A stretch of DNA of 64,000 bases from an uncultured Planctomycetia bacterium (lineage in GTDB: Bacteria > Omnitrophota > Gorgyraeia > 2-01-FULL-45-10), in contig CAYSSS010000001.1 in assembly GCA_964433975.1 (NCBI GenBank), positions 78,257 through 142,256 of the forward strand, read 5' to 3'. The position numbers were made by a program, and so were the translations under genes. The first letter of the stretch is position 1. Every line of letters begins with the position of its first letter. The notes beneath the pieces were generated by a model. That model saw only the letters and a program-made list of their open reading frames with translations. It made no database searches and had not been told where the DNA came from. Positions 1 through 64,000 of this stretch are shown here, in pieces.

Positions 1-129
1 GATCTTCCTATTCTGGTCAAGGTCGAATTTGATGAGTACTATCTAAAAAACAAATCCTTTTTAACGGATTGCAAGATCCTGCTTATGACCGTTACCAAGT
101 CAATTCGAGGAGAGGGCGTGCAGCACTAG
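1..129 (+). CDS. 3' end of a polyprenyl-phosphate sugar phosphotransferase (bacterial sugar transferase family, PglC/WbaP/WcaJ-like). The 5' end is cut off by the window edge.
   Basis: The frame-1 translation DLPILVKVEFDEYYLKNKSFLTDCKILLMTVTKSIRGEGVQH* resembles the conserved C-terminal motif (..DLYYIENWSLWLDLKILLKTV..) of Bac_transf enzymes. The stop is TAG at 127-129. Confidence 0.65.
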   Translation, partial: DLPILVKVEFDEYYLKNKSFLTDCKILLMTVTKSIRGEGVQH

Positions 130-147
130 TCTATTATCGGGGTACGG

Positions 148-2043
148 TTGACTATCCCGGTGATAAAGGATATAATCTTCACGTTATACAATATGAAGAA
201 CATACTTAATAAGCTAAGAATACCTGTGATGGTGGGCATGGACCTGATGTTAGTGAATCTGTCTATGTTCCTGGCCTTTGCAATTAGATTTGACTGGCGA
301 TTTACCAACATCATTGCATCTCCCTGTCTGTATTTTATGCTGTGGGCGGTCATTATCAGGATTACGTTATTCGCCATCTTTGGGATATATCAATGGTCAT
401 TTCGCTATGCGAGCATAAGCGAAGCAACGAATGTATTAAAGTCCATAACAATAGGTAGCTTATTACTTATTGCGGTGGCATTTTTTACACAACTCATAGA
501 GATGAGCCGGTCAGTACTGCTAATTGATTATCTGACCTGTCTTTTCCTTATAGGCATATCAAGATTCTCTCCGAGGGCTTTGATTAAATTCACGCAACTA
601 AAATCCTATAATCTCAAAAGAGTTCTTATAGTAGGAGCCGGCGCATCAGGTGAAATGGTCGTTCGTGAGATGATAAGCGCGAAAAAAAGAACTTATCAAC
701 CGGTCGGTTTTATCGACGATAACCCGACTAAGCTGCATTCCCGCATACATGGGGTAAGGGTCTTAGGTAAGATAGAAGACATTAGAGATGTGATAGGCCG
801 CCATAATGTTTCGGAAGTGATCATTGCAGTCCCATCCGCAAGCGGTAATACGATAAGGGATATTGTGTCAAAATGCGCAAAGTCGGATGTAAAGATTAAG
901 ACCGTGCCGGAGCTCCACAAGATCTTAACCGGCGAGGTAACAATAAAACAGATAAGAGACGTAAGCCCGGAAGATCTTTTAGGCAGGGAAACTGTTAGTA
1001 TAAGCATGGAAGATGTAAGTGCTTTTATCAAGGATAAAGTTGTTCTGATAACGGGCGCCGCCGGCACTATAGGGTCAGAATTATCGAGGCAGGTATCAAA
1101 ATTTAACCCGAAGCAACTGATATCATACGATCTGAATGAAAATGACGTATATTTTTTAGAGATCGAGCTCAAGTCGAGCTATCCCTATCTGAAATTTAAT
1201 ACAGTGATAGGCGATATAAAAGATATAGGACTGTTAAAAAATACATTTTCCAAGTACAGGCCCCAAATAGTTTTCCATTCCGCGGCACATAAGCACGTGC
1301 CTCTTATGGAGGGAAATCCGGTCTCTGCCATCAAGAATAATGTTATAGGCACAAGGAATCTTATTTACGCTTCGGAGCACTATATGGTAGAGAGATTTGT
1401 CATGATATCTTCGGATAAAGCGGTAAATCCTACGAATGTAATGGGGGTTTCAAAACGTATAGCGGAAATGATGATACAATCGAAAGCAAAAACAGCCAGG
1501 ACAAAATTTATGGCGGTTAGATTTGGTAATGTTATTGGTTCCAGCGGGAGCGTCGTCCCTATATTCAAGCGACAGATTGAAAGAGGAGAGCCGGTAACTG
1601 TAACCCACCCTGAGGTCAAGAGGTTTTTTATGACCGCTAAAGAGGCCGTGCAGCTTGTCATGCAAGCGGGCGCTATCGGTAAGGAAGGTGAAATCCTTAT
1701 TCTCGATATGGGCGAGCAGATAAAGATACTGGACTTGGCCAAAAGTCTCATAACTTTATCCGGACTTGAGCCCGATAAGGATGTGGGAATTAAGTTTATC
1801 GGTTTAAGACCGGGTGAAAAGATGTATGAGGAAACACTGCTTGATGTAGAGCATGATAGGGCAACCAAACATGATAAGATCTATATTGCGCAGCCAAATA
1901 ATTTTGATCCGATTCAATTGCGGGAAGATATAAAAATACTGGAAAAATTGGCTAATTTAATGGCCGAGGCCAAGATAATAGATAAAATCAAAGAGATGGT
2001 CCCAACTTACAAACCGAATGGTAAATACAATGGCAGTAAATAG
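148..2043 (+). CDS. Membrane-anchored NDP-sugar 4,6-dehydratase of the PglF/CapD/WbpM family (polysaccharide biosynthesis protein).
   Basis: 631 aa. The N-terminus is hydrophobic with multiple TM helices. There are two Rossmann motifs, LIVGAGASGEMVV and VLITGAAGTIGSEL. The SSDKAVNPTNVMGVSKRIAE motif is typical of CapD-like dehydratases. The true start may lie downstream of 148, for example the Met at 208. Confidence 0.85.
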   Translation: MTIPVIKDIIFTLYNMKNILNKLRIPVMVGMDLMLVNLSMFLAFAIRFDWRFTNIIASPCLYFMLWAVIIRITLFAIFGIYQWSFRYASISEATNVLKSITIGSLLLIAVAFFTQLIEMSRSVLLIDYLTCLFLIGISRFSPRALIKFTQLKSYNLKRVLIVGAGASGEMVVREMISAKKRTYQPVGFIDDNPTKLHSRIHGVRVLGKIEDIRDVIGRHNVSEVIIAVPSASGNTIRDIVSKCAKSDVKIKTVPELHKILTGEVTIKQIRDVSPEDLLGRETVSISMEDVSAFIKDKVVLITGAAGTIGSELSRQVSKFNPKQLISYDLNENDVYFLEIELKSSYPYLKFNTVIGDIKDIGLLKNTFSKYRPQIVFHSAAHKHVPLMEGNPVSAIKNNVIGTRNLIYASEHYMVERFVMISSDKAVNPTNVMGVSKRIAEMMIQSKAKTARTKFMAVRFGNVIGSSGSVVPIFKRQIERGEPVTVTHPEVKRFFMTAKEAVQLVMQAGAIGKEGEILILDMGEQIKILDLAKSLITLSGLEPDKDVGIKFIGLRPGEKMYEETLLDVEHDRATKHDKIYIAQPNNFDPIQLREDIKILEKLANLMAEAKIIDKIKEMVPTYKPNGKYNGSK

Positions 2044-3373
2044 GGAATGGCTTGATAGGCTGATAGTGCTGTCTTTATGCAGTATGATATTTACTCTGCC
2101 GTTTTCAAAATCAGCGGTGGAGATATGCATAATAACCGCTTTTGTGTTATGGATTTTAAAAAGATCGTTATCGTACGACCCAAAGGTCCCCCTTATACGA
2201 ATATTTAAACCGCCCAGTTCAAAATTAAATCTTCCAATATATTTATTTATTTTTGCCGGATTTTTATCGGTCGTCGCTAGCGCCTCAGTTTCGCTAAGCC
2301 TTAAAGGTATATTTTCCAAGCTGCTCAAAGAGGTGATTTTGTATTTTTTGGTGATAGAAACTATAAATAATAGAAAAAGACTGCACTTTGTTTTAATATT
2401 CATGGTACTGTCCATGCTACTTATAGGCGCGGACGGGATCTTTCAGTTCAGTACATACCGGGATTTTTTAAGGGGTTATCTGCAGGAAGGGAGGATTACG
2501 GCTTCTTTCAATACCGCCAATGGCCTAGGCGGTTGGATCACAGTTATGTTGCCGTTGGCTCTTGGCATGATCTTTACAGGAAAAGCTCCACGGCCGAAGC
2601 AGGCCTTTAAGTTTATACTATTTTTTTTATCGTGTGTTTTGTTGTTTTGTCTAGTGATGACTCGCTCGAGGGGAGCATGGGTGGGATCAGCTTTTGCCAT
2701 GATTTTTTTCATTGTATGTAAAAAAAACAGAGTATTTTTTATCGGGATGGCTATCATGTCGGTGCTGTGTATTTTTTTTCTTGCGTACTTGGTATGTGCA
2801 CATCCGGGGTTTACCGAGTTGCTCAGAGAATCTGTGAGCTTCAGCGCAAATGACGGCCATTTATCTTTTGTTAGAGATTTTTTTATCTCAGTCAAAAATT
2901 ACGCAGTCCAGATCATGCTAAAAACAGATATCGTAAGGACCCATTTATGGCGGGAGGCGCTATCGGTCATTAAAGACTTTCCTGTTTTTGGATGCGGCTT
3001 AAATACGTATTCTATTGTTGCCCCTGGTTACAAAGGTGATATTGGAGGAGAGGCCGGATTTTATCCGCACAACTCTTATCTTCAAATGGCTGCTGAAACT
3101 GGAATTGTTGGGTTGGCTTCTTTTCTTATTGTTGTGATAAGCTTATTCAGGGTCTCTATTAAGAATCTACAGAAGATCAAAGAAGCGTTTTACAACAGCA
3201 TATTGATCGGGTTATTGGCCGGATTATTCGGTTTTTTGGTGCATAGTTTTTTTGATGTTAATTTATACGCCTTGCAATTAGTTAATTTAATGTGGTTTGT
3301 CATGGGGTTGATTATTGCTGTTCAGAGAATAGCATTGAAGGAAGAAAGTAAGTCGTTAGGATATAATGCCTAA
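2018..3373 (+). CDS. O-antigen ligase / Wzy_C-domain polytopic membrane protein (WaaL or PglL-type O-oligosaccharyltransferase-like).
   Basis: 451 aa with many TM segments. The loop motif YPHNSYLQMAAETGIVGL matches the Wzy_C signature (H-N-x-Y-L-x-x-x-x-E-x-G). The start is ambiguous between 2018 and 2030. Confidence 0.7.
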   Translation: MVNTMAVNREWLDRLIVLSLCSMIFTLPFSKSAVEICIITAFVLWILKRSLSYDPKVPLIRIFKPPSSKLNLPIYLFIFAGFLSVVASASVSLSLKGIFSKLLKEVILYFLVIETINNRKRLHFVLIFMVLSMLLIGADGIFQFSTYRDFLRGYLQEGRITASFNTANGLGGWITVMLPLALGMIFTGKAPRPKQAFKFILFFLSCVLLFCLVMTRSRGAWVGSAFAMIFFIVCKKNRVFFIGMAIMSVLCIFFLAYLVCAHPGFTELLRESVSFSANDGHLSFVRDFFISVKNYAVQIMLKTDIVRTHLWREALSVIKDFPVFGCGLNTYSIVAPGYKGDIGGEAGFYPHNSYLQMAAETGIVGLASFLIVVISLFRVSIKNLQKIKEAFYNSILIGLLAGLFGFLVHSFFDVNLYALQLVNLMWFVMGLIIAVQRIALKEESKSLGYNA

Positions 3374-4178
3374 AAACAGAAAACCTCAATCGTTAAAACT
3401 TGGTTGTTTAAAGGATCCCCGTGATTTACGTGACATTCCAATGGGGCTGGTCCTGCCTCCGATACCGCTACCCGATAAAACCGATTATACGGTCAGCATG
3501 ACCCCTGTTAGAAATCAGGGCAATGAAGGAACGTGCGTGGCGTTTGCAAGTGTTGTAGGTATAAAAGAGTATCAGGATTCCAGAGAGTATAAGAAGATTA
3601 TAGATTTATCGCCGCGGTATAACTATAGCCTGTGCAAGAAAAATGACGGCAGCCCCGAAGAAGAGGGCACATATCCCAGGGTCGCAATGAAGATGCTGCT
3701 GAGCTTCGGTACGCCTCCCGAGAGATATTGGCCGTATAAGCCCCATCAAATTGATAAACCGAAACACGGTGCCGATAAGGCAGCAATGAAGTATCGCATA
3801 AAAGCCTACGCTCGTATCAAAACTAACCTTGAAATGAAACGAAGCCTGGTTATCAATGGTCCGTTCATGGCGGGCGTAGATGTGTACGAGTCGTGGTTTA
3901 CAGAGAAGGCCTCTAAAACCGGACTGATACCTATGCCTATAAAGTCCGACCAGTATCAGGGCGGTCATGCCATATGCATAGTCGGTTATGATGACAAAAG
4001 GAAGCTATTTAAATTCAAGAACTCTTGGGGTGATGATTGGGGAGATAGTGGATATGGTTATCTAACCTACGACTATATGAAACAATATTGCGTTGATGCC
4101 TGGAGCGCCACAGATTTAATTGAGAATCCGATGGCGCTGGTAAGTAAGATAGAAGAGGTTTTGGTACGGTATGCCTGA
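3366..4178 (+). CDS. Papain-like cysteine peptidase (family C1A-like), with no obvious signal peptide.
   Basis: The catalytic motifs are Q-x5-C (QGNEGTCVAFA), His (GGHAICIVGYDD) and Asn (NSWGDDWGDSGYGY). All three are spaced as in papain. Length is 270 aa. Confidence 0.8.
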   Translation: MPKNRKPQSLKLGCLKDPRDLRDIPMGLVLPPIPLPDKTDYTVSMTPVRNQGNEGTCVAFASVVGIKEYQDSREYKKIIDLSPRYNYSLCKKNDGSPEEEGTYPRVAMKMLLSFGTPPERYWPYKPHQIDKPKHGADKAAMKYRIKAYARIKTNLEMKRSLVINGPFMAGVDVYESWFTEKASKTGLIPMPIKSDQYQGGHAICIVGYDDKRKLFKFKNSWGDDWGDSGYGYLTYDYMKQYCVDAWSATDLIENPMALVSKIEEVLVRYA

Positions 4179-5765
4179 TTATATTCTGGGAATATCGGCG
4201 TTCTATAATGATTCCGCCGCCGCGCTGCTTAAAGACGGCGAGATAATAGCTGCGGCCCAGGAAGAACGCTTTACGCGTAAAAAGCACGACCCAAGTTTTC
4301 CCAAAAATGCAATATCATATTGCTTGCGCGAAGCAGGTATCGGCAAGGCAGATCTTGATCTAATGGTATTTCATGATGGCAGCTATAAAAAAGACGTAAA
4401 AAAAAACTAAAATTTCGCGGCAAGCAGCTATTTTGCAAACATCACTACGCTCAGGCGGCAAGCGCTTTTTATCCGTCCCCATTCAATAAAGCCGCGATAC
4501 TTGTAGTTGATGGATCAAATGCTCAGGTAGCGGCAGCTTTTGGCAGTGGCACAGACAATTCAATAAAAATTCACTCCTCTATAAAATTCCCGAATTCCAT
4601 AGGGTTGCTATATTCCGTATTTACGCATTATTGCGGATTCAATCCCGATGCTGATGAGTATAAGTTAATGGGGTTGGCTCCTTATGGCAAGCCGGTTTAT
4701 GTTGACCTGATTATGGAGAAGCTTATTAAGCTGAGAATCGACGGTACTTATCGTATAAATTCGAATTACTTTACTTTCCGGGCGAAGCATAAAAAATCCA
4801 ATAAGAAGTTCACAGATCTCTTCGGCGGCCCCCCAAGAAAAAAAGATGACGAGATAGAAAAAAAACATAAGGACCTCGCGCGTTCTGTCCAAGCCGTCAC
4901 GGAGATTGCTTTGATGAACATGGTGAATCGCTTGTACGGGAAAACAAGGCTGGAAAACCTTTGTATGTCAGGTGAAGTGGCGCATAATTGCGTTGCGAAT
5001 GGTAGAATATTAAGGGAAGGGCCTTTTAAGAGGGTGTGGATACAGCCAGCGCCTTCCAGCGCTGGGTGCGCTCTCGGGGCAGCATTTTTAGGTTGGCATG
5101 AATACATGGGCAAGCTCCGAAAAGTCAGCAGGGCCAGAGATTTGCAGAAAGCGAGCCTTCTGGGCCCATCGTTCTCCGATGAAGAAATAGAAAGCTATTT
5201 AGAAGAAAATAATATAAAATATCAAAAATTGGCGAGAGCGGCCCTTTTAGCAAAAGTTGCCGGTTTTCTGGCTGACCAAAGAATAGTTGGGTGGTTCCAG
5301 GGCAGGATGGAGTTCGGCCCCCGCGCTCTGGGGAACCGTAGTATTCTGGCGGATCCCAGGTCAAAAGATATGCGCGATATTATTAATTCAAAAATCAAAT
5401 TCAGGGAAAGTTTCAGGCCATTTGCGCCAAGCGTGCTTCTGGAAAAATCACGGAACTTCTTTGATCTGGAATACGAAAGCCCATACATGCTTTTTGTGTC
5501 AACGGTTAAAAGGAGCGGATTTCCGGCCATAACACATGTTGACGGCTCAGCTAGGGTGCAAACAGTAAAGCATGAAGACAACCCTCTTTTTTATGATTTA
5601 ATAGGGCAGTTTTATAAAGACCACGGTTGCCCCATGGTTATAAATACATCTTTTAACAGGATGGGGGAGCCGATAGTCTGCACGCCTGAGGATGCTTACG
5701 GATGTTTTATGAATACCGAAATGGATTATTTAGTTATGGGTTCATTTATTATTGGAAAGGTTTAG
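4171..5765 (+). pseudogene. NodU/CmcH-family carbamoyltransferase split by a frameshift at an A9 homopolymer (4398-4406). It is either a phase-variable or inactivated gene, or a homopolymer sequencing error.
   Basis: ORF 4171-4410 encodes the family N-terminus (MPDYILGISAFYNDSAAALLKDGEIIAAAQEERFTRKKHD..DLDLMVFHDGS). The adjacent frame continues without a gap with LKFRGKQLFCKHHYAQAASAFYPSPFNKAAILVVDGS..EYKLMGLAPYGKP..., running into the annotated ORF 4605-5765, which carries the C-terminal NodU motifs (GRMEFGPRALGNRSIL, NTSFN). A single +1 change (A10) in the A-run would restore one ~530 aa ORF. Confidence 0.6.
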
Positions 5766-7491
5766 TATGAGAACAATAGAAAAAATTGTTGTCGCAGTAT
5801 TGCTTCTATCATTTCTAATAGGCGGATTATATTATGCCGCCACGAATTCCATAACGTCCGATGAAAAAACGCATATGGCGGTAGGGTATATGAACCTGCG
5901 CTTTCATGATTACAGGTTCAATATCGAGCATCCGCCTCTCGTTAAACAGCTCGCTGCGCTGCCGCTTTTATTCCTGAAGCTGAATTTTCCTTTTGATGTT
6001 TACAGCGTATCGGTCCCGGACGATATCGTAAAGATCCAGAACTTATTCCTGTTCAAGCTCGGGAACAACCTCGATTTTATGCTCTTTCTCTCCCGCATAC
6101 CGAATCTACTCATAGCCCTTATTTTAGGGTTCTTCATATACCTGTACTCAAGAAGGCTCAACGGCACATTCGCCGGGCTGATCTCATTGTCGTTATTCGT
6201 ATTCTCACCCATATTCTTAGCCCACTCCTCTTTGGTCACCATGGATACTACTATAACCTGCTTCTATTTCGCGGCTATCTATTTTTTGATGAGGTATTTT
6301 GAAACGGAAAAAGAGGGATTTTTGATCGGTGTGGCGCTCTTTACGGGATTAAGCTTTATGTCGAAGTTCAGCGGCCTGCTTTTGATACCGGTAATTTATT
6401 TACTTATTTTCATGAGGAGTTTATACCCGGTCCAGGAACCGAAAAAAATTACTTTGAAGAAGTGGATAGTAAACCTGGTCATATTTTTGCCTTTTCTGTT
6501 ATTTGCCGCATCTTATAAGAAGTCTTTCAGACTAATACTTCCGGCCCTCGCCATATACGCCATCTCTTATCTCTTTTATAACAAGAAGACTCTCTTCTCA
6601 AAGATAAATTTTGTAGGTAGGTCGCTACTCTTCATCATGGTAGTGGCGTTTGTCATGGTAATACTTGATTATACCGACTATTCATGGTTCCCGTTTCATA
6701 GCGCTACAAAGGCTTATTTCAAAGGCTTTGCCTATTTTGAGGGTCACGCGCAATATGGGCAGGAGTCTTATCTATTGGGGGCCAGCTCAAAGGCAACGGG
6801 GTGGTGGTATTATTTTCCTCTCGCTATTTTATTCAAGGAGCCATTTATTACCTCAATATTCCTCTTCCTGGGGGTAATAGGGTTATGCATAAAAAGAGAG
6901 AAGATATTAACTAAAGCCGTTCTTGTGATACCGGCTTTCGTATATCTTTTTATAGCGATGTTCATCAACAATTTGAACATAGGCATCCGCCATATATTGC
7001 CGGTATATCCGTTTTTGTTTGTCATGGCCGGTTACAGCGTATCCATTATAAGAAACTCCAGGGCGGTTAAATATCTTTTATCTCTGTTGGTCATAATATT
7101 AGCCGTGGATGTGCTAAGTTCGTATCCTGCCCATCTTTCGTATTTTAACAGACTGATAGGGGGGTATAAAGATGGTTATAAGTACCTTGGTGATTCAAAT
7201 ATAGCCTGGGGTCAGGACTGGAAGAGGTTAAAAGGATACGTTGAAAAGCATAATATAGCCACAATAGGTGCGGACGGAGCTTTCAGCTATGATAAAGTGT
7301 GCGATTATTATCGTATACCGTATAGGTATCTAACGAAAGATGAAGAATTGCGTCCGAGGGAAGGATATTATGTTATCGAGACTACCGCTTTCCCGGCCAA
7401 AAGAATAAAATGGCTGGATAAGATAAAGCCTGTTGAATGGGTGGGAGGATCCTTGCTGATATATAATATTACAAAGGAAGATGCCAAATGA
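5752..7491 (+). CDS. GT-C fold membrane glycosyltransferase, ArnT/PMT_2-like (polyprenyl-phosphate-sugar dependent).
   Basis: 579 aa polytopic. The first periplasmic loop has a D-E motif (ITSDEKTH) followed by HPPL (EHPPLVKQLAALPL), as in ArnT/PMT-family enzymes. It is a paralog of the 19538-21205 protein, sharing the C-terminal motif YFN..IGG...GYKYL.DSN..WGQD. Confidence 0.65.
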   Translation: MERFSMRTIEKIVVAVLLLSFLIGGLYYAATNSITSDEKTHMAVGYMNLRFHDYRFNIEHPPLVKQLAALPLLFLKLNFPFDVYSVSVPDDIVKIQNLFLFKLGNNLDFMLFLSRIPNLLIALILGFFIYLYSRRLNGTFAGLISLSLFVFSPIFLAHSSLVTMDTTITCFYFAAIYFLMRYFETEKEGFLIGVALFTGLSFMSKFSGLLLIPVIYLLIFMRSLYPVQEPKKITLKKWIVNLVIFLPFLLFAASYKKSFRLILPALAIYAISYLFYNKKTLFSKINFVGRSLLFIMVVAFVMVILDYTDYSWFPFHSATKAYFKGFAYFEGHAQYGQESYLLGASSKATGWWYYFPLAILFKEPFITSIFLFLGVIGLCIKREKILTKAVLVIPAFVYLFIAMFINNLNIGIRHILPVYPFLFVMAGYSVSIIRNSRAVKYLLSLLVIILAVDVLSSYPAHLSYFNRLIGGYKDGYKYLGDSNIAWGQDWKRLKGYVEKHNIATIGADGAFSYDKVCDYYRIPYRYLTKDEELRPREGYYVIETTAFPAKRIKWLDKIKPVEWVGGSLLIYNITKEDAK

Positions 7492-8795
7492 AGGTTTGTC
7501 TCATACATCCGCCGCAGCCCAATTCACTGGACGATAGGCTCGATATCCCGCTTGGGCAGCTATATCTGGCCACCGTGCTAAAGGAAGCGGGCTACGAAAC
7601 CAGGGTAGTTGACCTCTCTTCCGTGCCAATGGAGCGTTGGGCCGACCTCATCGGATGGGCGGATGTCTACGGCTTCACGGTGTATACTCCGTCGTATTAT
7701 ATATGCAAAGAGATACTGAAGCTTGCCAAGCAGAATAACCCCCGCGCCATAAGCGTCGCCGGAGGCGCGCATCCATCCGCTCTTCCGGAAGAGACTTTAA
7801 AAGATTTTGATTATGTAGTTATCGGCGAGGGGGAATTTGCCATGCGTGATCTAGTCGATAACTTAGCGAAGGCCAGGCCGATGGAGTCCAGGATCATCAG
7901 GTATCCTCTCATCGCGAATTTAGATGAACTGCCATATCCAGACCTTGACTTGATCGACATACATTCATACCATAGAAAGGTGGATGGTCAGCCGAGCTTG
8001 AGCTTTGTTACGAGCCGGGGGTGCCCCAATACGTGTGCGTTCTGCTGTAACTTCATGTTCGGCAAAAAGATCAGGTTCAGGCACCTTGATAACGTTGTCA
8101 ACGAGTTATCGTCGATAAAATCGAAATATGGCGTGAGGAATTTTATTTTTTATGACGATACGATGACCCTGGACAAAAACCGGGTTAAAGAGATGTCTGA
8201 GAAGTTTAAGCGGCTTGACATACGTTTCCGGGCTAATGGCACAGTAAAGGTGAATGATCCGGAAGTTTATGAGGATCTTTACGTCGCGGGCTGCAGGAAT
8301 ATCGCGTTTGGCGTTGAGACCGGCTCTCAGGAATTACTGCGCAAGATGAAGAAGCACACAACGGTAGACCAGATAAAAAAAGCTGTTAAAAACGCCAAGG
8401 CCGCCGGATTAATAGTTAAAGTATTCCTCATAGTCGGCTTTCCCGGAGAGACCTATCAGACCATACAGGAGACCGCCGATCTGATGCTTGAGTGCCGGCC
8501 GAACCAATATACGCTCTTTAACTTCGTCCCGTTTCCCGGCTGTGATGTTTGGCACAATCCCAAGAATTACGGCGTTACCTATTTTGAAAAGAACTACGAG
8601 CAGTACTTCAACATAGCCGGGTACCAGGAGGGAGGGCTCACGGTAGATACGGAGACTATGAAGAGGGCCGATGTCAAAGATATGAGGGAAAAACTGCTCG
8701 AATCCCTGTGCCGGTTAGACTGGTCCGGTGACGTACAGAATTACCAGTATAAGCTGCAACCTAAATACACCCCCCACACCCGCCAGTCCCCATAA
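7488..8795 (+). CDS. B12-binding-domain radical SAM enzyme (class B radical SAM, candidate C-methyltransferase).
   Basis: The N-terminus MKVCLIHPPQP...LATVLKEAGYE is typical of the cobalamin-binding domain. The CxxxCxxC cluster is at TSRGCPNTCAFCC. Length is 435 aa. Confidence 0.8.
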   Translation: MKVCLIHPPQPNSLDDRLDIPLGQLYLATVLKEAGYETRVVDLSSVPMERWADLIGWADVYGFTVYTPSYYICKEILKLAKQNNPRAISVAGGAHPSALPEETLKDFDYVVIGEGEFAMRDLVDNLAKARPMESRIIRYPLIANLDELPYPDLDLIDIHSYHRKVDGQPSLSFVTSRGCPNTCAFCCNFMFGKKIRFRHLDNVVNELSSIKSKYGVRNFIFYDDTMTLDKNRVKEMSEKFKRLDIRFRANGTVKVNDPEVYEDLYVAGCRNIAFGVETGSQELLRKMKKHTTVDQIKKAVKNAKAAGLIVKVFLIVGFPGETYQTIQETADLMLECRPNQYTLFNFVPFPGCDVWHNPKNYGVTYFEKNYEQYFNIAGYQEGGLTVDTETMKRADVKDMREKLLESLCRLDWSGDVQNYQYKLQPKYTPHTRQSP

Positions 8796-8868
8796 AACTA
8801 AATAATCCGTAGAAATACACTCCCCATAATGATATACTACTAGGCTACAAGCAAAGGAGACTAAGAAT

Positions 8869-9843
8869 ATGAAGAGAGCCGTTATAACGGGCATAACAGG
8901 CCAGGATGGATCATATATGGCCGAATTTTTGGTTAAAAAAGGCTATGAGGTTCATGGCCTGGTAAGGCGGGTTGCTCTGGAGGACCCGGAACACAGGCTG
9001 TGGAGAATAAGACACCTTTTAGGCAAGATCAAGATACACGCGGCTTCGCTCGAAAGCTACGCGAGTTTATTCAATATAATAGAAAAAATACAGCCGCACG
9101 AATGCTATCATCTGGCCGCCCAGACGTTTGTCAGCTATTCCTTCGAAGACGAATTCTCTACCATAAATACCAATATAAACGGCACTCACTATGTGCTGTC
9201 GGCTATAAAACAGAGAGCCCCTAAATGCAGGTTCTACTTCGCCGCTTCCAGCGAGATGTTCGGCAGCGTGAAAAAAACGCCGCAGAACGAGTTGACGCCT
9301 TTTCACCCGCGCTCCCCGTACGGTATTTCAAAACTTGCCGGGTTTGAGCTGACCAGAAATTATCGCGAAGCTTATAATCTATTTGCCTGCAATGGTATAT
9401 GTTTTAACCATGAAAGTCCGACCAGAGGGTTTGAGTTCGTTTCAAGAAAGATCTCGTACGCCGTAGCGGAGATAAAATTAGGCTTATCTAAAAAACTGCC
9501 TCTGGGGAACCTTAAAGCCAAGAGAGATTGGGGCTTCGCCGGCGATTATGTAAAAGCCATGTGGCTCATGCTGCAGAGCGATAGAGCGGACGATTATGTA
9601 GTCGCGACGGGTGAAACGCATACGGTCAGAGAATTCGCGGAACTTGCCTTCGATCATTTGAAACTTGACTGGAAAAAGTACGTGGTAATCGACAAGGAGC
9701 TGTACAGGCCCGCCGAGGTCAATATCCTGGAAGGGGATTACAGTAAGGCAAAAAAGGACCTGGGATGGAAACCTTTGATCAGGTTCCCGGAATTAGTCAA
9801 GATGATGGTGGATGCGGATCTGAAGCGGTTAAAAAGCAAGTAG
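8869..9843 (+). CDS. gmd: GDP-mannose 4,6-dehydratase.
   Basis: The N-terminus MKRAVITGITGQDGSYMAEFLVKKGYEVHGLVRR is the Gmd signature. An RBS, AAGGAG, lies 8 nt upstream. Confidence 0.85.
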   Translation: MKRAVITGITGQDGSYMAEFLVKKGYEVHGLVRRVALEDPEHRLWRIRHLLGKIKIHAASLESYASLFNIIEKIQPHECYHLAAQTFVSYSFEDEFSTINTNINGTHYVLSAIKQRAPKCRFYFAASSEMFGSVKKTPQNELTPFHPRSPYGISKLAGFELTRNYREAYNLFACNGICFNHESPTRGFEFVSRKISYAVAEIKLGLSKKLPLGNLKAKRDWGFAGDYVKAMWLMLQSDRADDYVVATGETHTVREFAELAFDHLKLDWKKYVVIDKELYRPAEVNILEGDYSKAKKDLGWKPLIRFPELVKMMVDADLKRLKSK

Positions 9844-9858
9844 AGAATCATATAAGAC

Positions 9859-10557
9859 ATGGTCTCCATAGTTTTACCGACCTATAATGAAAGCGAAAAC
9901 ATAGTAACTCTCATCGACGCGTTATCCCGCAATATAAAAGAGCCTCTCGAGGTGATCGTCGTAGATGACGACTCTCCCGACATGACCTGGAGGGTTGCCG
10001 AGGAGCACAAGGCTAACGGGGTAAGGGTTATCCGGCGCAATGAAAGAGGCTTGCCTTCGGCAATAGAGAGGGGCTTAAAAGAATCTAAAGGAGATATAGT
10101 GGGGTGGATGGACGCCGACATGAGCATGCCGGCATCCGCGCTGCCGGAGATGTTAAAGAGTCTCGATCAATATGATATTGCGATCGGGTCGAGGTATGCC
10201 CGAGGCGGTAAAGACGCCAGGGGGGCATTCAGAGTAGTAACGAGCAGGATAATAAATTGGTTCGCTCAAGTTATGCTCGGGTTCGATATAAGAGATTATG
10301 ACAGCGGTTTCATAGTATTTAAAAAGAATGTATTGCAGAAGGTCCCGTTTCCTTCCAAAGGCGGATACGGGGACTATTTTATAGAATTTGTTTTTAAATG
10401 CAAAAAAGCGGGATATAAAATAAAGGAGATTCCCTACACCTTTCAGGATAGAAAGAAGGGGACATCCAAAACCGCCGCCAGCCTTTCGGGATTCTTTACG
10501 CTGGGATTAGGGTATTTAAAACGGATAGTCCGCATAAGATTTGCCGGGTCAAAATAA
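9859..10557 (+). CDS. GT2 polyprenyl-phosphate sugar synthase (DPM1/ArnC/GtrB-like).
   Basis: IVLPTYNESENI and VVDDDSPD motifs. The protein is short (232 aa) and soluble-type, like Dpm1. Confidence 0.8.
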   Translation: MVSIVLPTYNESENIVTLIDALSRNIKEPLEVIVVDDDSPDMTWRVAEEHKANGVRVIRRNERGLPSAIERGLKESKGDIVGWMDADMSMPASALPEMLKSLDQYDIAIGSRYARGGKDARGAFRVVTSRIINWFAQVMLGFDIRDYDSGFIVFKKNVLQKVPFPSKGGYGDYFIEFVFKCKKAGYKIKEIPYTFQDRKKGTSKTAASLSGFFTLGLGYLKRIVRIRFAGSK

Positions 10558-10574
10558 TCCAAGGAGATACTGAC

Positions 10575-10991
10575 ATGGTCGAATATATAAAATCAAAGAA
10601 AGGCAGCCTGATAGCGATAATCATGCCTCAGCATATAGATACAAAGGGGGCCACATTCTTTACTCCTCCGGAATTTTCCCAGCAGGTGGGGTTATTAAGG
10701 CACCGCAAAGGGTCAAAAGTAAGACCGCATGTCCACAAGCTGGTGAAGAGAAGGATAGAGAGAACGCAGGAAGTCCTCCATATTAAAAAAGGCAAAGTCG
10801 CGGTCTTTTTGTATGACGAGAAAGAAAAGTACCTTGGAACGCGCCTACTGAAGAAAGGCGATACGATACTTCTGGCAAGCGGAGGCCATGGGATAGAGGT
10901 CCTGGAAAACAGCTTGATCCTCGAGATCAAGCAGGGCCCGTATGCCGGAGTGGATGACAAGGAATATTTAAAAGAGAAAAAGGCGCGATGA
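10575..10991 (+). CDS. Small cupin-fold protein, possibly an NDP-hexose ketoisomerase or epimerase (WxcM/FdtA/RmlC-like).
   Basis: 138 aa with cupin motifs (PHVHK...E....G and GDTILLASGGHGIEV). It sits between gmd and a DegT aminotransferase. I cannot resolve its function further from the sequence. Confidence 0.35.
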   Translation: MVEYIKSKKGSLIAIIMPQHIDTKGATFFTPPEFSQQVGLLRHRKGSKVRPHVHKLVKRRIERTQEVLHIKKGKVAVFLYDEKEKYLGTRLLKKGDTILLASGGHGIEVLENSLILEIKQGPYAGVDDKEYLKEKKAR

Positions 10992-12118
10992 TCCCCGTAA
11001 ACGAACCTTTAATAGGAAAAGAAGAGCTAAAAAATATCACCGATTGCGTGAAGTCCGGATGGATATCTTCGAAGGGGAGGTACATAAAAGAGTTTGAAGT
11101 GAAATTTGCCGAATTTTGCGGTGTCCGGTATGGTATTTCCACGACGAGTGGAACAACGGCGCTGCATCTTGCCCTTGCTTGTTTGGGGATAAGAAAAGGC
11201 GACGAAGTCATCATGCCCACCTTCACGATGATCGCGACAGCTTACGCCGTCATGTATCTTGGCGCCAAACCGGTATTTATCGACAGCGAAGAGAGGACAT
11301 GGAATATGGATGTGTCCAAGGTTGAAGAATCGATCAACCCCAAGACCAAAGTGCTGCTTCCCGTGCATATATACGGCCATCCTGTCGATATGGATCCCAT
11401 CATGGCCTTGGCAAAAAAACATGATCTTTTTGTAATAGAGGACGCCGCTGAGGCTCATGGCGCGAAATATAAGGGCAAGGTTTGCGGCTCGATGGGCGAT
11501 ATCAATTGTTTTTCGTTCTACGCGAACAAGGTGATAACGACGGGCGAGGGGGGTATGGTGGTTACCGATGACAAAAAATTATCCGAAAAGGCGAGGCTGC
11601 TGAAAGACCTTTCCCATTCCCCGAAACAGCGCTTTTTGCATACAGCGCTTGCTTATAACTATCGTATGACAAATATGCAGGCGGCGATAGGGCTTGCCCA
11701 GACCGAAAAGGCAAGAGCTCTTATTGAGAAAAAAAGGCGCATAGCCGGCCTCTATAATGATAACCTGAAAGATATTGAAGGGTTAAGATTGCCGATAGAG
11801 GAGAAGTGGGCGAAGAGCGTATACTGGATGTATTCAATTCTGGTTGAAAAAGATTTCGGACTGGATAGAGACCGATTTAGGTCAGAATTATTGAAAGAAG
11901 GGGTCGAGACGCGTTCATTCTTCGTTCCTATGCACCGGCAGCCGGTGATACAAAAGATGGGGCTCGCGGGCAAAAAGAGGAGATATCCCGTTTCCGATTA
12001 TATTTCCGACCATGGCCTCTATCTGCCTACCGGACTTGCTCTTAAACATAAAGATGTATTGCTTGTCTGCGAAAAGATAAGAAAGATACAGAAGAGATAT
12101 GCGTCCAGAACGCGATAA
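10988..12118 (+). CDS. DegT/DnrJ/EryC1/StrS-family PLP-dependent sugar aminotransferase (candidate GDP-perosamine synthase).
   Basis: PLP-lysine region FSFYANKVITTGEGGMVVTDD. Length 376 aa. Located downstream of gmd. Confidence 0.85.
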   Translation: MIPVNEPLIGKEELKNITDCVKSGWISSKGRYIKEFEVKFAEFCGVRYGISTTSGTTALHLALACLGIRKGDEVIMPTFTMIATAYAVMYLGAKPVFIDSEERTWNMDVSKVEESINPKTKVLLPVHIYGHPVDMDPIMALAKKHDLFVIEDAAEAHGAKYKGKVCGSMGDINCFSFYANKVITTGEGGMVVTDDKKLSEKARLLKDLSHSPKQRFLHTALAYNYRMTNMQAAIGLAQTEKARALIEKKRRIAGLYNDNLKDIEGLRLPIEEKWAKSVYWMYSILVEKDFGLDRDRFRSELLKEGVETRSFFVPMHRQPVIQKMGLAGKKRRYPVSDYISDHGLYLPTGLALKHKDVLLVCEKIRKIQKRYASRTR

Positions 12119-13508
12119 AATAAATTTTATCCTGTCGCACCTGGTATTTCTCTTATCGATCATCGTAATATTCTATATCCCCCGATTCTATCCCGTAGTC
12201 CATGAAAATTTTTTGCCTCCCATGGATAGGGTTTTGCGTTTCTATATCATAGGGGTATTCTCCGTATCATTTCTGGCGTATTATCTGTGCGTCCATTTCT
12301 ATAAAAAATCCGGGATATCGGTCTTTAAGCCGGGCTCTCTATCGGTATATTTCTGGATAAGTACGATAGCCGTATTTCTAGTGCTCTGCAGCTCTTCCGC
12401 GCTATTGTCTCATGATCTGTTCGAGTATTCCGTAAGAGGCCGCATGCTCAGTATCTATAAGCTAAATCCGTACCTTCATGTGCCATTGGAGATCAAGAGT
12501 GATATCTTCTTTCCGTTGATATTCTGGAAAAGTACTCCGGAGTGTTATGGGCCGTTATGGGTGGCTATAGGGGCGGTGCATACTCTCTTTTTTAAAAACA
12601 GCGTAGCCCTGACCTCATTCATGCATAAGCTGGTGCTTCTGGCTTTTTTAGGCATGACTTCATCTGTTTTTTACAGACTATGCAAGGACAATATCTCCGA
12701 GGACGCCGGAACGATGACTTTAGCCTTTTTACTAAACCCTTTAGTCCTGGTAATGACGCTGATAGACGGCCATAACGAGATCGCCATGGCTTTTTTTATA
12801 CTTTCGGCCTTTTATCTTCTGGTTAATTCGAAATATAAGCTTTCATCTGCGTTTCTCGCGCTTGCCATAGCCGTCAAGTTCGTCTATATACTGTTCATTC
12901 CTTTATTTATCCTTCATCTCTTATCCCGCAAGGAGGTGCAGGGTTTTGGATGGAAAGTCTATACCTTGATAATGGGAGGCGCCGTCTTTCTGTTTACCAC
13001 GGCAGTCATGTGGCTTCCGTTCGGCAGGGAGAGCGTCAAAGCCATTATTTACTATTACAGCGAATTAAGTAAAAATTTCTGGGTCGATTCGATCCCTTAC
13101 GCCGTATATTTTGTTTCGGAAAAGATGGGGTTCGCGATCTCGAAAGACCTGCTCGCGAATATTTTCTTTGCACTCTTTATAGCGGCCTATCTCTGTATAT
13201 TGGGATATTTCCTGAAGAGGACGAAGATGGACAAACAGGCATTATTCACATCATCCGCTCTAATATTGCTCGCGCTGCTATTTACCAATTCATCGCCGTT
13301 CCAGACCTGGTACTTGATATGGGTGATCCCTTTCATTTTATTAAGCAGTATAAGACTGAAGTTCCAGCTCGTATTTCTCCTGTCCTATTTCTTAATAATG
13401 ACCTTCTGGAAACGCATGTTTGTACTGGCCGTGCCGATGATGGCTGTATGGCTTAGCATGTATTTAGTTGACAAAAAATTTCATAGATTCCCGCTTGCGC
13501 GGGAATGA
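12099..13508 (+). CDS. Polytopic membrane protein, GT-C-like (DUF2029/GT87-type mannosyltransferase-like).
   Basis: 469 aa with more than 10 TM helices. The loop motif HDLFEYSVRGRMLSIYKLNPY resembles the DUF2029 D-D-x-Y-R-Y...G-x-NPY signature. Confidence 0.45.
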   Translation: MRPERDKINFILSHLVFLLSIIVIFYIPRFYPVVHENFLPPMDRVLRFYIIGVFSVSFLAYYLCVHFYKKSGISVFKPGSLSVYFWISTIAVFLVLCSSSALLSHDLFEYSVRGRMLSIYKLNPYLHVPLEIKSDIFFPLIFWKSTPECYGPLWVAIGAVHTLFFKNSVALTSFMHKLVLLAFLGMTSSVFYRLCKDNISEDAGTMTLAFLLNPLVLVMTLIDGHNEIAMAFFILSAFYLLVNSKYKLSSAFLALAIAVKFVYILFIPLFILHLLSRKEVQGFGWKVYTLIMGGAVFLFTTAVMWLPFGRESVKAIIYYYSELSKNFWVDSIPYAVYFVSEKMGFAISKDLLANIFFALFIAAYLCILGYFLKRTKMDKQALFTSSALILLALLFTNSSPFQTWYLIWVIPFILLSSIRLKFQLVFLLSYFLIMTFWKRMFVLAVPMMAVWLSMYLVDKKFHRFPLARE

Positions 13509-14929
13509 CAGAAGTGAAAATACGCGAGGCTATTTTGAAGGATCGTGAGGCTATTTTGAAGGATAGGGTATTCTGGCTGCTTCTGGTATTTGCCGCTCTT
13601 TATATACTGGGTAATATAGGCACGGGAAGCCTTTCGACGTTCGACGAGGCGATTTACGCCAATATATCAAAAAACATCGTCAAAACAGGCGACTGGCTGG
13701 TAATGCGCCAGGGTGTTAAGCCATGGTTCGATAAGCCGCCCCTATATATGTGGTGTACGGCCGTTCTTTACAAAATATTGGGAGTGAGCGAATTTTCTAC
13801 AAGGCTGACATCGGGCATACTTGGCATAGCGGCGGTTATGATCCTGTATCTCTTCGCAAAAAAAATGACAGATAAGATCACGGCCTCTCTGGCCGGCCTG
13901 ATACTCTTGGCTCTGCCGCACTATATCCATTTTTCCAAGATGGGTATGATGGATGTCCCGATAACCTTTTTTACGCTGCTTACGCTTTATCTCTTTTGGC
14001 TTGGAATGGAGAGGGAAAAATATCTATTTTATTCAGGGGCGATACTCTGTGTAGCATATTTAATGAAAGGCTTTGCGGCATTTTTGCCTTTATTCATAAT
14101 CATCGTTTATGCGGTACTATCCAAAAATGTCCGCTTTCTGCTTAAGCGGCAATTCCTGCTTGGCACGGCGCTGGCTCTTTCAGTGATCTTTGTATGGCAT
14201 CTGGCACAACTTATGCTCTTGGGGCCGACCGCCCTTAAAGAATATTTTGGTTTTCATATATTTCAAAGGGCGACTTCCGTGCTCGAGGGACACAAAGGGG
14301 GATTCGATTACTATATACGGGTAATTTTTAAGAAGAACATCCCCTGGTCAATTTTGATCTTCTCCTCTATTTTTTACGCGGCTTATAGATATTTTAAAGA
14401 CAAGGACAAAAGGCTGTTGTTTTTGTTGAGCTGGGTATTTGTCACATTCTTTCTGTATAGCGCGGTAAGGACCAAATTGCAATGGTATATCATGCCTATA
14501 TATCCGGCCCTCGCGCTATTGTCGGCGTTTTTGCTGAAGGGATTTTTAAGAAAGAATCTCATTTATATCGCGTTTGTCGTTATCCTGGCAGGGATGCTGG
14601 TCCAGGTCCCGCTATCGTGGGCATTTAGGCTGGACTATACCCCTGATATAAAGAATGTTTCGCAGATAGGGAGAGGTCTTCATACAGACGGAAATGATAT
14701 ATATATGATAAGCGGGAACGACTCCGAGATATTCTATTACGACTTCGCTATAGAGCTTGATAAAGAAGTATATCGGTCCCTTATGTCGCAAGGCAAGGGG
14801 AAGATCTATTGCATAATACTGCCGGGCATGTTTAAAGATAAGAAGGAAGATTATAATTTTGACGCGGAGCCAATTTATGAGTCAAACAGGACTTCCTTTT
14901 ACAGAATAAAATTTAAGGACAGGAAATAA
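13505..14929 (+). CDS. GT-C fold membrane glycosyltransferase, ArnT/PMT_2-like.
   Basis: GSLSTFDEAIYANISKNIVKTGDWLV...FDKPPLYMW matches the ArnT D-E...KPPL loop signature. The ATGA start/stop overlap with the upstream gene indicates translational coupling. Confidence 0.7.
   Translation: MTEVKIREAILKDREAILKDRVFWLLLVFAALYILGNIGTGSLSTFDEAIYANISKNIVKTGDWLVMRQGVKPWFDKPPLYMWCTAVLYKILGVSEFSTRLTSGILGIAAVMILYLFAKKMTDKITASLAGLILLALPHYIHFSKMGMMDVPITFFTLLTLYLFWLGMEREKYLFYSGAILCVAYLMKGFAAFLPLFIIIVYAVLSKNVRFLLKRQFLLGTALALSVIFVWHLAQLMLLGPTALKEYFGFHIFQRATSVLEGHKGGFDYYIRVIFKKNIPWSILIFSSIFYAAYRYFKDKDKRLLFLLSWVFVTFFLYSAVRTKLQWYIMPIYPALALLSAFLLKGFLRKNLIYIAFVVILAGMLVQVPLSWAFRLDYTPDIKNVSQIGRGLHTDGNDIYMISGNDSEIFYYDFAIELDKEVYRSLMSQGKGKIYCIILPGMFKDKKEDYNFDAEPIYESNRTSFYRIKFKDRK
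13523..13564 (+). repeat. Perfect-but-one tandem duplication of a 21 bp unit (cgcgaggctattttgaaggat, then cgtgaggctattttgaaggat) within the 5' end of the GT-C gene.
   Basis: Read directly from the sequence. It encodes REAILKD REAILKD in frame. Confidence 0.85.
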
Positions 14930-14931
14930 AT

Positions 14932-15645
14932 ATGTCTGTTTACTTATCGATAATAATACCTGCTTATAACGAAGAAAAGAGGATAGGCCCGACCCTTTCC
15001 AATGTGTGCGGCTTTTTTAAAACAAAAAATTATGAGTACGAAGTTATTCTTGTCGATGACGGCAGCAGCGACAGGACCGTCTCGGAAGCCGAAGATAGCG
15101 AGCTGGCGAATACAGGTAAGCTGAAGATAGTCAAAAACAGCGTGAATAAGGGTAAGGGGTTCTCCGTAAAGAACGGCATATTAAAGAGCTTAGGTGAGTA
15201 CGTGCTCTTCAGCGACGCGGACTTATCTACGCCTATAGAGGAGGCGGATAAGCTCTTCGATCACATAGGCAAAGGTTACGATATAGTGATCGGCTCGCGC
15301 AGTATCGCCGGATCCAACGTAAAGGTACGCCAGCCTTTCTATAGGGAGAAGATGGGCAGGATATTCAATTATTTTATAAATAGCCTCTTGATGGGCGGGT
15401 TTATCGATACGCAATGCGGTTTTAAGCTTTTCAAGGGCAGTGTGGCCAGGCAGATCGGTAAAGAGCTTACAATAAACGGTTTTTGTTTTGATGTCGAGAT
15501 GCTCTATCTAGCCAGGAAAGAGGGCTATAAGATCGCGGAGGTAGGTATCACGTGGGAGAATTCACCTCAAAGCAAGGTGCGCGTCTTTAGCAGCTCTCTT
15601 TCTATGTTTATAGATCTTCTAAAGATAAAGAGAAGGCACGGATGA
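14932..15645 (+). CDS. GT2 polyprenyl-phosphate sugar synthase (DPM1-like).
   Basis: IIIPAYNEEKRIGPTL and LVDDGSSD motifs. 237 aa. Confidence 0.8.
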   Translation: MSVYLSIIIPAYNEEKRIGPTLSNVCGFFKTKNYEYEVILVDDGSSDRTVSEAEDSELANTGKLKIVKNSVNKGKGFSVKNGILKSLGEYVLFSDADLSTPIEEADKLFDHIGKGYDIVIGSRSIAGSNVKVRQPFYREKMGRIFNYFINSLLMGGFIDTQCGFKLFKGSVARQIGKELTINGFCFDVEMLYLARKEGYKIAEVGITWENSPQSKVRVFSSSLSMFIDLLKIKRRHG

Positions 15646-17363
15646 GATTTCATAAATCAAATTACCCGATATTAGTCATCATAGCCATAGGATTGTCTCT
15701 TCGTATATGGGGAATCAATTTTGGTCTGCCATACCAATTTCACCAGGATGAACCGATCATAGTCAATCATGCCCTCGCATACGGGACGGGGGACCTAAAC
15801 CCGCATTTTTTCATAATTCCACCACTCGCTTCTTATCTACTGTTCGGTTTTTATGTCCTTTATTTTTTTATAGGCAGCATATCCGGCATATTCACAGGCG
15901 TGGAACAGTTCTCCTTAAGTTTCTTCAGAGATCCAACGCCTTTTTATATTATCGGGAGGGTTATCCTTGGCGTATTGCCGAGTATCTTGAGCGTATATTT
16001 AATATATAAGCTGGCGATAAGGTTTTTTTCAAAGAAAGCTGCGCTTTACGCGTCGCTTATCATGGCCGTTACATTTTTAAACGTTATCAACGCGCATTAC
16101 GCGTATGCCGACAACCTGCTCGTATTTTTTGTGCTACTGGCCTATCTGGCAATGTCGATGCTTATGGACAGTCCAAAAATATCCAATTATGTTATTGCGG
16201 GGATATTAACCGGTCTGGCTATTGCCACGAAATATAATGCCGTATTGCTTGTTGTGCCATTGCTTGTTGCTCACATCGTAACTTTCCGTCATTGCGAGGA
16301 GTCCCGCCGCTTTTTGGCGGGACGACGAAGCAATCTCATTAACCTAAATTTGCTGATATTCGGCGCAACGGCCGTCTTTACGTTTATCATATGCAATCCC
16401 TACTCTCTTCTCGATGCAGGCTTCTTCTGGGAGTCACTGACCCACAGGATAAGGGGCGGCTACAGGGGGATGGGACATCACCTTACATATTCATTATTTG
16501 AAGGCGCTGGAGCTGCTCCGGTCATATTGGGAATCATAGGATTGGGCTGGCTCTTAAAAAAAGATCTTAAGAAAGGGATCTTTCTCATCTCTTTTCCGGC
16601 TATTTTTTATCTGCACCTTATTTTCAAAAGCCAGTCGTTCCCGAGGTATGCGCTGCCCGTGATCCCTTTTTTGGCCATCGGACTATCGTTTTTACTCTTC
16701 GGTCTATACGAAAGACTGAAGACGAACGCTTTAAAGGCGGCCATAGTCGCCGTCTCGTTGATTCTTGTTATGCCTACGGCCGCGAAGTCTATCAAGGCGG
16801 ACATGCTCTTTGCGGGCAAAGATACGCGTATAGAGGCAAAGGAGTGGATGGAGAAGAATATACGGCCCCGGACGCGTATAGCGCTTGCCCACACGTTCTT
16901 CAGTCCTCCGCTTGAACAGACGACGGAACAGTTGAAAGAGAAAGAGGGCATACTTTCAGGGCAGCCGGAACTGAAGGATCTGAAGAGCAAAAAACTGGAA
17001 CTTCTCATAAAAGGCCGTAAGGCCCCCATTACATATCAGGTATACTACTTAAGGGGTGACAATGAAGCTCCCGGCCAATTCCTGAATTTCTGGCCGGTGA
17101 TAGAGAATTCAGTGAACGATCTACGGAAAAATGATATCACTTACGTAATCTTTAATAATACGGACCCGTCCGAAGCGTTAAAAGAGTTGCAAAAGGAAGC
17201 GGGTAGTATATTTAAGCCGGTTGCCGTATTCAGCCCTTATGTGGATGATAAATTCAGGCTTCCATACGACCCGATAGAGCTTACATGCTTGCCCGCGGGG
17301 ACTAAAGAGCTCTTCTCAAGGCGCGCCGCGGGGCCATATCTGGTCATCTATAAAATAAAATGA
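15642..17363 (+). CDS. GT-C fold membrane glycosyltransferase, ArnT/PMT_2-like. It carries an in-frame hairpin repeat insertion.
   Basis: 573 aa polytopic, with the loop YQFHQDEPIIVNHALAYGTGDLNPHFFIIPPL (D-E...PPL). Confidence 0.6.
   Translation: MRFHKSNYPILVIIAIGLSLRIWGINFGLPYQFHQDEPIIVNHALAYGTGDLNPHFFIIPPLASYLLFGFYVLYFFIGSISGIFTGVEQFSLSFFRDPTPFYIIGRVILGVLPSILSVYLIYKLAIRFFSKKAALYASLIMAVTFLNVINAHYAYADNLLVFFVLLAYLAMSMLMDSPKISNYVIAGILTGLAIATKYNAVLLVVPLLVAHIVTFRHCEESRRFLAGRRSNLINLNLLIFGATAVFTFIICNPYSLLDAGFFWESLTHRIRGGYRGMGHHLTYSLFEGAGAAPVILGIIGLGWLLKKDLKKGIFLISFPAIFYLHLIFKSQSFPRYALPVIPFLAIGLSFLLFGLYERLKTNALKAAIVAVSLILVMPTAAKSIKADMLFAGKDTRIEAKEWMEKNIRPRTRIALAHTFFSPPLEQTTEQLKEKEGILSGQPELKDLKSKKLELLIKGRKAPITYQVYYLRGDNEAPGQFLNFWPVIENSVNDLRKNDITYVIFNNTDPSEALKELQKEAGSIFKPVAVFSPYVDDKFRLPYDPIELTCLPAGTKELFSRRAAGPYLVIYKIK
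16288..16335 (+). repeat. Small MITE/RPE-like palindromic element inserted in-frame in a GT-C gene (copy 1).
   Basis: gtcattgcgaggagtcccgccgctttttggcgggacgacgaagcaatc. The hairpin is GTCCCGCC-N8-GGCGGGAC. The termini gtcattgcgaggagtcccgccg and gggacgacgaagcaatc are shared exactly with copy 2 at 20170-20237. Confidence 0.7.
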
Positions 17364-19534
17364 CGACACTTAAAAATCATATAGGGTTCGTAGCGTTTTT
17401 TTCTTTCATAATAGCGGTATTCTTATACCCCCTCATAACCATGCGGGGAGGATTTATATGGGGAGATTCATTCGTTCAATTCTATCCTTGGTCGAAGGTT
17501 TACGCCGAAAGCATAAAATCTTTTTCATTTCCCTACTGGATAAGAGCAATGGGCAGCGGATTTCCTCTCATGGCCGAAGGCCAGGTGGGAGGTTTTTATC
17601 CGCTTAATATATTGTTATTCTTTATCCTGCCGTTCAAGATCGCGTATAACTATTCGGTCGTCCTTCACTTCGTAATGGGGGGTATTTTTACTTATCTCTA
17701 CAGCCGTAAGTTGGGCGCGGATCAATCCGGCGGCAGCCTCGCTGCGCTGCTCTTCTGTTTCGGTAGCGCTTACGCCGGATGTTTTTATAATATAGTTACG
17801 CTACGCACTCTGGCGTGGTTCCCTCTGGTTCTACTACTGATAGAGCGCTATTTTGAGAAGGAAGAGCCAAGATATATATTGTTCGGCGGTGTAATACTGG
17901 GATTGCAGTTTCTTGCGGGATTCGTGCAGATGGCCGCATACAGCGCTATTTTCTATTTAGCGTATTTTATTTATAAGGCGATAATAGAGAAGAAGAGCCT
18001 ATGGAAGATCGCAAGGTCTTTATCAGTCTTTTTTACCACAGCCATTTTGATAGCATTGCCTCAACTTTTGCTTACCTATCAATTGGTCGGATTATCGAAC
18101 AGGGAAGGGGCCACAGCGGGATTTGCGCTATGGGGATCGGTCTTTCCTTCGGGATTATTGGGAACCGTCTTTCCTTACTCCTTCTCTTTTAAGGGAGATC
18201 TTTATGTAGGCATATTGAGCCTTTTATTTGTTATATTCAGTGCCTACTCACTAAAAAAATATAAAAATACAAGGCCGCTTGTGTTGATCCTGATACTGTC
18301 TCTCTTCATGGCTCTCGGGAGGTACAACCCTATTTATTTTGCGTTAATAAAGATCACCAAATTATATATCTTCAGGAATCCGTCCAAGTTCTTATTTTTC
18401 GCCTCCTTTTCATTATCGGTCCTGGCCGGGATAGGGTTGACCCGGTATTTTAATGCCAAAGATGCCGCACCAAAACGAAAAAGTAATTTTTTATTTTTCA
18501 TTACTCTAACCACAGCGGGAATTGCGTTTTTTGCGGTAAAACTTTCACTGATCTTGTTCAGGCGCAATATTATCAGTTTTGGAGATTATTTTGTACGCAA
18601 TTTTATATACAATAAACCGCATCACCGTTACAGCCTGGAATTTTATATAGATAAGTTCAGGATGTCGTATGACGCGATATTGGGCAATTTTTCCTTCTCG
18701 AGCGTTTTCGTGATTTTGTCATGGGTTGTGTTTATTGCAGCGTTTTTATTCTGTTTGATACGTTTAGGGAGAAAGTCGAAGTATATTGCTATCGCGTTGA
18801 TATTTATCGATATCTTTATATTCAGTCTTTACGGAAAAGGTTTTAGCCATAATATAAAGCCATTTTCATATTTGGCTGCGGAAGATAGGGTCTTTCTGGA
18901 ATACCTTAAGAGGGACCGCGATATATATAGAGTGCTCCCATTTAATATAAGGTCCGGAAGATTGCCCAATTGGGCCATGCCTAATTCGAATATCATTCAT
19001 GGAATAGATAGCGTCGCGTGCTACACGCCGCTTGTAACCAGGGCCTATAGAGATAAGCTTCTTGATCTTGGGGCAATAGATGATTCTCTGGGGTTTGTTA
19101 ACGCCAAAGAAGGCGCGATAAGCGCCGATACCCAGATGCTGCGGTTACTGAACGTTAAGTATATAATATCGCCGGATGAGTTGAATGATCAAGTGCTGGA
19201 AAAGGTATATGCGGATAACAGTCTATTCCTGTACAGGATGAAGGGGTCTTATCCACGGCTATTCTTTTCCTCTAGTATAGCGCCAGATGTAAGGCAGTCG
19301 CCTTTAGCGAGCACTAAAATATTAACATATAGAGATGGATTTATCGAAGCTGAGATAACGGCATATGATGATGGATTTGTAGTCTTTTCTGAAAACTACT
19401 ATCCGGGATGGCGCGTGTTTATCGACGGGAAAAAGAAAGATATAATAAAAGTAATGGATATCCTGCAGGCCGTTGCGATAGACAAAGGATATCATAAAGT
19501 TTTGTTCATCTACAGACCACGGTTTTTAGGATAA
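17360..19534 (+). CDS. YfhO-family GT-C membrane glycosyltransferase.
   Basis: 724 aa. The N-terminus ...GGFIWGDSFVQFYPWSKVYAESIKSFSFPYWIRAMGSGFPLMAEGQVGGFYPLN resembles the YfhO signature (…QHYPF…WNPY…G.P). There are many TM helices and a large C-terminal domain. Confidence 0.6.
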   Translation: MTTLKNHIGFVAFFSFIIAVFLYPLITMRGGFIWGDSFVQFYPWSKVYAESIKSFSFPYWIRAMGSGFPLMAEGQVGGFYPLNILLFFILPFKIAYNYSVVLHFVMGGIFTYLYSRKLGADQSGGSLAALLFCFGSAYAGCFYNIVTLRTLAWFPLVLLLIERYFEKEEPRYILFGGVILGLQFLAGFVQMAAYSAIFYLAYFIYKAIIEKKSLWKIARSLSVFFTTAILIALPQLLLTYQLVGLSNREGATAGFALWGSVFPSGLLGTVFPYSFSFKGDLYVGILSLLFVIFSAYSLKKYKNTRPLVLILILSLFMALGRYNPIYFALIKITKLYIFRNPSKFLFFASFSLSVLAGIGLTRYFNAKDAAPKRKSNFLFFITLTTAGIAFFAVKLSLILFRRNIISFGDYFVRNFIYNKPHHRYSLEFYIDKFRMSYDAILGNFSFSSVFVILSWVVFIAAFLFCLIRLGRKSKYIAIALIFIDIFIFSLYGKGFSHNIKPFSYLAAEDRVFLEYLKRDRDIYRVLPFNIRSGRLPNWAMPNSNIIHGIDSVACYTPLVTRAYRDKLLDLGAIDDSLGFVNAKEGAISADTQMLRLLNVKYIISPDELNDQVLEKVYADNSLFLYRMKGSYPRLFFSSSIAPDVRQSPLASTKILTYRDGFIEAEITAYDDGFVVFSENYYPGWRVFIDGKKKDIIKVMDILQAVAIDKGYHKVLFIYRPRFLG

Positions 19535-19537
19535 ATA

Positions 19538-21205
19538 ATGAAGATAAAAATATTTGTAATAATTCTACTGTCGATATTCGCCGTATTAACGATATCGAGT
19601 ATGCGGCAAAATTCGGCTACTTGCGACGAGATAGCGCATCATATACCCGTAGGATATGTTTTATTGAATAAATGGGATTTCAAGATGGATACATCGCAAC
19701 CGCCACTGCCGCGATATATAGTAGCTTTACCGTTGAAACTATTTATGAATATAAATATGCCCGATGACAGGGCTCTTTGGAGGGTGCAAGACCGGTCTAT
19801 TTTCGGCAGGGATTTTTTCTACAAATATAATCGTGATCAGATCAAGATGGTCTTTTTTGCCAGGATGGCCGTTGTTTTTATAGGTATGTTATGCGGTCTG
19901 CTGCTATTTATATGGGCAAAGTCACTTTGGGGCGAAAGAGCCGCTCTATTTAGCCTGTTTTTTTACGCTCTTTCTCCAAATATATTGGCTCATGCCGGTC
20001 TTGCCACCACTGATATGGTAGCGACGTTTTTTATACTCCTCTCTTGTTATTCATTCTGGCTCTTCCTGAAGAATGCTTCAATCACAAATATCATATTCGC
20101 GGCTGTCTGTCTTGGGCTGGCTGAGCTCTCTAAATACACGGCCATCCTGCTTTATCCGATATTCTTACTGTCATTGCGAGGAGTCCCGCCGAAGACCCTC
20201 GACCTCGCCGAGAGGCGAGCGGGACGACGAAGCAATCCCACAATTTCAAAGTTCCTGTCCGTTATCTTTTTATCTTTGATCGTTGTGTGGGCCGCCTATG
20301 GATTTGAATTTCAACCATTACTTAAAGATTCGATGCGCCTCGATGAAAAACTTCAGATCGCACACAATATCGCTAAAAAAGTATACCCGCATATCAGCCC
20401 GGCGGCAATTGACCGCCTGGACGATTTTTTACTGAAGGTCCCGGTGCCGTTGGGCAGCCACATTCTCGGGATAATGGGCGTGTTTCGTCACGGTTACGAA
20501 GGGCATAGTACTTATTTTTTGGGGAGGTGGTCAAGTCACGGCGATCCGCTCTATTTTTTAGTCGCTTTTTTGATAAAGACACCCATACCGCTAATCATTT
20601 TTTTGCTCATTGGTATTTTCATATTTTTGAAGCAGAGATCGCAGATGGGAGAGAGGTTTATTTTTATCGTAGCGGCCGTATTCTTTGTGGCGTCATCTTT
20701 AAGCGGGCTGAAGTTGGGGTTAAGGCACATATTGCCCCTTTACCCGTTCTGTTTCATGATATGCGGCGGTGCCGTAGTGCTATTGAAGAAGAAATATGTT
20801 AATATACTATTGTATAGTCTAATGGCATGGTATGCGTTTATATCGGTCAAAACATGGCCGCATTATTTGGGCTACTTTAATGAAGCGATAGGCGGTCCGG
20901 CAAACGGATATAAATACCTCAGGGATTCAAACGTTGATTGGGGGCAGGACCTGCCGTCACTATCGCGGTATATGGAGAAAAACGGTATAAAAGAGATAGC
21001 GCTTGAATATTTCGGACAGGCGGACCCGGTTGTTTACGGCGTTCATTACAGAAAGTTTATGCCGGATGAATTTGAAAAGCCGCATGACGCGGTTTATGCC
21101 GTAAGCGCCCAATATCTGGAGGGTGTCAAATGGACGAAGGATCATAAACCTGCGGCAGCCGCAGGCTATTCTATATTTATCTATGATTTTGCCAAGGAAA
21201 AATAG
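19538..21205 (+). CDS. GT-C fold membrane glycosyltransferase, ArnT/PMT_2-like. It is a paralog of 5752-7491 and carries an in-frame hairpin repeat insertion.
   Basis: ATCDEIAHHIPVGY...QPPLPRYIVALPL, and the C-terminal YFNEAIGGPANGYKYLRDSNVDWGQD, shared with the 5752 gene. Confidence 0.65.
   Translation: MKIKIFVIILLSIFAVLTISSMRQNSATCDEIAHHIPVGYVLLNKWDFKMDTSQPPLPRYIVALPLKLFMNINMPDDRALWRVQDRSIFGRDFFYKYNRDQIKMVFFARMAVVFIGMLCGLLLFIWAKSLWGERAALFSLFFYALSPNILAHAGLATTDMVATFFILLSCYSFWLFLKNASITNIIFAAVCLGLAELSKYTAILLYPIFLLSLRGVPPKTLDLAERRAGRRSNPTISKFLSVIFLSLIVVWAAYGFEFQPLLKDSMRLDEKLQIAHNIAKKVYPHISPAAIDRLDDFLLKVPVPLGSHILGIMGVFRHGYEGHSTYFLGRWSSHGDPLYFLVAFLIKTPIPLIIFLLIGIFIFLKQRSQMGERFIFIVAAVFFVASSLSGLKLGLRHILPLYPFCFMICGGAVVLLKKKYVNILLYSLMAWYAFISVKTWPHYLGYFNEAIGGPANGYKYLRDSNVDWGQDLPSLSRYMEKNGIKEIALEYFGQADPVVYGVHYRKFMPDEFEKPHDAVYAVSAQYLEGVKWTKDHKPAAAAGYSIFIYDFAKEK
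20170..20237 (+). repeat. Small MITE/RPE-like palindromic element inserted in-frame in a GT-C gene (copy 2, the longer variant).
   Basis: gtcattgcgaggagtcccgccgaagaccctcgacctcgccgagaggcgagcgggacgacgaagcaatc. It has the same 22 bp and 17 bp termini as copy 1. Relative to the element it is read in a different frame (SLRGVPP... versus HCEESRR...). Confidence 0.7.
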
Positions 21206-21229
21206 GAGAGAAATAGATCAGGCTATTTT

Positions 21230-22804
21230 ATGAAGATATTGCTGATATATCCTAATAAAACGATGACTACCCGCATACCTATAGGGATAGGTTATTTAAT
21301 CGCTTACTTGAAACATGCGGGGCATGAAATAGATATTTTTGATACGACTTTCATGGATTGCGGCAGCGGAGTAAGCGATGATAATTTGCGCGCCGCTTCA
21401 CTTCAAGTGCGTAACCCTGATTTCGCTCAATATAATCTGGTTACAAAAAAAACTGATATAACGAATGAATTATACGAAAAAGTAGAAGTTTTTAAGCCTG
21501 ATATAGTCGCGGTAAGTGTGGTCGACCCAAACTATCGCTTTGGTTTAGTGCTAGCAAAAAAAATAAAAGAAATAAATAAAAATATTTTTGTAATTTTTGG
21601 CGGTCCTACTGCTACATTTTCTCCCGAAGAGGTGATCATAGAAGATGTTGTCGACGCGATTTGTGTGGGCGAAGGAGAGCAGGCCTTGCCCGAATTATGT
21701 GCCGCTATTGAGAAAGGCTGGGAAATAAAGAATATAAAAAATATTTGGTGTAAGGAGAAGGGGGGTATTTATCGTAATGATGTCCGTCCATTGATCGATC
21801 TGGATACGCTTCTGCCTCCGGACTGGAGCATGTTCGATGAGCGTCACCTTATACGCCCTTTTGGCGGCAAGATGTACCGCATGGGTGTTTTTGCCATTAC
21901 CAGGGGGTGTCTGTTCCGATGTACGTATTGCGCTAATTTTGCCTTGTCAAGTATTTACAAAGGAAAAGGATCCCTTTATCGTATTCAGGACCCGGAAAAG
22001 ATGGTAAACCAAATAGCGGAGTTTAAGCACCGTTATAATTTAAACTTTGTTTTTTTTGTAGATGATATTTTCCCATTACATAAGCCGGATGTTTTAGATA
22101 AATTTTGCTCGCTCTATAAAGAAAAAGTACGCCTTCCGTTTAATGTCAGTTTGCATGCCGAGCTTGTCAATGAAGCACAGTTTGCTAAGCTGGTTGATGC
22201 GGGATGCCGTAACGTTTGTTTAGGTTTAGAATCGGGCAGTCCCAGGATAAGAGAAGCGATCTTTGATCGAAAATGCAGCGATGCCCAGATTATAGAGGCT
22301 TTCCGTCTGGCGCATAAATATAAAATACGAAGTTCGACATTTAATATTATCGGCATACCCGGAGAGTCCAGAAAAGATATTTTTCAAACCATTGATTTAA
22401 ATCGCAAGGCAAACCCCGCCACCGCTACCCTTACTTTTTTACATCCTTATCGCGGCACTAAAGTCAGAGATATTTGCATAAAAGAATCAATATTTGATAT
22501 TGGTAAAGAAAAGGAGCATGAGGACGGTTACCGGACAGATTCTTGTTTAAATCTCAAAAATATTTCCGCCAAAGAATTAAAAGGTATTTTTAAAACATTC
22601 CAGATGTATTTGAAAATGCCAAAAATATGCTACATTTTTATACGTCTGGCCGAAGGCGAATCAATTTTTTCTAAAATAATTTTTTCTTTTTTAAAGAAGA
22701 TATTTTACTGTATTACCTACAAAGAAGCGGTATGGGATTTTAGTAATGATCTTGCATTTTCTTCGAATAATTATGATAAATCGGCAGAAGGAACCCAAAA
22801 ATGA
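21230..22804 (+). CDS. B12-binding-domain radical SAM enzyme.
   Basis: N-terminus MKILLIYPNK...IGYLIAYLKHAGHE. CxxxCxxC at ITRGCLFRCTYCAN. 524 aa. Confidence 0.8.
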   Translation: MKILLIYPNKTMTTRIPIGIGYLIAYLKHAGHEIDIFDTTFMDCGSGVSDDNLRAASLQVRNPDFAQYNLVTKKTDITNELYEKVEVFKPDIVAVSVVDPNYRFGLVLAKKIKEINKNIFVIFGGPTATFSPEEVIIEDVVDAICVGEGEQALPELCAAIEKGWEIKNIKNIWCKEKGGIYRNDVRPLIDLDTLLPPDWSMFDERHLIRPFGGKMYRMGVFAITRGCLFRCTYCANFALSSIYKGKGSLYRIQDPEKMVNQIAEFKHRYNLNFVFFVDDIFPLHKPDVLDKFCSLYKEKVRLPFNVSLHAELVNEAQFAKLVDAGCRNVCLGLESGSPRIREAIFDRKCSDAQIIEAFRLAHKYKIRSSTFNIIGIPGESRKDIFQTIDLNRKANPATATLTFLHPYRGTKVRDICIKESIFDIGKEKEHEDGYRTDSCLNLKNISAKELKGIFKTFQMYLKMPKICYIFIRLAEGESIFSKIIFSFLKKIFYCITYKEAVWDFSNDLAFSSNNYDKSAEGTQK

Positions 22805-23532
22805 GCGAGAGTATCCTTTTAACAATTGTTATACCGGCTTATAACGAAGAAAGAACCATTGGCAATACGCTTGAAGAAATAGCCGGTTATTTGGATAAGA
22901 GAGGCTTTTCTTATGAAATGATCGTTGTGGACGACGGATCTACAGACGGGACGTTTGAAAACGCTCAAAGTTGCGCAAAGCTTTTCGGTGATTTGAAAGT
23001 TTTGAAAAATAATATCAACATGGGCAAGGGTTATTCGGTAAAAAGGGGCATTCTTTCCGCGCGCGGGGAATATACGCTTTTCATGGATGCGGACAATTCC
23101 ACGTCAATCTATGAATTTGACAAATTCTTACCTTATCTTAAAGACAGGTGCGATGTGGTGATCGCTTCAAGGCGTCTAAAAAATTCAGACGTTAAAGAGC
23201 CGCAGCCGTTCTTAAGAGCAATCATGGGATTATTCTATATAATCCTGTCAAAGATCATGCTGGGCATGCAGATCAACGATTTCAATTGCGGATTTAAAGC
23301 ATACCTGAGCAAGGCGGCAAAGTTTTTATGCGAAAAACAAAAAATGGATGACTGGAGCTTTGATACGGAGCTATTATTTATCGCAAAAAAGCATGGTTTC
23401 AGGATAAAAGAGGTGCCTGTCAGATGGGTCCATAAAAGCGGCTCCAAGGTAAACCCCTTCAAGGACGGCGTAGGATCTTTCCTGAGCCTTATAAAAATAA
23501 AACGGAACGATACAAGTCGCAAATATGACTAA
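22801..23532 (+). CDS. GT2 polyprenyl-phosphate sugar synthase (DPM1-like).
   Basis: IVIPAYNEERTIGNTL and VVDDGSTDGT motifs. 243 aa. Confidence 0.8.
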   Translation: MSESILLTIVIPAYNEERTIGNTLEEIAGYLDKRGFSYEMIVVDDGSTDGTFENAQSCAKLFGDLKVLKNNINMGKGYSVKRGILSARGEYTLFMDADNSTSIYEFDKFLPYLKDRCDVVIASRRLKNSDVKEPQPFLRAIMGLFYIILSKIMLGMQINDFNCGFKAYLSKAAKFLCEKQKMDDWSFDTELLFIAKKHGFRIKEVPVRWVHKSGSKVNPFKDGVGSFLSLIKIKRNDTSRKYD

Positions 23533-25576
23533 GCATAAGAGCAGGGAAAATTGCCTGATATATTTAGCCGACCTCGTGCATAATTATGCCTCGAAGGGCC
23601 CTTATACCTTCCCCATTAATATAGGGTATCTGGCTTCTTACGCAAAGAAACTATACGGTGGTAAAGTCCGGATAAAACTTTTTAAATTCCCGCTTGATTT
23701 AATAAATGCTATAAAAAAACAGAGGCCCGACATCGTTGCCCTCAGCAATTATACCTGGAACATAGATATCAACAATAAAATAATTTCCTGGGTCAAAGCG
23801 GCTTACGAAGGCATAGTAACGGTATTCGGCGGCCCGGATTACCCTGTTACATACGGGGAATCGCTGGATTATTTGAAAAGAACCAAAGACCTTGATTTTT
23901 ACGTCCTTCAGCAGGGCGAAAAAGGCTTTGTCAATATTATTCAAAGATATTTTGAAAGCCCGTCTTTAAACGATATGAAGGAAAAAGTATTGGAAAATTG
24001 CTCTTTTTATAATAGGCGCACGGGCAAGCTTGTTGTTTCTGAGAGGTATAATTGGATAGAGGATATAGGAGAAATACCGTCTCCATATCTGACAGGTGTC
24101 CTGGATGATTTTTTCAAGGATAATCTCATACCGTTAATCGAGACTAACAGGGGCTGTCCTTATTCATGTATTTATTGCGCATGGGGCAAAGCGAGCCAAA
24201 AAAAAGTATTTCGGTTTCCGGCCAAAAGAATAAAGGAAGAGCTTGAATATATCTCAAAAAAAATAGACAATGTCAGTCTTCTTATGATAGCGGATGCGAA
24301 TTTTGGAATATTCGAGAGCGACGCGGATATCGCTAAATTTTTGAAGCATGTCAACAGGAAGTACGGATATCCTAAAGATATTAATCTTACATGGGCGAAG
24401 ACCAATCCTAATCGTGTCGTTAAAATCGCAGAGATATTGGGTGACATGATCAGCGCATCCAGCGCTTTCGGATCATTTCAGACTACAGACCCGGAGGTAA
24501 TGGCTAATATCAAGAGGACAAATTTTACCCTGGAGCAATTTAAAAAAATTCAGGATGTCTTTATTAAAAAAAATATTTCCACGTCCTCAGAATTAATACT
24601 GGCACTGCCGGGCGAAACCAAAAAATCGCATTTGAACGGCTTAAAAGAAATGTTTGAATGCGATACCAACGCTATAGTTAACTACAATTTGCGTCTTTTA
24701 GGCGGGAGCGAATTGAACACAGCCGCAAGCAGGGAAAGATTCGGTATTAAGACAAAATTTAGGCTGATAGACGGCGGATTCGGCAAGTATGGTGACATCC
24801 TTTCTATAGAAAGCGAAGAGATGGTGCTCGGCAATAATACTATGTCCATGGATGATATTCTGTATTTCAGGCCGGCGCATTTTCTGATACAATTTTTATG
24901 GAATTACGGATATTATAAAGAGCCGCTATTCTATCTGAAATCGAAAGAGATTAATCCCATCGATCTTATAATTTCTTTGATCGAAAATAGAAAAAAAGCA
25001 CCCTTATCCATAAAAACAATCCTGGATGACTTCATAAATGAATCATATGGTGAGTGGTTTGACTCAAAGGAGGGGCTATTTAAGCACTACGCCATGCCGG
25101 ATAATTTTGAAAAGTTGAAAAAAGGCGGCTTTGGCAAACTGAACTATAAGTATACATACAAAATATTATTAGAGCGAAAAAATGATTTTGACGAATATCT
25201 ATATGGCATGCTGCGGAATATGCTTGAGGCAAGGAGGCCGGTAACATCCGATGTCAAAGAACAGATAGATGATTTATTTAGCTATACCCGCAATATATTC
25301 ATAGATTTCGAAGATCTTGTTAATGATCGTACCGAGGACAAGGTGATAGGACTTAGATATGATATTTTGGCATGGAAAAAAGAACGCTATAAAAAGGCGT
25401 TGGGAGAATTTAAGTCTGCCGGCCTAAAATTAAGATTTTACCTGCCTGAAGAACAGGCGCTGGCTCTGAAAAAGCTTTGTTTGCAATTTCAGGGGATAGA
25501 TCTCAACCAGACCTTGCGAAAGATGTCGGAATATATCAACGAAAAAGACCTCACTAATAAAGTAGACTACGCATAA
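23525..25576 (+). CDS. Large B12-binding-domain radical SAM enzyme.
   Basis: CxxxCxxC at ETNRGCPYSCIYCAW. The N-terminal region before the cluster is consistent with a cobalamin-binding domain. 683 aa, with a long C-terminal extension. Confidence 0.75.
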   Translation: MTKHKSRENCLIYLADLVHNYASKGPYTFPINIGYLASYAKKLYGGKVRIKLFKFPLDLINAIKKQRPDIVALSNYTWNIDINNKIISWVKAAYEGIVTVFGGPDYPVTYGESLDYLKRTKDLDFYVLQQGEKGFVNIIQRYFESPSLNDMKEKVLENCSFYNRRTGKLVVSERYNWIEDIGEIPSPYLTGVLDDFFKDNLIPLIETNRGCPYSCIYCAWGKASQKKVFRFPAKRIKEELEYISKKIDNVSLLMIADANFGIFESDADIAKFLKHVNRKYGYPKDINLTWAKTNPNRVVKIAEILGDMISASSAFGSFQTTDPEVMANIKRTNFTLEQFKKIQDVFIKKNISTSSELILALPGETKKSHLNGLKEMFECDTNAIVNYNLRLLGGSELNTAASRERFGIKTKFRLIDGGFGKYGDILSIESEEMVLGNNTMSMDDILYFRPAHFLIQFLWNYGYYKEPLFYLKSKEINPIDLIISLIENRKKAPLSIKTILDDFINESYGEWFDSKEGLFKHYAMPDNFEKLKKGGFGKLNYKYTYKILLERKNDFDEYLYGMLRNMLEARRPVTSDVKEQIDDLFSYTRNIFIDFEDLVNDRTEDKVIGLRYDILAWKKERYKKALGEFKSAGLKLRFYLPEEQALALKKLCLQFQGIDLNQTLRKMSEYINEKDLTNKVDYA

Positions 25577-25807
25577 TCACCCCATCCTAATGATAACGAA
25601 TAACTAGTAATGATTTTTGTTGCATTCATAGCGATATGGGGTAAACTGTGAGGCAGCGATAACGTCAAATAACGCTTGACTTCGCATAATGTTTCTATAA
25701 AATGCTATATACGGTTGACAAGCTTATCAAAATTTAGAGGCATACCGGTTGTAAAAATTGAGGACTGTCATTTGATTAAACAAGAAAAATCGACAAAAGG
25801 ATAGAAT

Positions 25808-26539
25808 ATGAAATTAAACTTAACATCCATAAACAACAGGCTAAAATCCTGTTTGGCAAGAATCTTATCGAACATACAGATTAAGCATAAGATACCCGTA
25901 AACAATGGCTATGTATATTTGAATGATGGCTGCTTCCTGGACGCCTACAAGGCAGAAACATTCATGGTGGACTGGATAAACTCAATAGGCGGTGGTGTAG
26001 TTTACGACATAGGCGCGAATGTAGGAACCTATTCGATCCTTTTGGCGAAGAAATGCAAAGTATACTCCATAGAACCCTCCATAAAAACGCTTAATATACT
26101 ACAGAAAAATCTCGTATCTAACAACGTGTTTGACAAGGTAACCATACTACCTTTCGCGGTATCCGATAGCTGTAAAGTACAGAAATATGGCCATTATGCT
26201 ACGGTTGTTAATATTGACGCAAGAGGATATACCGAAGATTCTAAATACTTCACGGACAGAAAAATGACGCAAACCCACGATCTATTGTCGTTTGACCTCG
26301 ATACATTAGTCAAATTATTTAATCTCCCATATCCTGACTATATAAAAATTGACGTAGACGGCGCCGAACTTAACGTATTAAAAGGCGCCAAGGAAACTAT
26401 GAAGCATGCCAAGGTTATGATAGTAGAAATAAATGACAAAGAGGCGCTAAGCCTATTAAAGGATTTCTCGGTTACACGGTTGACCAATTACGATAACGAA
26501 CATGACTATTATCTATGCAAAAACAAACAAGTAGAATGA
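25808..26539 (+). CDS. FkbM-family SAM-dependent methyltransferase.
   Basis: VYDIGANVGTYSILLAKKC motif I, typical of the Methyltransf_21/FkbM family. 243 aa. An RBS, AAAGGA, lies upstream. It is preceded by a 231 bp intergenic gap. Confidence 0.75.
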   Translation: MKLNLTSINNRLKSCLARILSNIQIKHKIPVNNGYVYLNDGCFLDAYKAETFMVDWINSIGGGVVYDIGANVGTYSILLAKKCKVYSIEPSIKTLNILQKNLVSNNVFDKVTILPFAVSDSCKVQKYGHYATVVNIDARGYTEDSKYFTDRKMTQTHDLLSFDLDTLVKLFNLPYPDYIKIDVDGAELNVLKGAKETMKHAKVMIVEINDKEALSLLKDFSVTRLTNYDNEHDYYLCKNKQVE

Positions 26540-26717
26540 GTATAACCTATATTCAAGCGTTCTGAACCCGACATCAAAAGGCAATCTATCAAGATCGTGT
26601 CTTAACCCTACCATAAATGATGTAACTCTCTACGCCACATACAGAGGCCTCTTCAGCGTATTCGCCAAATGGACCTCTCGTCACAATTGGCTCCTCTTTT
26701 AGTGTGATTCAGCAACT

Positions 26718-26757
26718 CTAATGACTACTAATGACTAGTAATTACTAGTAATGAATT
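26718..26757 (+). repeat. Four tandem imperfect 10 bp repeats (ctaatgacta / ctaatgacta / gtaattacta / gtaatgaatt) immediately upstream of a promoter. Candidate operator or iteron-like site.
   Basis: Read directly from the sequence. The related motif ctaatgata...actagtaatga recurs at 25588-25614. Confidence 0.6.
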
Positions 26758-26760
26758 CAG

Positions 26761-26789
26761 TTGACATTTGCAATGATCTGGGGTATCAT
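26761..26789 (+). promoter_or_regulatory. Near-consensus sigma70-type promoter, TTGACA-N17-TATCAT.
   Basis: -35 TTGACA at 26761-26766, a 17 bp spacer, and -10 TATCAT at 26784-26789. The RBS AAAGG at 26801-26805 lies 7 nt before the ATG at 26813. Confidence 0.55.
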
Positions 26790-26812
26790 AAGTCAAAAAG
26801 AAAGGTGTGATC

Positions 26813-27052
26813 ATGGAAATAAACCCGCATGAGGTGTACACCACCGAAGAGGCTCAGCGCATTCTTAAGATAAGCCCTTCTACTACAATGAGGCTGATTA
26901 AGAAAGGGATGATACGAACTGCTAAGGTCGGCAAACAATATCGTATTCTTGGTAAGGAGCTATTGAGGGTGGTCTCTCCTAAGCTTGAGGATAAGGTTGG
27001 CAGGATCTATAATAAAGGACGGAAGTGGGTCCACGAGGGCATTGAGGAGTAA
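26813..27052 (+). CDS. Small helix-turn-helix DNA-binding protein (excisionase/MerR-like HTH_17 family). Putative transcriptional regulator.
   Basis: EVYTTEEAQRILKISPSTTMRLIKKGMIRTAKVGKQYRILGKELL matches the excisionase-family HTH pattern. The six-frame track starts at the GTG at 26807, but the ATG at 26813 has the better RBS. Confidence 0.65.
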   Translation: MEINPHEVYTTEEAQRILKISPSTTMRLIKKGMIRTAKVGKQYRILGKELLRVVSPKLEDKVGRIYNKGRKWVHEGIEE

Positions 27053-27060
27053 GGATATTT

Positions 27061-28044
27061 ATGTCTAAAGTCTTGATTACCGGCGGTGCCGGATACATAG
27101 GATCTGTTATGAGTAATTTTTTTCTACTGAACGGATACGATGTAAAAGTGGCAGACCTGCTATGGTTTAAAAAAGATGCGCCTTCTCTTTATCGGGGCAA
27201 CCCGCGATACTCGTTTGTTAAGGGCGACATATGCGACGCTGCTTTTAGAGATAGCCTTTTAGAAGATATAGATTTTGTGGTCCATGCCGCGGCGGTTGTA
27301 GGCGATCCCGCAAGCAAAAAATTTCCGGATTTAACATATAAGATCAATTACGAAGCCTCTATTAAACTTATCGATAAAGCGAGAAATTCCAGCGTAAAAG
27401 GTTTTATATTTCTTTCGACATGCTCAAATTATGGTATTTCGGAAGGCCTGGCAAATGAAGAATCGCCCCTTAAGCCGCTCTCTCTGTACGCCGAGACCAA
27501 GGTTGACGTGGAGCGGTACCTGATAGACAAGGTTAGCGACCTGGATTGGGTTATTTGCAGGCTGTCTACTGTGTACGGAGTATCACCAAGAATGAGGTTT
27601 GATCTCACGGTGAATGATTTCGTATTAAATGCTCTTACCACTAAATACCTCAATATATTCCTGCCTTATACATACAGGCCATATATACATGTTTCTGACG
27701 CGGGCCGGGTAATTTCGGAGATTGTAAAAAAATTTGATAAAACAAAAAGAAATATTTTTAATATAGGCTTTGATGGCGAGAATTACCAGAAGATAGAGAT
27801 CGCAAACGCGATCTCCGGATTTATCCCGGACGTCAAGATCAGCGTTACGGAGAAGGGCGCCGATAGCAGGGACTACCAGGTTGATTTTTCTAAACTGCAA
27901 AAATATGTAGATTTAAAAAATTCCTTCAGAGTGGAAAGTGGCATCAAGGAAGTCCTGGGTTTGTTGAATTCCGGCAAAATTACGGATCCTAAAGAGGATA
28001 TTTATTATAACACCTCACCGGACACAGGAGGTCTAACGGGATGA
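27061..28044 (+). CDS. NAD-dependent epimerase/dehydratase (SDR). Candidate LegB/PseB-type NDP-HexNAc 4,6-dehydratase.
   Basis: ITGGAGYIGS Rossmann motif and the YAETK catalytic Y-x-x-x-K. It is first in a nonulosonic-acid gene set. Confidence 0.7.
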   Translation: MSKVLITGGAGYIGSVMSNFFLLNGYDVKVADLLWFKKDAPSLYRGNPRYSFVKGDICDAAFRDSLLEDIDFVVHAAAVVGDPASKKFPDLTYKINYEASIKLIDKARNSSVKGFIFLSTCSNYGISEGLANEESPLKPLSLYAETKVDVERYLIDKVSDLDWVICRLSTVYGVSPRMRFDLTVNDFVLNALTTKYLNIFLPYTYRPYIHVSDAGRVISEIVKKFDKTKRNIFNIGFDGENYQKIEIANAISGFIPDVKISVTEKGADSRDYQVDFSKLQKYVDLKNSFRVESGIKEVLGLLNSGKITDPKEDIYYNTSPDTGGLTG

Positions 28045-29132
28045 AGCTTGAGCTGGATGCCCCCAACGTAGGAGAGCTGGAAAAGCAGTATATTAACGAC
28101 GCTATTGATAGGGGTTTTGTCTCTACGTTCGGGCCCCTGGTAGCCGAATTCGAAGAAAAATTTGCGGCTTTATTAAATATCAAAAATGGAGTTTCAGCGC
28201 AGAGTGGTACGGCAGCCATCCACATAGCTTTGCATGAGCTTGGAATAGGCAAGGACGACGAAGTAATAGTCCCCGCGTCAACATTTATAGCAACGGTTAA
28301 CCCTATTATTTATGTCGGCGCAAAGCCGGTTTTCGTTGACGCGGATTTAAATACATGGAACATGGATCCGTGGGCCATAGAAAAAAATATTACAAAAAAG
28401 ACAAAAGCCATACTCCTGGTCCATCTTTATGGTAATCCCTGTGATATGGATGCGATAATGAAGATAGCTAAAAAAAATAAGTTATTTGTGATCGAAGACG
28501 CGACCGAGAGCCTGGGTTCAAAATATAAGGGAAAATATACGGGAACATTTGGCGATCTCGGATGCTTCAGTTTCAACGGCAATAAGACGATTACCACGGG
28601 TGGCGGTGGCATGGTGGTCGGAAACGATGAAGAAAGGATGGCCCACATAAAATTTCTTGTAAACCAGGCCAGGGAAGATAAGAAGGGGTATTATCACCCG
28701 GAGGTCGGGTTCAACTACAGGATGACTAATATAGAAGCGGCATTAGGCCTTGCTCAGCTGGAAAGGCTGGGAGCTTTCCTGTCCAAAAAGAGATCTTTTG
28801 TTCAGATATATAGGAGCGAACTTAAAAAAGTACCGGCTATACGTTTCCAGGAAGAATGTGACGGCGCAGAATCAATCCCGTGGCTTACTTGCGCGACTTT
28901 TGAGAGCATAACCGATATGGATTTATTGCAGAAAAAATTAAAAGAAAAAGGGATACCGACAAGGAGGGTTTTTATGCCTATAACTAATTTCCCTCCTTAT
29001 AAAAAGTTTAAAATTGAAGAATGCGCCAATGCCGAGCATATCTATGAAAAAGGGCTATGCCTGCCAGGCTCCACCGTGAACAGCGAAGATGATATAAGGT
29101 ATGTATGCAGAACAATAAAAGAGGTAATGTAA
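28041..29132 (+). CDS. DegT/DnrJ/EryC1-family PLP-dependent aminotransferase (LegC/PseC-like).
   Basis: GCFSFNGNKTITTGGGGMVV with the PLP lysine. It is a paralog of the 10988 protein. Confidence 0.85.
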   Translation: MKLELDAPNVGELEKQYINDAIDRGFVSTFGPLVAEFEEKFAALLNIKNGVSAQSGTAAIHIALHELGIGKDDEVIVPASTFIATVNPIIYVGAKPVFVDADLNTWNMDPWAIEKNITKKTKAILLVHLYGNPCDMDAIMKIAKKNKLFVIEDATESLGSKYKGKYTGTFGDLGCFSFNGNKTITTGGGGMVVGNDEERMAHIKFLVNQAREDKKGYYHPEVGFNYRMTNIEAALGLAQLERLGAFLSKKRSFVQIYRSELKKVPAIRFQEECDGAESIPWLTCATFESITDMDLLQKKLKEKGIPTRRVFMPITNFPPYKKFKIEECANAEHIYEKGLCLPGSTVNSEDDIRYVCRTIKEVM

Positions 29133-29134
29133 AG

Positions 29135-29731
29135 ATGAAGAAGATCGTGCTGGTGGGTGGCGGTGGGCATTGTAAGGTTGTCATTGATGCGATAGAATCC
29201 TCCGGCGAATTCGACATATGCGGAATCGTAGATCCTTCGCTTTCCAAAGGAAAATCGGTTTTAAATATAGCGGTATTAGGGAAAGATGATATTTTGCCGG
29301 AATTATTCAGGAAAGGAATAGCACATGCTTTTATAAGCGTCGGTTCTATCGGTAATTGCGATATAAGGAAGAAGATATATAAGGATCTGAAGGATACAGG
29401 GTTTAAATTACCGGTTATTGTACACCCGAAGGCAGCGGTCTCTAAGTATGTCGAATTTGGCGAAGGCGCCTTTGTTGCTGCCGGAGCAGTTATTAACGCC
29501 GATACGAAGATCGGCAAGAACGCGATCATAAATACCTCGTCTTCTGTAGATCATGATTGTGAAATAGGCGATTTCGTGCATATTGCGCCCGGAGCAATCT
29601 TAAGCGGAGGAGTTAAGATTGGCGACGGGGCCCATGTTGGTGTCGGCGCGAGGATAGTTCAGTGTTTAAGCATAAAGGAAAATTCTTTTATCAAGGCCGG
29701 CGCGTTAATCACAGAAAGTACCCTTAAGTAA
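29135..29731 (+). CDS. Hexapeptide-repeat N-acetyltransferase of the NeuD/PglD/LegH family.
   Basis: MKKIVLVGGGGHCKVVIDAIE N-terminal Rossmann-like region, then a left-handed beta-helix repeat region. Confidence 0.75.
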   Translation: MKKIVLVGGGGHCKVVIDAIESSGEFDICGIVDPSLSKGKSVLNIAVLGKDDILPELFRKGIAHAFISVGSIGNCDIRKKIYKDLKDTGFKLPVIVHPKAAVSKYVEFGEGAFVAAGAVINADTKIGKNAIINTSSSVDHDCEIGDFVHIAPGAILSGGVKIGDGAHVGVGARIVQCLSIKENSFIKAGALITESTLK

Positions 29732-30738
29732 TGAATAACAGAACGCTTATTATAGCTGAGGCCGGCGTAAATCACAACGGAAGCGTAAAAACGGCCAAGA
29801 AGCTGGTGGACGCGGCGTTAAGGTCCGGCGCTGATGCCGTGAAATTCCAGACTTTCAGGGCCCAAGACCTTGTTGGCAAATTGGCTTCCAAGGCTCCTTA
29901 TCAGAATAGGACAACCTGCCGGAATGAAACACAACTTGAGATGCTGAGAAGATTAGAGTTAAATGCGGACGATCACAGAACGCTTATAGGCTACTGCAAA
30001 AAAAAGCGCATACAATTCTTATCATCTCCTTTCGATCTATTTGGCGTAGAAATGCTTGATGGCCTGGGGCTTAATATTTTCAAGATCCCATCTGGTGAAA
30101 TTACCAACTTGCCATATCTTCGTAAAATAGGGGGTCTAAACAAAAAGATAATCATGTCAACAGGTATGGCGGACTTGCGCGAGATCAATGACGCCCTGAG
30201 CGCATTAGTGAAGGCAGGAACAAAAAAAGAGAATATAACAATATTGCATTGCAACACAGAATACCCGACTCCGTCGGAAGACGTTAACCTTTTAGCCATG
30301 CTCAGCATAAAAAAACACTTTAATACAGATGTTGGTTATTCGGACCATACGCTTGGCATAGAAGTTCCCGTCGCGGCAGTAGCCTTAGGGGCAAAGATCA
30401 TAGAAAAACACTTAACGCTTGATAGGAATATGAAGGGCCCGGACCATAAAGCGTCATTAGAACCGCATGAATTTGCCATGATGGTAAGAGCCATAAGGAA
30501 CGTGGAAAAAGCGCTAGGGAGCGGGGTAAAGAGGATATCCCGCTCAGAGCTTAATAATATAAAAGTTGTCCGTAAAAGCATAGTCGCAACAAGGCCTATT
30601 AAAAAAGGAGAGATCTTTACAAGCGAAAATCTCGGCGTCAAAAGGCCGGGGACCGGATTAAATCCGATGGAATGGGACAGGGTGATAGGCGGTATAGCAA
30701 AAAAAGATTTTGTCGCGGATGAATGGATCGTATTATGA
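29731..30738 (+). CDS. NeuB-family nonulosonic acid synthase (N-acetylneuraminate / legionaminic / pseudaminic acid synthase-like).
   Basis: LIIAEAGVNHNGS N-terminus and a C-terminal SAF/antifreeze-like domain. 335 aa. Confidence 0.85.
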   Translation: MNNRTLIIAEAGVNHNGSVKTAKKLVDAALRSGADAVKFQTFRAQDLVGKLASKAPYQNRTTCRNETQLEMLRRLELNADDHRTLIGYCKKKRIQFLSSPFDLFGVEMLDGLGLNIFKIPSGEITNLPYLRKIGGLNKKIIMSTGMADLREINDALSALVKAGTKKENITILHCNTEYPTPSEDVNLLAMLSIKKHFNTDVGYSDHTLGIEVPVAAVALGAKIIEKHLTLDRNMKGPDHKASLEPHEFAMMVRAIRNVEKALGSGVKRISRSELNNIKVVRKSIVATRPIKKGEIFTSENLGVKRPGTGLNPMEWDRVIGGIAKKDFVADEWIVL

Positions 30739-31913
30739 GAAAAAAAATATGTATTATTACCGGCAGCAGGGCAGAATGGGGGCTCTTTTATCCGCTTGCG
30801 AAGGAGATAAGGCGCCAAAAAAGCGACTTCGCGCTCCAGATAATAGCTACCGGAGCGCATTTTTCTCAAAGACACGGTCTTACATATAAAGAGATATGCC
30901 GCGATGGCTTCAAAATAACCAAAGCAGTTCCATTGACGGTATCGCAGGATACAGAACAGGGTATATTAAGGGCCTTTGGCGGCGCCGTGATCAGTTTAGG
31001 TAAAGCGCTAAGGTCAGCGAGGCCCGATTTGGTCATTCTGCTGGGGGACAGGTTCGAGACATTTGCCGCGGCCGTAGCGTGCCTTTTTGAGAAGATACCC
31101 GTGGCGCACATACACGGCGGCGAATTAACGGAGGGATCCCTTGATGACATGATGAGGCATTCGGTTACTAAGCTGGCGCATATACATTTTACGTCCCATG
31201 AAGAGCATAAAAAAAGGGTCATTCAGATGGGGGAGGATCCTTCAAGGGTATTCTGCGTCGGGGCGCTTGCCCTTGATAATATCAACGGCAGAAAATTATT
31301 GAGTAAAAAAACTTTGGAAGACAAGCTGCGTTTTAAATTGGGAAAAGACACGCTAATGGTCACATTCAATCCGCCTACAGCCAGCGGAAAACTTAAGATC
31401 GAACGCCAGTTTAAAAATTTACTGGATGCTCTTGATGAATTAAAAAGCATAAAGGTGATATTTACAAAATCTAGTCCCGACATCCATTCAAAAACCATTG
31501 CGCGCCTATCAGACAGATATATATCCTCCAGGTCGAAAAAATGCATAGTGCGGTCTTCGCTGGGGCGAGAAGTTTATTTAAGCCTTTTAAAATACACGGC
31601 TGCAGTCGTGGGAAATTCATCGAGCGGCCTGATTGAAGCGCCTTCGTTGGGCGTACCTACGGTTAATATAGGCGACAGACAGAAAGGGAGATTGTGCGCG
31701 AGATCAGTGATCAATTGCGAACCTGAAAAACTATTGATATTAAAGTCCATAAGAAAAGCGCTCGGCAAGAATTTCAGAGAAGAATGCAAAAAAGTCAAAA
31801 ATCCTTATGACAAGGGAAGCGCCTCTAGATCGATAGTTTCAGTCTTAAAAAGGACACGCATAGACAGTGATTTTATAAAGAAGAGATTTCATGACCTATG
31901 GCGATACGAATAA
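30723..31913 (+). CDS. Hydrolysing UDP/GDP-N-acetylhexosamine 2-epimerase (NeuC/LegG-like).
   Basis: KICIITGSRAEWGLFYPL and HIHGGE motifs of NeuC-type 2-epimerases. Confidence 0.8.
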   Translation: MDRIMRKKICIITGSRAEWGLFYPLAKEIRRQKSDFALQIIATGAHFSQRHGLTYKEICRDGFKITKAVPLTVSQDTEQGILRAFGGAVISLGKALRSARPDLVILLGDRFETFAAAVACLFEKIPVAHIHGGELTEGSLDDMMRHSVTKLAHIHFTSHEEHKKRVIQMGEDPSRVFCVGALALDNINGRKLLSKKTLEDKLRFKLGKDTLMVTFNPPTASGKLKIERQFKNLLDALDELKSIKVIFTKSSPDIHSKTIARLSDRYISSRSKKCIVRSSLGREVYLSLLKYTAAVVGNSSSGLIEAPSLGVPTVNIGDRQKGRLCARSVINCEPEKLLILKSIRKALGKNFREECKKVKNPYDKGSASRSIVSVLKRTRIDSDFIKKRFHDLWRYE

Positions 31914-33217
31914 TACCAAGATTGGATATTAAAGGACCCAACCTCGTGAAGGGTATTCATCTTGAGGGTTTGAGGGTGTTAGGGAAGCCCGAAGATTTTG
32001 CGCGGTATTACTACGAACACGGCGCCGATGAATTGATATACATGGACGTTGTCGCCAGTCTTTACGGAAGAAACAGTGTTTTAGAAATAGTGCGGCGGGC
32101 CTCAAAAGAGATCTTCATACCTTTGACGGTCGGCGGGGGCTTAAGGACTCTCGACGACATCCGCAAGGCGTTGCACGCGGGTGCTGATAAAGTTTCTCTG
32201 AATACCGCGGCAATACAGGATCCCCAGCTCATAAGAAGGGCCGCGCGTAGGTTCGGTTCATCTACTATTGTAGTATCCATCGAGGCTATAAAAAAAGAAG
32301 AAGGTATCTATGAAGCGTACACTAATAATGGCCGCGAAGAAACGGGTGTCGATGCCCTGAATTGGGCTATGCGCGCAGCTGAACTGGGCGCCGGAGAGAT
32401 GCTCGTAACCTCTATCGACAAGGAAGGGACCGGAGAAGGTTTTGATATAGAATTGACAAGAAAGATAGCCGAATCGGTGCCGATCCCTGTCATCGCCTGC
32501 GGAGGCGCGGGGAAGATCAGCCATATACACGATGTCATACAAAAGGGAAAGGCTGACGCGGTAAGCATAGCGTCTATCCTCCACTATAAATTTATTCAGG
32601 GAGCCACAAAACATGGGGATTTTTCGGAAGAAGGGAATGTCGAATATCTTAAAAGCGGGCGCATGTTTTCAAGCATTCAGGGGGCTTCTCTTGATAGTAT
32701 TAAAAAAAATTTGATCGAAAGAAACATTTTTTGCAGGTTCGAAGAAATTGATGTTTTATGCGACTCGATGAAACTTTCAAAACCTTTTTTGGGCATATGC
32801 CTGGGAATGCAGCTTCTGATGAGCGACAGCGATGAATTTGGAATCCACAAGGGATTGAATATCATAGATGGGCACGTAAAGAGGTTTCCGGATTTTAACG
32901 ATAAGAAAGAGCGTATTAAGGTTCCCCATATAGAATGGAACAAGTTATTTTTTAACGAAAGCATTGGCGTTGAGGGGTCGATTTTGCGCAACTTTCGTAA
33001 CGGGGAATTTATGTATTTTGTGCACTCTCATTTTGTAAAACCAGATGCGGAAGATATCACTATAACATATACCGATTATTGCGGGATCCTTTATTGTTCC
33101 GGCATAAGGAAGGATAATCTCATGGCATTTCAATTTCATCCGGAAAAGAGCGGGTCGCGCGGCGTACAAATATACAAAAACTTCAAAGAGATTATATTAA
33201 AAGGGAGGGCGCAATGA
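31898..33217 (+). CDS. Fused imidazole-glycerol-phosphate-synthase-like protein. An N-terminal HisF-like cyclase (WbuZ-like) is joined to a C-terminal HisH-like glutamine amidotransferase (WbuY-like).
   Basis: The N-terminus MAIRIIPRLDIKGPNLVKGIHLEG...GADELIYMDV is HisF-like. The C-terminus has LGICLGMQLL (the GATase nucleophile Cys) and VHSHF...FQFHPEKS (His/Glu). The domain order is HisF then HisH. Confidence 0.8.
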   Translation: MAIRIIPRLDIKGPNLVKGIHLEGLRVLGKPEDFARYYYEHGADELIYMDVVASLYGRNSVLEIVRRASKEIFIPLTVGGGLRTLDDIRKALHAGADKVSLNTAAIQDPQLIRRAARRFGSSTIVVSIEAIKKEEGIYEAYTNNGREETGVDALNWAMRAAELGAGEMLVTSIDKEGTGEGFDIELTRKIAESVPIPVIACGGAGKISHIHDVIQKGKADAVSIASILHYKFIQGATKHGDFSEEGNVEYLKSGRMFSSIQGASLDSIKKNLIERNIFCRFEEIDVLCDSMKLSKPFLGICLGMQLLMSDSDEFGIHKGLNIIDGHVKRFPDFNDKKERIKVPHIEWNKLFFNESIGVEGSILRNFRNGEFMYFVHSHFVKPDAEDITITYTDYCGILYCSGIRKDNLMAFQFHPEKSGSRGVQIYKNFKEIILKGRAQ

Positions 33218-34371
33218 TTGAAGCAAAGGATCTTCTGACGATGTATAATTTGCCGTCTACGGTTAAGTTTTGTAAAAAATGCACGATGTCCAACCAAAGA
33301 CCTCGGATCACTTTTAACGAAGAAGGGGTTTGCTCAGCCTGTCAATTTTCCGATTATAAGAAATCGAAAGTCGATTGGTCCCAGAGAGAGGCCGAATTAC
33401 AGGCGCTTTTAAAGAAGCATAAAAGAGATGATGGAGGATACGAGATATTGGTCCCTTCAAGCGGCGGGAAAGACAGTGTCCGCGTTGCCCACGAATTAAA
33501 ATATAAATACGGGATGAACGTCTTGACGGTAACTTGGTCGCCGCATCTTTACACCGATATAGGGTTTAAAAACTTTCAGTCCATGATACACGTAGGCGGT
33601 TTCGATAATATTTTAGGGACTCCCAATGGAGTTATTCATCGTAAACTGACCAAATTATCGTTTGAGATTCTAGGTGAACCATTTCAGCCTTTTGTATATG
33701 GGCAGACTAATTTCCCCTTACAGATCGCGGTTAGGTACAAGATCCCGCTCATAATGTATGGTGAGAACGGAGAAGTCGAATACGGCGGAGACATGAAAAA
33801 CGCCTTTAAGCCAACTCGGGATTATAGATCTGACCACAAGAAACACTATTTTTCCGGTATTGCCCCCGAAGATTTTGTACATTTCGGTATTAAAGAATCG
33901 GATTTAGCGCCTTATAAGGCCCCGCCAAACGAAGAATTGGACGCATTAGGCGCCCAGATCCACTTTTACAGTTATTATCGTAAATGGATACCGCAGGAAA
34001 ATTTTTATTATGCCGTAGAGCATACGAACTTTATCCCCAATACCATAAGAAACGAAGGCACGTATTCCAAATATGCTTCTATTGACGATAAGATAGACGG
34101 ATTTCATTACTATCTCTCATTCATAAAATTCGGTATAGGAAGGGCTACGTCAGATTCGGCCCATGAAATCCGCGACGGGCATCTGACAAGAGAAGAGGGC
34201 GTAAAGCTCGTAAGAAAATTTGACGGGGAATTTCCACAAAAATATTTCGATGTTTTTTTGGAATATTGCGGGATTGATGAAAAATATTTTTGGGAAGCTA
34301 TAGATGCCTGGCGTTCTCCGCATATCTGGAAAAAAGAAGGCATGAAATGGATGCTGCGCTGTCAGATTTAA
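33214..34371 (+). CDS. PP-loop ATPase N-acetyl-sugar amidotransferase (WbuX/WbpG/PseA-like).
   Basis: N-terminal zinc ribbon (CKKCTMSNQRP...CSAC) and the PP-loop SGGKDS. Confidence 0.8.
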   Translation: MIEAKDLLTMYNLPSTVKFCKKCTMSNQRPRITFNEEGVCSACQFSDYKKSKVDWSQREAELQALLKKHKRDDGGYEILVPSSGGKDSVRVAHELKYKYGMNVLTVTWSPHLYTDIGFKNFQSMIHVGGFDNILGTPNGVIHRKLTKLSFEILGEPFQPFVYGQTNFPLQIAVRYKIPLIMYGENGEVEYGGDMKNAFKPTRDYRSDHKKHYFSGIAPEDFVHFGIKESDLAPYKAPPNEELDALGAQIHFYSYYRKWIPQENFYYAVEHTNFIPNTIRNEGTYSKYASIDDKIDGFHYYLSFIKFGIGRATSDSAHEIRDGHLTREEGVKLVRKFDGEFPQKYFDVFLEYCGIDEKYFWEAIDAWRSPHIWKKEGMKWMLRCQI

Positions 34372-34402
34372 TGAATCCCGGACTAAAAAGAGAGGAAGGA
34401 AT

Positions 34403-35509
34403 ATGGAGAAAAAAGACTTAATTAATGTCATCGTTAAAGAAGGCACATCTATTAAGACGGCCATGAAGCAAATGGACTCCACGGGACTCAAGATACTCTT
34501 TGTAGTCGATTCATCAGGCAGTCTCATAGGTGCGATGACTGACGGGGATTTCCGCAGGTGGATCCTGGATGGTAAAAGTTGTAACGAGGACGTACGAAAC
34601 CCGTGCAACAAAAATCCAATAACATTTTCATCTGAAGATTATGACATAGAAAAGATAAAACAGATAATGATAAAGGAGAGATTGGAATGCGTCCCCATAA
34701 TTGACGGCAACCGGACGATTACGGACGCGCTTTTCCGGGAAGATGTTTTCGGGAATAAATATAAGAAGGCAAAGAAAGCGCTGACGGTCCCAGTTGCCAT
34801 AATGGCAGGCGGAGAGGGATCCAGGCTGTCACCCTTTACAAAGATATTGCCGAAACCTCTCATACCGTTAAACGAAAAGCCTATTGCAGAAGTTATCATG
34901 GACCGTTTTGCCGAATTTGGTTGCGACGAGTTTTATCTTCTTCTGGGATATAAGGGCGTGATGATACAGTCGTATTTTGACAATGCCAAGAGTGGCCATA
35001 AGCCCATATATATGTATGAGAAGGAGCCCAGCGGGACAGCGGGCTCGCTCAAGCTGCTGTCCGACAAGCTCTCGACCGACTCTCTTTTTGTTTCCAATTG
35101 CGACATCCTGATCGAGGCCGACTATGCTAATATGTATGAATCTCACCTGAAGAATAACTGCGACATAACCATAGTAGGGGCCATGAGGCATTTTGTCATT
35201 CCTTACGGCGTTATAGATATGGGACCAGGCGGTAATATAGGTAAGTTAATCGAAAAACCGGAGTACGATTTTCTTGTGAACACAGGAATGTATATATTGA
35301 ATAAAAACACACTTTCCTATATTCCTAAAAAAGGAAAGTTTGATTTTACGGAGCTTATTAAAAAAACGCGGGAAAAAGGCGGTAAGATCAGCGTGTATCC
35401 CGTCAGTGAAAAATCATGGTTAGATATAGGTCAGATTGAATTACTGGAGGAGGCTGTTTCGGGAACGCTTGGAGAGAAATGGAGCCGCATGAAAAGAGGG
35501 GCCGCATGA
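34403..35509 (+). CDS. CBS-domain-pair plus sugar-phosphate nucleotidyltransferase (PtmE-like).
   Basis: The N-terminus has paired CBS repeats. The nucleotidyltransferase motif is VAIMAGGEGSRLSPFTKILPKPL. Confidence 0.75.
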   Translation: MEKKDLINVIVKEGTSIKTAMKQMDSTGLKILFVVDSSGSLIGAMTDGDFRRWILDGKSCNEDVRNPCNKNPITFSSEDYDIEKIKQIMIKERLECVPIIDGNRTITDALFREDVFGNKYKKAKKALTVPVAIMAGGEGSRLSPFTKILPKPLIPLNEKPIAEVIMDRFAEFGCDEFYLLLGYKGVMIQSYFDNAKSGHKPIYMYEKEPSGTAGSLKLLSDKLSTDSLFVSNCDILIEADYANMYESHLKNNCDITIVGAMRHFVIPYGVIDMGPGGNIGKLIEKPEYDFLVNTGMYILNKNTLSYIPKKGKFDFTELIKKTREKGGKISVYPVSEKSWLDIGQIELLEEAVSGTLGEKWSRMKRGAA

Positions 35510-36231
35510 TCGAGAATAAAAAAATATTGGCCCTCATACCAGCCCGCGGCGGCTCAAAAGGGATTCCCGGAAAGAACATAAAGAACTTTAATGGAAAGCC
35601 TTTGATAGCCTGGACCATAGAAGAAGCTAAAAAGAGTAAATATCTGGATAAGATAGTGGTTAGCACCGACTCCGGCGCAATAGCCGATATCGCAGTTAAA
35701 TATGGCGCCGAAGCCCCTTTCATTAGGCCCGGAGGACTGGCAAGTGATAATGCCAATATGATGGATGTCGTTCTTCACTGCATCAATTTTTTTCAAGATA
35801 CAGGCGACAACTATGACATCATTGTTCTGCTCCAGCCCACTTCTCCGCTTAGAAGGGCGGATGATATTGACGGAGCAATTGAATTTTTCATTGAAAAAAA
35901 TGCGAATGCTGTCTTAGGCGTTGTAGCGTGTGACCACCCCCCGCAACTTGCAGGGATATTGCCGAAAGACTTAAGTATGAATAATTTTGTTCAGGGAAAT
36001 AGCGGGAATAAAAACCGCCAGGAACTGAGGGCCTATTACAGAGTCAATGGCGCGCTTTATTTAGCCGACATAGATTTCATTTTGCGTAAACGGGACTGGT
36101 ATGGAGCAAAAACATTTGCCTATATCATGAAAAAAGAACGCTCAGCGGATATAGACGATCTTTTCGATTTTATGTTAGCGGAATTCGTTATGAAGGCACA
36201 GGGTCCTCTAGGTATGGGGGATGGCTTATGA
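35506..36231 (+). CDS. CMP-nonulosonic acid synthetase (acylneuraminate cytidylyltransferase family, NeuA/LegF-like).
   Basis: ILALIPARGGSKGIPGKNIK motif. The ATGA overlap with the upstream stop puts the likely start at 35506, not at the track start 35479. Confidence 0.8.
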   Translation: MIENKKILALIPARGGSKGIPGKNIKNFNGKPLIAWTIEEAKKSKYLDKIVVSTDSGAIADIAVKYGAEAPFIRPGGLASDNANMMDVVLHCINFFQDTGDNYDIIVLLQPTSPLRRADDIDGAIEFFIEKNANAVLGVVACDHPPQLAGILPKDLSMNNFVQGNSGNKNRQELRAYYRVNGALYLADIDFILRKRDWYGAKTFAYIMKKERSADIDDLFDFMLAEFVMKAQGPLGMGDGL

Positions 36232-38075
36232 TCTTGGCAGTGATATCTGACATGGAGCAATATTGGTTATTGGCGGATGCGGTCCCCGACATAAAACAAG
36301 TGCGCATCTTGTGTGATAACCCGGGAATCCATGATTTTTTGGAGGAAAAGAGAATATCATTTGATGCTTTAGATGAAGAGATATTGCGGAAAGAATGGAA
36401 TTCTATAAATATGTGGGCTTGCGAAAAGGCGCTCCTATTTGATCTTTCGGCCGGCGACAGGTCTATTCTGAATGGCATAGAGCTTAACAAAGCCTTGAAC
36501 GCCTATTTTTCCTTTTATCTGGTCAGTTTTTTGAAAAATTATCTTTTTTCGATATACGTAATAGACCGGTATAAGCCGAGCGAAATGTTTATATTCGAGA
36601 ATATCCATTGTCCGCCATTCCCCGCTTTTAATGGAAATTATTTTTTAAATAGTTTCCTGAAAGGACTAGCCCAAAAGAACGGCATCAAGGTGAACCAGCT
36701 AAAGTGCGGTACGCGCAAAGAAGAGAAGGCGTCCATGAAAGACCGCCTCAGAGTATTATTGCAGAAATCCTATGGTGGATTACCGGTTGCGGTAGATAAG
36801 AAAAAGATACTTATTGCATGCGGAGATGCAGGCCATCTGGGCCCGGTTCTTAAAAAACTTAAATATAAGGAGAAAGATATATTTGTTTATAATGATGAAT
36901 TTCGTTTTGGCCAGCTCAAATCCTGCTTAAAGGAAAAGATGCACTATGTGATTTCCGATTCTTTCCTCAAAAAAAGCCGGCAAGTAGAAGACGGCCCTGA
37001 TCACAAGAAAGAGTTTACGGACATGATAAAGCATTTATGCGGCGATAAATGGTTCACCTACGAAGGATATGATTTAAATCGCCGTATAGAAAATGCCATC
37101 CTGGATAACATAAATCCATATATCGACAATGTCCGCCAATGGACACGGATATATTCTGAAATGGTAAATAAATTGGATGTCTGTGGGGTCATCATGAACC
37201 AGGACGAGATGCCGGACAGGGCGTTCATGGCAGCCTTTTTCAAGTCCCGGAAAATCCCCGTATTCTGTATTTCACACGGTTACGGCACCGTACGGTTTTC
37301 TTTACCTATTTCAAATCGACGCTTTGACCTTTCGTATACATTTCTGCATTCCGAGCTTGAAAAACATGTCTTTACATCCAGGGGCTGGGATGAAAAAAAT
37401 ATAAGGGTCATGGGTATACCCAGGTATGACAGGCTAATGAAACTAATGGATGAAAAAAACAGGAATAAAACAAAACCGGAAAGAATGAGGATCCTGTATT
37501 CCGGTGGAATGATGCCTTATTATACTCCCTCCGTACCCTCATGGATAGGTGTATGCAAATATTCATTTGGAACTACGATGAGGAGGGATTTGAAGTTTGT
37601 AATGAAGGCATTAGAAGGCTATCCGGTTGAACTTGTAATAAAACCGCGTTATCTTGTAGATGAGGGCCCGCTGGCAGATTTTGTTATGAAGCATAAGGGC
37701 AAAAGCAATGTCACCATAGCAAAAGCTAAAACGGATTTTTTTAAACTTTTATCGGGCTGTCAGGCCATATTTTTGGCGCACTGGTCGACCGCGGTCATGG
37801 AAGGGATCATCGCACGGATTCCCACGGTCGTCTTGAATTACAACGGGATAGAAGATGATTTTCCGTTCGCCGATCACGACCTGTGCACCGTTACCCGGGA
37901 TCCGCGTGAACTCAAAGATATAATAGCGGAAATATATTCGGCTTTTATTTCCGGCAAAAAGTCCGCTCATGCACCTGTTTTTGGCAAGGACAAGGCGTTC
38001 TATACGGGCATTAATGACAGCCTGAATACTGAAAGAGTGACGGACTGTATAATGGAGACGATTGGGGCAAGATGA
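36228..38075 (+). CDS. Hypothetical protein. Possible TagF/Capsule_synth-like (CDP/CMP-activated donor) transferase. Paralog of 39550-40836.
   Basis: 615 aa with no TM helices. The C-terminal region ...RILYSGGMMPYYTPS...ELVIKPRY parallels KILYICPNLE...LLIKPHPRY in the 39550 protein. Both resemble the ...LYAPT.R ... K.HP pattern of glycerophosphotransferase/KpsS-type enzymes. Confidence 0.3.
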   Translation: MILAVISDMEQYWLLADAVPDIKQVRILCDNPGIHDFLEEKRISFDALDEEILRKEWNSINMWACEKALLFDLSAGDRSILNGIELNKALNAYFSFYLVSFLKNYLFSIYVIDRYKPSEMFIFENIHCPPFPAFNGNYFLNSFLKGLAQKNGIKVNQLKCGTRKEEKASMKDRLRVLLQKSYGGLPVAVDKKKILIACGDAGHLGPVLKKLKYKEKDIFVYNDEFRFGQLKSCLKEKMHYVISDSFLKKSRQVEDGPDHKKEFTDMIKHLCGDKWFTYEGYDLNRRIENAILDNINPYIDNVRQWTRIYSEMVNKLDVCGVIMNQDEMPDRAFMAAFFKSRKIPVFCISHGYGTVRFSLPISNRRFDLSYTFLHSELEKHVFTSRGWDEKNIRVMGIPRYDRLMKLMDEKNRNKTKPERMRILYSGGMMPYYTPSVPSWIGVCKYSFGTTMRRDLKFVMKALEGYPVELVIKPRYLVDEGPLADFVMKHKGKSNVTIAKAKTDFFKLLSGCQAIFLAHWSTAVMEGIIARIPTVVLNYNGIEDDFPFADHDLCTVTRDPRELKDIIAEIYSAFISGKKSAHAPVFGKDKAFYTGINDSLNTERVTDCIMETIGAR

Positions 38076-39553
38076 CGCATAAGAAAAGGATAATAAAAGA
38101 CAGCTTCAATCTCACCTCTGCGCGATATGCGTCGCAGTTCATAGGTTTTTTTACTTCGATAGCCATGAAGAGATTCCTCGGCCCGTTTTATACGGGAATC
38201 TGGAGCCTGTTAAATATAATATCGGATAACGCCTCTTACTTATTATTGGGTATTGGCGAAGGAGTGTGCTACAAGATTCCGTTTTTGTTGGGAGAAAAAA
38301 AAGAACAGGAGGCGGAAGAGGTAAAGGACGTAGCTTTTAATTTTGTATTCGCGGTGTCATGCCTGACAAGCCTCGCGGTGCTGGTTGCGGCCGTAATATT
38401 ACGCCACAGATATCCTGTCGAAGTCATCGTGGGTCTTTGCGCCGTTTCCCTTTATATGCTGGTAGACAGGATATGCGGTTATTACATGACGCTTTTAAGG
38501 GCCAGGAAGAATTTTTCAGTATTAAGCCTTTCCATTATATTCGACGCCGTGGTCAATCTCTGCCTTGTCATATTGCTGGTAAAGAATTTCAGGATATACG
38601 GCCTCTACGCCGCACTGATAATACTGACCGTACTCAATGTAATCTTCGTGCACCTTTTTGTGCGCTACAGGCTTTGTTTTAATTTCAAGTTTAAAGGCGC
38701 CGGCGGCCTAATCAAGATCGGTTTTCCGTTGTCCTTTTTGGGTTTCCTGCAGGGTGTGGCGCCAATCCTGGATACGATAATGATAACAAAGATGATAGGC
38801 GTGACTTTCGTGGGGTATTACAGCGTATCGGTCATGACAAAAAATTATATATCCCAGCTCTCAAGCTTCGGCACCGTGTTATATCCCTGGCTACTGGAGA
38901 CTTTTGGCAGAAATCAGAGTATTGAAGACATAAAGAAGTACGCTATTATACCTCCGAAGGTCAATGCGTACCTGCTCCCGTTGTTATTGGGCTGGATATT
39001 CTTTATCGTGCCCGTTTTGATAAAGGCGGTGTTGCCTAAGTTCATACCCGGAATCCTTGCGATACAGATCCTTCTGATCGACATGTTTTTCCGCTCATGC
39101 TACCCCCAGGCCATGCATTTTCTTATTGCGTTAAAGAAGCAGACGAAGATGATGACGATCATGATACTGTCGATCATTTTGACGGCATTATTAAATTATG
39201 CGCTGATAAAGGCGGGGTACGGGATATACGGCGTAGCTTGCGCTGCGTCGGCGGTCTCTTTTATCATGTTCTTTTTAATGCAGACATATGCGATGCGCCA
39301 TTTTGCCGGCGGGAGGGAAATCGCCTTGTTTTTCTTAGAAGTAATAGCGCCTTTTTTATATACCACCCTGTTCGTATTGTTGATAGAGAATTTTATAAGG
39401 CTTCCCAATATGTATGTCAATGCCGCGGTTAAATGCTTCACTCTGTTTATCTTCTCAATACCGCTGCTTATATATATTGATAGCCGGACACAAGTTGTGC
39501 GCCTCGTGCTTGATATGGTAAAAGGCGCCATTTTGCGAAAGGCCGATCGATGA
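38072..39553 (+). CDS. Wzx-like oligosaccharide flippase (MOP superfamily polysaccharide biosynthesis protein).
   Basis: 493 aa with about 12-14 TM helices. The N-terminal region ...SFNLTSARYASQFIGFFTSIAMKRFLGPFYTGIW is typical of Wzx/PST family members. Confidence 0.6.
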   Translation: MTHKKRIIKDSFNLTSARYASQFIGFFTSIAMKRFLGPFYTGIWSLLNIISDNASYLLLGIGEGVCYKIPFLLGEKKEQEAEEVKDVAFNFVFAVSCLTSLAVLVAAVILRHRYPVEVIVGLCAVSLYMLVDRICGYYMTLLRARKNFSVLSLSIIFDAVVNLCLVILLVKNFRIYGLYAALIILTVLNVIFVHLFVRYRLCFNFKFKGAGGLIKIGFPLSFLGFLQGVAPILDTIMITKMIGVTFVGYYSVSVMTKNYISQLSSFGTVLYPWLLETFGRNQSIEDIKKYAIIPPKVNAYLLPLLLGWIFFIVPVLIKAVLPKFIPGILAIQILLIDMFFRSCYPQAMHFLIALKKQTKMMTIMILSIILTALLNYALIKAGYGIYGVACAASAVSFIMFFLMQTYAMRHFAGGREIALFFLEVIAPFLYTTLFVLLIENFIRLPNMYVNAAVKCFTLFIFSIPLLIYIDSRTQVVRLVLDMVKGAILRKADR

Positions 39554-40836
39554 AAGATGCGCCGCGATATGATGTGATTTTTTGGGGCCATATAAGCAAT
39601 GGAATCGAGAGGTGTCTCCCCTTGATGGTTAGTTTAAAAGAGAAGGGCCTGAAGCCGCTTTTGTTTTATCAAAATTATAATTTTAGAGACGGGCTCTCCG
39701 GGTTGCAGATCAGGATCGTCCAGGCATACGGCCTTGATGTCATGGATTATTCCCATTTCCTTAAACGCGACCTACTATTAAGAATCATAACTTTTTTTGT
39801 TAATATGTTCAAGCACACGGCCAGATGCATGTTTTTTTATAACAAGTTCATAGGGCTCCGCTCAAAATTACTGCAATTGCGTATTAATGAGGGTTTTATA
39901 GGGCGGATGCTCGGCGAATTAAGGCCGAGGATCGGTTTTTTTGATAATATTTCATTGATAGAATACTGCGCGTATCCTTATGGCAGCTACTATATAAAAA
40001 AAGTATCGGATAAAATGGGTATTAAGAGTTTTGATATCTTTAACGGCATGCCCAATCATCCGCTTAAACTTGAGAGAAAGTACATAGATTTTGACAGGTA
40101 TTATGTCCCGCATGAATATGAGAGGCAAAAATACTATGCCGAGCACATCGAAAGAGACGCACCTATACTTGTATTTGGAGATCCGCGTTTTGACACAAAC
40201 TGGAAGGAAAATATCAAAAGAATTTTCTCGGAAGATATCAGGGCCGGAATAAAACGGCTCGGCATCGGGTCCAAGAGAAAAATATTGTATATATGCCCGA
40301 ACCTTGAATGCATCGGGGGTGATTCCGAAAAATACAGGAATATCGCGGATGTTGCAAGGGCGGCGAAAGCATTAGGCAATACGGCGCTGCTTATCAAGCC
40401 CCACCCCAGATACCGCTATGAAGAGAAGATAAGGCTTGTTATGAAGAAGAATAGTTTTAAAGATTTCTTTATTTTAGAAGATGACCCGCTGATATGTTAT
40501 TTGGAGCACGTGGATTTTATAGTATCGTTGGCAACGGCCGCGTTCTTTGACCTTCTGCCGGAAGGCCATAAAAAGATAGTCATATATGACAGAGGCGATT
40601 TTTGCCAATCCACGACTCTTATAAATATATTCAAGGAGGGTTTTAATTATTTTACTGGATATGACGACTTCCTGGCTTTTTTGAACGGAAAGAACGCGGC
40701 AGGAAGCGCGCATCCGGATATTGAGGGATTCTGCAGACAATGGATAGCCGGCGGAAACGGGCTTGATACCGTGGTGGAAAACATGTCAAGCGATATTTTG
40801 AACGAGTTCGATAAATTGAGAAAGGGGCAAATATGA
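39550..40836 (+). CDS. Hypothetical protein. Possible TagF/Capsule_synth-like transferase with a K-P-H-P motif. Paralog of 36228-38075.
   Basis: 428 aa, soluble. It has LLIKPHPRY and ILVFGDPRFD motifs. I cannot confirm the family assignment. Confidence 0.3.
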   Translation: MKDAPRYDVIFWGHISNGIERCLPLMVSLKEKGLKPLLFYQNYNFRDGLSGLQIRIVQAYGLDVMDYSHFLKRDLLLRIITFFVNMFKHTARCMFFYNKFIGLRSKLLQLRINEGFIGRMLGELRPRIGFFDNISLIEYCAYPYGSYYIKKVSDKMGIKSFDIFNGMPNHPLKLERKYIDFDRYYVPHEYERQKYYAEHIERDAPILVFGDPRFDTNWKENIKRIFSEDIRAGIKRLGIGSKRKILYICPNLECIGGDSEKYRNIADVARAAKALGNTALLIKPHPRYRYEEKIRLVMKKNSFKDFFILEDDPLICYLEHVDFIVSLATAAFFDLLPEGHKKIVIYDRGDFCQSTTLINIFKEGFNYFTGYDDFLAFLNGKNAAGSAHPDIEGFCRQWIAGGNGLDTVVENMSSDILNEFDKLRKGQI

Positions 40837-41594
40837 ATTTAAAAAAGAAGCTTGCGGAAGGCAGCATGACGATTGGATCATGGATTACCCTGGGCGACTA
40901 TGCTGCGACGGAGATCATGGCAAAGGCCGGTTTCGACTGGCTTGTTATAGATATGGAGCACAGCGCTATAGAGCTGGAGCGGGCGCAGAATCTCATCAGG
41001 ATAATAGAGTTAAGCGGATGCGTGCCACTGGTCCGGGTTTCTGAAAACAACGCCAACATTATTAAGAGGGTTATGGATGCGGGTTCGCACGGAGTGATTG
41101 TACCTATGGTTAACAACAGAGAGGATGCGTTACGCGCGGTAAGCGCGGTAAAATATCCGCCCAGGGGGACGAGAGGCGTAGGGCTCGGCCGCGCCCAGAA
41201 TTACGGCCTGGACTTCGAAAAATATAACAGGTGGCAGGAGAAGAGCTCCGTAGTCATCGTCCAAATAGAGCATATAGATGCTGTAAATAATCTGGAGGAG
41301 ATACTCGAAGTAGAAGGTGTCGACGGTTTCATGATCGGCCCGTACGATCTGTCCGCTTCTTTAGGGAGGCCGGGCGGGTTTGGCCACACGGACTTTAAAA
41401 AGGCGCTTGCCAAGGTCACTGCCGTTTCCAGGCGCATCGACAAAGCCCGCGGCATTCATGTTGTCCAGCCCGACAGTATTGAGGTTGATAGAAGGATAAA
41501 GGAAGGATATAATTTCATCGTATTCAGCTTTGACGCGCTTTTTTTGGGCAGCTGCTGCGCAGACAAGCTTTCAAGGGTAAGGAGAAGAAAATAA
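40833..41594 (+). CDS. HpcH/HpaI-family class II pyruvate aldolase.
   Basis: GSWITLGDYAATEIMAKAGFDWLVIDMEHSAIE...VRV..........GSHGVIVPMV...ED.......KYPPRG.RG matches the HpcH/HpaI aldolase core. 253 aa. Confidence 0.75.
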   Translation: MNLKKKLAEGSMTIGSWITLGDYAATEIMAKAGFDWLVIDMEHSAIELERAQNLIRIIELSGCVPLVRVSENNANIIKRVMDAGSHGVIVPMVNNREDALRAVSAVKYPPRGTRGVGLGRAQNYGLDFEKYNRWQEKSSVVIVQIEHIDAVNNLEEILEVEGVDGFMIGPYDLSASLGRPGGFGHTDFKKALAKVTAVSRRIDKARGIHVVQPDSIEVDRRIKEGYNFIVFSFDALFLGSCCADKLSRVRRRK

Positions 41595-43090
41595 TGAAGG
41601 GTAGCGACTTTAAGGTATTGTTTATATATCCCAATGCAATGATGGCAACGCTCGTGCCGCTCAGCATATCATCGCTTTACGCGAGTCTTAAATCGAAAGG
41701 TTTCAATACGGATATATTTGATACCACGTATTACAAGACCGAAGATATAAGCTTTGAGCAGAGGAAGGTGGACCTTCTGATGGTAAAGCCGTTCAGTTTT
41801 AATGACCAGGGTATCAAAATAAAGGAAAATGATATCTATAAGGACCTCGCCAAGAAGGTCTCCGAGTATAGGCCTGATCTTATAGCTATTACGATAGTAC
41901 AGGACATGCAGGAGCTTTCCCAGTCGTTATTGGAAAGCATAAAGGATTTTGATATACCGGTTGTGGCCGGAGGGGTATTTGTGAGCCTTTCGCCGGAAGA
42001 GGTTATCGCTGATGAGAACATAGATATTATATGTATCGGAGAAGGCGAGGAGCCTTTGACGGAGCTTTGCAAAAAGATGTCAAAGGGCGAGGACTATTCC
42101 GGGATAAAGAACCTGTGGGTTAAGCAGCAAGGCAGGCTTATAAAGAATAGCTTAAGGCCCCTCATGGATATAAACAAGCTACCATTCATAGATTATGATA
42201 TATTCGACAAGGATCGCCTTTACAGGCCGATGTTCGGCAAGGTCTACACCATGATACACGTGGAACTGGACCGGGGATGCCCATACACGTGCACCTTTTG
42301 CTGCGCTCCGGCCCTGAAAGAGGTGTACCGCAGAAATAATTGCGGACAGTATTACCGACGCAAGTCCGTTGACCGGATAATGGCTGAGATGAGGCACCTT
42401 GTAAAAAAATACAAGCCCGATTATGTAAATTTCAATTCCGAGACGTTCCTGGCGAAGCCTATGTCGGAGCTTAGGGAGTTCGCCAAAAGATATAAGAAGA
42501 TAGCTGTGCCTTTCTGGTGCCAGACGCGACCTGAAACCGTGACCGAAGAGAAGATAAAATTATTAAAAGAGATGAACTGTAATAGCTTGCAATTCGGCAT
42601 AGAGGTAGGCAACGAAGAATTCAGGAACAGGGTCCTCAACCGCAAAGACACCAACAAGCAGATGCTGAAGGCCTTCAAGCTGGTAGAGAAGTATAAAATA
42701 CCATATACCGCGAACAATATAATAGGGTTCCCGGACGAGACGAGAGACCTGATCTTTGAGACGATAGAATTTAATCGTAAGATTAATCCGCGCACGATGA
42801 ACTGTAATATAATGGCGCCGTATAAAGGCACCACGATATACAAATGTTGCATGGACAAAGGATACCTTGACAAGGACAGCAAGGTGCACCAGGTAATAGA
42901 CGGGGCGGAGCTAAATATGGATTCCATAAGTTATAAGGAATTAAAGGGGCTTCAGAGAACGTTCGCGTTATACGCAAGATCCCCTAAAACAGAATGGCCG
43001 AAGATCAAGATAGCAGAAAATTTTGACGAGGAGGGCAATCGCATGTTCGAGGAATTAAAACAGGCATATCAGAAGAAATACTTTTCATGA
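41594..43090 (+). CDS. B12-binding-domain radical SAM enzyme.
   Basis: N-terminus MKGSDFKVLFIYPNAMMATLVPLSISSLYASLKSKGF (B12-binding domain). CxxxCxxC at LDRGCPYTCTFCCA. 498 aa. Confidence 0.8.
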   Translation: MKGSDFKVLFIYPNAMMATLVPLSISSLYASLKSKGFNTDIFDTTYYKTEDISFEQRKVDLLMVKPFSFNDQGIKIKENDIYKDLAKKVSEYRPDLIAITIVQDMQELSQSLLESIKDFDIPVVAGGVFVSLSPEEVIADENIDIICIGEGEEPLTELCKKMSKGEDYSGIKNLWVKQQGRLIKNSLRPLMDINKLPFIDYDIFDKDRLYRPMFGKVYTMIHVELDRGCPYTCTFCCAPALKEVYRRNNCGQYYRRKSVDRIMAEMRHLVKKYKPDYVNFNSETFLAKPMSELREFAKRYKKIAVPFWCQTRPETVTEEKIKLLKEMNCNSLQFGIEVGNEEFRNRVLNRKDTNKQMLKAFKLVEKYKIPYTANNIIGFPDETRDLIFETIEFNRKINPRTMNCNIMAPYKGTTIYKCCMDKGYLDKDSKVHQVIDGAELNMDSISYKELKGLQRTFALYARSPKTEWPKIKIAENFDEEGNRMFEELKQAYQKKYFS

Positions 43091-43824
43091 CCATGAAATT
43101 CAACGCAGAATCTTTAAAAAACAGGCTTAAATCTTATTTGTCGGACGTGATAAAAAAGATAAGGATAATCCACAGGCTGGATTATGATAAATATCCCATA
43201 TATCTGCATGACAATATAAGGTTGGGCGCCTGCGGGAAAGAACCGGATACGGTAAAATGGATAGAAAGTTTTGATAAAAGCGATACAGCCTTTGACATAG
43301 GCGCCAACATAGGCGCGTATTCGTTGATAATGGGGAAATATGCGAAGATGGTTTTTGCCTTTGAGCCATCAGTATTTACATTCAGTACTCTGGTTAAAAA
43401 CATATATACAAATACAGCTTCGAATGTCATGCCGGTCAACATGGCGTTATCGGAACGTAAAAAAATAGGGGAATTTGCTTATTCATCAATTGATTTAGGA
43501 AGTTCCGTGCATGGTTTAGACGTGAAATTAGAAAAAGAGGCGCATAGACAAAAAATCTTATCCTATAGCATAGACGATTTTATTACCGATTTTGGCATAG
43601 AGAGCCCAAATCATATTAAACTTGATGTCGATGGCAATGAATTTGACATATTAAAAGGCGCGGCCAAAACCATCTCAACCAAGGCCTTTAAGTCTTTAAT
43701 GGTAGAAGCGGATGACAAGAGAAAAGATATGTTCGATTTTCTAGAGTCGCTAGGTCTTAAGCAGAAAGCCAAATATCATATCGGCGACGCGGGCATGTAT
43801 AACTGTCTTTTTGTAAGGGGATGA
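43087..43824 (+). CDS. FkbM-family SAM-dependent methyltransferase. Paralog of 25808-26539.
   Basis: AFDIGANIGAYSLIMGKYAK motif. The N-terminus (NAESLKNRLKSYLSDVIKKIRI) parallels the 25808 protein. Confidence 0.75.
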   Translation: MTMKFNAESLKNRLKSYLSDVIKKIRIIHRLDYDKYPIYLHDNIRLGACGKEPDTVKWIESFDKSDTAFDIGANIGAYSLIMGKYAKMVFAFEPSVFTFSTLVKNIYTNTASNVMPVNMALSERKKIGEFAYSSIDLGSSVHGLDVKLEKEAHRQKILSYSIDDFITDFGIESPNHIKLDVDGNEFDILKGAAKTISTKAFKSLMVEADDKRKDMFDFLESLGLKQKAKYHIGDAGMYNCLFVRG

Positions 43825-43828
43825 CATT

Positions 43829-44596
43829 ATGAGGATCATAGGTATTGTACCTGCAAGGATGGCATCGACGAGATTTCCGGGCAAACCGCTTGCCAAAATA
43901 CTCGGCAAGCCCATGATAGAGCATGTCTATTCGAGGAGCATGCTTTGCAAAAAATTGAACTTTGTTTACATAGCTACTCCGGATAAAGAAATACAAGACT
44001 ACTGCAAAAATAACAATATGAATGTTGTAATGACTCGCGATACCCACGAGAGGGCATCGGACAGGGCTGCCGAGGCAGTGCTCAAGATAGAAAAAAAAAG
44101 CGGAAAAAAAATAGAAATAGTCGTCATGATACAGGGCGACGAGCCGATGCTGCAGTATGAGATGATAGATAGGGTTATAAGGCCCATGATAAGCGATAGA
44201 AGTATCAACGCGGTTAATCTGACGGCGCCGCTGAAATCTAAACAGGAGCAGAACGACCCCAACCAGGTCAAAGTAGTCGTGGATAAAAAAGGTTTCGCGC
44301 TCTATTTTTCAAGAGAGCCGATCCCATCGCGGAAGAAGGGCGCCAAGGATGTGCCGATGCAAAGACAGATAGGCCTTATTGCTTTCAGAAGAGATTTTCT
44401 TATAAAGTTCAATGAACTTGCCCCAACACCGCTCGAAAAGATAGAATCAGTTGATATGCTCAGGATATTGGAGCACGGGTACAGGCTCAAGATGGTACCC
44501 GGCGCGTTTAATGCCTATGGCGTGGACACACCGCAAGACTTAAAAAAAGTGGAGCGATTGATGAAAGCTGAGGTGAGAAGCAATGCGCAAAAATAA
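43829..44596 (+). CDS. kdsB: 3-deoxy-manno-octulosonate cytidylyltransferase (CMP-Kdo synthetase family).
   Basis: MRIIGIVPARMASTRFPGKPLAKILGKPMIEHV...IQGDEPM...VKVVVDKKGFALYFSREPIP...GVDTPQDL aligns motif for motif with KdsB. Confidence 0.85.
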   Translation: MRIIGIVPARMASTRFPGKPLAKILGKPMIEHVYSRSMLCKKLNFVYIATPDKEIQDYCKNNNMNVVMTRDTHERASDRAAEAVLKIEKKSGKKIEIVVMIQGDEPMLQYEMIDRVIRPMISDRSINAVNLTAPLKSKQEQNDPNQVKVVVDKKGFALYFSREPIPSRKKGAKDVPMQRQIGLIAFRRDFLIKFNELAPTPLEKIESVDMLRILEHGYRLKMVPGAFNAYGVDTPQDLKKVERLMKAEVRSNAQK

Positions 44597-45635
44597 GATC
44601 TTACGTGTAGGTATAGCGGGATATGGAGTAGTGGGCCAGCGCCGCAGGCAATTTATCGATGCGCACCCAAATTTGCGCACGCAGGCTGTTTGTGACCAAA
44701 AGTTCGGCAAGTCGTATGTTATGCCGGACGGCGTTAAATGCTTCAACAATTACAAGGAACTGCTGGAGGAAGAGCTTGACGTGCTGTTTGTATCCCTGCC
44801 CAATTATTTAGCCGCTGATGTGACCATTGCCGGATTAGAAAAAGGATTGAATGTATTCTGCGAAAAACCTCCGGGCCGGGACGTGGCCGATATAGAGAGA
44901 GTGATAAAAGTTGAAAAGAAGCACCCTCGCCAGGTGTTAAAATACGGGTTTAATCACCGTTATCACTATTCCGTACGTGATGCTTTAAAGATGGCAAGAT
45001 CCGGAGAACTTGGGGAGATCGTTAATCTGCGCGGGGTATACGGCAAAAGCAAGATTCATCATTTTTCCGGCCCCGGAGCCTGGCGCGCGGAGAGAAAATA
45101 CGCGGGCGGAGGCATATTACTTGATCAGGGCATTCATATGGTGGATCTGATGCGGCTATTTTGCGGAGATTTCAAGGAAGTTAAAAGCTTTATATCGAAT
45201 AAACACTGGAACCATGATGTAGAGGATAATGCATATTCTATCATGTGTGATGATAAGGGCCGCATAGCCATGCTGCATTCAAGCGCGACGCAATGGCAGC
45301 ACAAGTTTAATCTGCACATAGCGCTTACTCAAGGTTATCTTGAGCTGCGCGGCATACTTTCAGGTTCTAAAAGTTACGGCGAGGAGAAGCTTGCCATAGG
45401 CAGGCGAATAGATGAGTCAGATGTGGGTAGCTTGCACGAAGAGGTTGTATCTTATTTTGAAGATGACTCTTGGCGTGATGAAATTAATGAGTTCGTGGAT
45501 ATTATAATTAACGGAGGCAGGATAAAGCACGGCGGAAGCGCCGATGCTCTTGAGACCATGAAGCTGGTCTACCGCATATATTACGCCGATCAGAAATGGC
45601 GCAAGAGCTATAATATTGTTGATCCTGATAAATAA
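44583..45635 (+). CDS. Gfo/Idh/MocA-family NAD(P)-dependent oxidoreductase.
   Basis: LRVGIAGYGVVGQRR Rossmann N-terminus, with a C-terminal alpha/beta domain typical of the family. Confidence 0.75.
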   Translation: MRKNKILRVGIAGYGVVGQRRRQFIDAHPNLRTQAVCDQKFGKSYVMPDGVKCFNNYKELLEEELDVLFVSLPNYLAADVTIAGLEKGLNVFCEKPPGRDVADIERVIKVEKKHPRQVLKYGFNHRYHYSVRDALKMARSGELGEIVNLRGVYGKSKIHHFSGPGAWRAERKYAGGGILLDQGIHMVDLMRLFCGDFKEVKSFISNKHWNHDVEDNAYSIMCDDKGRIAMLHSSATQWQHKFNLHIALTQGYLELRGILSGSKSYGEEKLAIGRRIDESDVGSLHEEVVSYFEDDSWRDEINEFVDIIINGGRIKHGGSADALETMKLVYRIYYADQKWRKSYNIVDPDK

Positions 45636-45658
45636 GCAGCAAGAACACGAGGAGAATC

Positions 45659-46270
45659 ATGGAAAATATAGAAAAGATTTTTAAAAACTCAGCAGATATA
45701 CAACAATTTAGCAAAGGTTATTTCAGGTACCTCTGTGGATTGATGAACTGTATCGATACAAAACAGATTGAAAGTGTTGTCAGCGAATTTAGCAAGGCGC
45801 AAAAAAATCGGAATACGGTTTTTTTTATTGGAAACGGCGGTTCGGCATCTACCGCTTCACACATGGCCAATGATTTTGGATTAGGCACGCGAAAGGACGA
45901 GAAGCTGCCTTTTCGCGCCATATCTCTTACCGACAATGTCGCGTCTATGACCGCTATTGCTAATGATTGTAGTTACGACGATATTTTTATCAGACAGCTT
46001 AATCTCTATTTTAAGAAAGGTGATAAGCTGGTGGCTATCTCGGCAAGCGGCAATTCACTAAATGTGGTAAATGCCGCCAATTGGGTCAAGAAACGTGGCG
46101 GAAAGGTCATAGGCCTTGTCGGTTTTGACGGAGGAAAATTAAAAAAGATAAGCGACGTTTGCATACATGTAAAAACACCCAGAGGCGAATACGGCCCCGT
46201 TGAGGACATCCATATGATAATGGATCACCTTATATACACGTGGCTATGGTTTAAAAAACGAAAAGGATAA
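45659..46270 (+). CDS. SIS-domain sugar-phosphate isomerase, GmhA-like (sedoheptulose-7-phosphate isomerase family).
   Basis: FFIGNGGSASTASHMANDF...ISASGNS...VIGLVGFDGGKL...VEDIHMIMDH parallels E. coli GmhA motifs. Confidence 0.75.
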   Translation: MENIEKIFKNSADIQQFSKGYFRYLCGLMNCIDTKQIESVVSEFSKAQKNRNTVFFIGNGGSASTASHMANDFGLGTRKDEKLPFRAISLTDNVASMTAIANDCSYDDIFIRQLNLYFKKGDKLVAISASGNSLNVVNAANWVKKRGGKVIGLVGFDGGKLKKISDVCIHVKTPRGEYGPVEDIHMIMDHLIYTWLWFKKRKG

Positions 46271-46277
46271 AGCCGGG

Positions 46278-47201
46278 ATGAAGTCTCTTTGCGGAGAAAA
46301 TATACTCATAAGCACCTCTTCATTTGCCGCTTCTGACAAAGGGCCGCTGGAGATGCTTAAAGAGGCGGGCTGTGAAGTGATAAACAACCCCTATAAACGA
46401 AAGCTTACAAAGCCCGAGTTAACCGAGTTATTATCGAATAGTGTAACGGGCCTGATAGCAGGATTAGAAATTTTAGACAAAGAGGTGCTGTCTAAGTCTA
46501 AATTAAAGATTATATCCAGATGCGGTTCCGGGTTGTCTAATGTAGATATTGAGGCCGCCAAGGAACTGGGGATCATTGTATGTTCGACTCCGGATGCTCC
46601 GGTGGATTCAGTTGCCGAGCTTACGCTGGCAGCCATGCTGAGCCTTTTAAGAGCGATGCCCGCCATGGACAGAGAGCTTCATGATGGCAGATGGACCAAG
46701 CGAACAGGTCTTTTACTGGAAGGTAAAACCGTGGCGATCATAGGCTTTGGGCGTATCGGTAAAAAGTTGAGTCAGCTATTAGCGCCTTTTAAGGTCAGGC
46801 TATTGGTAGTAGATCCGTCTATAAAGAGCGGAGATGTTAAAACGGTTACTGTATCGCTTGAAAAAGCATTGTCAGAAGCCGATATTATCAGCATACATTC
46901 CAGCGGTAATGCTTGCCTGATGGGCGAAAGCGAATTGCGGAAAATAAAAAAAGGCGCATTTATTCTTAACGCGGCACGTGGTGGAGCTATAAATGAAGAC
47001 GCCCTCGTAAAGGCGCTGGAAGAAAAACGCGTTGCCGGGGCATGGCTTGACGTATTTGAAGAAGAGCCGTATATGGGGCCGCTGACAAAATATCCTCAAG
47101 TCATACTTACACCGCACGCGGGTTCGTACACGGTTGAGTGCAGAAAGCAGATGGAGATGGAAGCGGTCAAAAACCTTATCGGGGCTTTAAGGAAATATTA
47201 A
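46278..47201 (+). CDS. D-isomer-specific 2-hydroxyacid dehydrogenase (NAD-binding).
   Basis: GKTVAIIGFGRIGKKLSQLL NAD-binding motif and the catalytic R/E/H region ...ARGG...TPHAGSYT. Confidence 0.8.
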   Translation: MKSLCGENILISTSSFAASDKGPLEMLKEAGCEVINNPYKRKLTKPELTELLSNSVTGLIAGLEILDKEVLSKSKLKIISRCGSGLSNVDIEAAKELGIIVCSTPDAPVDSVAELTLAAMLSLLRAMPAMDRELHDGRWTKRTGLLLEGKTVAIIGFGRIGKKLSQLLAPFKVRLLVVDPSIKSGDVKTVTVSLEKALSEADIISIHSSGNACLMGESELRKIKKGAFILNAARGGAINEDALVKALEEKRVAGAWLDVFEEEPYMGPLTKYPQVILTPHAGSYTVECRKQMEMEAVKNLIGALRKY

Positions 47202-47968
47202 TGGCCAGGGAAATGCGTGAGTTAGAGAAATTGTTATTTGTTGCTGAAAAAGCGGCATGCCGCGCCGGCGCGTTCTTATCCCGGACGAAAATAAAAGATA
47301 ATAAAATACTGACCGATCTTGGAAAAGACGTAAAGATTTCCGCTGATCTACATTCGGAAAAGATCATCATAAATATGTTAAGAGCTAAATCTGAATTTGA
47401 TATTCTTACGGAGGAGAGCGGGTTTCTGCCGGGAGCTTCCGGAAAGCATTTACTTTGGATCGTTGACCCGATTGACGGAACGATGAATTTTTTACGCGGG
47501 ATCCCGATAAACTGCGTTTCTATAGGGCTATGGAGAGGCAATGAGCCTTTGCTCGGGGTAATTTATGACTTCAATAAAAATGAACTTTTTTCCGGCATAG
47601 CCCGTAAAATCGCGTACTTGAACAAAAAACGTATAAAAGTGAGCGCTCTTTCCAAAGAAGCCAGCGCCGTACTTTGCACGGGTTTTCCGGTAAATACAGA
47701 TTTTTCATCGAGAGGGCTATTAAGATTTACAAAGCAAATCCAAAACTATAAAAAGGTCCGGCTGATCGGGTCCGCTGCTTTGTCGCTCGCCTATGTTGCG
47801 GCGGGTAGAGCTGATGTTTATCGTGAAAACAATATAATGCTCTGGGATGTTGCCGCCGGCGCAGCAATTATTACCGGGGCCGGCGGAAATGTTCAGATGC
47901 TGCCTTTGGCAAAAGAAAATGCTTTTTCGGTATACGCTTCTAATAGGCGGTTATTCAGGCAGAGGTAA
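47201..47968 (+). CDS. Inositol-monophosphatase-family sugar phosphatase.
   Basis: WIVDPIDGTMNFLRGIP and ...WD.AAG motifs. The start was moved to the ATG at 47201, which overlaps the upstream stop (TAATG). Confidence 0.75.
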   Translation: MAREMRELEKLLFVAEKAACRAGAFLSRTKIKDNKILTDLGKDVKISADLHSEKIIINMLRAKSEFDILTEESGFLPGASGKHLLWIVDPIDGTMNFLRGIPINCVSIGLWRGNEPLLGVIYDFNKNELFSGIARKIAYLNKKRIKVSALSKEASAVLCTGFPVNTDFSSRGLLRFTKQIQNYKKVRLIGSAALSLAYVAAGRADVYRENNIMLWDVAAGAAIITGAGGNVQMLPLAKENAFSVYASNRRLFRQR

Positions 47969-47971
47969 AGA

Positions 47972-48766
47972 ATGGTCGTTCAAAGGGAACTGTATAAAAA
48001 GATAGAATCGAATACAAAGAAATCCTGGGAGCTCAACTGGAGCAGGGTGGACCAGAAGTCCATTACCGAAATATTTGATTACCCGAGGGTCAGAAAGCTC
48101 GCGGCGGACTATCTTAGATATCTGCCCAGAGAGGGGATCGCTCTGGAGGCAGGTTGCGGGCTGGGGCAATGGATGGAATATTTTCGCTCCAATGGTTACA
48201 ACATGGTAGGAGTGGATTACAATGAAGCTACTATCTTTCAGGCGAAGAGTTATGGTGCCGGCCTCTCTTTGGCTACCGCCGATGTGAGGGCATTGCCGTT
48301 TAAGAACGAAAGTGTTGATACGTATATCTCCTTTGGAGTGATCGAGCATTTTATAGAAGGCCCTGAGGTGGCGTTAAGCGAGGCGTACAGGGTGCTGAAA
48401 AAAGGCGGGACAGCACTTATAACGGTCCCCCACAGAAACATCTTCACCGTTATCAAAAGTCCGGTAGAGTGGCTGAAGAGATCTTCTCTTTTAAGAAGGA
48501 TCTTTTCAAAAGAAAAAAGGATATATTATTATCAGAAATATTTTGAGCCGAAGAGATTGATGGCAAAATTCCGGGATGCGGGGTATGAGGTAATGCTACA
48601 TAAGCCGGTAGACCACACATTCTCTTTGGTGGAATTTTCAGGTATCTTCAGGGATAAAAAGACGTATGACGGTGAAAATGCTTTTGCTGTAAAGTTAGGT
48701 GGCGTGCTGGAAAAATTTTTCCCGCATATGTGCGCCGGAAGTAACTTATTTGTCCTTAAAAAGTAG
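47972..48766 (+). CDS. Class I SAM-dependent methyltransferase.
   Basis: LEAGCGLGQWMEYF (motif I), ...VDTYISFGVIEHF (motif II) and LKKGGTALITVP (motif III). Confidence 0.75.
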   Translation: MVVQRELYKKIESNTKKSWELNWSRVDQKSITEIFDYPRVRKLAADYLRYLPREGIALEAGCGLGQWMEYFRSNGYNMVGVDYNEATIFQAKSYGAGLSLATADVRALPFKNESVDTYISFGVIEHFIEGPEVALSEAYRVLKKGGTALITVPHRNIFTVIKSPVEWLKRSSLLRRIFSKEKRIYYYQKYFEPKRLMAKFRDAGYEVMLHKPVDHTFSLVEFSGIFRDKKTYDGENAFAVKLGGVLEKFFPHMCAGSNLFVLKK

Positions 48767-48790
48767 GAACGCTAAATAAAGAGGTGAGAA

Positions 48791-49738
48791 ATGAGATTAA
48801 TAGTCCAGATACCCTGTTATAACGAGGAAAAGACATTGCCGCTTGTTTTGAATAGCATACCCAGAAAGATAAACGGCATAGATGACGTAAAGATCCTGGT
48901 AATAAACGACGGGAGCAGTGACAAGACCGTAGAGGTGGCGAAGAAGTTGGGAGTCGACCATATAGTAGATATGCCTTTTCACCGGGGTTTAGCCGAGGCG
49001 TTCAGGAAGGGTCTCGATAAAAGTCTGGAATTGGGGGCCGATATCATAGTGAATACTGATGGGGATAATCAGTATAAAGGAGAGGACATACCGCGGCTGG
49101 TAGAGCCTATCCTCAATAAAAGAGCCGAGATAGTTATAGGGTGCAGAGATATCTTCGCGATCTCCCACTTCTCTGTTTTAAAGAAGCTGCTTCAGGGAGT
49201 GGGTAGCTATATCGTAAGGAAATTTTCCAACACCGCGATACCCGACACTACAAGTGGTTTCAGGGCCTACTCCAGGGACGCCGCGCTGCGCCTGAATATC
49301 TTTTCAGCCTACACGTATACCCTTGAAACTATTATACAGGCGGGGAGAAAAGAGATCCCGTTAGCGCATATCGACATCAAGACAAACGAAAAGACGAGAG
49401 AGTCCAGACTGATAAAGAGCATAACATCCTATATCAGAAGGTCAATAGCGACTATCTTGCGCATATATCTCATGTATGAGCCGATGAAGTTCTTTGTAAA
49501 GATAGGATCGGTCTTTTTAGCGCTCGCGGCAATATTAGGCGGGCGCTATGTCTATTTCTTTTTCTTTGGCGCGAAGCGAGGCGGACATGTACAATCGCTT
49601 ATCCTGGCGATCATCCTGACCATAATAGGCGCTCAGCTGGTCTTTACCGGATTTTTGGCGGACATAATAGCCGCTAACAGGAAACTGGCGGAAGAGAACC
49701 TGTACAGGCAGAGGAAGGAGCAGCTTAAGGTAAAATAG
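48791..49738 (+). CDS. GT2 polyprenyl-phosphate sugar synthase with C-terminal TM helices (GtrB/ArnC/DPMS-like).
   Basis: IVQIPCYNEEKTL and VINDGSSDKT motifs. The C-terminal 90 aa contain two hydrophobic helices, as in GtrB. Confidence 0.8.
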   Translation: MRLIVQIPCYNEEKTLPLVLNSIPRKINGIDDVKILVINDGSSDKTVEVAKKLGVDHIVDMPFHRGLAEAFRKGLDKSLELGADIIVNTDGDNQYKGEDIPRLVEPILNKRAEIVIGCRDIFAISHFSVLKKLLQGVGSYIVRKFSNTAIPDTTSGFRAYSRDAALRLNIFSAYTYTLETIIQAGRKEIPLAHIDIKTNEKTRESRLIKSITSYIRRSIATILRIYLMYEPMKFFVKIGSVFLALAAILGGRYVYFFFFGAKRGGHVQSLILAIILTIIGAQLVFTGFLADIIAANRKLAEENLYRQRKEQLKVK

Positions 49739-49746
49739 AGCCCATC

Positions 49747-50853
49747 ATGAAAATTTTATATATAACACGCAAATTCCCCCCCACTATAGGCGGGATGCAG
49801 ACCCAAAGCAGGCAATTTTACGAAAATATCAGTAAGCGTAATGATGTTTTTCTGATAGCCTGGGGCCATTCTCAATTTTTTCTGCCGTTTTTCATTATTT
49901 ACGCTTTTGTAAGGGCGGCCATAATATTATCAACAAAAGATGTCGAGATAATTCAGCTGGGGGACTTTGTACTCTCGCCCCTGGGGTCATTGCTGAAAAC
50001 TTTATTCAAAAAACCTGTTCTGACCATATCACACGGCAGGGACTCTGTTTACACTAGTCCGTTTTATGATCATTTCATACTGGGCTCCGCAAAAAAACTG
50101 GACAGGGTCATATGTGTAAGCCGCAATAACATGAAGACGCTTGCCTCCAGGGGCATCCCGGAAGATAAGCTGAGAGTTATACCTAACGGGATAAACTTAG
50201 GTGATGCAAACATCAATGATCTAAATAGAGAGCAGTCTCTCGATCTGATAGAAAAAAGATTCGGTATCAATTTGAGGGAGAAGAATAATATTCTTTCGGT
50301 ATCCCGGCTCGTTCCCAAGAAGGGCATAAGGGAGTTCGTAGAAGACGTGCTGCCTTCGATCAGCAAAAGAGTGGATAACGCGTGCTTTGTGATAGCGGGC
50401 GACGGATGCGAAAAGGAGAGGATCTATCAGGCGGTGAACAGGCTCAATCTTAAGGATAGGGTCTATCTGCTGGGAAACGTTGAGCACGGTTCTGCCATAT
50501 ACAGAGCGTTATTTTCGGTGAGTAATGTATTCGTTATGCCGAACATACGGGTCAGTGATGACGCCGAGGGTTTCGGTGTAGTGGCGTTGGAGGCGGCTGT
50601 CAACAAAACGCCTCTTGTCGCTTATGATGTAGATGGCATAAGCGAGGCGGTGCACGACAAAGAGAACGGCATCCTGATCAAAGAAAAGAACGCGGAGCTT
50701 TTTTCGGACGCCGTGTGCGGTTTTTTAAAAGACAGCGTATTGCGCCAGAATTTTACGAACAGGGCAAGAGAATATGTCGCAAAAAAATTCTCCTGGGATC
50801 GCATCATAGGCATGTATGAAGAGGAATACCTTCAGCTTTTAAAAAGAGGATGA
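49747..50853 (+). CDS. GT4-family glycosyltransferase (GT-B fold).
   Basis: N-terminus KILYITRKFPPTIGGMQT. The C-terminal EX7E region is EGFGVVALEAAVNKTPLVAYDVDGISEAV. Confidence 0.8.
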   Translation: MKILYITRKFPPTIGGMQTQSRQFYENISKRNDVFLIAWGHSQFFLPFFIIYAFVRAAIILSTKDVEIIQLGDFVLSPLGSLLKTLFKKPVLTISHGRDSVYTSPFYDHFILGSAKKLDRVICVSRNNMKTLASRGIPEDKLRVIPNGINLGDANINDLNREQSLDLIEKRFGINLREKNNILSVSRLVPKKGIREFVEDVLPSISKRVDNACFVIAGDGCEKERIYQAVNRLNLKDRVYLLGNVEHGSAIYRALFSVSNVFVMPNIRVSDDAEGFGVVALEAAVNKTPLVAYDVDGISEAVHDKENGILIKEKNAELFSDAVCGFLKDSVLRQNFTNRAREYVAKKFSWDRIIGMYEEEYLQLLKRG

Positions 50854-50856
50854 TAT

Positions 50857-51543
50857 ATGGCCGGGACCGCATATACGAAGACTACCGAAAAGAACAAAGA
50901 GTTCTATAACAAGCTTTATAAAAAGTCCAGAGTCAAGAGGGCGTATTTTGGGGAATTGAAGTACTTCCTCGACATGGCGGGCGACACAATGGGTAAGGTC
51001 GTAGTATCGATAGGGAACGGAGATAACGAGCCTCTATTTCAGAAGCAGATAGTTTCCGATATATCTTTGGAGGGCATGAGGAATGTGCGATCCGGGCCCA
51101 AGTGCGTTATTGACGCGCACAACATGCCCTTTAAGCAGGATTCGGTAGACCTTATTTACGGTTGGCAGGTTGCCCATCACCTGGATGTTAACAGGTTCCT
51201 CGCGCAGTTGAAATATGTGCTTAAGGCCGGCGGCAAGGCTATCTTTGTGGATAATGCCTACTCTCCGCAATGGAGGTACTTAAGAAAGCTGTTACCCAAA
51301 AGTAAAGTAGACCCCAAAGAGGATCTCGGAGAAGAGTACCTGTCCGAGAAGGCCGGTGAATACGGTTTTTCGCATTTCAGTTCGAAGAGGTTCAATTTTT
51401 TCGCGTATCTCGTGAATAAATTAATGAGAAACGCAGGCCTGAATGTAAAGCTGGATTTTCTTGAGCATCTGGACAATTATTGTTCCAGATGGAAAATATT
51501 CCGGGATAACCTGAGGAATATGGTATGGAGCCTGGAAAAATGA
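50857..51543 (+). CDS. Probable class I SAM-dependent methyltransferase (degenerate motif I).
   Basis: Motif-II-like DAHNMPFKQDSVDLIYGWQVAHHL and motif-III-like LKAGGKAIFVDN. Motif I is atypical (VVVSIGNGD). Confidence 0.4.
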   Translation: MAGTAYTKTTEKNKEFYNKLYKKSRVKRAYFGELKYFLDMAGDTMGKVVVSIGNGDNEPLFQKQIVSDISLEGMRNVRSGPKCVIDAHNMPFKQDSVDLIYGWQVAHHLDVNRFLAQLKYVLKAGGKAIFVDNAYSPQWRYLRKLLPKSKVDPKEDLGEEYLSEKAGEYGFSHFSSKRFNFFAYLVNKLMRNAGLNVKLDFLEHLDNYCSRWKIFRDNLRNMVWSLEK

Positions 51544-51559
51544 GAGGCAGTCTACCGCT

Positions 51560-52684
51560 ATGAGGATATTTTCTGTTACAATGGCGCCGATAAGCCCTCC
51601 TTATGACGACGGGCCGAAGAATATTGTGATGGCGCTGGCGAAAAAACTGCCCATGCACGATTATTATTTTGTTTCATCGCGCAAACGAAGCTTTCCGCAC
51701 ACAGCTAATACCATATTTATCAAATCCCCTTTTCAAAGAACAGGGCGGCACAGCATGGCGTTATTTCAAAAAATTTATATATTCTTCCTGACCGTTCTTT
51801 ACAAGAGCAGGATGGACCTCTTCCAGTTCTTCTTTACGCCGCAGCCATATTTTTCGTTTATCTTCAGAAGGCTCCTAAAGAATAAGAGGTCAATACAGAT
51901 AGTCTCATCGATACATACATTATTGGAAAAAAATGGAGAGGACGCGATCGGCTCTCTCTTCTTTTCGGATTATGTAGTGGTGCATTCCGAATATGCCAGG
52001 CAAAAACTTGCCGAAAAGAATGTAAAGAATATAGTAAAGATCTATCCGGCCATAGAAGAAGAGCGTTTTAACGGCGTAACGGCGCCGGATTCCTGCGGAG
52101 AGGTAAGAATAGTATACCCGGGGACATATAAAGTGCTGGCCGATGCTTATTCGCTGGGGGATTTCTGTAAAATAGCTCTGCGCGTGAAAGACGAGGTAAG
52201 CAACGCGAGGTTTGTTATGGCCTGCCGGATAAGGACAAGGGAAGACTCAGGTCTTGAGAAGAGATTCAAGTCGCTGGTAAGAGAATGCGGTCTTGAGAGA
52301 TCGTTTACTTTTCTTAATACCATAGACGAGATGCCGTCATTTTTAAAAGGATGCTCCATTGGTATAATGCCGGCCAGGCGTCCGATGAGCGGTATACTGG
52401 AGATTCCACTCGTTCTGCTCGAACTCGCGATCCTCGGTAAGCCGGTAGTCTACGGGAACGTTCCGCCGCTTGGGGAACTTGACAGCAGGGGGCTGGGCAT
52501 AATGGTATCCGATGATTCGTGCGAATCTTACGCTAAAGCGATTATAAAGTGCGTCAACGACGGCGGTTATGCTTCGATGGTTGGCGAAAGGTCAAGGAAT
52601 GCCGTAAGGGTGGATTTCACAATAGATATCGCCGCAGGCGAGTATCAACGATTATATAAAGTACTTCAGGATAAAGATGAATAG
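51560..52684 (+). CDS. GT4-like glycosyltransferase (GT-B fold).
   Basis: The C-terminal region GIMPARRPMSGILEIPLVLLELAILGKPVVYGNV...GIMVSDDS resembles the GT4 donor-binding domain. Confidence 0.55.
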   Translation: MRIFSVTMAPISPPYDDGPKNIVMALAKKLPMHDYYFVSSRKRSFPHTANTIFIKSPFQRTGRHSMALFQKIYIFFLTVLYKSRMDLFQFFFTPQPYFSFIFRRLLKNKRSIQIVSSIHTLLEKNGEDAIGSLFFSDYVVVHSEYARQKLAEKNVKNIVKIYPAIEEERFNGVTAPDSCGEVRIVYPGTYKVLADAYSLGDFCKIALRVKDEVSNARFVMACRIRTREDSGLEKRFKSLVRECGLERSFTFLNTIDEMPSFLKGCSIGIMPARRPMSGILEIPLVLLELAILGKPVVYGNVPPLGELDSRGLGIMVSDDSCESYAKAIIKCVNDGGYASMVGERSRNAVRVDFTIDIAAGEYQRLYKVLQDKDE

Positions 52685-54179
52685 CGATCAAAGAGTACGT
52701 CTGATAACGCACGACTCCTATCCGCCGGATGCCAGGACTAAAAGAGCGCTCTCCGGAATGGCCGATGTGGAGGGCGTGGTAAAACCCATTGTGGCCCTTC
52801 CCGACATTCATTTTAAGCACTCGTACCACACGCCGACGGGCGTCGTTGTAATGACAAGAGACAGAATAATACCGAAATTTGTCAACGCAAATTGCGGCAT
52901 GTCTTTTATTAAAACGCCATTCTTCGAGCGCGATATAAACAACGATACCCTGGACACGATATTCAATCACTTGCGAAATAATATAGCGGTCTCTGCCAGG
53001 AGTGCGCCTATTATCAGCAGTTCCGATCTTAAAGATATAGTAAGAAGAGGCGCAGAGTGGTCTATTGAAAAGTACGGACTCTCTCCCGACGACCTTGGCA
53101 GTTTTGAAAATAACGGCTCACTCTTAAAGGATGACACAAGAAGCATAGACGAGATCATGTCATATATACCCCAGGCCTGTCAGCAGATGGGGCTGTTGAG
53201 TTGGGGGGTCTTGGGATACGGCAATCATTTTGTGGAGCTTCATGTTGTGGAAGAGATAGTTAATGCCGAGATAGCGCAACAATTCAATATATCAAAAGGT
53301 CAGATCTGTTTTATGATCCACGGGGACTCACGCGCCTTCGGGCAGTCCATATTTGACTTTTACTCCGGCAAAGCGAAGAAGCTGTTCGGGCTGCAGCAGG
53401 TCTACAAGAAGCTGCACTATAAAATATTTTCTTCGCCGCACAGCTCACCAATAATGAAAAGTGTTCTCGATAAGCTTAATTATTATCTCAACAGGGCGAA
53501 GTCGACGGTCTATTGGAAGATGGATGGATGGAAGAAGAACGGACGCGCCTCCTTCGGCGGCTTTGACGCCCAGAGCGAGGAGGGGGTGGCTTATCTGACG
53601 AGCACTTACTCGGCCATAGATTACGGTTATGCTAACAGGGCCTACATGGCCTCCATAATCCGGGACTCCTTAAAACATGCGTTCAAAGATGATTCGGCAG
53701 AGGTGAATATTCTGTACGACGGGAACCACGATGCCCTGCAGAAGGAGGTCGTTGATGGCGTTGAATTCTATGCGCACAGGAACGGAGCGAGCAGGGCATT
53801 GCCTGCCGGTTATTTTAAGGACCATCCCGTATTTTCACAGACCGGACAGCCGATATTACTGCCAAGCTCTCTGGGAAGCCCCTCTTTTTTATGCGCCGTT
53901 ACAAAGGGATGCAAGGACTCCTATTACTCCTCCTGCCACGGTACGGGCAGGATAGTGGACAGGGGCCAGGCGAGGCAGCTCTTCACGGCAAAAGATATAT
54001 TCGAGGATATGAAGAGCAAGAATGTCAGGATATACGATTATGGAAAAGGCAACGCGTCGGAAGAGGCGCCCGGCGCTTTTAAGGACGTGGAAAAGATCCT
54101 CGAGTCTGTGATAAAGCACGGGATCGCGGAGCCGGTGGCAAGGTTAAAGCCTCTGGCGTCCCTTAAAGGTTGGAGGTAA
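52677..54179 (+). CDS. Divergent RtcB-family protein (3'-phosphate/5'-hydroxyl nucleic acid ligase superfamily).
   Basis: The RtcB metal- and GTP-binding motifs are conserved: ALPDIH (as MPDVH), NCGM (as GCGM), GYGNHFVELH (as GTGNHFIE), HGDSRAFG (as HSGSRGIG), NHDALQKE (as HHNYVQKE) and SSCHGTGR (as SCSHGAGR). Length is 500 aa. Its start overlaps the upstream GT4 gene by 8 bp. Confidence 0.75.
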   Translation: MNSDQRVRLITHDSYPPDARTKRALSGMADVEGVVKPIVALPDIHFKHSYHTPTGVVVMTRDRIIPKFVNANCGMSFIKTPFFERDINNDTLDTIFNHLRNNIAVSARSAPIISSSDLKDIVRRGAEWSIEKYGLSPDDLGSFENNGSLLKDDTRSIDEIMSYIPQACQQMGLLSWGVLGYGNHFVELHVVEEIVNAEIAQQFNISKGQICFMIHGDSRAFGQSIFDFYSGKAKKLFGLQQVYKKLHYKIFSSPHSSPIMKSVLDKLNYYLNRAKSTVYWKMDGWKKNGRASFGGFDAQSEEGVAYLTSTYSAIDYGYANRAYMASIIRDSLKHAFKDDSAEVNILYDGNHDALQKEVVDGVEFYAHRNGASRALPAGYFKDHPVFSQTGQPILLPSSLGSPSFLCAVTKGCKDSYYSSCHGTGRIVDRGQARQLFTAKDIFEDMKSKNVRIYDYGKGNASEEAPGAFKDVEKILESVIKHGIAEPVARLKPLASLKGWR

Positions 54180-54180
54180 T

Positions 54181-54801
54181 TTGATAATAGCATTTTCCGG
54201 CATTGACGGCTCAGGCAAGACCACATACGCGGTCTCGGTGGTCGAATACATAAGGGGTAAGAGCCTGAAGGCCAGGTACAGGCACAATGTAAGAGATACT
54301 TTCTATCACCTGATCCTTCATAAGGGTATAGGAGGCGTTTCGGAATCATCCAGGGCGTCCATAGAAACGGCCTTAAGAAACAAAAAGAACAGGGCGTATT
54401 TTTCTTTTGCCGGGTCCATAAAAAAAATCCTCCTTCTTATGGACCTAATCTTCTTTAATATCAGGTACGGAAGCTACAAAGGGTCCAGGGCGAAGACGCT
54501 GGTTTGCGACAGGTATTTTTATGACGAAATCGTGCAGATGAGATATCTTGGCCTTTCGCGGGAAAAGTTCATCCGTTTTTATGAGAGCCTTATAATAAGT
54601 CCGGATACGCTATTCTTCGTAAAGAGCGATCCGATGGTCGCGTACGAAAGAAAGAGCGAGTACGACAAAGAATATTTTCTGAAAAAAACGGATCTCTATT
54701 CGGACGCGTATAAGACGATAGGACACGTGGAGATAGAAGACAGCGATCTTAAAGTTAATGAGCGCTCCATAAAGGCCAAGATCGACAGGGTGATATGTTA
54801 A
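54181..54801 (+). CDS. Thymidylate-kinase-like P-loop nucleotide/sugar kinase.
   Basis: Walker A IAFSGIDGSGKTTYA and a DRY motif (VCDRYFYDE), as in dTMP kinases. It has a TTG start immediately after the RtcB-like stop. Confidence 0.6.
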   Translation: MIIAFSGIDGSGKTTYAVSVVEYIRGKSLKARYRHNVRDTFYHLILHKGIGGVSESSRASIETALRNKKNRAYFSFAGSIKKILLLMDLIFFNIRYGSYKGSRAKTLVCDRYFYDEIVQMRYLGLSREKFIRFYESLIISPDTLFFVKSDPMVAYERKSEYDKEYFLKKTDLYSDAYKTIGHVEIEDSDLKVNERSIKAKIDRVIC

Positions 54802-55745
54802 ATATGACAAAAAAACGTTTTTTACAGAAATTGCTTATAGTGATCATTACGCTGGCGTTCGCCTTTTATATCAAAAAGAACTTTCATCATCTTAGGGATA
54901 CGGTCTCTATACGGCCTTCATTTCTTATATTCCTGGTCCTGCTGAATCTGCTGAATAAGCTATTTCTCGGTTTCAAGACACGCAGAATAATGGAGTCGTT
55001 CGGCATACGCCTTTCGTTCAAAGAATGGTTCGGCATGTCATGTGTAGGTAATTTTTATAATTATCTCGTACCAAAAAGCGGCACGGCGGTCTGCGGCGTA
55101 TATATGAAGAATAAGTATGGCCTTAACTATCATAAGTACCTTAGCGTGCTGATAACCACGGGATTGATCACGATATTTACTTCCGGGCTGGTAGGCCTGG
55201 TGGTCAGCCTATTTTTCCGCTTACCTCATTTTATGGACACGGTGATCTTTATGATATTGTTCACGGGCATGATCGCGGGGCCGTCCGCTCTCTTTCTCCT
55301 GCCGAGGATCAGGCTTCCCGAAAAAGGTCTCTTTATAAAAATAAATGAATTTTTCGAAGGGTGGGAGATATTGCGCAAGGATCTTAAGACAATTATAGCG
55401 ATCTCCATGGTAGATCTTCTGGTTCTGTTATCTGTGGCGGCGCGCTACTTTATCATATTCAAGATCTTCTCCTTGCCGATCGCTTTCGCGTCTTGTGTAC
55501 TGCTTTCACCGTTTAATATAATCACTCATTTCGCCACGATAATTCCGGGTGGTTACGGTATAAAAGAGGCTACGGTAGGGGCCGTCTCAACCTTGACCAA
55601 TATATCATTTGCGGCCGGGGCGCTGGCTACTCTTACCGACAGGGTGGTCATGATGGCGGTCGCATTTATTCTGGGCCCGATCTTCAGCTTTATCCTGCTA
55701 AAGCATAGTTTTAAAGATAACAAAGGGGGAGCGCTTCATGAATAA
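54795..55745 (+). CDS. Polytopic membrane protein, possibly flippase-like (UPF0104/MprF-TM-like).
   Basis: 316 aa with about 8 predicted TM helices and no catalytic motifs I recognise. Confidence 0.3.
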   Translation: MLNMTKKRFLQKLLIVIITLAFAFYIKKNFHHLRDTVSIRPSFLIFLVLLNLLNKLFLGFKTRRIMESFGIRLSFKEWFGMSCVGNFYNYLVPKSGTAVCGVYMKNKYGLNYHKYLSVLITTGLITIFTSGLVGLVVSLFFRLPHFMDTVIFMILFTGMIAGPSALFLLPRIRLPEKGLFIKINEFFEGWEILRKDLKTIIAISMVDLLVLLSVAARYFIIFKIFSLPIAFASCVLLSPFNIITHFATIIPGGYGIKEATVGAVSTLTNISFAAGALATLTDRVVMMAVAFILGPIFSFILLKHSFKDNKGGALHE

Positions 55746-57306
55746 TCAAGGCTCATGCGCCGTAGCAATAGCCGTATTTTTTATATCGCTGTACTCTCTA
55801 TTCTGTATAGGCCATTACGGTGGTGACGGTTACGAGGATTTTCTGACGGCCAAAAGTATTGTGCTGCATCGTAGTCTGGCGCTCGGCGGCGGCCCTGATA
55901 GCGTCGGGCATGGCGATATGGACGAGTTAAATTATAAAAAAGACGCAGGAATAGAAGGACGGGATGGAAGAAAGTACAGCTCACGGGGAGGCCTTATAAT
56001 TCCGGCAATACTCTCCTTCTTTTATCTCGCGGGGCATGTCGTGTCCGGATTTTTCAAGAATATACCGCATGACTTTATAACGATCTTCTTTGTTTCGTTT
56101 TCAAACCCTGTTATTTCCGCCGTCAACTGCTTATTAATATTTCTTATTTCTTTGGGTCTCTCTTTTTCAAGGCGTACATCTATAGCGTTGACCATGATAT
56201 ACGGCCTCGCTACGATGGTGCCGGTATATTCAAGGACGGGATTCGGAGAGCCGGCAATGACATTATTCATTCTTCTGGCGGTATATTTTGCCTTAAGGTT
56301 TCAAAATACTGCTAAAATAGGATATCTCGCCGCCGCAGGCGCCGCGATAGGGCTAGCCGTTTTTACAAGATCAACGGCTATAATATTTTTACCGGCTCTT
56401 ATTTTTTATATCGGATGGATTATATTGTCAGGCAGGAAAGAGAGGGGAGGCCTCCTTAAAGAAATGGCGACGTTTGCTGTGCCATTGCTTGTTATTCTGG
56501 TCGCGGTAATCGGATGCAATTATTTCATATACGGGAAGATACTGAAGTTTGGCGGCAGGGAGGCGTTAGGCGTTACGGGACGCGTCATGGAAGCGCCTCA
56601 TCTTTTAAAAGGTTTGTACTATTATCTATTCAGCACGGGTAAAGGTTTTTTCCTGTTCAATCTTCCGCTGGTACTTTCATTCGCCGGGTTATTATTGGTA
56701 CCTTTAAAGAGAAAAAAAGAGGCGGCGCTTTTTATCCTGATATTTATCTGCAACCTTCTATTCTTCAGCATGTCCTTCAGGCGGGGGTCTCTTTTCGCGT
56801 GGGGCCCAAGGTATCTTTATCCTTCGGTTGCCGCGCTTGTGCTTTTGGCGGGATTTTTTATCGACAACAATAGAAGTCTTAAAGGCAAATTAAGTACGGC
56901 CGTTCTTTCTATAGTGGGATTTTTGATCATGGCGCCCTGCATGTTTATCAATCAATCGAAGTTCTATTTTTTTGTTAAGGAAAAGCTTAATCTGCCGGAA
57001 TATATGATCAACTTTATCCCGGATCTTTCGCCCATTCTTGGCGCATGGAAGATGTTTATATCGCGCCTGGTTTTTATCGCGAAGGGCGTGGAAGCGCCTT
57101 TCATATACAATCCTGATTACAGGCTCGTATCTCCGATAAGCGCCAGCATGGCCGAATATAATGATTTCGATTTTTGGTTTACTAAGGTGTTCTATTACAA
57201 TAGCGAATACGCTCCCGCGGTATATGGAGCTGTGTTCGCGCTTACGGCTGCAGCGTTAATATCGCTTGCCTTTATTTTAAGAGAAGCGCGCAAGAGGAGC
57301 GTTTAA
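55738..57306 (+). CDS. GT-C fold membrane glycosyltransferase-like protein (ArnT/PMT_2-like).
   Basis: 522 aa polytopic. The first loop has an acidic GDGYED motif after TM1. Confidence 0.5.
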   Translation: MNNQGSCAVAIAVFFISLYSLFCIGHYGGDGYEDFLTAKSIVLHRSLALGGGPDSVGHGDMDELNYKKDAGIEGRDGRKYSSRGGLIIPAILSFFYLAGHVVSGFFKNIPHDFITIFFVSFSNPVISAVNCLLIFLISLGLSFSRRTSIALTMIYGLATMVPVYSRTGFGEPAMTLFILLAVYFALRFQNTAKIGYLAAAGAAIGLAVFTRSTAIIFLPALIFYIGWIILSGRKERGGLLKEMATFAVPLLVILVAVIGCNYFIYGKILKFGGREALGVTGRVMEAPHLLKGLYYYLFSTGKGFFLFNLPLVLSFAGLLLVPLKRKKEAALFILIFICNLLFFSMSFRRGSLFAWGPRYLYPSVAALVLLAGFFIDNNRSLKGKLSTAVLSIVGFLIMAPCMFINQSKFYFFVKEKLNLPEYMINFIPDLSPILGAWKMFISRLVFIAKGVEAPFIYNPDYRLVSPISASMAEYNDFDFWFTKVFYYNSEYAPAVYGAVFALTAAALISLAFILREARKRSV

Positions 57307-57312
57307 ATATAG

Positions 57313-58923
57313 ATGGACGAACTCGTCAATATACAGGTTGGCCTATTAGGCAGGTCGTTTGAGATCTCTTCTATGCTCAAACAAGAGGGCGTTCCGTATT
57401 TTGAGCACGACCCCAGGGTGTCCGGTAGCCTGGATGGCATCGGGTCTATGCTTATCATAGACAAGGTGACCGGCCGCGATACTGAGTTATTGAAAGTCTA
57501 TCTGCGCAAAAAGGGCGCGATCATATGCGATGTTCTGAACAAGGAGTTAATATCCGCTCTTTGCGCTAAAAGGCTGGATCGCGGCGATAACGCACATGAT
57601 GAGTGCATCGAGCTTTACGAATCAGGGGGCGGCCATGTTATATATGTAAGCAAATATCTGCGTAGGTCGGCCGGGGACAGGAACGCTGTCGTTAAAGAGT
57701 TTTACACATCAGCCGGGATAGTAAGGGAAAGAGTGGCGTTGTTTCCCGGGTATAGAGACAGGGATATTCTGTCGCGCGCTCTGATGATGTCGTTTCACGT
57801 GCGTGGCCTGCCATTCGTCAGGCTATGGTATTATCCCAAAAGCTGCAAGTCCGTCTTTAATTTTCGGTTTGATCTGGACGAAGATACCGGCAATGACCTG
57901 GAACATATAGCGGAGGCCTCGAAAGAATTCAAAGATTGCACGACGTGGTTTGTCTCATGCGCGTCTTTCGAAAAGAATGCTCACAAAATAAAGAGGCTGA
58001 TCGATGACGGGTTTGATGTGCAATCGCATGGCTACTACCATCACACTTACGGTGACAGAAGTCAGAATGAATTAAATATAAGAAAATCGATAGATTATAT
58101 TGCCGGCCTTAGCGGGTTGGTCGAGGGCTTTGCCGCGCCCATGGGAAGATGGAACGAAGGCCTTCAGCTTGTACTGGAAAGGCTTGGGCTTCTATATAGT
58201 TCCGAGTTCTCGCTCGATTACGATGATTTGCCGTTTTATCCTGTATTGCATGGCAGGCCTTCAAGTGTATTGCAGATACCCATCCACCCTATATGCTGGG
58301 GCATTTATAAGGATGCCGGAATAGGGGATGACAATGCCATAAAAGAATACATGCAGAAAGTCATAATTAACAAACATTATGCCCGGTTGCCAGTGCTTAT
58401 TTACGGGCATCCGAGCGAAAGTATAGGCAAGAACCCTGCTTTGTTAAAGGCGATATATAAAACAGCCGGTTCTCTGTCAGATGTAAGTCGGGTGAGGTTG
58501 TCCGATCTGGCGAAATGGTGGCGCAACAGAGATAAGGTAAGATTTAAGGACGTTGTATTCAATGCCTCTAAAAAGACAATCAGCTATGCTATCAAAGGGG
58601 GCACCCATATTTCAGATCTTTGTCTCAATATACAGATAAAACCGGATAAAGTATCCTATCATAGTATTGCCGGGCCTTGCGGTGAAATATGTCTGGACGG
58701 GCTTAAATATGAAGAGATACGCAATCTCAAGGCGGATCCGGACCTGTATAGAGAGGCTGTCTGTAAGAAAAGTCGGCTGAAGAGGCTGAAAGAAGGCGTC
58801 GTTGCCATGCTCGACTGGGAAGAGTGCACACCATTAGGCGAAATAAAAAGAAATTCAATAGCGTCTAATCTAAAGTATGTGCTTAGAAGATGCGGTTTTG
58901 ATAAAGTAAAATTAAACGTCTAG
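57313..58923 (+). CDS. Polysaccharide deacetylase-like (NodB/CE4 homology) protein with N- and C-terminal extensions.
   Basis: NodB-like motifs: FRFDLDED (as TFDDG), SHGYYHH (as H-S/T-x-x-H) and AAPMGRW (as R-P-P-x-G). Confidence 0.55.
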   Translation: MDELVNIQVGLLGRSFEISSMLKQEGVPYFEHDPRVSGSLDGIGSMLIIDKVTGRDTELLKVYLRKKGAIICDVLNKELISALCAKRLDRGDNAHDECIELYESGGGHVIYVSKYLRRSAGDRNAVVKEFYTSAGIVRERVALFPGYRDRDILSRALMMSFHVRGLPFVRLWYYPKSCKSVFNFRFDLDEDTGNDLEHIAEASKEFKDCTTWFVSCASFEKNAHKIKRLIDDGFDVQSHGYYHHTYGDRSQNELNIRKSIDYIAGLSGLVEGFAAPMGRWNEGLQLVLERLGLLYSSEFSLDYDDLPFYPVLHGRPSSVLQIPIHPICWGIYKDAGIGDDNAIKEYMQKVIINKHYARLPVLIYGHPSESIGKNPALLKAIYKTAGSLSDVSRVRLSDLAKWWRNRDKVRFKDVVFNASKKTISYAIKGGTHISDLCLNIQIKPDKVSYHSIAGPCGEICLDGLKYEEIRNLKADPDLYREAVCKKSRLKRLKEGVVAMLDWEECTPLGEIKRNSIASNLKYVLRRCGFDKVKLNV

Positions 58924-58940
58924 AGCGCGGGAGCCGGAAG

Positions 58941-60839
58941 ATGAAAGAGATTGCCGATAAATTTATCGCGTTGGCCGCGAACAAAAAAAAGAACGAAGAA
59001 GCGAGGTCGTTTTTTTTGAAAGAGATAGAAGGCGAATATAATCCGCTTCTATGGAAATGTTATATATCCCATATGACAGAAAAAAGGGATAGATTTAAAA
59101 AGAAGGAGCGAATAGCTCTTCTCGGCTCATCCAACATAACGCCCGTAAAGAACATGTTGCGGTCGGTTTTTGACGCGAATAAGATCTCGACAGATTACTT
59201 CGTAGGGGAATATGGCAATTATCTTCAGGAGCTGATGCTGGATGGGTCGAAGCTCTATTCGTTTAATCCCACGATGACGATCATCCTGCTTAGCCTTCCA
59301 GATATCATGCCGTCAGTTTATGAATATCCCTTTTCGCATAACAAGAAGAGCGTTGACGATCTGCTGGCGAAGCTGTCCCGGGACTTGAGGACGGCTCTGG
59401 GCAAATATTCTTCCGCTCTTGCGAAGAACACCACTTATGTGGCCATTGTCCCATCTTATGAGGAGCCGTGCAACTACGTCTACTCTCCCGGGAGTTCGTT
59501 CAAAAGCGATAACTACTTAATGAAACTGCAGGATGCCGTTGAAAGTCTGGAGAAAGAAAAGAATAACATTGTGATGATGAATGGCAGAAGATGCGTCAGC
59601 AAGCATCCGGCCCGCAGGATCGAGGACAAGCGATACTGGTACCTTGGGAGGATCCGCTATACGGACCTATTCTTCTCTGAGGTCGCCAAAGAACTCATGG
59701 GGCTCTACAGGATCATCAATACGCCCTCAAAAAAATGTTTAATACTGGACCTCGATAATACACTGTGGGGGGGAGTGATAGGACAAGACGGCTTTGAGAA
59801 TATAGAGCTTGGCCAGGATGGCATCGGCAGGGCATATCAGGACTTTCAAAGAGAGGCCTTAAAATTGCACAAAAAAGGGATTATACTCGCGATCTGCAGT
59901 AAAAATAACGAATCGGACGCTATGGAATTCTTTAAAACGCACACGGAGATGATACTGAAGCCGGAGCATTTCGCGGCAAAGCGGATAAACTGGAGTGACA
60001 AGGCCTCCAACATAAAAGATATCGCCAGGGAGATCAATATCGGGCTGGACTCCGTGGTCTTTTTTGACGATGATCCGGCGGAGAGAAAGTGGGTGAGGGA
60101 TAGCCTGCCGCAGGTCACCGTTCCGGAGCCACCGCAGGATCAATTTTTATACGCTGAATTTCTAAAAAACTCCGAATGGTTTAAGTCCTATAAGCTTAGC
60201 GAGGAGGACCTTTCCAGAAATATTACTTATGAAGCTATTGCCAGAACGAAAGGCCTGAAAAGTTCCTCGAGTAACGAAGGCGCCTTCTTAAAGAGCCTCG
60301 CTCAATCCTTGACAATTGAACGTGTTGATGCGTCAACGGTTTCGAGAGCCGTTCAGCTTTGCCAAAAGACGAACCAATTTAACCTGACCACCAGGAGATA
60401 TCAGTTGGCGGATATTAAGGATGTTATGTCTTACAAACTTAATCATGTCTATACGATAAGGGCCAAAGACTGTTTTTGTGACTACGGTATCGTCGGCGTC
60501 TTGATCCTGAAGGGGCAGGCCTCAGACAGGTCTCTAACGATAGACACGTTTCTATTGAGCTGCAGGATCATAGGGAGAAAGATAGAGAACGTTCTATTGG
60601 ACTGGGTTAAGAGCAAGGCCAAGGCCGAAGGATACGCCAGGTTATACGGCGTATATTCAAAAACAGAAAAAAATGCCGTTTGCGCAAATATCTATAAGGA
60701 CAGCGGCTTCACTGTCGTCTACAGGCGCGGTAGAGATATTAAATACGAATGCTCCCTTGATAAAAGATTGGGGCTTTATCCGTTTGGGAAATTCGTCAAA
60801 GTAGAACTGAAGAAGAGTAGAGATGGAAAAAAAACTTAA
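58941..60839 (+). CDS. FkbH-like HAD-superfamily (subfamily IIIC) phosphatase / acyl-ACP-forming enzyme.
   Basis: LILDLDNTLWGGVIGQDG (the DxDxT HAD motif I) and ...VFFDDDPAE (motif IV). A C-terminal domain is present. It is immediately followed by an ACP gene. Confidence 0.75.
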   Translation: MKEIADKFIALAANKKKNEEARSFFLKEIEGEYNPLLWKCYISHMTEKRDRFKKKERIALLGSSNITPVKNMLRSVFDANKISTDYFVGEYGNYLQELMLDGSKLYSFNPTMTIILLSLPDIMPSVYEYPFSHNKKSVDDLLAKLSRDLRTALGKYSSALAKNTTYVAIVPSYEEPCNYVYSPGSSFKSDNYLMKLQDAVESLEKEKNNIVMMNGRRCVSKHPARRIEDKRYWYLGRIRYTDLFFSEVAKELMGLYRIINTPSKKCLILDLDNTLWGGVIGQDGFENIELGQDGIGRAYQDFQREALKLHKKGIILAICSKNNESDAMEFFKTHTEMILKPEHFAAKRINWSDKASNIKDIAREINIGLDSVVFFDDDPAERKWVRDSLPQVTVPEPPQDQFLYAEFLKNSEWFKSYKLSEEDLSRNITYEAIARTKGLKSSSSNEGAFLKSLAQSLTIERVDASTVSRAVQLCQKTNQFNLTTRRYQLADIKDVMSYKLNHVYTIRAKDCFCDYGIVGVLILKGQASDRSLTIDTFLLSCRIIGRKIENVLLDWVKSKAKAEGYARLYGVYSKTEKNAVCANIYKDSGFTVVYRRGRDIKYECSLDKRLGLYPFGKFVKVELKKSRDGKKT

Positions 60840-61062
60840 ATTTCTGATAGCGAACTGCTGCCAGATAGAGCCATCGGATGTGGGAGACGATGCCGGTGTA
60901 AATGCCACACCTAACTGGGATTCTTTCGGGCACCTTCAGATAATGGTATGTGTCGAGCAGGAGTTTGGCGTCGTATTGGATACAAAGACCATAGCGCAGC
61001 TGACATCGTATAAAGATATTATCAGATACTTGAAAGCGACCAGGAAGAAGAATGGAAAGTAG
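60823..61062 (+). CDS. Acyl carrier protein.
   Basis: 79 aa. The phosphopantetheine attachment motif is WDSFGHLQIMV (DS). Confidence 0.75.
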   Translation: MEKKLKFLIANCCQIEPSDVGDDAGVNATPNWDSFGHLQIMVCVEQEFGVVLDTKTIAQLTSYKDIIRYLKATRKKNGK

Positions 61063-62176
61063 TGTAAGGATTCGTGGTTATGAGGCGCAGGACAAAGGCG
61101 CGGTATTCTCCCTTCTGTCCTCGTTTTACGCCAACATGGATAGCGAGGCAAGCTGGGAGCGCCTTTATATGGACAATCCATCCGGCAGGGCAATAATATC
61201 CGTAGTTCAAGAGCCGCTTAAAAAAAATATAATCGGCCACTATTCCGTGATAAAAATGCCAATGACCGTATTTGGCAAAGAACGCATGGGGGGTAAAGGG
61301 GAAGGAGAGATAGTCGACTTTTCCGTAGTTAAGCAGCTGCTGCGCGACAGAAGCATACCGAATCGCTCTTTTTCCGCGGAGTTATTGAGTCACACCGTTA
61401 TGGAGTCGCTCAATGAAGGACTGAAGCTTATATGTACAAATCCCAGCAACTTGGCCCTTAAATCACATCTGGAGGCGGGATTTAAGGCCATCAAGCAAAG
61501 ATTCGACATATTCATATTCGTATTAAGCGCGAAATATTTTGCGCATCTACTGTCAGAAAAGTCCCGGTTAAAAGTTCTTAGCGCCGCAGCAGGTTTTGCT
61601 TTATGCGCAATATATAAATTATTCCACGCGATCACTATCCTGTATTACAGAGACAGTTCTATATCTCTTGAGCCATTCGAATCATTTGGCGATGTGACGG
61701 ATGAGCTGTACGAAAAGTTTTCCAGGAGCTATACGTTCATAGCTATAGAAAGAAAGCGCGCCCATCTGAACTGGAGGTTTGGCGCGAATGAGTACAGCAA
61801 ATTCATAATAAAGATCGGTGAAGAAGCGGTCGGCTACATGGTCCTGCATATATTTGTAAATCCTAACGGCTTTAAAGAAGCTAATATCGTGGACTATATC
61901 CTGCTGCCGCGATCCTGGGGCAAGTTCGCGGCGATCGTCGTGGAGGCGCTGAGAATCGCGAGGAAAAACAGCTGCGATTTTATAAGATTAAATTATATGT
62001 ACGACATGAAAGAAAAGTTTATGCTTTCAAAGCTTATAAAGAAGCTTCGTTTTATCGGCCGGGAAGATAAGAGAAATATCGTCGTATTCTTATCACCGGA
62101 GCTTAAGCAATTGGAAGCGAAGATTCTGGATGTGGATAATTGGTATTTTACGGACCTGTATTTTGAGAACTACTGA
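61052..62176 (+). CDS. Putative acyltransferase (GNAT / FemAB-like fold).
   Basis: 374 aa with no TM helices. Its position after the FkbH-like and ACP genes suggests an acyl-transfer role. I did not identify a definitive motif. Confidence 0.3.
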   Translation: MESSVRIRGYEAQDKGAVFSLLSSFYANMDSEASWERLYMDNPSGRAIISVVQEPLKKNIIGHYSVIKMPMTVFGKERMGGKGEGEIVDFSVVKQLLRDRSIPNRSFSAELLSHTVMESLNEGLKLICTNPSNLALKSHLEAGFKAIKQRFDIFIFVLSAKYFAHLLSEKSRLKVLSAAAGFALCAIYKLFHAITILYYRDSSISLEPFESFGDVTDELYEKFSRSYTFIAIERKRAHLNWRFGANEYSKFIIKIGEEAVGYMVLHIFVNPNGFKEANIVDYILLPRSWGKFAAIVVEALRIARKNSCDFIRLNYMYDMKEKFMLSKLIKKLRFIGREDKRNIVVFLSPELKQLEAKILDVDNWYFTDLYFENY

Positions 62177-62178
62177 AA

Positions 62179-63141
62179 ATGGATAAGAAAAAAGTAAATA
62201 TAATAGTATTGAATTATAACGGGAGGCAGCTTCTCGAAAAATATATACCGTCGATCATCGAGGCAGGGAGACACTCCGATCATCTTTGCAGGGTTTCGGT
62301 GGTAGATAATAAAAGCACGGACGGCAGCGCAGAGTTTCTAAAAGCAAATTATAATGGCCTCGATGTTTATGAGGCCAAAGAAAACAGGGTGCTGTGTTCG
62401 CAGAACGACTATCTCTCTTCCATCGATGACGATATTGTTATATTTCTTAATAATGACATCAGGGTTGACCGCAATTTTGTAGATCCTTTAATTGGCCATT
62501 TTCATGACGAGAACCTGCTATTCGTAGCTCCAAAAGAACTGAGCCCGGAAGGTAAATATCAGGGAAATCTTAATAAGCTGTCATTCAGGCTCGGGCTTAT
62601 TTCTACCTCGGTCATGAGAGAAGGACGGGATAGCGTACAATATGACAGCTCGATAGGGGGCGGCGCGTTTGACAGAAAAAAGCTCGTGTATTTAGGCGGT
62701 TTTGACGATCTGTACCTACCCGGAATATTTGAGGACCTGGATGTGTGCTATCGAGGCTGGAAGCATGACTGGAAAGGGATATACGAGCCGGCAAGTTTTT
62801 ATTACCACGAGCAGGGGACAAGCTTCAGGGCAAAATACGGCGACGAGGGAAAGGCGATACTTGCCCACAGAAACGCATTCTTGTTTTTCTGGAAAAATGT
62901 GACGTCCAAGAGGATGCTTTTTATCCACATAATGTTTATACCTGTTTTATTGGCATGGAATCTTTTGAGGGGCAGAACGCTTTTTATAAAGGGTTTTTTT
63001 CAGGCGCTTGACAAATTAGGAATAGCTATAAATAAAAGGGCTTCGGTAAAAAAACAATTTCGCATCACGGATGAAGAGGTGTTACGAAGGCCGCGGATGC
63101 CGTATCAGATCATTACTGATCCGCCGCATACGAGCATCTGA
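62179..63141 (+). CDS. GT2-family glycosyltransferase (GT-A fold).
   Basis: VNIIVLNYNGRQLLEKYIPSI...VVDNKSTDGS...DDDIVIFLNNDIRVD (DxD). Confidence 0.8.
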   Translation: MDKKKVNIIVLNYNGRQLLEKYIPSIIEAGRHSDHLCRVSVVDNKSTDGSAEFLKANYNGLDVYEAKENRVLCSQNDYLSSIDDDIVIFLNNDIRVDRNFVDPLIGHFHDENLLFVAPKELSPEGKYQGNLNKLSFRLGLISTSVMREGRDSVQYDSSIGGGAFDRKKLVYLGGFDDLYLPGIFEDLDVCYRGWKHDWKGIYEPASFYYHEQGTSFRAKYGDEGKAILAHRNAFLFFWKNVTSKRMLFIHIMFIPVLLAWNLLRGRTLFIKGFFQALDKLGIAINKRASVKKQFRITDEEVLRRPRMPYQIITDPPHTSI

Positions 63142-63887
63142 TTGCCTATGACATAATCTGTGTAGTGCGACGCCATTACAAGTACTGTCTTGGCGATGTC
63201 TATGGGCTCGGCGTTCCTTTTTTGTGGAACTTCGGTTGCCAGTTTGCTCTTTAGCCAGGCAGGTATGTGCGCGCCCAGATCGGTCTCTGTTAAACCCGGC
63301 GATACAACATTGAAAAATATGTTCTTGGAGGCATACTCCACAGCAAGCGCTCTGGTAAATCCTAACAACGCGGTCTTGGCTGTGACGTATTTGGTAAATC
63401 CGGGAGGCGGCGTGCTGTTCGAATAGACGGTTGTAATATTTATTATCTTCCCATATCCGTTCTTTAACATTATTGGTAGTACGGCTTTTGTGGTATTAAA
63501 GGCGCCCTTTAAGGCGACATCGATGTCTTTTTGCATGTCATCCCACTCTATTTTTTCGAACGGGACAGGCAATGCGTCGCTCATGGCGTTATTGACTATG
63601 ATGTCTATCTTTCCGAATTTTTGGACGACTTTTTTTATCATTGCGTTGACATCGGATATTCTTCCGACATCGGCTTTTATTGCAATGGCTCTTTTCCGGC
63701 AGCTCTTTATATCAGCGACCACATTTACAGCGTCTTTTTCGCCGTGGTTATAGTTGACTATAACGGTGGCTCCGTGGGACGCGAAGAGTTTTGCAGTTGC
63801 GGCGCCTATGCCGCGGCTTGCGCCGGTAACAAGTACTATTTTGCCGCTAAAGTCGATACCGTGAGTCATTTTTTTTATATCGCTCAT
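63105..63887 (-). CDS. Short-chain dehydrogenase/reductase, FabG-like (3-oxoacyl-ACP reductase family).
   Basis: KIVLVTGASRGIGAATAKLFASHGATV, ...NNAM..., and the Y-x-x-x-K catalytic motif at YVTAKTA. The track extends the ORF to 63983, but the internal Met (MSDIKK) at 63887 is the more plausible start. This is the only − strand gene. Its 3' end overlaps the GT2 gene convergently. Confidence 0.7.
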   Translation of the reverse strand: MSDIKKMTHGIDFSGKIVLVTGASRGIGAATAKLFASHGATVIVNYNHGEKDAVNVVADIKSCRKRAIAIKADVGRISDVNAMIKKVVQKFGKIDIIVNNAMSDALPVPFEKIEWDDMQKDIDVALKGAFNTTKAVLPIMLKNGYGKIINITTVYSNSTPPPGFTKYVTAKTALLGFTRALAVEYASKNIFFNVVSPGLTETDLGAHIPAWLKSKLATEVPQKRNAEPIDIAKTVLVMASHYTDYVIGNQMLVCGGSVMI

Positions 63888-64000
63888 GTCTATCCCTTTC
63901 TTTGGAGGAGGGTTTACCATGACAGTGATAGTTCCGTCAGTCACGGTTTCGCCTCTTTGGTTTGTTATAGAAATATTCAGCACGATCTTGCCTAAAAGTG

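Follow-up and report, generated by a model that had tools for sequence, protein, structure and literature searches.

What a 63-kb, one-strand run of glycan genes makes, whether it acts as a single unit, and how peculiar its composition is are the questions raised by this locus, located on a 296-kb Omnitrophota chromosome contig. In the window (the whole analysed stretch of 64,000 nucleotides), Pfam and NCBIfam searches left standing essentially every assignment that the first-pass annotation had made by eye for a glycan biosynthesis and decoration locus (Table 1). This includes the priming set (PglC-like, PglF-like, and Wzy_C proteins, recovered by domain or homologue matches) and nearly all domain calls for the GDP-6-deoxy amino sugar, amidinated legionaminic-type, KdsB-linked, and FkbH/ACP sets. 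Counted from Pfam, NCBIfam, and PDB searches, the seven GT-C transferases, four polyprenyl-phosphate-sugar synthases (DPMS/GtrB/ArnC-like GT2s), and four B12-binding radical SAM (rSAM) enzymes were all recovered, together with four of the proposed four or five methyltransferases.

Table 1 Features of the locus, with supporting matches (bits against model cutoffs where given)
Position	Strand	Feature	Evidence or remark
1-128	+	PglC-type small phosphoglycosyltransferase (Bac_transf), C-terminal stub	window edge cuts gene
148-2043	+	PglF/WbpM-type membrane UDP-HexNAc 4,6-dehydratase	Polysacc_synt_2 380 bits; CoA_binding_3; 4 TM segments
2018-3373	+	Wzy_C-family membrane protein, WaaL fold	Pfam Wzy_C 80.6 bits
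3366-4178	+	papain-like (C1) cysteine peptidase, without signal peptide	Pfam Peptidase_C1 81.7 bits
4171-5765	+	NodU/CmcH-type carbamoyltransferase, one frameshift	Carbam_trans_N, Carbam_trans_C
4398-4406	+	A9 run, slippage/frameshift site	0-frame G_UAA_AAA_AAA_AC
5752-7491	+	GT-C (PMT_2)	Pfam PMT_2 59 bits; 10 TM segments
7488-8795	+	B12-binding rSAM	Pfam Radical_SAM, B12-binding; best NCBIfam match HpnJ, 145 bits, far under cutoff
8869-9843	+	GDP-mannose 4,6-dehydratase (GMD)	GDP_Man_Dehyd 397 bits; TIGR01472 391 vs 415
9859-10557	+	short GT2, DPMS type polyprenyl-phosphate sugar synthase-like, no TM	Glycos_transf_2; top PDB match P. furiosus Dol-P-Man synthase 5mlz, 121 bits
10575-10991	+	WbuC-family cupin	TIGR04366 42.4 vs 42
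10988-12118	+	DegT-family sugar aminotransferase	DegT_DnrJ_EryC1 409 bits
12099-13508	+	GT-C-like membrane protein	weak GT87, 24.5 vs 25; 10 TM segments
13505-14929	+	GT-C, ArnT-like	PMT_2 80 bits; PDB ArnT 5ezm 96.5 bits, E 1.4e-26
14932-15645	+	short GT2, polyprenyl-P-sugar synthase-like	Glycos_transf_2; PDB DPMS 5mlz, GtrB 5ekp, ArnC
15642-17363	+	GT-C (PMT_2/PMT)	9 TM segments
17360-19534	+	GT-C, YfhO family	Pfam YfhO 76.8 bits; 11 TM segments
19538-21205	+	GT-C (PMT_2/PMT)	29% identical to GT-C 5752
21230-22804	+	B12-binding rSAM	90% identical orthologues directly upstream of Leg genes in L010, L011
22801-23532	+	short GT2, polyprenyl-P-sugar synthase-like	43% identical to GT2 14932
23525-25576	+	B12-binding rSAM, 683 aa	found in L010, missing from L011
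25808-26539	+	FkbM-family methyltransferase	Methyltransf_21 61.5 bits
26807-27052	+	small HTH_17 DNA-binding protein	HTH_17 47 bits; found in L010, missing from L011
27061-28044	+	extended-SDR epimerase/dehydratase, first nonulosonate-block gene	Epimerase 121 bits
28041-29132	+	LegC-type aminotransferase	TIGR04181 411 vs 420
29105-29731	+	NeuD/PglD-type N-acetyltransferase	TIGR03570 200 vs 161
29731-30738	+	NeuB/LegI-type nonulosonate synthase	TIGR03569 496 vs 400
30723-31913	+	NeuC/LegG-type hydrolysing 2-epimerase	TIGR03568 429 vs 236
31898-33217	+	WbuZ(HisF-like)-HisH(WbuY-like) fusion, acetamidino-forming glutamine amidotransferase	TIGR03572 270 bits; HisH 127 bits
33214-34371	+	WbuX N-acetyl sugar amidotransferase	TIGR03573 345 vs 203
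34403-35509	+	CBS-domain sugar-1-phosphate nucleotidyltransferase	NTP_transferase, CBS
35479-36231	+	CMP-nonulosonate synthetase	CTP_transf_3; PseF model 177 vs 206
36228-38075	+	soluble 615-aa protein	no TM segment; no match in Pfam, NCBIfam or PDB
38072-39553	+	Wzx-type flippase	Polysacc_synt_3, Polysacc_synt; 11 TM segments
39550-40836	+	soluble 428-aa protein	Glyphos_transf E 0.0027, under cutoff
40833-41594	+	HpcH/HpaI class II pyruvate aldolase	Pfam 126.5 bits
41594-43090	+	B12-binding rSAM	35% identical to rSAM 21230
43087-43824	+	FkbM-family methyltransferase	33% identical to methyltransferase 25808
43829-44596	+	KdsB-type CMP-ulosonate synthetase	NF009905 298 vs 255
44583-45635	+	GFO/IDH/MocA oxidoreductase	68% identical orthologue adjoining KdsB in L008
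45659-46270	+	SIS-domain sugar-phosphate isomerase, GmhA-like	
46278-47201	+	D-2-hydroxyacid dehydrogenase	
47138-47968	+	IMPase-family phosphatase	Inositol_P 161 bits; GTG start uncertain, listed overlap 64 nt
47972-48766	+	class I SAM methyltransferase	Methyltransf_11
48791-49738	+	ArnC/GtrB-like polyprenyl-P-sugar synthase GT2, 2 C-terminal TM segments	opens RtcB module; PDB ArnC 9bhc aligns over residues 3-294; 69-75% identical in L005-L008
49747-50853	+	GT4 glycosyltransferase	syntenic in L005-L008, L022
50857-51543	+	methyltransferase	B12-rSAM at same position in relatives
51560-52684	+	GT4 glycosyltransferase	8-nt overlap with RtcB start
52677-54179	+	RtcB-family protein, distinct glycan-associated subfamily ('tier 1')	Pfam RtcB 278 bits; under every NCBIfam cutoff
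54181-54801	+	dTMP-kinase-like P-loop protein (GIDGSGKTT, DRY)	constant partner of RtcB
54795-55745	+	LPG_synthase_TM/flippase-like membrane protein	Pfam 92 bits; TIGR00374 36.8 vs 43.2
55738-57306	+	GT-C (PMT_2), RtcB module	46-76% identical in L004-L008
57313-58923	+	polysaccharide deacetylase-domain protein	Polysacc_deac_1 32 bits
58941-60839	+	FkbH-domain protein, glyceryl-ACP-forming type	TIGR01686 288 vs 147
60823-61062	+	acyl carrier protein-like, DSF motif	PP-binding 17.9 bits, E 0.004, under cutoff
61052-62176	+	GNAT-like protein (weak), candidate acyltransferase	Acetyltransf_1 19.8 vs 20.7
62179-63141	+	GT2 glycosyltransferase	homologues come after GT-C in L005-L008
63105-63983	-	SDR part of 413-aa SDR-MaoC protein	boundary, outside glycan set

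Gene order and contiguity

Between positions 148 and 63,141, the ORF listing and junction arithmetic give 56 plus-strand ORFs, including three small ones added to the list (the N-fragment of the carbamoyltransferase, 79 aa, at 4171-4410, and the genes for HTH_17 and ACP). Overlaps account for 32 of the 55 junctions; 11 measure 0-10 bp, 8 measure 11-35 bp, one 73 bp, and the remaining three are longer than 100 bp (194, 231, and 267 bp). As the 194-bp spacer is internal to one frameshifted carbamoyltransferase gene, the run comprises 55 genes with exactly two real gaps longer than 200 bp. The run of about 56 consecutive genes with start/stop overlaps described earlier is thus confirmed, and so is the count of two long gaps, although one supposed intergenic gap (426 bp) is the carbamoyltransferase gene itself, broken at its A9 run. 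The run is 99% coding, with positive GC skew throughout, and is terminated by the SDR gene, the sole long minus-strand ORF with a domain match. Random orientation cannot explain 55 co-oriented genes in a row; long one-strand glycan operons are the rule in the related Omnitrophota loci analysed (L005-L008, L026, and L028), where all called genes are co-oriented.

The objection that several loci might have been joined by chimeric assembly does not hold, since independent assemblies concur, relatives are collinear, and the composition is uniform. Identical Logan contigs recover the same sequence, and the Rifle MAG L004 is collinear from the GT4 gene at 51560 to the GT2 gene at 62179 and the minus-strand SDR (proteins 68-83% identical). 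The rSAM/GT2-to-Leg junction is found again in L010 and L011, and tetranucleotide correlation is 0.91-0.965 for every 8-kb segment. The closest named homologues come mostly from Omnitrophota/Omnitrophica MAGs.

Conserved frame and a probably slippage-dependent carbamoyltransferase

In orthologous loci the order PGT–PglF–Wzy_C–papain-like peptidase–carbamoyltransferase is shared, and behind it come arrays of GT-Cs and GT2s as well as B12-rSAMs. The PglC-like gene enters the window only as a 42-aa C-terminal stub, outside the 148-63141 interval of the first-pass annotation; in L026, a Bac_transf protein of 186 aa encoded upstream of PglF matches it at 76% identity. PglF (L026 orthologue 80% identical) probably starts at ATG 193. 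The peptidase adjoins Wzy_C here and, at 79% identity, in L026, and stands in this position in L028 too.

The Wzy_C protein, with more than 200 homologues (those named all from Omnitrophota/Omnitrophica), may be a ligase, an O-oligosaccharyltransferase, or a polymerase. Every NCBIfam match is far under cutoff; the sole significant PDB match of its AF2 model (pLDDT 89.9) is the O-antigen ligase WaaL (7tpg, Foldseek E 1.4e-7). The predicted WaaL fold and the gene context do not tell a ligase from an O-oligosaccharyltransferase; if the protein were of the PglL type, the locus could glycosylate protein and not LPS. No PglL_A domain was matched in it, and neither the window nor the 17 kb downstream holds an S-layer or pilin gene. 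Further along, the contig encodes a GT9 heptosyltransferase-type protein (LPS-core type, about 10 kb away) and a second PGT.

One extra A restores an intact 531-aa carbamoyltransferase ORF. In L026 and L028/L029 the A9 run falls on the equivalent codon; three species show it in their DNA, and 46 distinct clusters of N-fragments, which end in, or run through, [V/L]KKN, imply it. This conservation suggests programmed slippage, in which case the carbamoyltransferase would be made only after slippage on the A9 run.

Sugar pathways and tailoring enzymes

Behind the frame lies a variable 20-kb cassette, in which six GT-Cs are interleaved with three DPMS-like GT2s, three B12-rSAMs, and a GDP-6-deoxy-4-amino-hexose set. 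The aminotransferase at 10988 presumably acts on a GDP-4-keto-6-deoxyhexose, given its position with GMD. All B12-rSAM enzymes are far under the curated NCBIfam subfamily cutoffs, and a methylase role for them is a guess.

Domain matches show a predicted legionaminic-type pathway that is complete, with WbuX/Y/Z amidination, CMP activation, and a Wzx flippase. The nucleotidyltransferase at 34403 presumably has a PtmE-like role, and the 615-aa protein is a candidate ulosonate transferase. Similarly, they show a predicted KdsB-linked ulosonate pathway centred on the HpcH aldolase. The neighbouring 428-aa protein, whose single-sequence AF2 model reaches a pLDDT of only 34, is possibly TagF-like.

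RtcB module

The right-hand module combines the ArnC-like GT2, two GT4s, RtcB, and dTMP-kinase-like, flippase-like, GT-C, GT2, and deacetylase proteins, joined here to FkbH/ACP. It occurs independently of the rest of the locus in L005-L008, L022, and L023. RtcB retains its catalytic residues (Cys, His, and GMP-His) and has D->N, G->D, and N->D substitutions specific to its clade; the dTMP-kinase-like gene adjoins it in all eight tier-1 loci. The subfamily is found in glycan modules of Omnitrophota, of MAGs labelled Patescibacteria and Planctomycetia, and of one archaeal contig. The RtcB/kinase pair might form a phosphodiester in the product of the module.

Proposed function

We consider it fairly likely, judging from gene content, that this is an Omnitrophota cell-envelope glycan super-locus built from several modules and working as follows. 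PglF, an aminotransferase, and an acetyltransferase would provide a diNAcBac-type sugar, which the PGT would load onto undecaprenyl phosphate; cytoplasmic glycosyltransferases would extend it, drawing their sugars from the pathways for GDP-, CMP-, and UDP-linked donors. Wzx would flip the lipid-linked unit, and the WaaL-fold protein would hand it to the final acceptor, most simply lipid A-core. On the outer face, GT-Cs would attach further sugars, using as donors the polyprenyl-phosphate sugars that the short GT2s produce, by the 'three-component' logic of Gtr/Arn/YfhO systems. Tailoring of the product would consist of methylation by rSAM and SAM enzymes, carbamoylation, deacetylation, and acylation by the FkbH/ACP set.

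Several observations count against this proposal. Candidate cytoplasmic glycosyltransferases number only four to six against at least four donor pathways; the locus has neither Wzz nor a second Wzy-like protein, and the six GT-Cs on the left have no GtrA-like flippase beside them. In the Leg block, the 4,6-dehydratase (SDR 27061) is not recognisable as LegB, scoring 54 bits where the model cutoff is 475.

Implications for Omnitrophota glycan loci

The first-pass annotation implied that the concentration of GT-C and rSAM steps was unique to this locus. Frame and variable cassette recur in L026, L027, and L028 (Wzy_C 60% identical in L026 and 40% in L027, and present in L028), with arrays of PMT_2 GT-Cs and short GT2s and with several B12-rSAMs, so the composition looks typical of the lineage and not peculiar to one locus. 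Nor need the 63 kb be one operon or pathway: the stretch at 25.6-27.0 kb holds internal gaps and a promoter-like site (26761-26789, near the HTH_17 gene; 11/12 sigma-70-like match), and the RtcB module is autonomous. A single product is doubtful because the right-hand ~14 kb stands alone in other genomes, and the locus probably serves more than one. Its parts are mostly of known kinds; the oddities are the conservation of RtcB, an RNA-ligase-type enzyme, within sugar-building modules, and the A9-dependent gene.

Source and integrity of the assembly

The proteins of the window were found on ENA contig k141_168704 (295,816 bp), and their nearest homologues that carry a name come almost exclusively from Omnitrophota/Omnitrophica metagenome-assembled genomes (MAGs). 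A chimera, in which the glycan loci of several organisms had been joined via conserved genes as an assembly artefact, could be suspected from the metagenomic origin of the sequence and from the fall of GC to 0.38 at 22-26 kb, yet it is extremely improbable. Independent Logan contigs carry identical sequence at both ends of the window; the Rifle MAG locus L004 is collinear with it over 12 kb, from a GT4 gene to the terminal SDR gene (68-83% protein identity); and loci L010 and L011, from two other metagenomes, span the low-GC junction of the radical SAM (rSAM)/GT2 block and the legionaminic acid (Leg) block. Moreover, the order of frame genes followed by GT-C/GT2 genes is repeated in the related locus L028, and the tetranucleotide usage of every 8-kb segment correlates with that of the rest of the window at 0.91-0.965. 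The possibility of a chimeric contig, raised in the first-pass annotation, was rejected on these grounds.

Organization of the gene run

Six-frame ORF listing and junction arithmetic yield an unbroken series of + strand ORFs between positions 148 and 63141. A cutoff of 100 aa had missed three small genes (encoding an N-fragment of a carbamoyltransferase, an HTH_17 protein and an acyl carrier protein (ACP)-like protein), all of which were added to the count. The run then comprises 56 ORFs (55 genes) with 55 junctions: 32 overlaps, 11 junctions of 0-10 bp, 8 of 11-35 bp, one of 73 bp, and three longer than 100 bp; its coding density is 99%. The about 56 tightly coupled genes described from the sequence alone are thereby confirmed. 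As the 194-bp junction lies within one frameshifted gene, only two true gaps longer than 200 bp exist (231 and 267 bp); the earlier count of two such gaps stands, and a supposed gap of 426 bp corresponds to the split carbamoyltransferase gene. The window edge cuts through the gene of a phosphoglycosyltransferase (PGT), of which the remaining Bac_transf stub is 76% identical to the 186-aa Bac_transf protein of the related locus L026, and the run is terminated by a convergent SDR-MaoC gene. Scans of the window for tRNAs and Rfam families gave no match. The IMPase-family ORF, as listed with a GTG start, overlaps the preceding gene by 64 nt; its true start is probably further downstream.

The zone at 21-27 kb has the lowest GC of the window and contains both real gaps as well as promoter-like sites, including an 11/12 site immediately 5' of the HTH_17 gene. 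Its gene content and order differ among 90%-identical strains (L010 and L011), the genes of a 683-aa rSAM enzyme, an FkbM protein and the HTH_17 protein being present, absent or reordered. The zone forms a joint of variable composition, at which one operon probably ends and another begins. These features speak against a single operon in which all 55 genes serve the same repeat unit of one very elaborate glycan. Such an arrangement would agree with the uninterrupted co-orientation, the overlapping junctions, the high coding density and the absence of any terminator-like site from the region scanned; however, the block extending from an ArnC-like GT2 gene to a deacetylase gene (including an RtcB-family gene and its partner) recurs in loci L005-L008, L022 and L023, where the surrounding ~20 kb that was read lacks the PGT/Wzy_C frame genes, and in L026 the space between the frame genes is filled by different genes. 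A single glycan is therefore improbable, and at least two products are expected because the right-hand block is autonomous elsewhere.

Features of the window and of related loci (a single number denotes the start of the gene)
Feature	Sequence	Position	Strand	Remark
PGT, Bac_transf/PglC-type, C-terminus	window	1-128		cut by window edge
PglF-type enzyme	window	148	+	frame gene
Wzy_C protein	window	2018-3373	+	frame gene
Papain-like C1 cysteine peptidase	window	3366-4178	+	frame gene
Papain-like C1 cysteine peptidase	L026	11295-12083
Papain-like C1 cysteine peptidase	L028	9181-10008
Carbamoyltransferase, NodU/CmcH-type	window	4171-5765	+	frame gene, split
Carbamoyltransferase N-fragment	window	4171-4410	+	79 aa, below 100-aa cutoff
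A9 run at the frame break	window	4398-4406
A9 run at the same codon	L026	20332-20340
A9 run at the same codon	L028	10228-10236
GT-C proteins	window	5752, 12099, 13505, 15642, 17360, 19538, 55738	+	seven
B12-binding rSAM proteins	window	7488-8795, 21230, 23525, 41594-43090	+	four
Polyprenyl-P-sugar synthase-like GT2 proteins	window	9859, 14932, 22801, 48791	+	four
Variable zone	window	21230-27060		low GC
B12-rSAM/FkbM set, first copy	window	21230-26539	+	upstream of Leg block
B12-rSAM/FkbM set, second copy	window	41594-43824	+	between HpcH aldolase and KdsB
Promoter-like site	window	26761-26789		11/12 match
HTH_17 protein	window	26807-27052	+	below 100-aa cutoff
First gene of Leg block	window	27061	+	LegB position
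Soluble protein, 615 aa	window	36228-38075	+	flanks Wzx
Wzx flippase	window	38072-39553	+	11 TM segments
Soluble protein, 428 aa	window	39550-40836	+	flanks Wzx
Second A9 run	window	44091-44111		A8 four bases later
IMPase-family protein	window	47138-47968	+	GTG start as listed
GT4 protein	window	51560	+	start of collinearity with L004
RtcB-family protein	window	52677-54179	+	tier 1
RtcB/dTMP-kinase-like pair	window	52677-54801	+
LPG_synthase_TM flippase-like protein	window	54795-55745	+
Deacetylase	window	57313-58923	+
ACP-like protein	window	60823-61062	+	below 100-aa cutoff
Downstream glycan cluster	L002	12269-20963	+	same contig
Tier-2 RtcB	L024	933-2315
Tier-2 RtcB	L025	10001-11353

Domain content and sugar pathways

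Almost all of the domain assignments made by eye were reproduced by Pfam and NCBIfam searches of the ORFs. The seven GT-C membrane transferases comprise five PMT_2 proteins and one YfhO protein above Pfam cutoffs, with a seventh that matches GT87 at 24.5 bits (cutoff 25); all have 8-11 predicted TM segments. In a PDB search, GT-C 13505 matches ArnT (5ezm, E 1.4e-26). The four GT2 proteins, three of them short (232-243 aa) and one of 315 aa with two C-terminal TM segments (48791), are supported as predicted polyprenyl-phosphate sugar synthases: the best solved relatives of 9859, 14932 and 48791 are DPMS (5mlz), GtrB (5ekp) and ArnC (9bhc), while 22801 is 43% identical to 14932. The four B12-binding rSAM proteins were recovered with scores far below all curated NCBIfam subfamily cutoffs, and of the four or five proposed methyltransferases four were found (two FkbM, two Methyltransf_11).

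Each of the sugar pathways proposed in the first-pass annotation has its counterpart in the domain searches. The GDP-6-deoxy amino sugar set consists of GDP-mannose 4,6-dehydratase, WbuC cupin and DegT aminotransferase. In the amidinated legionaminic-type nonulosonate set, NeuB, NeuC, NeuD and WbuX exceed curated cutoffs (LegI synthase TIGR03569, 496 bits; LegG epimerase TIGR03568, 429; LegH acetyltransferase TIGR03570, 200; WbuX 345, cutoff 203). Scores below cutoff were obtained for the LegC aminotransferase model (411 bits, cutoff 420), the PseF-type model of the CMP-synthetase in the LegF role (177 bits, cutoff 206), and WbuZ (270 bits, cutoff 300), which forms a fusion with a HisH domain (127 bits). 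A PtmE-type candidate of CBS plus NTP_transferase architecture is also located in the Leg block. The first gene of the block does not qualify as LegB (54 bits, cutoff 475); the PglF-type enzyme may supply a UDP route in its place. The KdsB-linked ulosonate set contains a KdsB-subfamily enzyme above cutoff, with HpcH aldolase, GFO oxidoreductase, SIS isomerase, 2-hydroxyacid dehydrogenase and an IMPase-family phosphatase as neighbours, and the acylation set contains FkbH above cutoff with a weak ACP adjoining. The priming set of PglC-like, PglF-like and Wzy_C proteins was likewise found, the PglC-like member as the truncated Bac_transf C-terminus.

The Wzx flippase matches both Polysacc_synt and Polysacc_synt_3. 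It is flanked by two soluble proteins encoded directly after the CMP-nonulosonate synthetase gene, which gave no match in Pfam, NCBIfam and PDB searches save a sub-threshold TagF-like one for 39550 (the single-sequence AF2 model of which has a pLDDT of 33.8); both are candidate ulosonate transferases. No two GT-C paralogues exceed 29% identity, and other paralogous pairs are 33-43% identical, so the array is not a recent tandem amplification; judged by this divergence, the paralogues are ancient. The pair of B12-rSAM and FkbM methyltransferase genes occurs twice as a set, with the rSAM proteins 35% and the FkbM proteins 33% identical.

Related loci

The first-pass annotation knew of no other single locus with as many GT-C and rSAM steps. 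The locus is less singular than this suggests, as three orthologous loci, in each of which all called genes are co-directional, show a similar frame and cassette. L026 (Wzy_C 60% identical) contains PGT (186 aa), PglF (80%), Wzy_C and Peptidase_C1 (79%) genes, followed by ~8 kb in which the sugar genes differ and two further B12-rSAMs are encoded, and then by the same carbamoyltransferase. In L028, the order PglF-Wzy_C-Peptidase_C1-carbamoyltransferase is followed by PMT_2-GT2 and, further on, by PMT_2-GT2-GNAT-PMT_2. L027 (Wzy_C 40% identical) has the order PGT-Wzy_C-cupin-ADH-PMT_2, with rSAM-SPASM and B12-rSAM genes upstream. The frame is conserved throughout, and the cassette that accompanies it varies and is rich in GT-C/GT2 pairs and cobalamin rSAMs. 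This is the classic anatomy of surface-antigen loci in a lineage-specific dialect of enzymes; among known surface-glycan systems, the locus ranks as a very large variant, though one typical of its lineage.

The papain-like C1 cysteine peptidase of the frame retains the catalytic Q/C/H/N residues, has no signal peptide, and shares a start/stop overlap with the Wzy_C gene. Between the window and L026 it is more conserved than Wzy_C itself (79% versus 60%).

Another glycan cluster follows downstream on the same contig (L002), so that the glycan region exceeds 80 kb. There, after the lone minus-strand SDR-MaoC gene, + strand glycan genes resume with an epimerase, a hexapeptide acetyltransferase, an Epimerase_2 protein, GT4s, a GT9 heptosyltransferase-type gene and a WbaP-like PGT; the cluster implies LPS-core-like chemistry and a second initiation point. 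Searches of the literature on Omnitrophota glycans found nothing relevant to the locus. The main genomic survey of the phylum nowhere mentions LPS, glycosylation or envelope glycans (PMC10066038), and a 2026 preprint merely lists LPS/capsule glycosyltransferases as cargo of hypervariable regions.

A conserved A9 run in the carbamoyltransferase gene

The frame of the NodU/CmcH-type carbamoyltransferase gene breaks within an A9 run, and one added A restores an ORF of 531 aa. The run occupies the same codon in three species, represented by the window, L026, and L028/L029; in L026 and L028/L029, it is kept amid diverged flanking bases, with an intact ORF downstream in the -1 frame. A random pseudogene or a homopolymer sequencing error was rejected owing to this recurrence. 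In the protein database, the 46 closest clusters of the N-fragment all carry [V/L]KKN at the site, where 21 end and 25 continue out of frame. None of the best 120 matches is in-frame, in a list biased toward short proteins, and at 59% identity the nearest representative among the 50% clusters has no A-run and is an ordinary, unsplit gene. Elsewhere in the window, A9 occurs just once more, in frame within the KdsB-like gene.

Recoding at A-runs is known from the A9 transcriptional slippage of Thermus dnaX and from the -1 frameshifts of IS elements at A_AAA_AAA or A_AAA_AAG. The present site resembles these cases in its A_AAA_AAA heptamer in the 0 frame within A9, in the -1 frame of the downstream ORF, and in its maintenance across species; it differs in that the shift would be needed for the sole functional product rather than for a second isoform, and in that neither a Shine-Dalgarno (SD)-like element nor a conserved downstream RNA structure that could stimulate frameshifting was found. 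Transcriptional slippage from A9 to A10 is therefore favoured over stimulated -1 ribosomal frameshifting. The split gene would then constitute a new conserved case of programmed A9 slippage. Alternatively, the conserved tract may serve phase variation and have been sequenced in its OFF state. Reporter data indicate ~40% shifting for a run of nine As, and rescue of the frame at poly(A) tracts has been described in endosymbionts, among gene clusters that, unlike the present case, do not include a sugar carbamoyltransferase (PMC3711429). A literature search on carbamoyltransferase recoding found nothing relevant.

The Wzy_C protein

The Wzy_C protein (Pfam Wzy_C, 80.6 bits) has more than 200 homologues at E <1e-10; the best 120 of them are 35-66% identical, and those that carry a name all belong to Omnitrophota. 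Its gene comes after the PGT/PglF genes in every locus read. Such phylum-wide conservation, at 36-63% identity, would be more readily expected of a ligase or an oligosaccharyltransferase than of a Wzy polymerase, which would be strain-specific. The AF2 model (pLDDT 89.9) has WaaL as its sole significant Foldseek match (7tpg_B, E 1.4e-7, TM 0.59/0.65), followed by SEDS proteins; with the NCBIfam RfaL model the protein reaches 43 bits (cutoff 277). Among the 56 ORFs, no Wzz was detected, and the protein is the single member of the Wzy_C family, with no second Wzy.

The first-pass annotation had considered a protein (S-layer or pilin) glycosylation system with the Wzy_C protein as a PglL-type O-oligosaccharyltransferase (O-OTase). 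In a general O-glycosylation system of this kind, the protein would transfer Und-PP-glycan onto pilins, S-layer or other envelope proteins, and some PMT_2 GT-Cs might glycosylate proteins directly. Direct protein O-glycosylation is known from actinobacterial Pmt/Ppm1, and diNAcBac-type priming sets occur in the pgl systems of Neisseria and Campylobacter. Genes of the diNAcBac type are present in the locus (small PglC-like PGT, PglF, aminotransferase, NeuD/PglD acetyltransferase), in three or four species the PGT/PglF genes have the Wzy_C gene as their immediate downstream neighbour, and five GT-Cs match PMT_2/PMT. Type IV pili, moreover, are near-universal in Omnitrophota (PMC10066038). Nevertheless, such a system is unlikely here. 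PglL_A does not match the Wzy_C protein even at E up to 5, and WaaL is its only significant structural match, though no PglL structure was among the matches. A search for a pilin or S-layer gene found none in the window or in the 17 kb downstream. The LPS-core-type GT9 gene ~10 kb downstream is compatible with LPS, as the diNAcBac-type priming genes are with pgl-like protein glycosylation. On balance, an LPS or other lipid-anchored product is given the edge over protein glycosylation.

An RtcB subfamily within glycan modules

The RtcB-family protein of the window matches Pfam at 278 bits and remains below the cutoff of all four NCBIfam RtcB models. Its database matches form three groups: tier 1, with ~50 clusters at 39-100% identity; tier 2, at 30-34%; and canonical RtcB, at 25-29%. 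Plasmids of cultured organisms carry only the canonical form. The genomic context of tier 1 was read in eight loci: the window; L004, L007 and L008, labelled Omnitrophota; L005, labelled Planctomycetia; L006, labelled Patescibacteria; L022, an archaeal contig with ribosomal protein L37e and LSM genes; and L023. In all eight, a dTMP-kinase-like P-loop gene (GIDGSGKTT and DRY motifs) directly follows RtcB, and in seven GT4 genes precede it. Most also contain an ArnC-like GT2, an LPG_synthase_TM flippase-like protein, a PMT_2 GT-C, a B12-rSAM and a deacetylase. RtcA, RtcR and archease are absent from the RtcB context in these loci. Since the context is kept throughout, RtcB as a stray passenger gene was rejected.

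The GMP-accepting His, the three metal-binding His, the Cys and the GTP-site residues are invariant across 48 tier-1 sequences (with the equivalents of C98, H203, H234, H329 and H404 all retained). The Asp metal ligand D95 (P. horikoshii numbering) is Asn in 47 of the 48, and the near-invariant changes beside the metal ligands are D95 to N, HTGSR to H[S/G]DSR, and xHN to NHD, which give tier 1 the signature N70, D217, N350-H-D352. Judging by these residues, tier-1 RtcB looks like a catalytically competent, neofunctionalised enzyme. It shares the fold family, the GMP-His, the metal His/Cys and the GTP site with the RtcB RNA ligases (P. horikoshii 1uc2/4dwq, E. coli, and human RTCB); unlike them, to which the window protein is only 25-29% identical, it is invariably paired with the dTMP-kinase-like gene in glycan modules.

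RtcB chemistry consists in the activation of a phosphomonoester with GMP and its joining to a hydroxyl, which, together with the adjacent kinase, suggests the formation of a phosphodiester in a glycan or glycolipid. It is tentatively proposed, as a possibility rather than an expectation, that the pair represents a new two-enzyme step of glycan or glycolipid assembly, making a phosphodiester or a cyclic phosphate. The kinase-like partner would phosphorylate a sugar, a polyol or a lipid-linked intermediate, and the RtcB-type enzyme would use GTP to attach GMP to the resulting phosphomonoester, so activating it for linkage to a hydroxyl. The module would be shared through horizontal transfer among ultrasmall lineages, namely Omnitrophota, Patescibacteria-labelled MAGs and the archaeal (possibly DPANN) contig. 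If true, this would be the first role of the RtcB fold outside nucleic acids; a literature search on RtcB in glycan loci found nothing relevant.

The glycan link does not extend to tier 2, for which it was rejected because two tier-2 loci lack glycan context. Their RtcB genes lie beside genes of DUF5666 and an OEP outer-membrane factor, in L024 also beside MacB-type efflux genes, a recurring context that resembles neither RNA repair nor the glycan module.

Proposed pathway and comparison with known systems

The families and their conserved order are observed; the pathway that they suggest would proceed as follows. Synthesis would be primed on undecaprenyl phosphate, extended in the cytoplasm from the GDP-, CMP- and UDP-donor pathways, and flipped by Wzx. 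The WaaL-fold protein would then transfer the glycan, and GT-C enzymes would add sugars on the outer face from polyprenyl-P-sugars. Tailoring would involve methylases and rSAMs, carbamoylation, deacetylation, and FkbH/ACP-derived acylation.

The O-antigen of Legionella pneumophila serogroup 1 consists of 5-acetamidino-legionaminic acid, and the K loci of Acinetobacter baumannii contain an ItrA-type PGT, their units feeding both capsule and PglL O-glycosylation. The locus has in common with these Wzx-dependent systems the small PGT, the PglF/WbpM-type dehydratase, Wzx, a Wzy_C-family protein, the NeuB/NeuC/NeuD/aminotransferase/CMP-synthetase set and WbuX/Y/Z-type amidination. However, it lacks Wzz and a separate Wzy, is three to four times larger, and contains seven GT-Cs, four B12-rSAMs, an RtcB-family gene and a papain-like peptidase that have no counterpart there. 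The rfb LPS locus of Leptospira is likewise very long and co-directional, with tens of tightly packed genes that include nonulosonate synthesis, but phylum and gene set differ; to our knowledge, neither a comparable GT-C/rSAM density nor an RtcB module has been reported for it.

Three-component periplasmic glycosylation is exemplified by GtrA/GtrB/GtrC, ArnC/ArnE-F/ArnT and CsbB/GtcA/YfhO. In the window, DPMS/GtrB/ArnC-like GT2s similarly adjoin PMT_2, ArnT-like and YfhO GT-Cs; whereas the known systems are single triads, up to seven GT-Cs and four synthases occur here in one run. Small flippases of the GtrA, ArnE-F or GtcA type are absent from the window ORFs, and the 99% coding leaves no room for a hidden GtrA-like one. 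The sole candidate for the role is the LPG_synthase_TM flippase-like protein, which would serve one triad only, the single complete one of the window.

In the mycobacterial PIM/LM/LAM pathway, the GT4 enzymes PimA/PimB, the GT2 enzyme Ppm1 and the GT-C enzymes PimE/MptA take part, and the logic of two GT4 steps inside, a flip, and GT-C steps outside that are supplied by a polyprenyl-P-sugar synthase fits the module at 48.8-57.3 kb. One reading is that the GT-C block polymerises: as in these mycobacterial pathways and in that of arabinogalactan, a glycolipid started by GT4s on the cytoplasmic face would be lengthened by GT-Cs on the outside into a long chain, with polyprenyl-phosphate monosaccharides as donors. 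Seven divergent GT-Cs (one with a GT87-type match), four polyprenyl-P-sugar synthase-like GT2s, the observed order GT4-GT4-flippase-like-GT-C, the IMPase-family gene, and the CDP-alcohol phosphatidyltransferase that adjoins RtcB in L023 would all be in keeping with this. Polymerisation by the block is nonetheless quite unlikely: a complete set of Wzx, PGT and WaaL-fold protein is also there, the GT87 match stays below cutoff, the window has no inositol-phosphate synthase, PI-synthase or other inositol-lipid synthesis genes, and GT-C 13505 resembles ArnT, a single-sugar modifier of lipid A. The likeness is one of logic alone, and the mycobacterial loci lack the RtcB/kinase pair.

The genes for hopanoid side chains encode HpnI (GT2), HpnJ (B12-rSAM), HpnK (deacetylase) and HpnL (LPG_synthase_TM family). 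The same four families co-occur in the conserved module of L005-L008, and the window also contains members of these families, including the LPG_synthase_TM protein and the deacetylase. HpnJ is the top curated model for two rSAMs of the window (7488 and 41594), with scores far below its cutoff (145 against 578 bits for 7488). No hopanoid genes are present, and the resemblance is a lead on chemistry and not on membership; by analogy, the rSAMs may catalyse a reaction other than methylation, for instance the ring contraction of an amino sugar.

Biological implications

The widespread but uncultured Omnitrophota are mostly ultrasmall and may depend on hosts, and surface sugars are the first thing that a host, predator or phage meets. 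These cells devote 63 kb or more to a surface glycan chemistry that leans heavily on outer-face (GT-C) glycosylation and cobalamin-dependent radical enzymes, and the figure rises above 80 kb when the downstream cluster is counted. Two features of the locus deserve most interest, the RtcB/kinase pair and the conserved A9 site of putative recoding, neither of which had been recognized in the first-pass annotation. The A9 run would offer a clean example of recoding, or of an ON/OFF switch, that acts on a surface-modification gene in bacteria with reduced genomes. If the RtcB/kinase pair acts on a glycan or lipid, it would extend RNA-repair chemistry to a new class of substrates and provide a route to phosphodiester links that is independent of nucleotide sugars.

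Follow-up and report, generated by a model that had tools for sequence, protein, structure and literature searches.

Polysaccharide biosynthesis clusters are among the best-catalogued of bacterial loci, and papain-family peptidases are not on their list of parts, which raises the question of what such a peptidase might be doing inside a surface-glycan operon of an uncultured Omnitrophota bacterium. The window considered here, a stretch of 64 kb, carries a gene for a C1 peptidase (hereafter the C1 gene) amid genes for aminotransferases, a carbamoyltransferase, radical-SAM/B12 enzymes, and NeuB; its position, its motifs, and its adjacent genes are collected in Table 1. The overlaps of this gene with the upstream O-antigen-ligase-like gene and with the downstream carbamoyltransferase gene, as described in the original prediction, are both real and amount to 8 nt each, the stop codon of the C1 gene (positions 4176 to 4178) lying beyond the carbamoyltransferase ATG. 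The C1 open reading frame begins at the first start codon after an upstream in-frame stop, and a longer N terminus is therefore not possible. As judged from this arrangement, the C1 gene is translationally coupled to both of its neighbors. No paralog of the peptidase is encoded within the window.

Table 1. Coordinates of the C1 peptidase gene, its sequence motifs, and its adjacent genes within the 64-kb window
Feature	Position	Strand	Basis
Wzy_C (O-antigen polymerase/ligase-type) membrane protein gene, upstream of C1	2018..3373	+	Pfam PF04932, E=1.3e-22
Shine-Dalgarno-like AGGA, 4 nt 5' of the C1 ATG, within the end of the Wzy_C gene	3358..3361	+	Sequence reading
Xylellain-type C1A cysteine peptidase gene, 270 aa	3366..4178	+	ORF, Pfam, PDB, AF2/Foldseek
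Conserved N-terminal extension, residues 12-35 (LGCLKDPRDLRDIPMGLVLPPIPL), D20-x-R22-D23; putative plug/mini-propeptide	3399..3470	+	Conservation, alignment
Oxyanion-hole Gln51 to catalytic Cys57 (Q-GNEGT-C)	3516..3536	+	Invariant columns; aligns to cathepsin K QGQCGSC
G101-T-Y-P-R105, S2/S3 subsite wall	3666..3680	+	Family-invariant; aligns to GGY of cathepsin K
G199-G200-His201, catalytic His	3960..3968	+	Invariant; aligns to catalytic His of xylellain and cathepsin K
Asn219-Ser-Trp221-Gly (N219-SWGDDWGDSGYGY), third catalytic residue and shielding Trp	4020..4031	+	Invariant
NodU/CmcH-type carbamoyltransferase gene, downstream of C1	4171..5765	+	Pfam Carbam_trans_N and Carbam_trans_C

The product of the C1 gene matches the Pfam Peptidase_C1 profile (PF00112) with an E value of 1.1e-22 and a score of 81.7 bits (cutoff, 20.7), the match spanning residues 37 to 238 and profile positions 3 to 207 of 220, and a phmmer search of the PDB matched 171 C1 chains, of which 3ois_A ranked first (E=3.8e-29). 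The profile of the C1B peptidases (bleomycin hydrolase/PepC; PF03051) is not matched at full length but by residues 200 to 245 only (positions 360 to 409 of 438), which fall in a region common to C1A and C1B. No Pfam match to the I29 propeptide domain and no matching NCBIfam model were obtained for the protein, the PADLOC defence models matched neither this protein nor its relative in locus L160, and among the PHROGs it is assigned to a generic "peptidase" family only. The complete papain catalytic apparatus which had been read from the sequence (Gln-x5-Cys, His, and Asn-Ser-Trp-Gly) is present as described: Gln51, Cys57, His201, Asn219, and Trp221 align in canonical order with their equivalents in cathepsin K and xylellain and show no variation in 48 family members, while in a broader set of 79 sequences extending down to 33% identity Gln51, His201, and Asn219 are invariant and Cys57 is retained in 76. 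The G101-T-Y-P-R105 segment, invariant in the family, is the counterpart of the G65-G66-Y67-P68 wall of papain, which lines the S2/S3 subsites. On the strength of its sequence, the protein is a C1A papain-family peptidase in which both the catalytic and the binding residues are intact. The assertion that such peptidases are uncommon in bacteria could not be sustained, as the family is reported from all major bacterial phyla (PMC10380794); in a library which includes eukaryotes, homologs formed 349 clusters (at 50% identity) at an E value of <1e-30 and 10,413 at <1e-10.

Structural modeling agrees with this assignment. An AF2 model built from 79 sequences down to 33% identity attained a pLDDT of 95 and a pTM of 0.91 (a model from a shallower alignment of 48 sequences of >63% identity reached a pLDDT of 58.8 and was discarded), and the predicted structure is a two-domain papain fold. 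A Foldseek search of the PDB with this model returned 300 matches at an E value of ≤0.001, the best 50 listed being C1 peptidases without exception, with xylellain (3ois_A) ranked first at a TM score of 0.76 across 263 columns of the 268-residue target. Procathepsins K and L followed, aligning over 250 to 260 columns compared to approximately 225 to 231 for the mature enzymes, and the zymogen structures outrank the mature cathepsins because residues 12 to 35 are present in the window protein.

These residues belong to a 35-residue N-terminal extension which precedes the papain-type mature start (D40-Y41), and the original prediction, which described the protein as having no pro-domain, requires correction on this point. 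The extension contains the best-conserved block of the family (column identity of 0.855, compared to 0.779 for residues 36 to 250): G13, C14, D17, D20, R22, D23, I24, and M26 do not vary among 48 sequences, D20, R22, and D23 are kept in 69 to 73 of the 79 distant relatives, and residues 12 to 35 are modeled at a pLDDT of 93 to 96. In the phmmer alignment, residues 12 to 246 are placed onto residues 33 to 284 of 3OIS, thus reaching into the N-terminal extension of xylellain. Xylellain, from Xylella fastidiosa, is the closest solved relative (approximately 30% identity), and both proteins are single-domain enzymes of about 270 to 290 aa which lack a signal peptide and carry an N-terminal extension of some 35 residues with an aligned D-x-R-D motif, one position of the putative plug being occupied by an invariant Cys14 in the window clade but by a Tyr in xylellain. 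Access to the active site of xylellain is reportedly obstructed by this N-terminal segment, and activity is said to be modulated by a ribonucleotide that binds elsewhere on the protein. Procathepsins K and L likewise share with the window protein the papain fold, the catalytic residues, and the GGY/GTY wall, and their alignments take in the segment before the mature N terminus. Cathepsin-L-like zymogens differ in possessing an I29 domain with ERFNIN/GNFD motifs, a pro-segment of approximately 100 aa, a signal peptide, and disulfides, none of which is found in the window protein with its 35-aa extension; the latter is, moreover, bacterial, operon encoded, and probably cytoplasmic. Based on homology and on the zymogen ranking, residues 12 to 35 most likely lie in the active-site cleft, and the enzyme would thus be held latent by an N-terminal plug.

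The absence of a signal peptide, as originally predicted, was borne out: neither a signal peptide nor a transmembrane segment is apparent in the protein, whose maximum Kyte-Doolittle mean over 19 residues is 0.72. The papain disulfide cysteines are likewise absent, the protein containing five Cys residues including the catalytic one. Three relatives harbor inteins, and these support a cytoplasmic location, intein splicing being a cytoplasmic process. The peptidase is thus presumed to reside in the cytoplasm. The inteins of the relatives are inserted at catalytic residues. A reading of residues 12 to 14 (LGC) as a lipoprotein signal was considered and rejected, as the hydrophobic h-region is missing.

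An alternative, which we consider highly improbable, is that the protein is exported nonclassically and acts by degrading the proteins of a host or prey. The Omnitrophota are thought to be host dependent, and a latent pro-form would suit an exported protease. Xylellain-like peptidases of plant pathogens, for which such a role has been proposed, also lack signal peptides and are predicted to be nonclassically secreted; their genes are located in or near prophage regions, whereas those of the window clade are found in glycan operons (PMC12090721 for the plant pathogens). Export is, however, at odds with the absence of a signal peptide, transmembrane segment, or disulfide pattern, with the translational coupling of the gene to those of cytoplasmic and inner-membrane glycan enzymes, and with a degree of sequence conservation which is rare among secreted effectors. 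A chagasin-type partner encoded beside a relative (see below) is also without a signal peptide.

The expectation that homologs would recur in glycan loci was confirmed for the closer relatives of the window protein and not below 60% identity. Where identity was at least 60%, at least one glycan-type gene was located within four genes of the C1 gene at 41 of 46 loci and at least two at 35, and 149 of the 287 neighboring genes were of glycan type, these loci being counted without phylogenetic independence, as most are probably from Omnitrophota and all named relatives belong to that phylum. The immediate neighbors in this group are almost invariably codirectional (113 of 116), with median gaps of 11.5 and 20 bp and with 29 overlaps. 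At 48 to 60% identity, a glycan context was found at 3 of 14 loci only, and for distant C1 homologs (<40% identical; 62 loci) glycan-type genes accounted for 2 of 432 genes, at 2 loci, a control whose reference set was drawn from the C1 family's own loci and whose sensitivity in other phyla is consequently lower. All seven contexts annotated with Pfam proved to be glycan clusters, and these vary in architecture, encompassing the Wzx/Wzy type, the Wzm/Wzt ABC type, and a head-of-cluster arrangement beside MarR_EPS and Wzz. More than 10 different genes occur as immediate neighbors across the C1 loci: the preceding gene encodes a 330-aa protein, SemiSWEET, Wzy_C, or an SDR, and the following gene encodes Wzz, MarR_EPS, RmlA, GT2, Wzx, a carbamoyltransferase, or DAO. 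Wzy_C occupies the preceding position in six loci of the same subclade. The glycan link is thus real for the clade defined by at least 60% identity, and it seems not to have been described before, as searching the literature for this peptidase family in gene clusters for O antigens or polysaccharides returned nothing.

Such a link could be positional and not functional, in that a housekeeping or stand-alone peptidase may have been inherited beside conserved nucleotide-sugar genes in the Omnitrophota, much as the O-antigen locus of E. coli is flanked by gnd and his. The likely restriction of most loci to one phylum, which are hence not independent, is consistent with this explanation, as are the many neighbors of conserved rml, gmd, or ugd type and the different contexts of the relatives at 48 to 60% identity and of the more distant ones. 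We nevertheless regard it as unlikely, because the context is of glycan type throughout despite widely differing immediate neighbors, because the C1 gene is situated deep within clusters and not at their edges alone, and because the spacing is operonic, start and stop codons often overlapping. Were the link positional only, the gene would simply add one more ordinary member to a widespread family.

If the link is functional, as we favor, the chemistry performed by the enzyme must be considered. The standard triad of Cys57, His201, and Asn219, the oxyanion hole provided by Gln51, and the papain-like wall indicate an enzyme which would cleave peptide bonds via a thioester intermediate. A second line of evidence is provided by a 59%-identical relative in locus L151, the start of whose gene is overlapped by a preceding gene for a chagasin (I42) inhibitor, as in known chagasin-C1 pairs; this pairing implies a real and potentially harmful peptidase activity in the family. 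Among the annotated open reading frames of the window no inhibitor gene was noticed, and latency would in this case depend on the N-terminal plug by itself. Third, the C1 protein is 65 to 86% identical across relatives whose neighboring glycan genes vary strongly and, where adjacent Wzy_C proteins are 30 to 60% identical, the C1 proteins are 82 to 86% identical. The intact GTYP wall, the coupling to chagasin, and a conservation above that of Wzy together favor an endopeptidase over glycan chemistry.

The competing suggestion, put forward in the original prediction and for which no positive evidence was obtained, is that the glycan is what the Cys nucleophile attacks, the enzyme serving as an amidase or transacylase for an N-acyl, aminoacyl, or peptide substituent of a nucleotide sugar or lipid-linked repeat unit. 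The setting of the gene among those of sugar-modifying enzymes and the recurrence of the glycan context are compatible with such a role, and a permanently bound N-terminal segment could leave room in the cleft for small substrates only, in the manner of the cathepsin H mini-chain. It is, however, difficult to reconcile with a papain-type peptide-binding wall and peptidase residues which are all unchanged, with the pairing of a relative with a protease inhibitor, and with the near constancy of the C1 protein while tailoring genes and Wzy vary, which would be unexpected for an enzyme recognizing one particular sugar decoration. Furthermore, a confident fusion with a glycan enzyme was absent from the 10 multidomain relatives examined, whose additional domains (Amidase_2, FGE-sulfatase, PPC, DUF1353, zinc ribbons, and tandem C1 domains) give no consistent functional hint, and no C1A member with such an activity was found in the literature. 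Action on the glycan is accordingly rated as distinctly improbable.

The endopeptidase reading is therefore retained, and the constancy of C1 amid highly variable glycan genes makes a conserved protein, rather than the glycan, its most likely target. We propose, as an evenly balanced proposition, that the protein is a latent, cytoplasmic C1A endopeptidase of the xylellain branch which serves a surface-glycan operon, its target being a conserved glycan-pathway protein. The C1 gene would share its transcription and translation with the rest of a very large surface-glycan operon, and its product, with residues 12 to 35 held in the cleft as in xylellain and the procathepsins, would be inactive until this plug is displaced or cut off. 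The released enzyme may then cleave a conserved protein of glycan assembly or regulation, presumably belonging to the same pathway, the candidates being an assembly component of the Wzz/Wzy type, the EPS-type MarR regulator, and the 330-aa beta-repeat protein which usually adjoins C1 (itself without a match in Pfam, NCBIfam, the PDB, PADLOC, or PHROGs). None of the proteins whose genes commonly accompany the family (the 330-aa protein, SemiSWEET, MarR_EPS, Wzz, and DAO) is encoded in the window, and models built on them may thus not apply to this locus.

A broader proposal, which our analysis renders conceivable but doubtful, is that the peptidase represents an unrecognized component of glycan/EPS systems in the Omnitrophota, namely, a plug-gated papain-type switch in the cytoplasm which cleaves MarR_EPS, Wzz, or the 330-aa partner and which possibly responds to a nucleotide or nucleotide sugar, as xylellain does to a ribonucleotide; less probably, it may contribute a new amidase or transpeptidase step acting on a glycan intermediate. 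A bacterial parallel is offered by Cwp84 of Clostridioides difficile, a C1A peptidase which matures the S-layer precursor and is encoded near surface-polymer genes. Cwp84 resembles the window protein in being a bacterial C1A peptidase with surface-polymer genes nearby, and in its case a surface component is processed; it differs in being secreted and in possessing a long propeptide and cell-wall-binding domains, all of which the window protein lacks (for the Cwp84 structure, see PMC5542433).

A near-invariant, leaderless C1A peptidase thus accompanies glycan operons which are themselves highly variable across an uncultured phylum, and its gene lies beside those for polymerases, chain-length regulators, and a regulator of EPS type. 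A functional link would suggest that proteolysis has a part in glycan assembly, as control or as processing, and it would also define an actual biological context for the search for substrates of xylellain-type peptidases, xylellain itself being a characterized peptidase whose substrate is unknown (PMC12090721).

A separate observation concerns the downstream neighbor of the C1 gene. The carbamoyltransferase reading frame is split into two frames at a run of nine A residues (positions 4398 to 4406), where a -1 shift would give a fused product of about 520 aa. The same run with the same shift of frame occurs in loci L001, L087, and L086, and the run is thus a conserved candidate frameshift site.

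The peptidase gene, an ORF of 270 codons, lies toward the beginning of a glycan island. This island exceeds 60 kb and is encoded almost entirely on the + strand, the annotated ORFs of 200 aa or more in it being co-directional. Because the ORF opens with the first start codon (ATG, with AGGA 4 nt upstream) past the upstream stop, its product has no hidden N-terminal extension. The claimed overlaps with the stop of the Wzy_C gene and the start of the carbamoyltransferase gene were both found to be real, spanning 8 nt each. Besides these three genes, the island specifies a PglF-like dehydratase, at least six GT-C membrane glycosyltransferases (one PMT_2 match being additional to the four positioned in the table), polyprenol-phosphate-sugar-type GT2 enzymes, GDP-mannose dehydratase, a DegT aminotransferase, a WbuC cupin, several B12/radical-SAM enzymes, NeuB, cytidylyltransferases, and methyltransferases including FkbM. 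An RtcB ligase gene and a HisF-like gene also lie within it.

Coordinates of features in the window and in loci holding relatives of the peptidase (L-numbers)
Feature	Locus	Coordinates	Remark
Co-directional glycan island	window	148-63141	ORFs of at least 200 aa
Wzy_C gene	window	2018..3373	PF04932; ends within peptidase gene
Peptidase gene	window	3366..4178(+)	stop codon 4176-4178
Carbamoyltransferase gene	window	4171-5765	ATG at 4171
A9 run	window	4398-4406	GTA-AAA-AAA-AAC-TAA
PMT_2 genes	window	5752, 13505, 15642, 19538	
GT87-like gene	window	12099	
YfhO gene	window	17360	
Carbamoyltransferase genes with identical A9	L001; L087; L086	18811-20405; 2938-4258; 893-1462	
Peptidase with LAGLIDADG intein	L153	6819-8702	
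~330-aa protein, examples	L121; L169; L004	6974-7987; 6965-7975; 4118-5125	
SemiSWEET, examples	L108; L168	609-866; 457-723	
Chagasin-family (I42) inhibitor gene	L151	7582-7989	
Peptidase gene, then EpsH and EpsI	L010	9995-12429	Elusimicrobia MAG
Mobile or toxin-antitoxin type insertions	L167; L006	6780-10068; 8084-9220	
Mobile or toxin-antitoxin type insertions	L119, L133, L011, L010		
Intact carbamoyltransferase, SxtJ, DUF5989	L002	10791-13214	

On every testable count, the encoded protein is a member of the C1A peptidases. Residues 37-238 match Pfam Peptidase_C1 with a score of 81.7 bits (cut-off, 20.7), and 171 distinct PDB sequences of papain-family enzymes match the peptidase, the nearest solved structure being the Xylella fastidiosa cysteine protease xylellain (PDB 3OIS; E=3.8e-29). 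The full papain catalytic apparatus of the original prediction is borne out, as Gln51-x5-Cys57, Gly-Gly-His201, and Asn219-Ser-Trp-Gly line up with their catalytic counterparts in cathepsin K and xylellain. Furthermore, an invariant G101-T-Y-P-R is aligned with the G-G-Y of cathepsin K, and the wall which grips the substrate peptide backbone is therefore retained. While an AlphaFold model from a shallow alignment reached a pLDDT of only 58.8, deeper input (79 sequences, down to 33% identity) gave a pLDDT of 95 and a pTM of 0.91, with residues 11-40 at 93-96. A Foldseek search of the PDB with this model placed xylellain first (TM 0.76; 263 aligned columns, target of 268 residues), followed by procathepsins K and L (~250-260 columns), with mature cathepsins lower in the list (~225-231 columns). 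The peptidase thus belongs to the xylellain-type short bacterial branch of C1A; according to Pfam it does not fit C1B, and, unlike the cathepsin-L-type zymogens, it carries no I29 domain. It is not a known defence protein, and NCBIfam holds no model for it.

The view that such peptidases are uncommon in bacteria is outdated, given the cluster counts obtained here in an exhaustive search of representatives at 50% identity, eukaryotic ones included (349 clusters reach E<1e-30 and 10,413 reach E<1e-10), and a 2023 survey recording the papain family across every major bacterial phylum, in which "xylellain-type" short bacterial enzymes are also mentioned (PMC10380794). A word-indexed search returned 733 homologues, the best 120 of which are all at least 65% identical, the named ones among these 120 being entered as "C1 family peptidase [Candidatus Omnitrophota]".

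To define the genomic context, 165 loci were gathered from species-representative genomes and JGI metagenomes, ORFs were called, and the neighbours of 83 non-redundant family members were clustered, cluster representatives being named by Pfam and NCBIfam. The neighbours comprise SDR sugar epimerase/dehydratases (44 loci), a ~330-aa beta-repeat protein (32 loci, mostly at position -1 or -2), an 85-aa SemiSWEET (25), RmlA (20), B12/radical-SAM enzymes (15), GT2 (14), and the EPS-associated MarR regulator TIGR04176 (11), with RmlD, UDP-glucose dehydrogenase, Wzy_C, Wzz, and Wzx at other loci. Among the 46 loci with at least three neighbours whose peptidase is at least 60% identical, counts which are not phylogenetically independent, 41 harbor at least one glycan gene within four genes and 35 at least two, confirming recurrent glycan-locus association in this clade. 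Glycan-type genes account for 149 of the 287 neighbours at the loci of at least 60% identity, compared with 2 of 432 at 62 distant C1 loci (<40% identity, many phyla), a control whose reference gene set was drawn from the family's own loci. Only 3 of 14 relatives with 48-60% identity lie in glycan loci; several (L160 and related loci) adjoin a PLD nuclease, which is joined by a DNA methylase in the one locus of full length. Seven contexts had Pfam annotation, either pre-computed or direct, and each is a polysaccharide cluster, of one of several kinds: Wzx/Wzy type (the window, L001, and L168), Wzm/Wzt ABC type (L004), or head-of-cluster, beside MarR_EPS, ManC, RmlA/D, and Wzz (L169 and L167). 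Immediate neighbours are co-directional in 113 of 116 cases, with median gaps of 11.5 and 20 bp and 29 overlapping junctions. This statistically strong association of a known type of peptidase with polysaccharide clusters is undescribed, our literature search having turned up no account of papain-family peptidases as regular members of such clusters. In the subclade of the window (78-86% identity), the usual order is Wzy_C, peptidase, carbamoyltransferase. Across loci, the adjoining gene varies while the glycan context persists, a pattern for which inherited gene order alone can hardly account; a positional association without function is considered unlikely.

The previously reported lack of a signal peptide holds, with no such segment or membrane segment detected (maximum 19-residue hydropathy, 0.72), and the papain disulphide cysteines are absent. 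Inteins occur in xylellain-type C1 relatives at three sites, each adjoining a catalytic residue: directly before Cys57, itself the +1 residue, in L153 (~360 aa, in a 61%-identical family member within a glycan locus); ahead of the counterpart of Cys204, a position three residues past the catalytic His, in the relatives P0163 and P0220; and after Asn-Ser-Trp-Ser in P0250. Together, these features point to a probable cytoplasmic location, and an effector exported by a non-classical route appears very unlikely. The lack of a pro-domain, which had also been predicted, was not upheld. As the 3OIS alignment begins at residue 12, far upstream of the papain-type mature N-terminus (D40-Y41), and as xylellain and the procathepsins outrank mature cathepsins, residues 1-35 are assigned, from alignment and model, as a short xylellain-like pro-segment. 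Conservation peaks in block 12-35 (mean column identity of 0.855, versus 0.779 for residues 36-250, in 48 family members), and, of 79 relatives with identities as low as 33%, 69-73 retain Asp20, Arg22, and Asp23. The N-terminal part of xylellain reportedly occludes the active site, and the homologous invariant block suggests, by analogy, that the present enzyme may be latent.

The enzyme has the complete machinery for acting on peptide bonds, so its chemistry is by default taken to be thiol-dependent peptide hydrolysis. The role of glycan amidase or transacylase, originally suggested for this operon-encoded protein, is quite unlikely: the substrate wall is unchanged, one relative is translationally coupled to a chagasin-family inhibitor, and the peptidase is 82-86% identical across loci whose adjoining Wzy_C is only 30-60% identical, and hence does not track glycan structure. 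The same observations favour a protein substrate over a glycan. We propose, as a reading that could equally prove right or wrong, a latent cytoplasmic endopeptidase that is co-expressed with the glycan operon, held inactive by its N-terminal plug (residues 12-35), and switched on by displacement or removal of this plug, whereupon it would cleave a conserved protein that takes part in assembling glycans or in regulating this process. Candidate targets from related loci are Wzz, MarR_EPS, and the ~330-aa partner, all three of which are absent from the window. Xylellain is also said to bind a regulatory ribonucleotide; if the peptidase did likewise, a natural link to nucleotide-sugar pools would follow. 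That the peptidase serves glycan production as a new and dedicated accessory function is a tentative and rather doubtful possibility.

In 24 of its 32 loci, the ~330-aa protein is encoded one or two positions upstream of the peptidase gene. It consists of repeated beta-hairpin-like units (F-x-G-x-W...N-x-L-x-Y), ends in an invariant ...IPF, and lacks a signal peptide; searches of Pfam, NCBIfam, PDB, PADLOC, and PHROGs gave no match for it. The SemiSWEET/PQ-loop gene (NF037968, at cut-off), absent from the window, directly adjoins the peptidase in 20 loci. The chagasin-family inhibitor gene of L151, whose product lacks a signal peptide, overlaps the first 4 nt of the gene for a 59%-identical peptidase, in non-glycan surroundings (a nitroreductase and, judged by N-terminal sequence alone, MutL-, MiaA-, and Hfq-like neighbours). 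In L010, genes for exosortase EpsH and EpsI (DUF3485) lie downstream of one for a 52%-identical peptidase, a further tie to systems associated with exopolysaccharide. AAA_14/DUF4143 ATPases and AbiEi/AbiEii pairs are repeatedly inserted beside the peptidase gene in glycan loci.

The carbamoyltransferase gene of the window is split at an A9 run, its remainder lying in the -1 frame. The identical run, codon, and shift recur in three related loci whose flanking DNA has diverged, while long intact homologues (604-606 aa; L090 and L091) possess ~40 additional residues and no A-run at the split point; the L006 copy runs off the contig end. A small hairpin located 8 nt downstream is preserved by compensatory changes in two of its six pairs (four sequences only). 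Judged from these sequences, the A9 looks like a candidate site of programmed -1 frameshifting or transcriptional slippage. In L002, which encodes an 86%-identical relative of the peptidase, an intact carbamoyltransferase gene is followed by SxtJ and DUF5989 (SxtK-like) genes, and the carbamoyltransferase-SxtJ-SxtK arrangement is known from saxitoxin clusters.

Follow-up and report, generated by a model that had tools for sequence, protein, structure and literature searches.

How is a full-length enzyme made from a gene whose two parts lie in different reading frames? This question is raised by a carbamoyltransferase gene in the 64,000-nucleotide stretch of DNA analyzed here (the window). A sequence-only reading had placed the N-terminus and the remainder of a NodU/CmcH-family protein in different frames on either side of a run of nine adenines (A9), and had proposed slipped-strand phase variation of a surface-glycan modification, with a homopolymer sequencing error or a fixed pseudogene as alternatives. 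We examined the gene, the conservation of the run and the selection on both frames, and weighed these explanations against recoding during expression.

Reading frames and predicted product of the carbamoyltransferase gene

The upstream ORF lies in frame 1, starting with ATG at 4171 and ending with the codons GAC GTA AAA AAA AAC TAA. Frame 3 is closed upstream by a TAA and runs open between 4389 and a TAG at 5763–5765, such that both frames are open only over 4389–4407, half of which is occupied by the A9 run. The frame break described in the sequence-only reading was confirmed. Addition of one A to the run gave a merged protein of 531 aa with Carbam_trans_N and Carbam_trans_C domains, in agreement with the earlier estimate of a carbamoyltransferase of about 530 aa. 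The coordinates of the features are collected in Table 1.

Table 1 Features of the putatively recoded carbamoyltransferase gene. Positions are those of the window; the −1 frame is given relative to the frame of the upstream ORF (zero frame).
Feature	Coordinates	Strand	Evidence
Whole gene, putatively recoded carbamoyltransferase	4171..5765	+	Pfam, PDB relatives, AlphaFold2 model
Zero-frame segment, 79 aa, ending SYKKDVKKN-TAA; start of the Kae1-like domain (first strands and helix)	4171..4410	+	dN/dS vs L095 0.118
−1-frame TAA inside TAT AAA, 5' edge of the shift window	4386..4388	+	present in six lineages
Putative A9 slip site	4398..4406	+	T before, C after; kept in 10 contigs, six lineages
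Zero-frame TAA directly 3' of the slip site, 3' edge of the shift window	4408..4410	+	poorly kept in relatives
−1-frame segment, residues about 77–531	4389..5765	+	first start TTG 4605; dN/dS 0.112–0.121
HxxxH motif, here H-H-Y-A-Q	4440..4454	+	column occupied by His in 90% or more of 35 family members

Pfam analysis of the merged protein assigned Carbam_trans_N (PF02543, Kae1-like/ASKHA) with an E-value of 2.5e-79, the match being split into two stretches because the linker is short, and Carbam_trans_C (PF16861, YrdC-like) with an E-value of 1.4e-72 over profile positions 3–170 of 170. The merged protein aligns in register with the intact relative P0003, and its relatives in the PDB are 7xb6, 9s2t, 7vyj and 3ven, with NovN, GdmN and TobZ among them. 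An AlphaFold2 model of the merged protein has a mean pLDDT of 82 and a pTM of 0.83. The Pfam and PDB relatives bear out the NodU/CmcH family assignment made earlier, and by its predicted activity the gene is a NodU/CmcH/TobZ-type glycan O-carbamoyltransferase. The gene call for the window, P0001, comprises 365 aa, and an exact look-up of it matched no contig.

The linker preceding the HxxxH helix is ~45 aa shorter than in typical family members of 606–609 aa; this is a trait of the entire clade and not a lesion. The clade is also without a 16–22-aa insertion and a C-terminal tail present in other family members. The histidines of HxxxH, which we take to be metal ligands following the TobZ assignment, are intact in the frameshift relatives L095, L096, L098 and L099. 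The window reads HHYAQ and departs from the motif, with the second His replaced by Gln95 (CAG). Since this residue is the second metal-ligand His, the window allele may be catalytically weakened.

The gene is located within a surface-glycan gene cluster, in keeping with the surface-glycan role supposed in the sequence-only reading, and belongs to a long operon in which neighbouring ORFs abut or overlap. The genome has a GC content of 44% and its genes are otherwise intact, the other 53 ORFs of the window being unbroken. No tRNA genes or Rfam families were detected in the window. Two further regions, 26540–27060 and 47202–47971, hold ordinary ORFs rather than broken genes. The window contains a second A9 run, at 44091–44099, within an intact cytidylyltransferase gene and in its frame; neither this run nor ~85 A/T runs of 7–8 cause a break across the 54 ORFs. 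The in-frame run is an observation that counts against slippage on A9: such slippage would either be tolerated there at a cost, or not be very efficient in this organism.

Conservation of the A9 run and selection on both frames

The sequence T-A9-C, together with the same frame break, was found in 10 out of 10 contigs, from ten samples and six lineages (the window, L095, L096/L097, L098, L099/L100 and L101/L102/L103), the contig records coming from JGI, ENA (k141 contig names) and Logan. Protein identity among the six lineages is only 68–76%. In the zero frame the run reads GT[A AAA AAA AA]C, forming the overlapping heptamers A_AAA_AAA and A_AAA_AAC, and its −1-frame codons are AAA AAA AAA, encoding K77–K79. 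In L101, the codon before the run is changed from Val GTA to Leu TTA, with the run still at nine. All 18 Lys codons are AAA and the six preceding Val/Leu codons end in A, which under synonymous drift has a probability of ~5e-7 as calculated with the genes' own codon usage. Dinucleotide shuffles predict 4.8 A9 runs for the window, which has two; an A9 run alone is within chance, and its conservation is beyond chance. In public data, 46 distinct clusters of N-terminal fragments (defined at 90% identity) have the [V/L]KKN junction in common, and all 46 are out of frame. Gene callers give two ORFs in every relative; the contig of P0055 ends before the junction.

In each of the six lineages, the −1-frame TAA precedes the run by 9 nt. 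The zero-frame stop is not conserved, and about half of the relatives extend for 13–32 out-of-frame codons past the run. The base 3' of the run is C throughout, even in L096, where the −1-frame codon is changed from Leu to Pro (CCG), and the A_AAA_AAG variant occurs in none of the lineages. The retention of C in L096 despite this substitution is a single case, and is also consistent with a constraint on the heptamer. One copy, L001/L002, has A8 only (CGT AAA AAA AAC TGA), with the frame relation unchanged and A_AAA_AAC kept. This copy also carries an in-frame TAG and an in-frame deletion of 19 aa (57 nt), and may be dead. Its shorter run with the heptamer kept counts against transcriptional slippage and is a better fit to ribosomal frameshifting.

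The sequence-only reading had proposed looking for an intact ORF in related genomes, and none of the close relatives yielded an in-frame allele. In a collection of 5.8 billion proteins there was no in-frame close relative of the merged protein; its best full-length relatives are 63–71% identical, and in these the run is absent or deleted. In P0002 and P0009, a lineage marked by a 50-nt deletion, the linker and the first His are lost. A junction-spanning profile search of proteins of 160 aa or less detected no short in-frame junction fragments. Neither A10 nor A11 was present in the contigs of the relatives, and A8 was present solely in the damaged L001/L002. A scan of genome contigs with the merged protein, dominated by a family-wide motif, gave, among the matches listed (at least 600), relatives of 43–52% identity and no close ones, and a clade-specific degenerate DNA pattern for GF[PS][AS]ITHVDxSAR gave 8 loci in metagenome contigs, with no junction-bearing close relative. 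A recurrent recent mutation from A10 to A9 was rejected because no A10 allele was found among the relatives.

Purifying selection acts on both halves of the gene, as shown by comparison of the window with its closest lineage, L095 (75% aa identity, dS ~1.3), which gave ω values of 0.118 for the zero-frame segment, 0.121 for codons 80–165 and 0.112 for codons 167–531. At the run, third-position variability passes from the zero-frame register to that of the −1 frame, with codon periodicity intact, and a single +1 repair is sufficient to give intact genes of 531–536 aa in five lineages. Past the run, the −1 frame is without ATG, GTG or TTG for 43–90 codons (69 codons in the window, up to the TTG at 4605), the first start codon being at differing positions between lineages. 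These start-free codons encode the conserved HxxxH-AASAFYPSPF core.

Analysis of the six sequences with RNAalifold revealed no conserved downstream RNA structure (consensus −5 kcal/mol, nothing within 60 nt), and comparison of single-sequence folds with shuffles revealed no unusually stable downstream fold (z −0.6 to +0.6). Likewise, no SD-like or GGAGG-like sequence was found upstream of the run, no Rfam match was obtained at the junction at E up to 1, and no drop in synonymous variability was seen downstream of the run. The run alone appears to be the slippage signal, as would be expected for transcriptional realignment. The locus displays three features of a slippage site, namely a run of about 8–9 A or more at the junction, a run length kept beyond the need of the protein, and selection on both frames. 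Of the features of −1 programmed ribosomal frameshifting (PRF), it has the slippery X_XXY_YYZ heptamer and lacks a stimulatory element, which is usual but not obligatory.

Explanations for the frame break

Homopolymers are a classic site of error and the contig is metagenome-derived, such that the true run could be A10 and the gene intact; however, A9 was recovered from independent samples by different projects, assemblers and pipelines in ten assemblies, records of the identical 79-aa product exist at NCBI, JGI, ENA and Logan, and neither the second A9, which is in frame, nor the ~85 shorter runs break any of the other 53 ORFs, leaving a sequencing or assembly error with a practically negligible probability. 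Phase variation, in which the DNA tract would alternate within the population from A9 (off) to A10 (on) and back, was suggested by a homopolymer near the start of a surface-glycan tailoring gene, and poly-A/T tracts can vary in phase (PMC3711429). It is nonetheless highly improbable given A9 in every contig, the uniformly out-of-frame fragment clusters and the lack of an in-frame close relative; moreover, purifying selection of this strength would need a long on-state, yet no sampled lineage is on. What stands of the original proposal is the run as the place of frame restoration, with slippage favoured during transcription or translation and not as heritable switching of the DNA. If the frameshift had instead inactivated the gene, so that this genome no longer produced the enzyme, the His-to-Gln change at the metal ligand in the window would be readily understood, as would the repeated erosion in the clade, comprising the in-frame TAG and 19-aa deletion of L001/L002, the sequence RHQTY and a deletion of ~25 aa in L101, and the losses in P0002 and P0009. 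A decaying gene is still very unlikely, since ω is ~0.12 on both halves over a dS of ~1.3, a single +1 repair is enough in five lineages with no further lesions, and the same lesion recurs in 46 clusters with codon periodicity intact. There is, finally, barely any likelihood of a true split gene, in which a C-terminal protein with its own start would assemble with the 79-aa peptide, no frameshift being required. Such an arrangement would match the two ORFs called in every relative, but the codons ahead of any −1-frame start are conserved and under selection, the position of that start differs between lineages, and the zero-frame end varies between an immediate stop and 13–32 junk codons. A two-subunit enzyme was rejected because the −1 frame lacks a start codon.

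As the same break is present in dozens of diverged relatives, the full enzyme would most likely be produced via slippage of RNA polymerase or the ribosome, and we regard programmed recoding of one kind or the other as probable. Within this, we give programmed transcriptional slippage about an even chance of being the main mechanism. In −1 PRF, an A9 mRNA would undergo a slip on A_AAA_AAA or A_AAA_AAC (IS1 type), giving DVKKK/NLKF. Conservation and selection are equally compatible with this route, which could make use of two overlapping zero-frame heptamers present in six lineages; the A_AAA_AAC kept ahead of a stop in the A8 copy, and the invariant C after the run, including in L096 with its −1-frame CCG, also point toward it. 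In addition, the A_AAA_AAC site of IS1 functions without a known stimulator (PMC4066793). Against it, there is no conserved hairpin or pseudoknot, no SD-like element and no reduction of synonymous variability downstream, and unstimulated sites are usually low-yield. The heptamer needs 6–7 A, but all nine are fixed, including the first at the third position of Val/Leu, nine is the length of the RNA polymerase hybrid, and A_AAA_AAG is used in no lineage. We consider ribosomal frameshifting as the main route to be possible, though less likely.

In the pathway we propose, with transcriptional slippage as the main mechanism, the gene would be functional but permanently encoded out of frame, with A9 between codons 76 and 79 kept by a clade that is probably Omnitrophota. 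Standard decoding would end at 4410, or past 13–32 junk codons in some relatives, and the resulting short N-terminal peptide is probably useless. The full 531-aa enzyme would arise solely from expression events that supply one extra base at the run: RNA polymerase would realign on a 9-bp A:T hybrid to form an A10 mRNA, which would be read normally as DVKKKLKF, with a −1 ribosomal slip on A_AAA_AAA_AAC as a possible contributor. The likely effect would be a fixed, sub-stoichiometric dose of the tailoring enzyme within the operon. We infer the occurrence, level (RNA or ribosome) and efficiency of slippage, as well as its dosing role and the sugar substrate.

A doubtful extension of this model is that the fixed A9 serves as a regulatory device, the slippage rate tuning a non-genetic dose of carbamoyltransferase. 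Were this true, carbamoylation of the glycan would be partial or would vary from cell to cell. Slippage might also respond to nucleotide pools, in analogy to control by reiterative transcription, rising when the NTP required after the run is scarce; with the invariant C at this position, the use of carbamoyl phosphate in glycan decoration would be tied to pyrimidine status. The frame-restoring deletion of the run in P0002 and P0009 would then represent escape from control.

Relation to known recoding systems

A literature search found no papers linking carbamoyltransferases or Omnitrophota with frameshifting. To our knowledge, few conserved programmed frameshifts have been described in ordinary, non-mobile bacterial genes, and we know the host phylum from metagenomes only. 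The locus would add a new example to a known class of recoding, in a glycan-tailoring enzyme and conserved with dS above 1, and its minimal signal lends itself to a simple reporter test. At least 46 public gene families are now split into a small N-terminal ORF and a truncated carbamoyltransferase, and these would count as pseudogenes in assessments of MAG quality or metabolism. For homopolymer breaks in surface-glycan genes, tract-length variation should be checked before phase variation is called. If the slip rate were tunable, the site would offer a non-genetic route to cell-surface diversity.

Slippage of bacterial RNA polymerase is efficient in vivo at 9 A/T, and the enzyme's RNA:DNA hybrid spans 9–10 bp. 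In E. coli reporters, frameshifting was 40% with a cassette of 9 A (PMC3711429). A run of this kind is used by Thermus thermophilus dnaX, where A residues are mostly added (PMC5009743). Like T. thermophilus dnaX, IS elements and dnaX of the Chlorobi type, the present gene has a coding A/T run, here of 9 A, and no other evident cis element. In those systems RNA polymerase inserts additional A residues, and a fraction of the mRNA is decoded in a different frame (PMC5009743, PMC3711429). The long product of T. thermophilus dnaX is in frame and slippage yields the short one, whereas here the long functional product would need the slip. The present case also differs from dnaX and IS elements in concerning glycan tailoring rather than replication or transposition, and in that slippage is here a prediction from sequence comparison. 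With IS1 insAB' it shares an identical zero-frame A_AAA_AAC, at which a −1 shift would join the upstream ORF to a start-less downstream ORF, and, as in IS1, no stimulator is established (PMC4066793). It differs from IS1 and E. coli dnaX (A_AAA_AAG) in having a run lengthened to a fixed nine, in a chromosomal biosynthetic gene, and the SD and hairpin stimulators of E. coli dnaX are absent.

The contingency loci of Campylobacter, Neisseria and Haemophilus, which are phase-variable capsule/LOS modification genes, similarly have a homopolymer near the 5' end, with an out-of-frame state that truncates the enzyme. Their tracts, usually of G/C, are polymorphic in length between and within strains, in contrast to the tract length and out-of-frame state found here, which do not vary among lineages separated by dS above 1. 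In Buchnera and Blochmannia, as cited in PMC5009743, genes frameshifted at poly(A) still give functional protein via polymerase infidelity; the lesions there are scattered and particular to a lineage, in AT-rich genomes that are degenerating, unlike the single clade-conserved site in a genome of 44% GC described here. The enzyme itself resembles TobZ, NodU, NovN and GdmN in its two-domain architecture, with strong similarity to the solved structures, and differs from them in its shorter linker, in the absence of the insertion and the C-terminal tail and, in the window, in reading HxxxQ.

A frame break within a nine-adenine run

The carbamoyltransferase gene of the window starts at ATG 4171 in frame 1 (the zero frame) and proceeds through GAC GTA AAA AAA AAC to a TAA at 4408-4410, giving a 79-aa product with the C-terminus DVKKN. 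Frame 3 (the -1 frame) contains a TAA at 4386-4388 and is thereafter open up to a TAG at 5763-5765. Both frames are open together only at 4389-4407, half of which is filled by the A9 run (4398-4406). Adding one A yielded a 531-aa protein matching Carbam_trans_N (E 2.5e-79) and Carbam_trans_C (E 1.4e-72); frame reading and the two domain matches thus bore out the sequence-only reading of a break at A9 that one extra A repairs. The solved structures nearest to the repaired protein are the carbamoyltransferases 7xb6, NovN, GdmN and TobZ. In an AlphaFold2 model the two domains form one uninterrupted fold (mean pLDDT 82, pTM 0.83), and a short helix (residues 70-80, pLDDT about 70) ends in the Lys-Lys-Lys junction. 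An A9 run alone is not unusual, as the window contains two, where dinucleotide shuffles predict about 4.8.

Conservation of the run and of the coding sequence on both sides

Named homologues of the carbamoyltransferase are nearly all from Omnitrophota. Typical homologues have 606-609 aa and are 52-59% identical to the window protein, and the linker is about 45 aa shorter in the window's clade. The relative's locus L095, reached through its homologue of the neighboring radical-SAM protein, shares with the window the 79-aa ORF, the truncated call downstream of it and an identical GTAAAAAAAAACTAAA, the flanks differing at about one quarter of positions. A search with the 79-aa fragment revealed 46 distinct protein clusters sharing the [V/L]KKN junction. 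About half of them end there and the others continue CNFAVSRYSTNTT...PLYL, an extension that is the zero-frame translation of genuine downstream coding sequence. The run was compared at the DNA level in six lineages, represented by ten samples (the window, L095, L096/L097, L098, L099/L100 and L101/L102/L103). T-A9-C was found exactly, at the same codon, in every lineage and every sample; in L101 the preceding Val GTA is replaced by Leu, yet the run is still nine. Given the codon usage of these genes (AAA for 68% of Lys, GTA for 28% of Val), the chance of keeping both run and codons is about 5e-7.

The repaired genes are intact in five lineages (531-536 aa). Between the window and L095 (75% protein identity, dS about 1.3), dN/dS was 0.118 for the zero-frame N-terminal segment, 0.121 from the run to the first possible start in the -1 frame, and 0.112 for the rest. 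Across five lineages, variability upstream of the run peaks at zero-frame position 3 (0.18/0.09/0.45 for positions 1/2/3), and just downstream the third position of the -1 frame is the most variable (0.19/0.20/0.48). The -1 frame of all six lineages becomes open just 9 nt ahead of the run and then lacks any ATG, GTG or TTG over 43-90 codons, which encode the conserved HxxxH-AASAFYPSPF-AAIL-DG core. Independent initiation of the downstream part is therefore precluded, and its translation needs ribosomes arriving from the upstream frame.

Metal motif and genomic surroundings

The HxxxH motif of the window protein (4440-4454) reads HHYAQ: through a single third-position change (CAG), Gln replaces the second of the metal-binding histidines in the Kae1-like domain. 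Of 35 family members, at least 90% have His in this column, and HxxxH is intact in four frameshift lineages (L095, L096, L098 and L099). Erosion of this part of the gene is also seen in other members of the clade, among them L101. The copy shared by L001 and L002 has an in-frame TAG at codon 10, where the GIS motif would have its Ser, has lost 19 aa through an in-frame deletion, reads RQLAH instead of HHxxH, and may be decaying.

The window (54 ORFs, 97% coding, nearly single-strand) is occupied mainly by one very long glycan biosynthesis cluster, including B12 radical-SAM enzymes and a PMT_2 glycosyltransferase. Adjacent ORFs are mostly separated or overlapped by a few bases, and the 64 kb contain no tRNA genes or Rfam features. 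Upstream of the carbamoyltransferase are an O-antigen-ligase-like gene and a papain-like peptidase gene; downstream are a PMT_2 glycosyltransferase, a B12 radical-SAM enzyme, sugar dehydratases and a GT2. The neighboring radical-SAM protein falls in a cluster of at least 90% identity with an NCBI protein of a Candidatus Omnitrophota MAG; together with the named homologues of the carbamoyltransferase, this makes an Omnitrophota bacterium the probable source of the window. No other broken gene was found among the window's ORFs. The only other A9 (44091-44099), closely followed by an A8 (44104-44111), lies in frame (…LKIEKKSGKKIEIVVMIQGDEPM…) within an intact 255-aa cytidylyltransferase-like ORF (43829-44596). 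This run serves as an internal check on the accuracy of sequencing and shows that the genome tolerates an A9 read in frame.

The peptidase gene usually follows a Wzy_C/O-antigen-ligase-like gene and shares 8 nt with the start of the carbamoyltransferase; L002 has a separate ATPase gene between the two. A conserved cysteine protease gene is unusual in a polysaccharide locus. From several relatives, the surroundings of the recoded gene seem to be an insertion hotspot. Midway through the glycan cluster, an AT-rich gap (25577-25807, 231 nt, 35% GC) and an 81-aa ORF (26807-27052, …ILKISPSTTMRLIKKGMIRTAKVGKQYRI…), helix-turn-helix/excisionase-like by eye, could mark an operon boundary or an insertion remnant.

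Coordinates of carbamoyltransferase alleles and adjoining genes
Feature	Location	Remarks
Damaged copy	L001 1094-2632; L002 3256-4794	A8 (CGT AAA AAA AAC TGA), same frame relation; identical sequence, two samples
Frameshift-bearing relative	L101 1503-1660	A9 after Leu TTA; metal motif RHQTY; about 25 aa missing past VADG strand
In-frame P0002, inside frameshift clade (rough tree)	L083 93-1610	
In-frame P0009, inside frameshift clade (rough tree)	L084 2874-4409	
Peptidase_C1 (papain-family) gene beside carbamoyltransferase	window 3366-4178; L084 2078-2881; L096 5181-6008; L098 5211-6008; L002 1227-1964	
Mobile-/defence-type genes adjoining carbamoyltransferase	L096 7689-8852; L002 2009-3238; L099 4601-5392	AAA_14/DUF4143 ATPase, AbiEii toxin

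Probable recoding at the run: mechanism, role and origin

The sequence-only reading had proposed a phase-variable tract, or else a sequencing error or fixed pseudogene. Phase variation predicts mixed tract lengths including in-frame alleles, and no in-frame allele was found. A close in-frame relative would have headed the search with the repaired protein; none did, which disfavors phase variation, the best full-length matches being only 63-71% identical. In these the run was either never present (protein P0003: GAG ATA CGA GGA AAG CTT) or lost. Recurrent recent mutation from A10 to A9 fails likewise, as no in-frame close relative was found. Sequencing error is excluded by the ten independent assemblies, the in-frame A9 control and the otherwise intact window. 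A fixed pseudogene would not hold omega close to 0.12 together with one identical lesion at such divergence. What remains is programmed recoding at the A9 run, which two known mechanisms fit. Judged from sequence comparison, the case for recoding is strong at the level of the clade; the window's own HHYAQ enzyme may be less than fully active.

We favor transcriptional slippage, to which the sequence evidence would give about an even chance. RNA polymerase slippage would produce a transcript with one extra A, exactly what the gene needs. On nine A or T, slippage of bacterial RNA polymerase is efficient in vivo, and the RNA:DNA hybrid of the enzyme measures 9-10 bp; slippage at Thermus thermophilus dnaX mainly adds A's (PMC5009743); in E. 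coli reporters, a 9-A cassette gave a 40% frame change (PMC3711429). Three observations favor slippage: none of the nine A's varies, even the one at a third codon position that a heptamer could do without; the surroundings of the run in six lineages showed no Rfam element, no SD-like sequence upstream and no downstream structure that is conserved or stable; and synonymous variability showed no fall downstream in five. The alternative, -1 ribosomal frameshifting on GTA_AAA_AAA_AAC, is possible but less likely. This sequence holds A_AAA_AAA and the IS1-type A_AAA_AAC in the zero frame. Three points speak for the ribosomal route: the C following the run never varies, the window tolerates its other A9 in frame, and the damaged L001/L002 copy keeps the frame relation with A8, retaining A_AAA_AAC-TGA. 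IS1 frameshifting likewise functions without a known stimulator (PMC4066793). The two mechanisms may also act jointly.

The zero-frame product is probably a by-product, since it lacks a conserved end. An obligatory low-probability frame change would set the carbamoyltransferase at a fixed fraction of its operon neighbors, and glycan carbamoylation could then be partial. In a rough neighbor-joining tree, all frameshift-bearing genes group together in one clade, and its sister is P0003, which is in frame and has no run. Compared with frameshifted genes, the in-frame proteins P0002 and P0009 lack 17 codons (50 nt genomic) spanning the A-run, apparently through a deletion that removes the run, restores the frame and eliminates the first His of HxxxH. 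This crude tree tentatively suggests a single origin of the frameshift with occasional escape by deletion. The literature searched did not link carbamoyltransferases or Omnitrophota with frameshifting, nor did the GeneTack supplementary text mention them. The type of mechanism is well known; its occurrence in this gene family and clade appears to be new.
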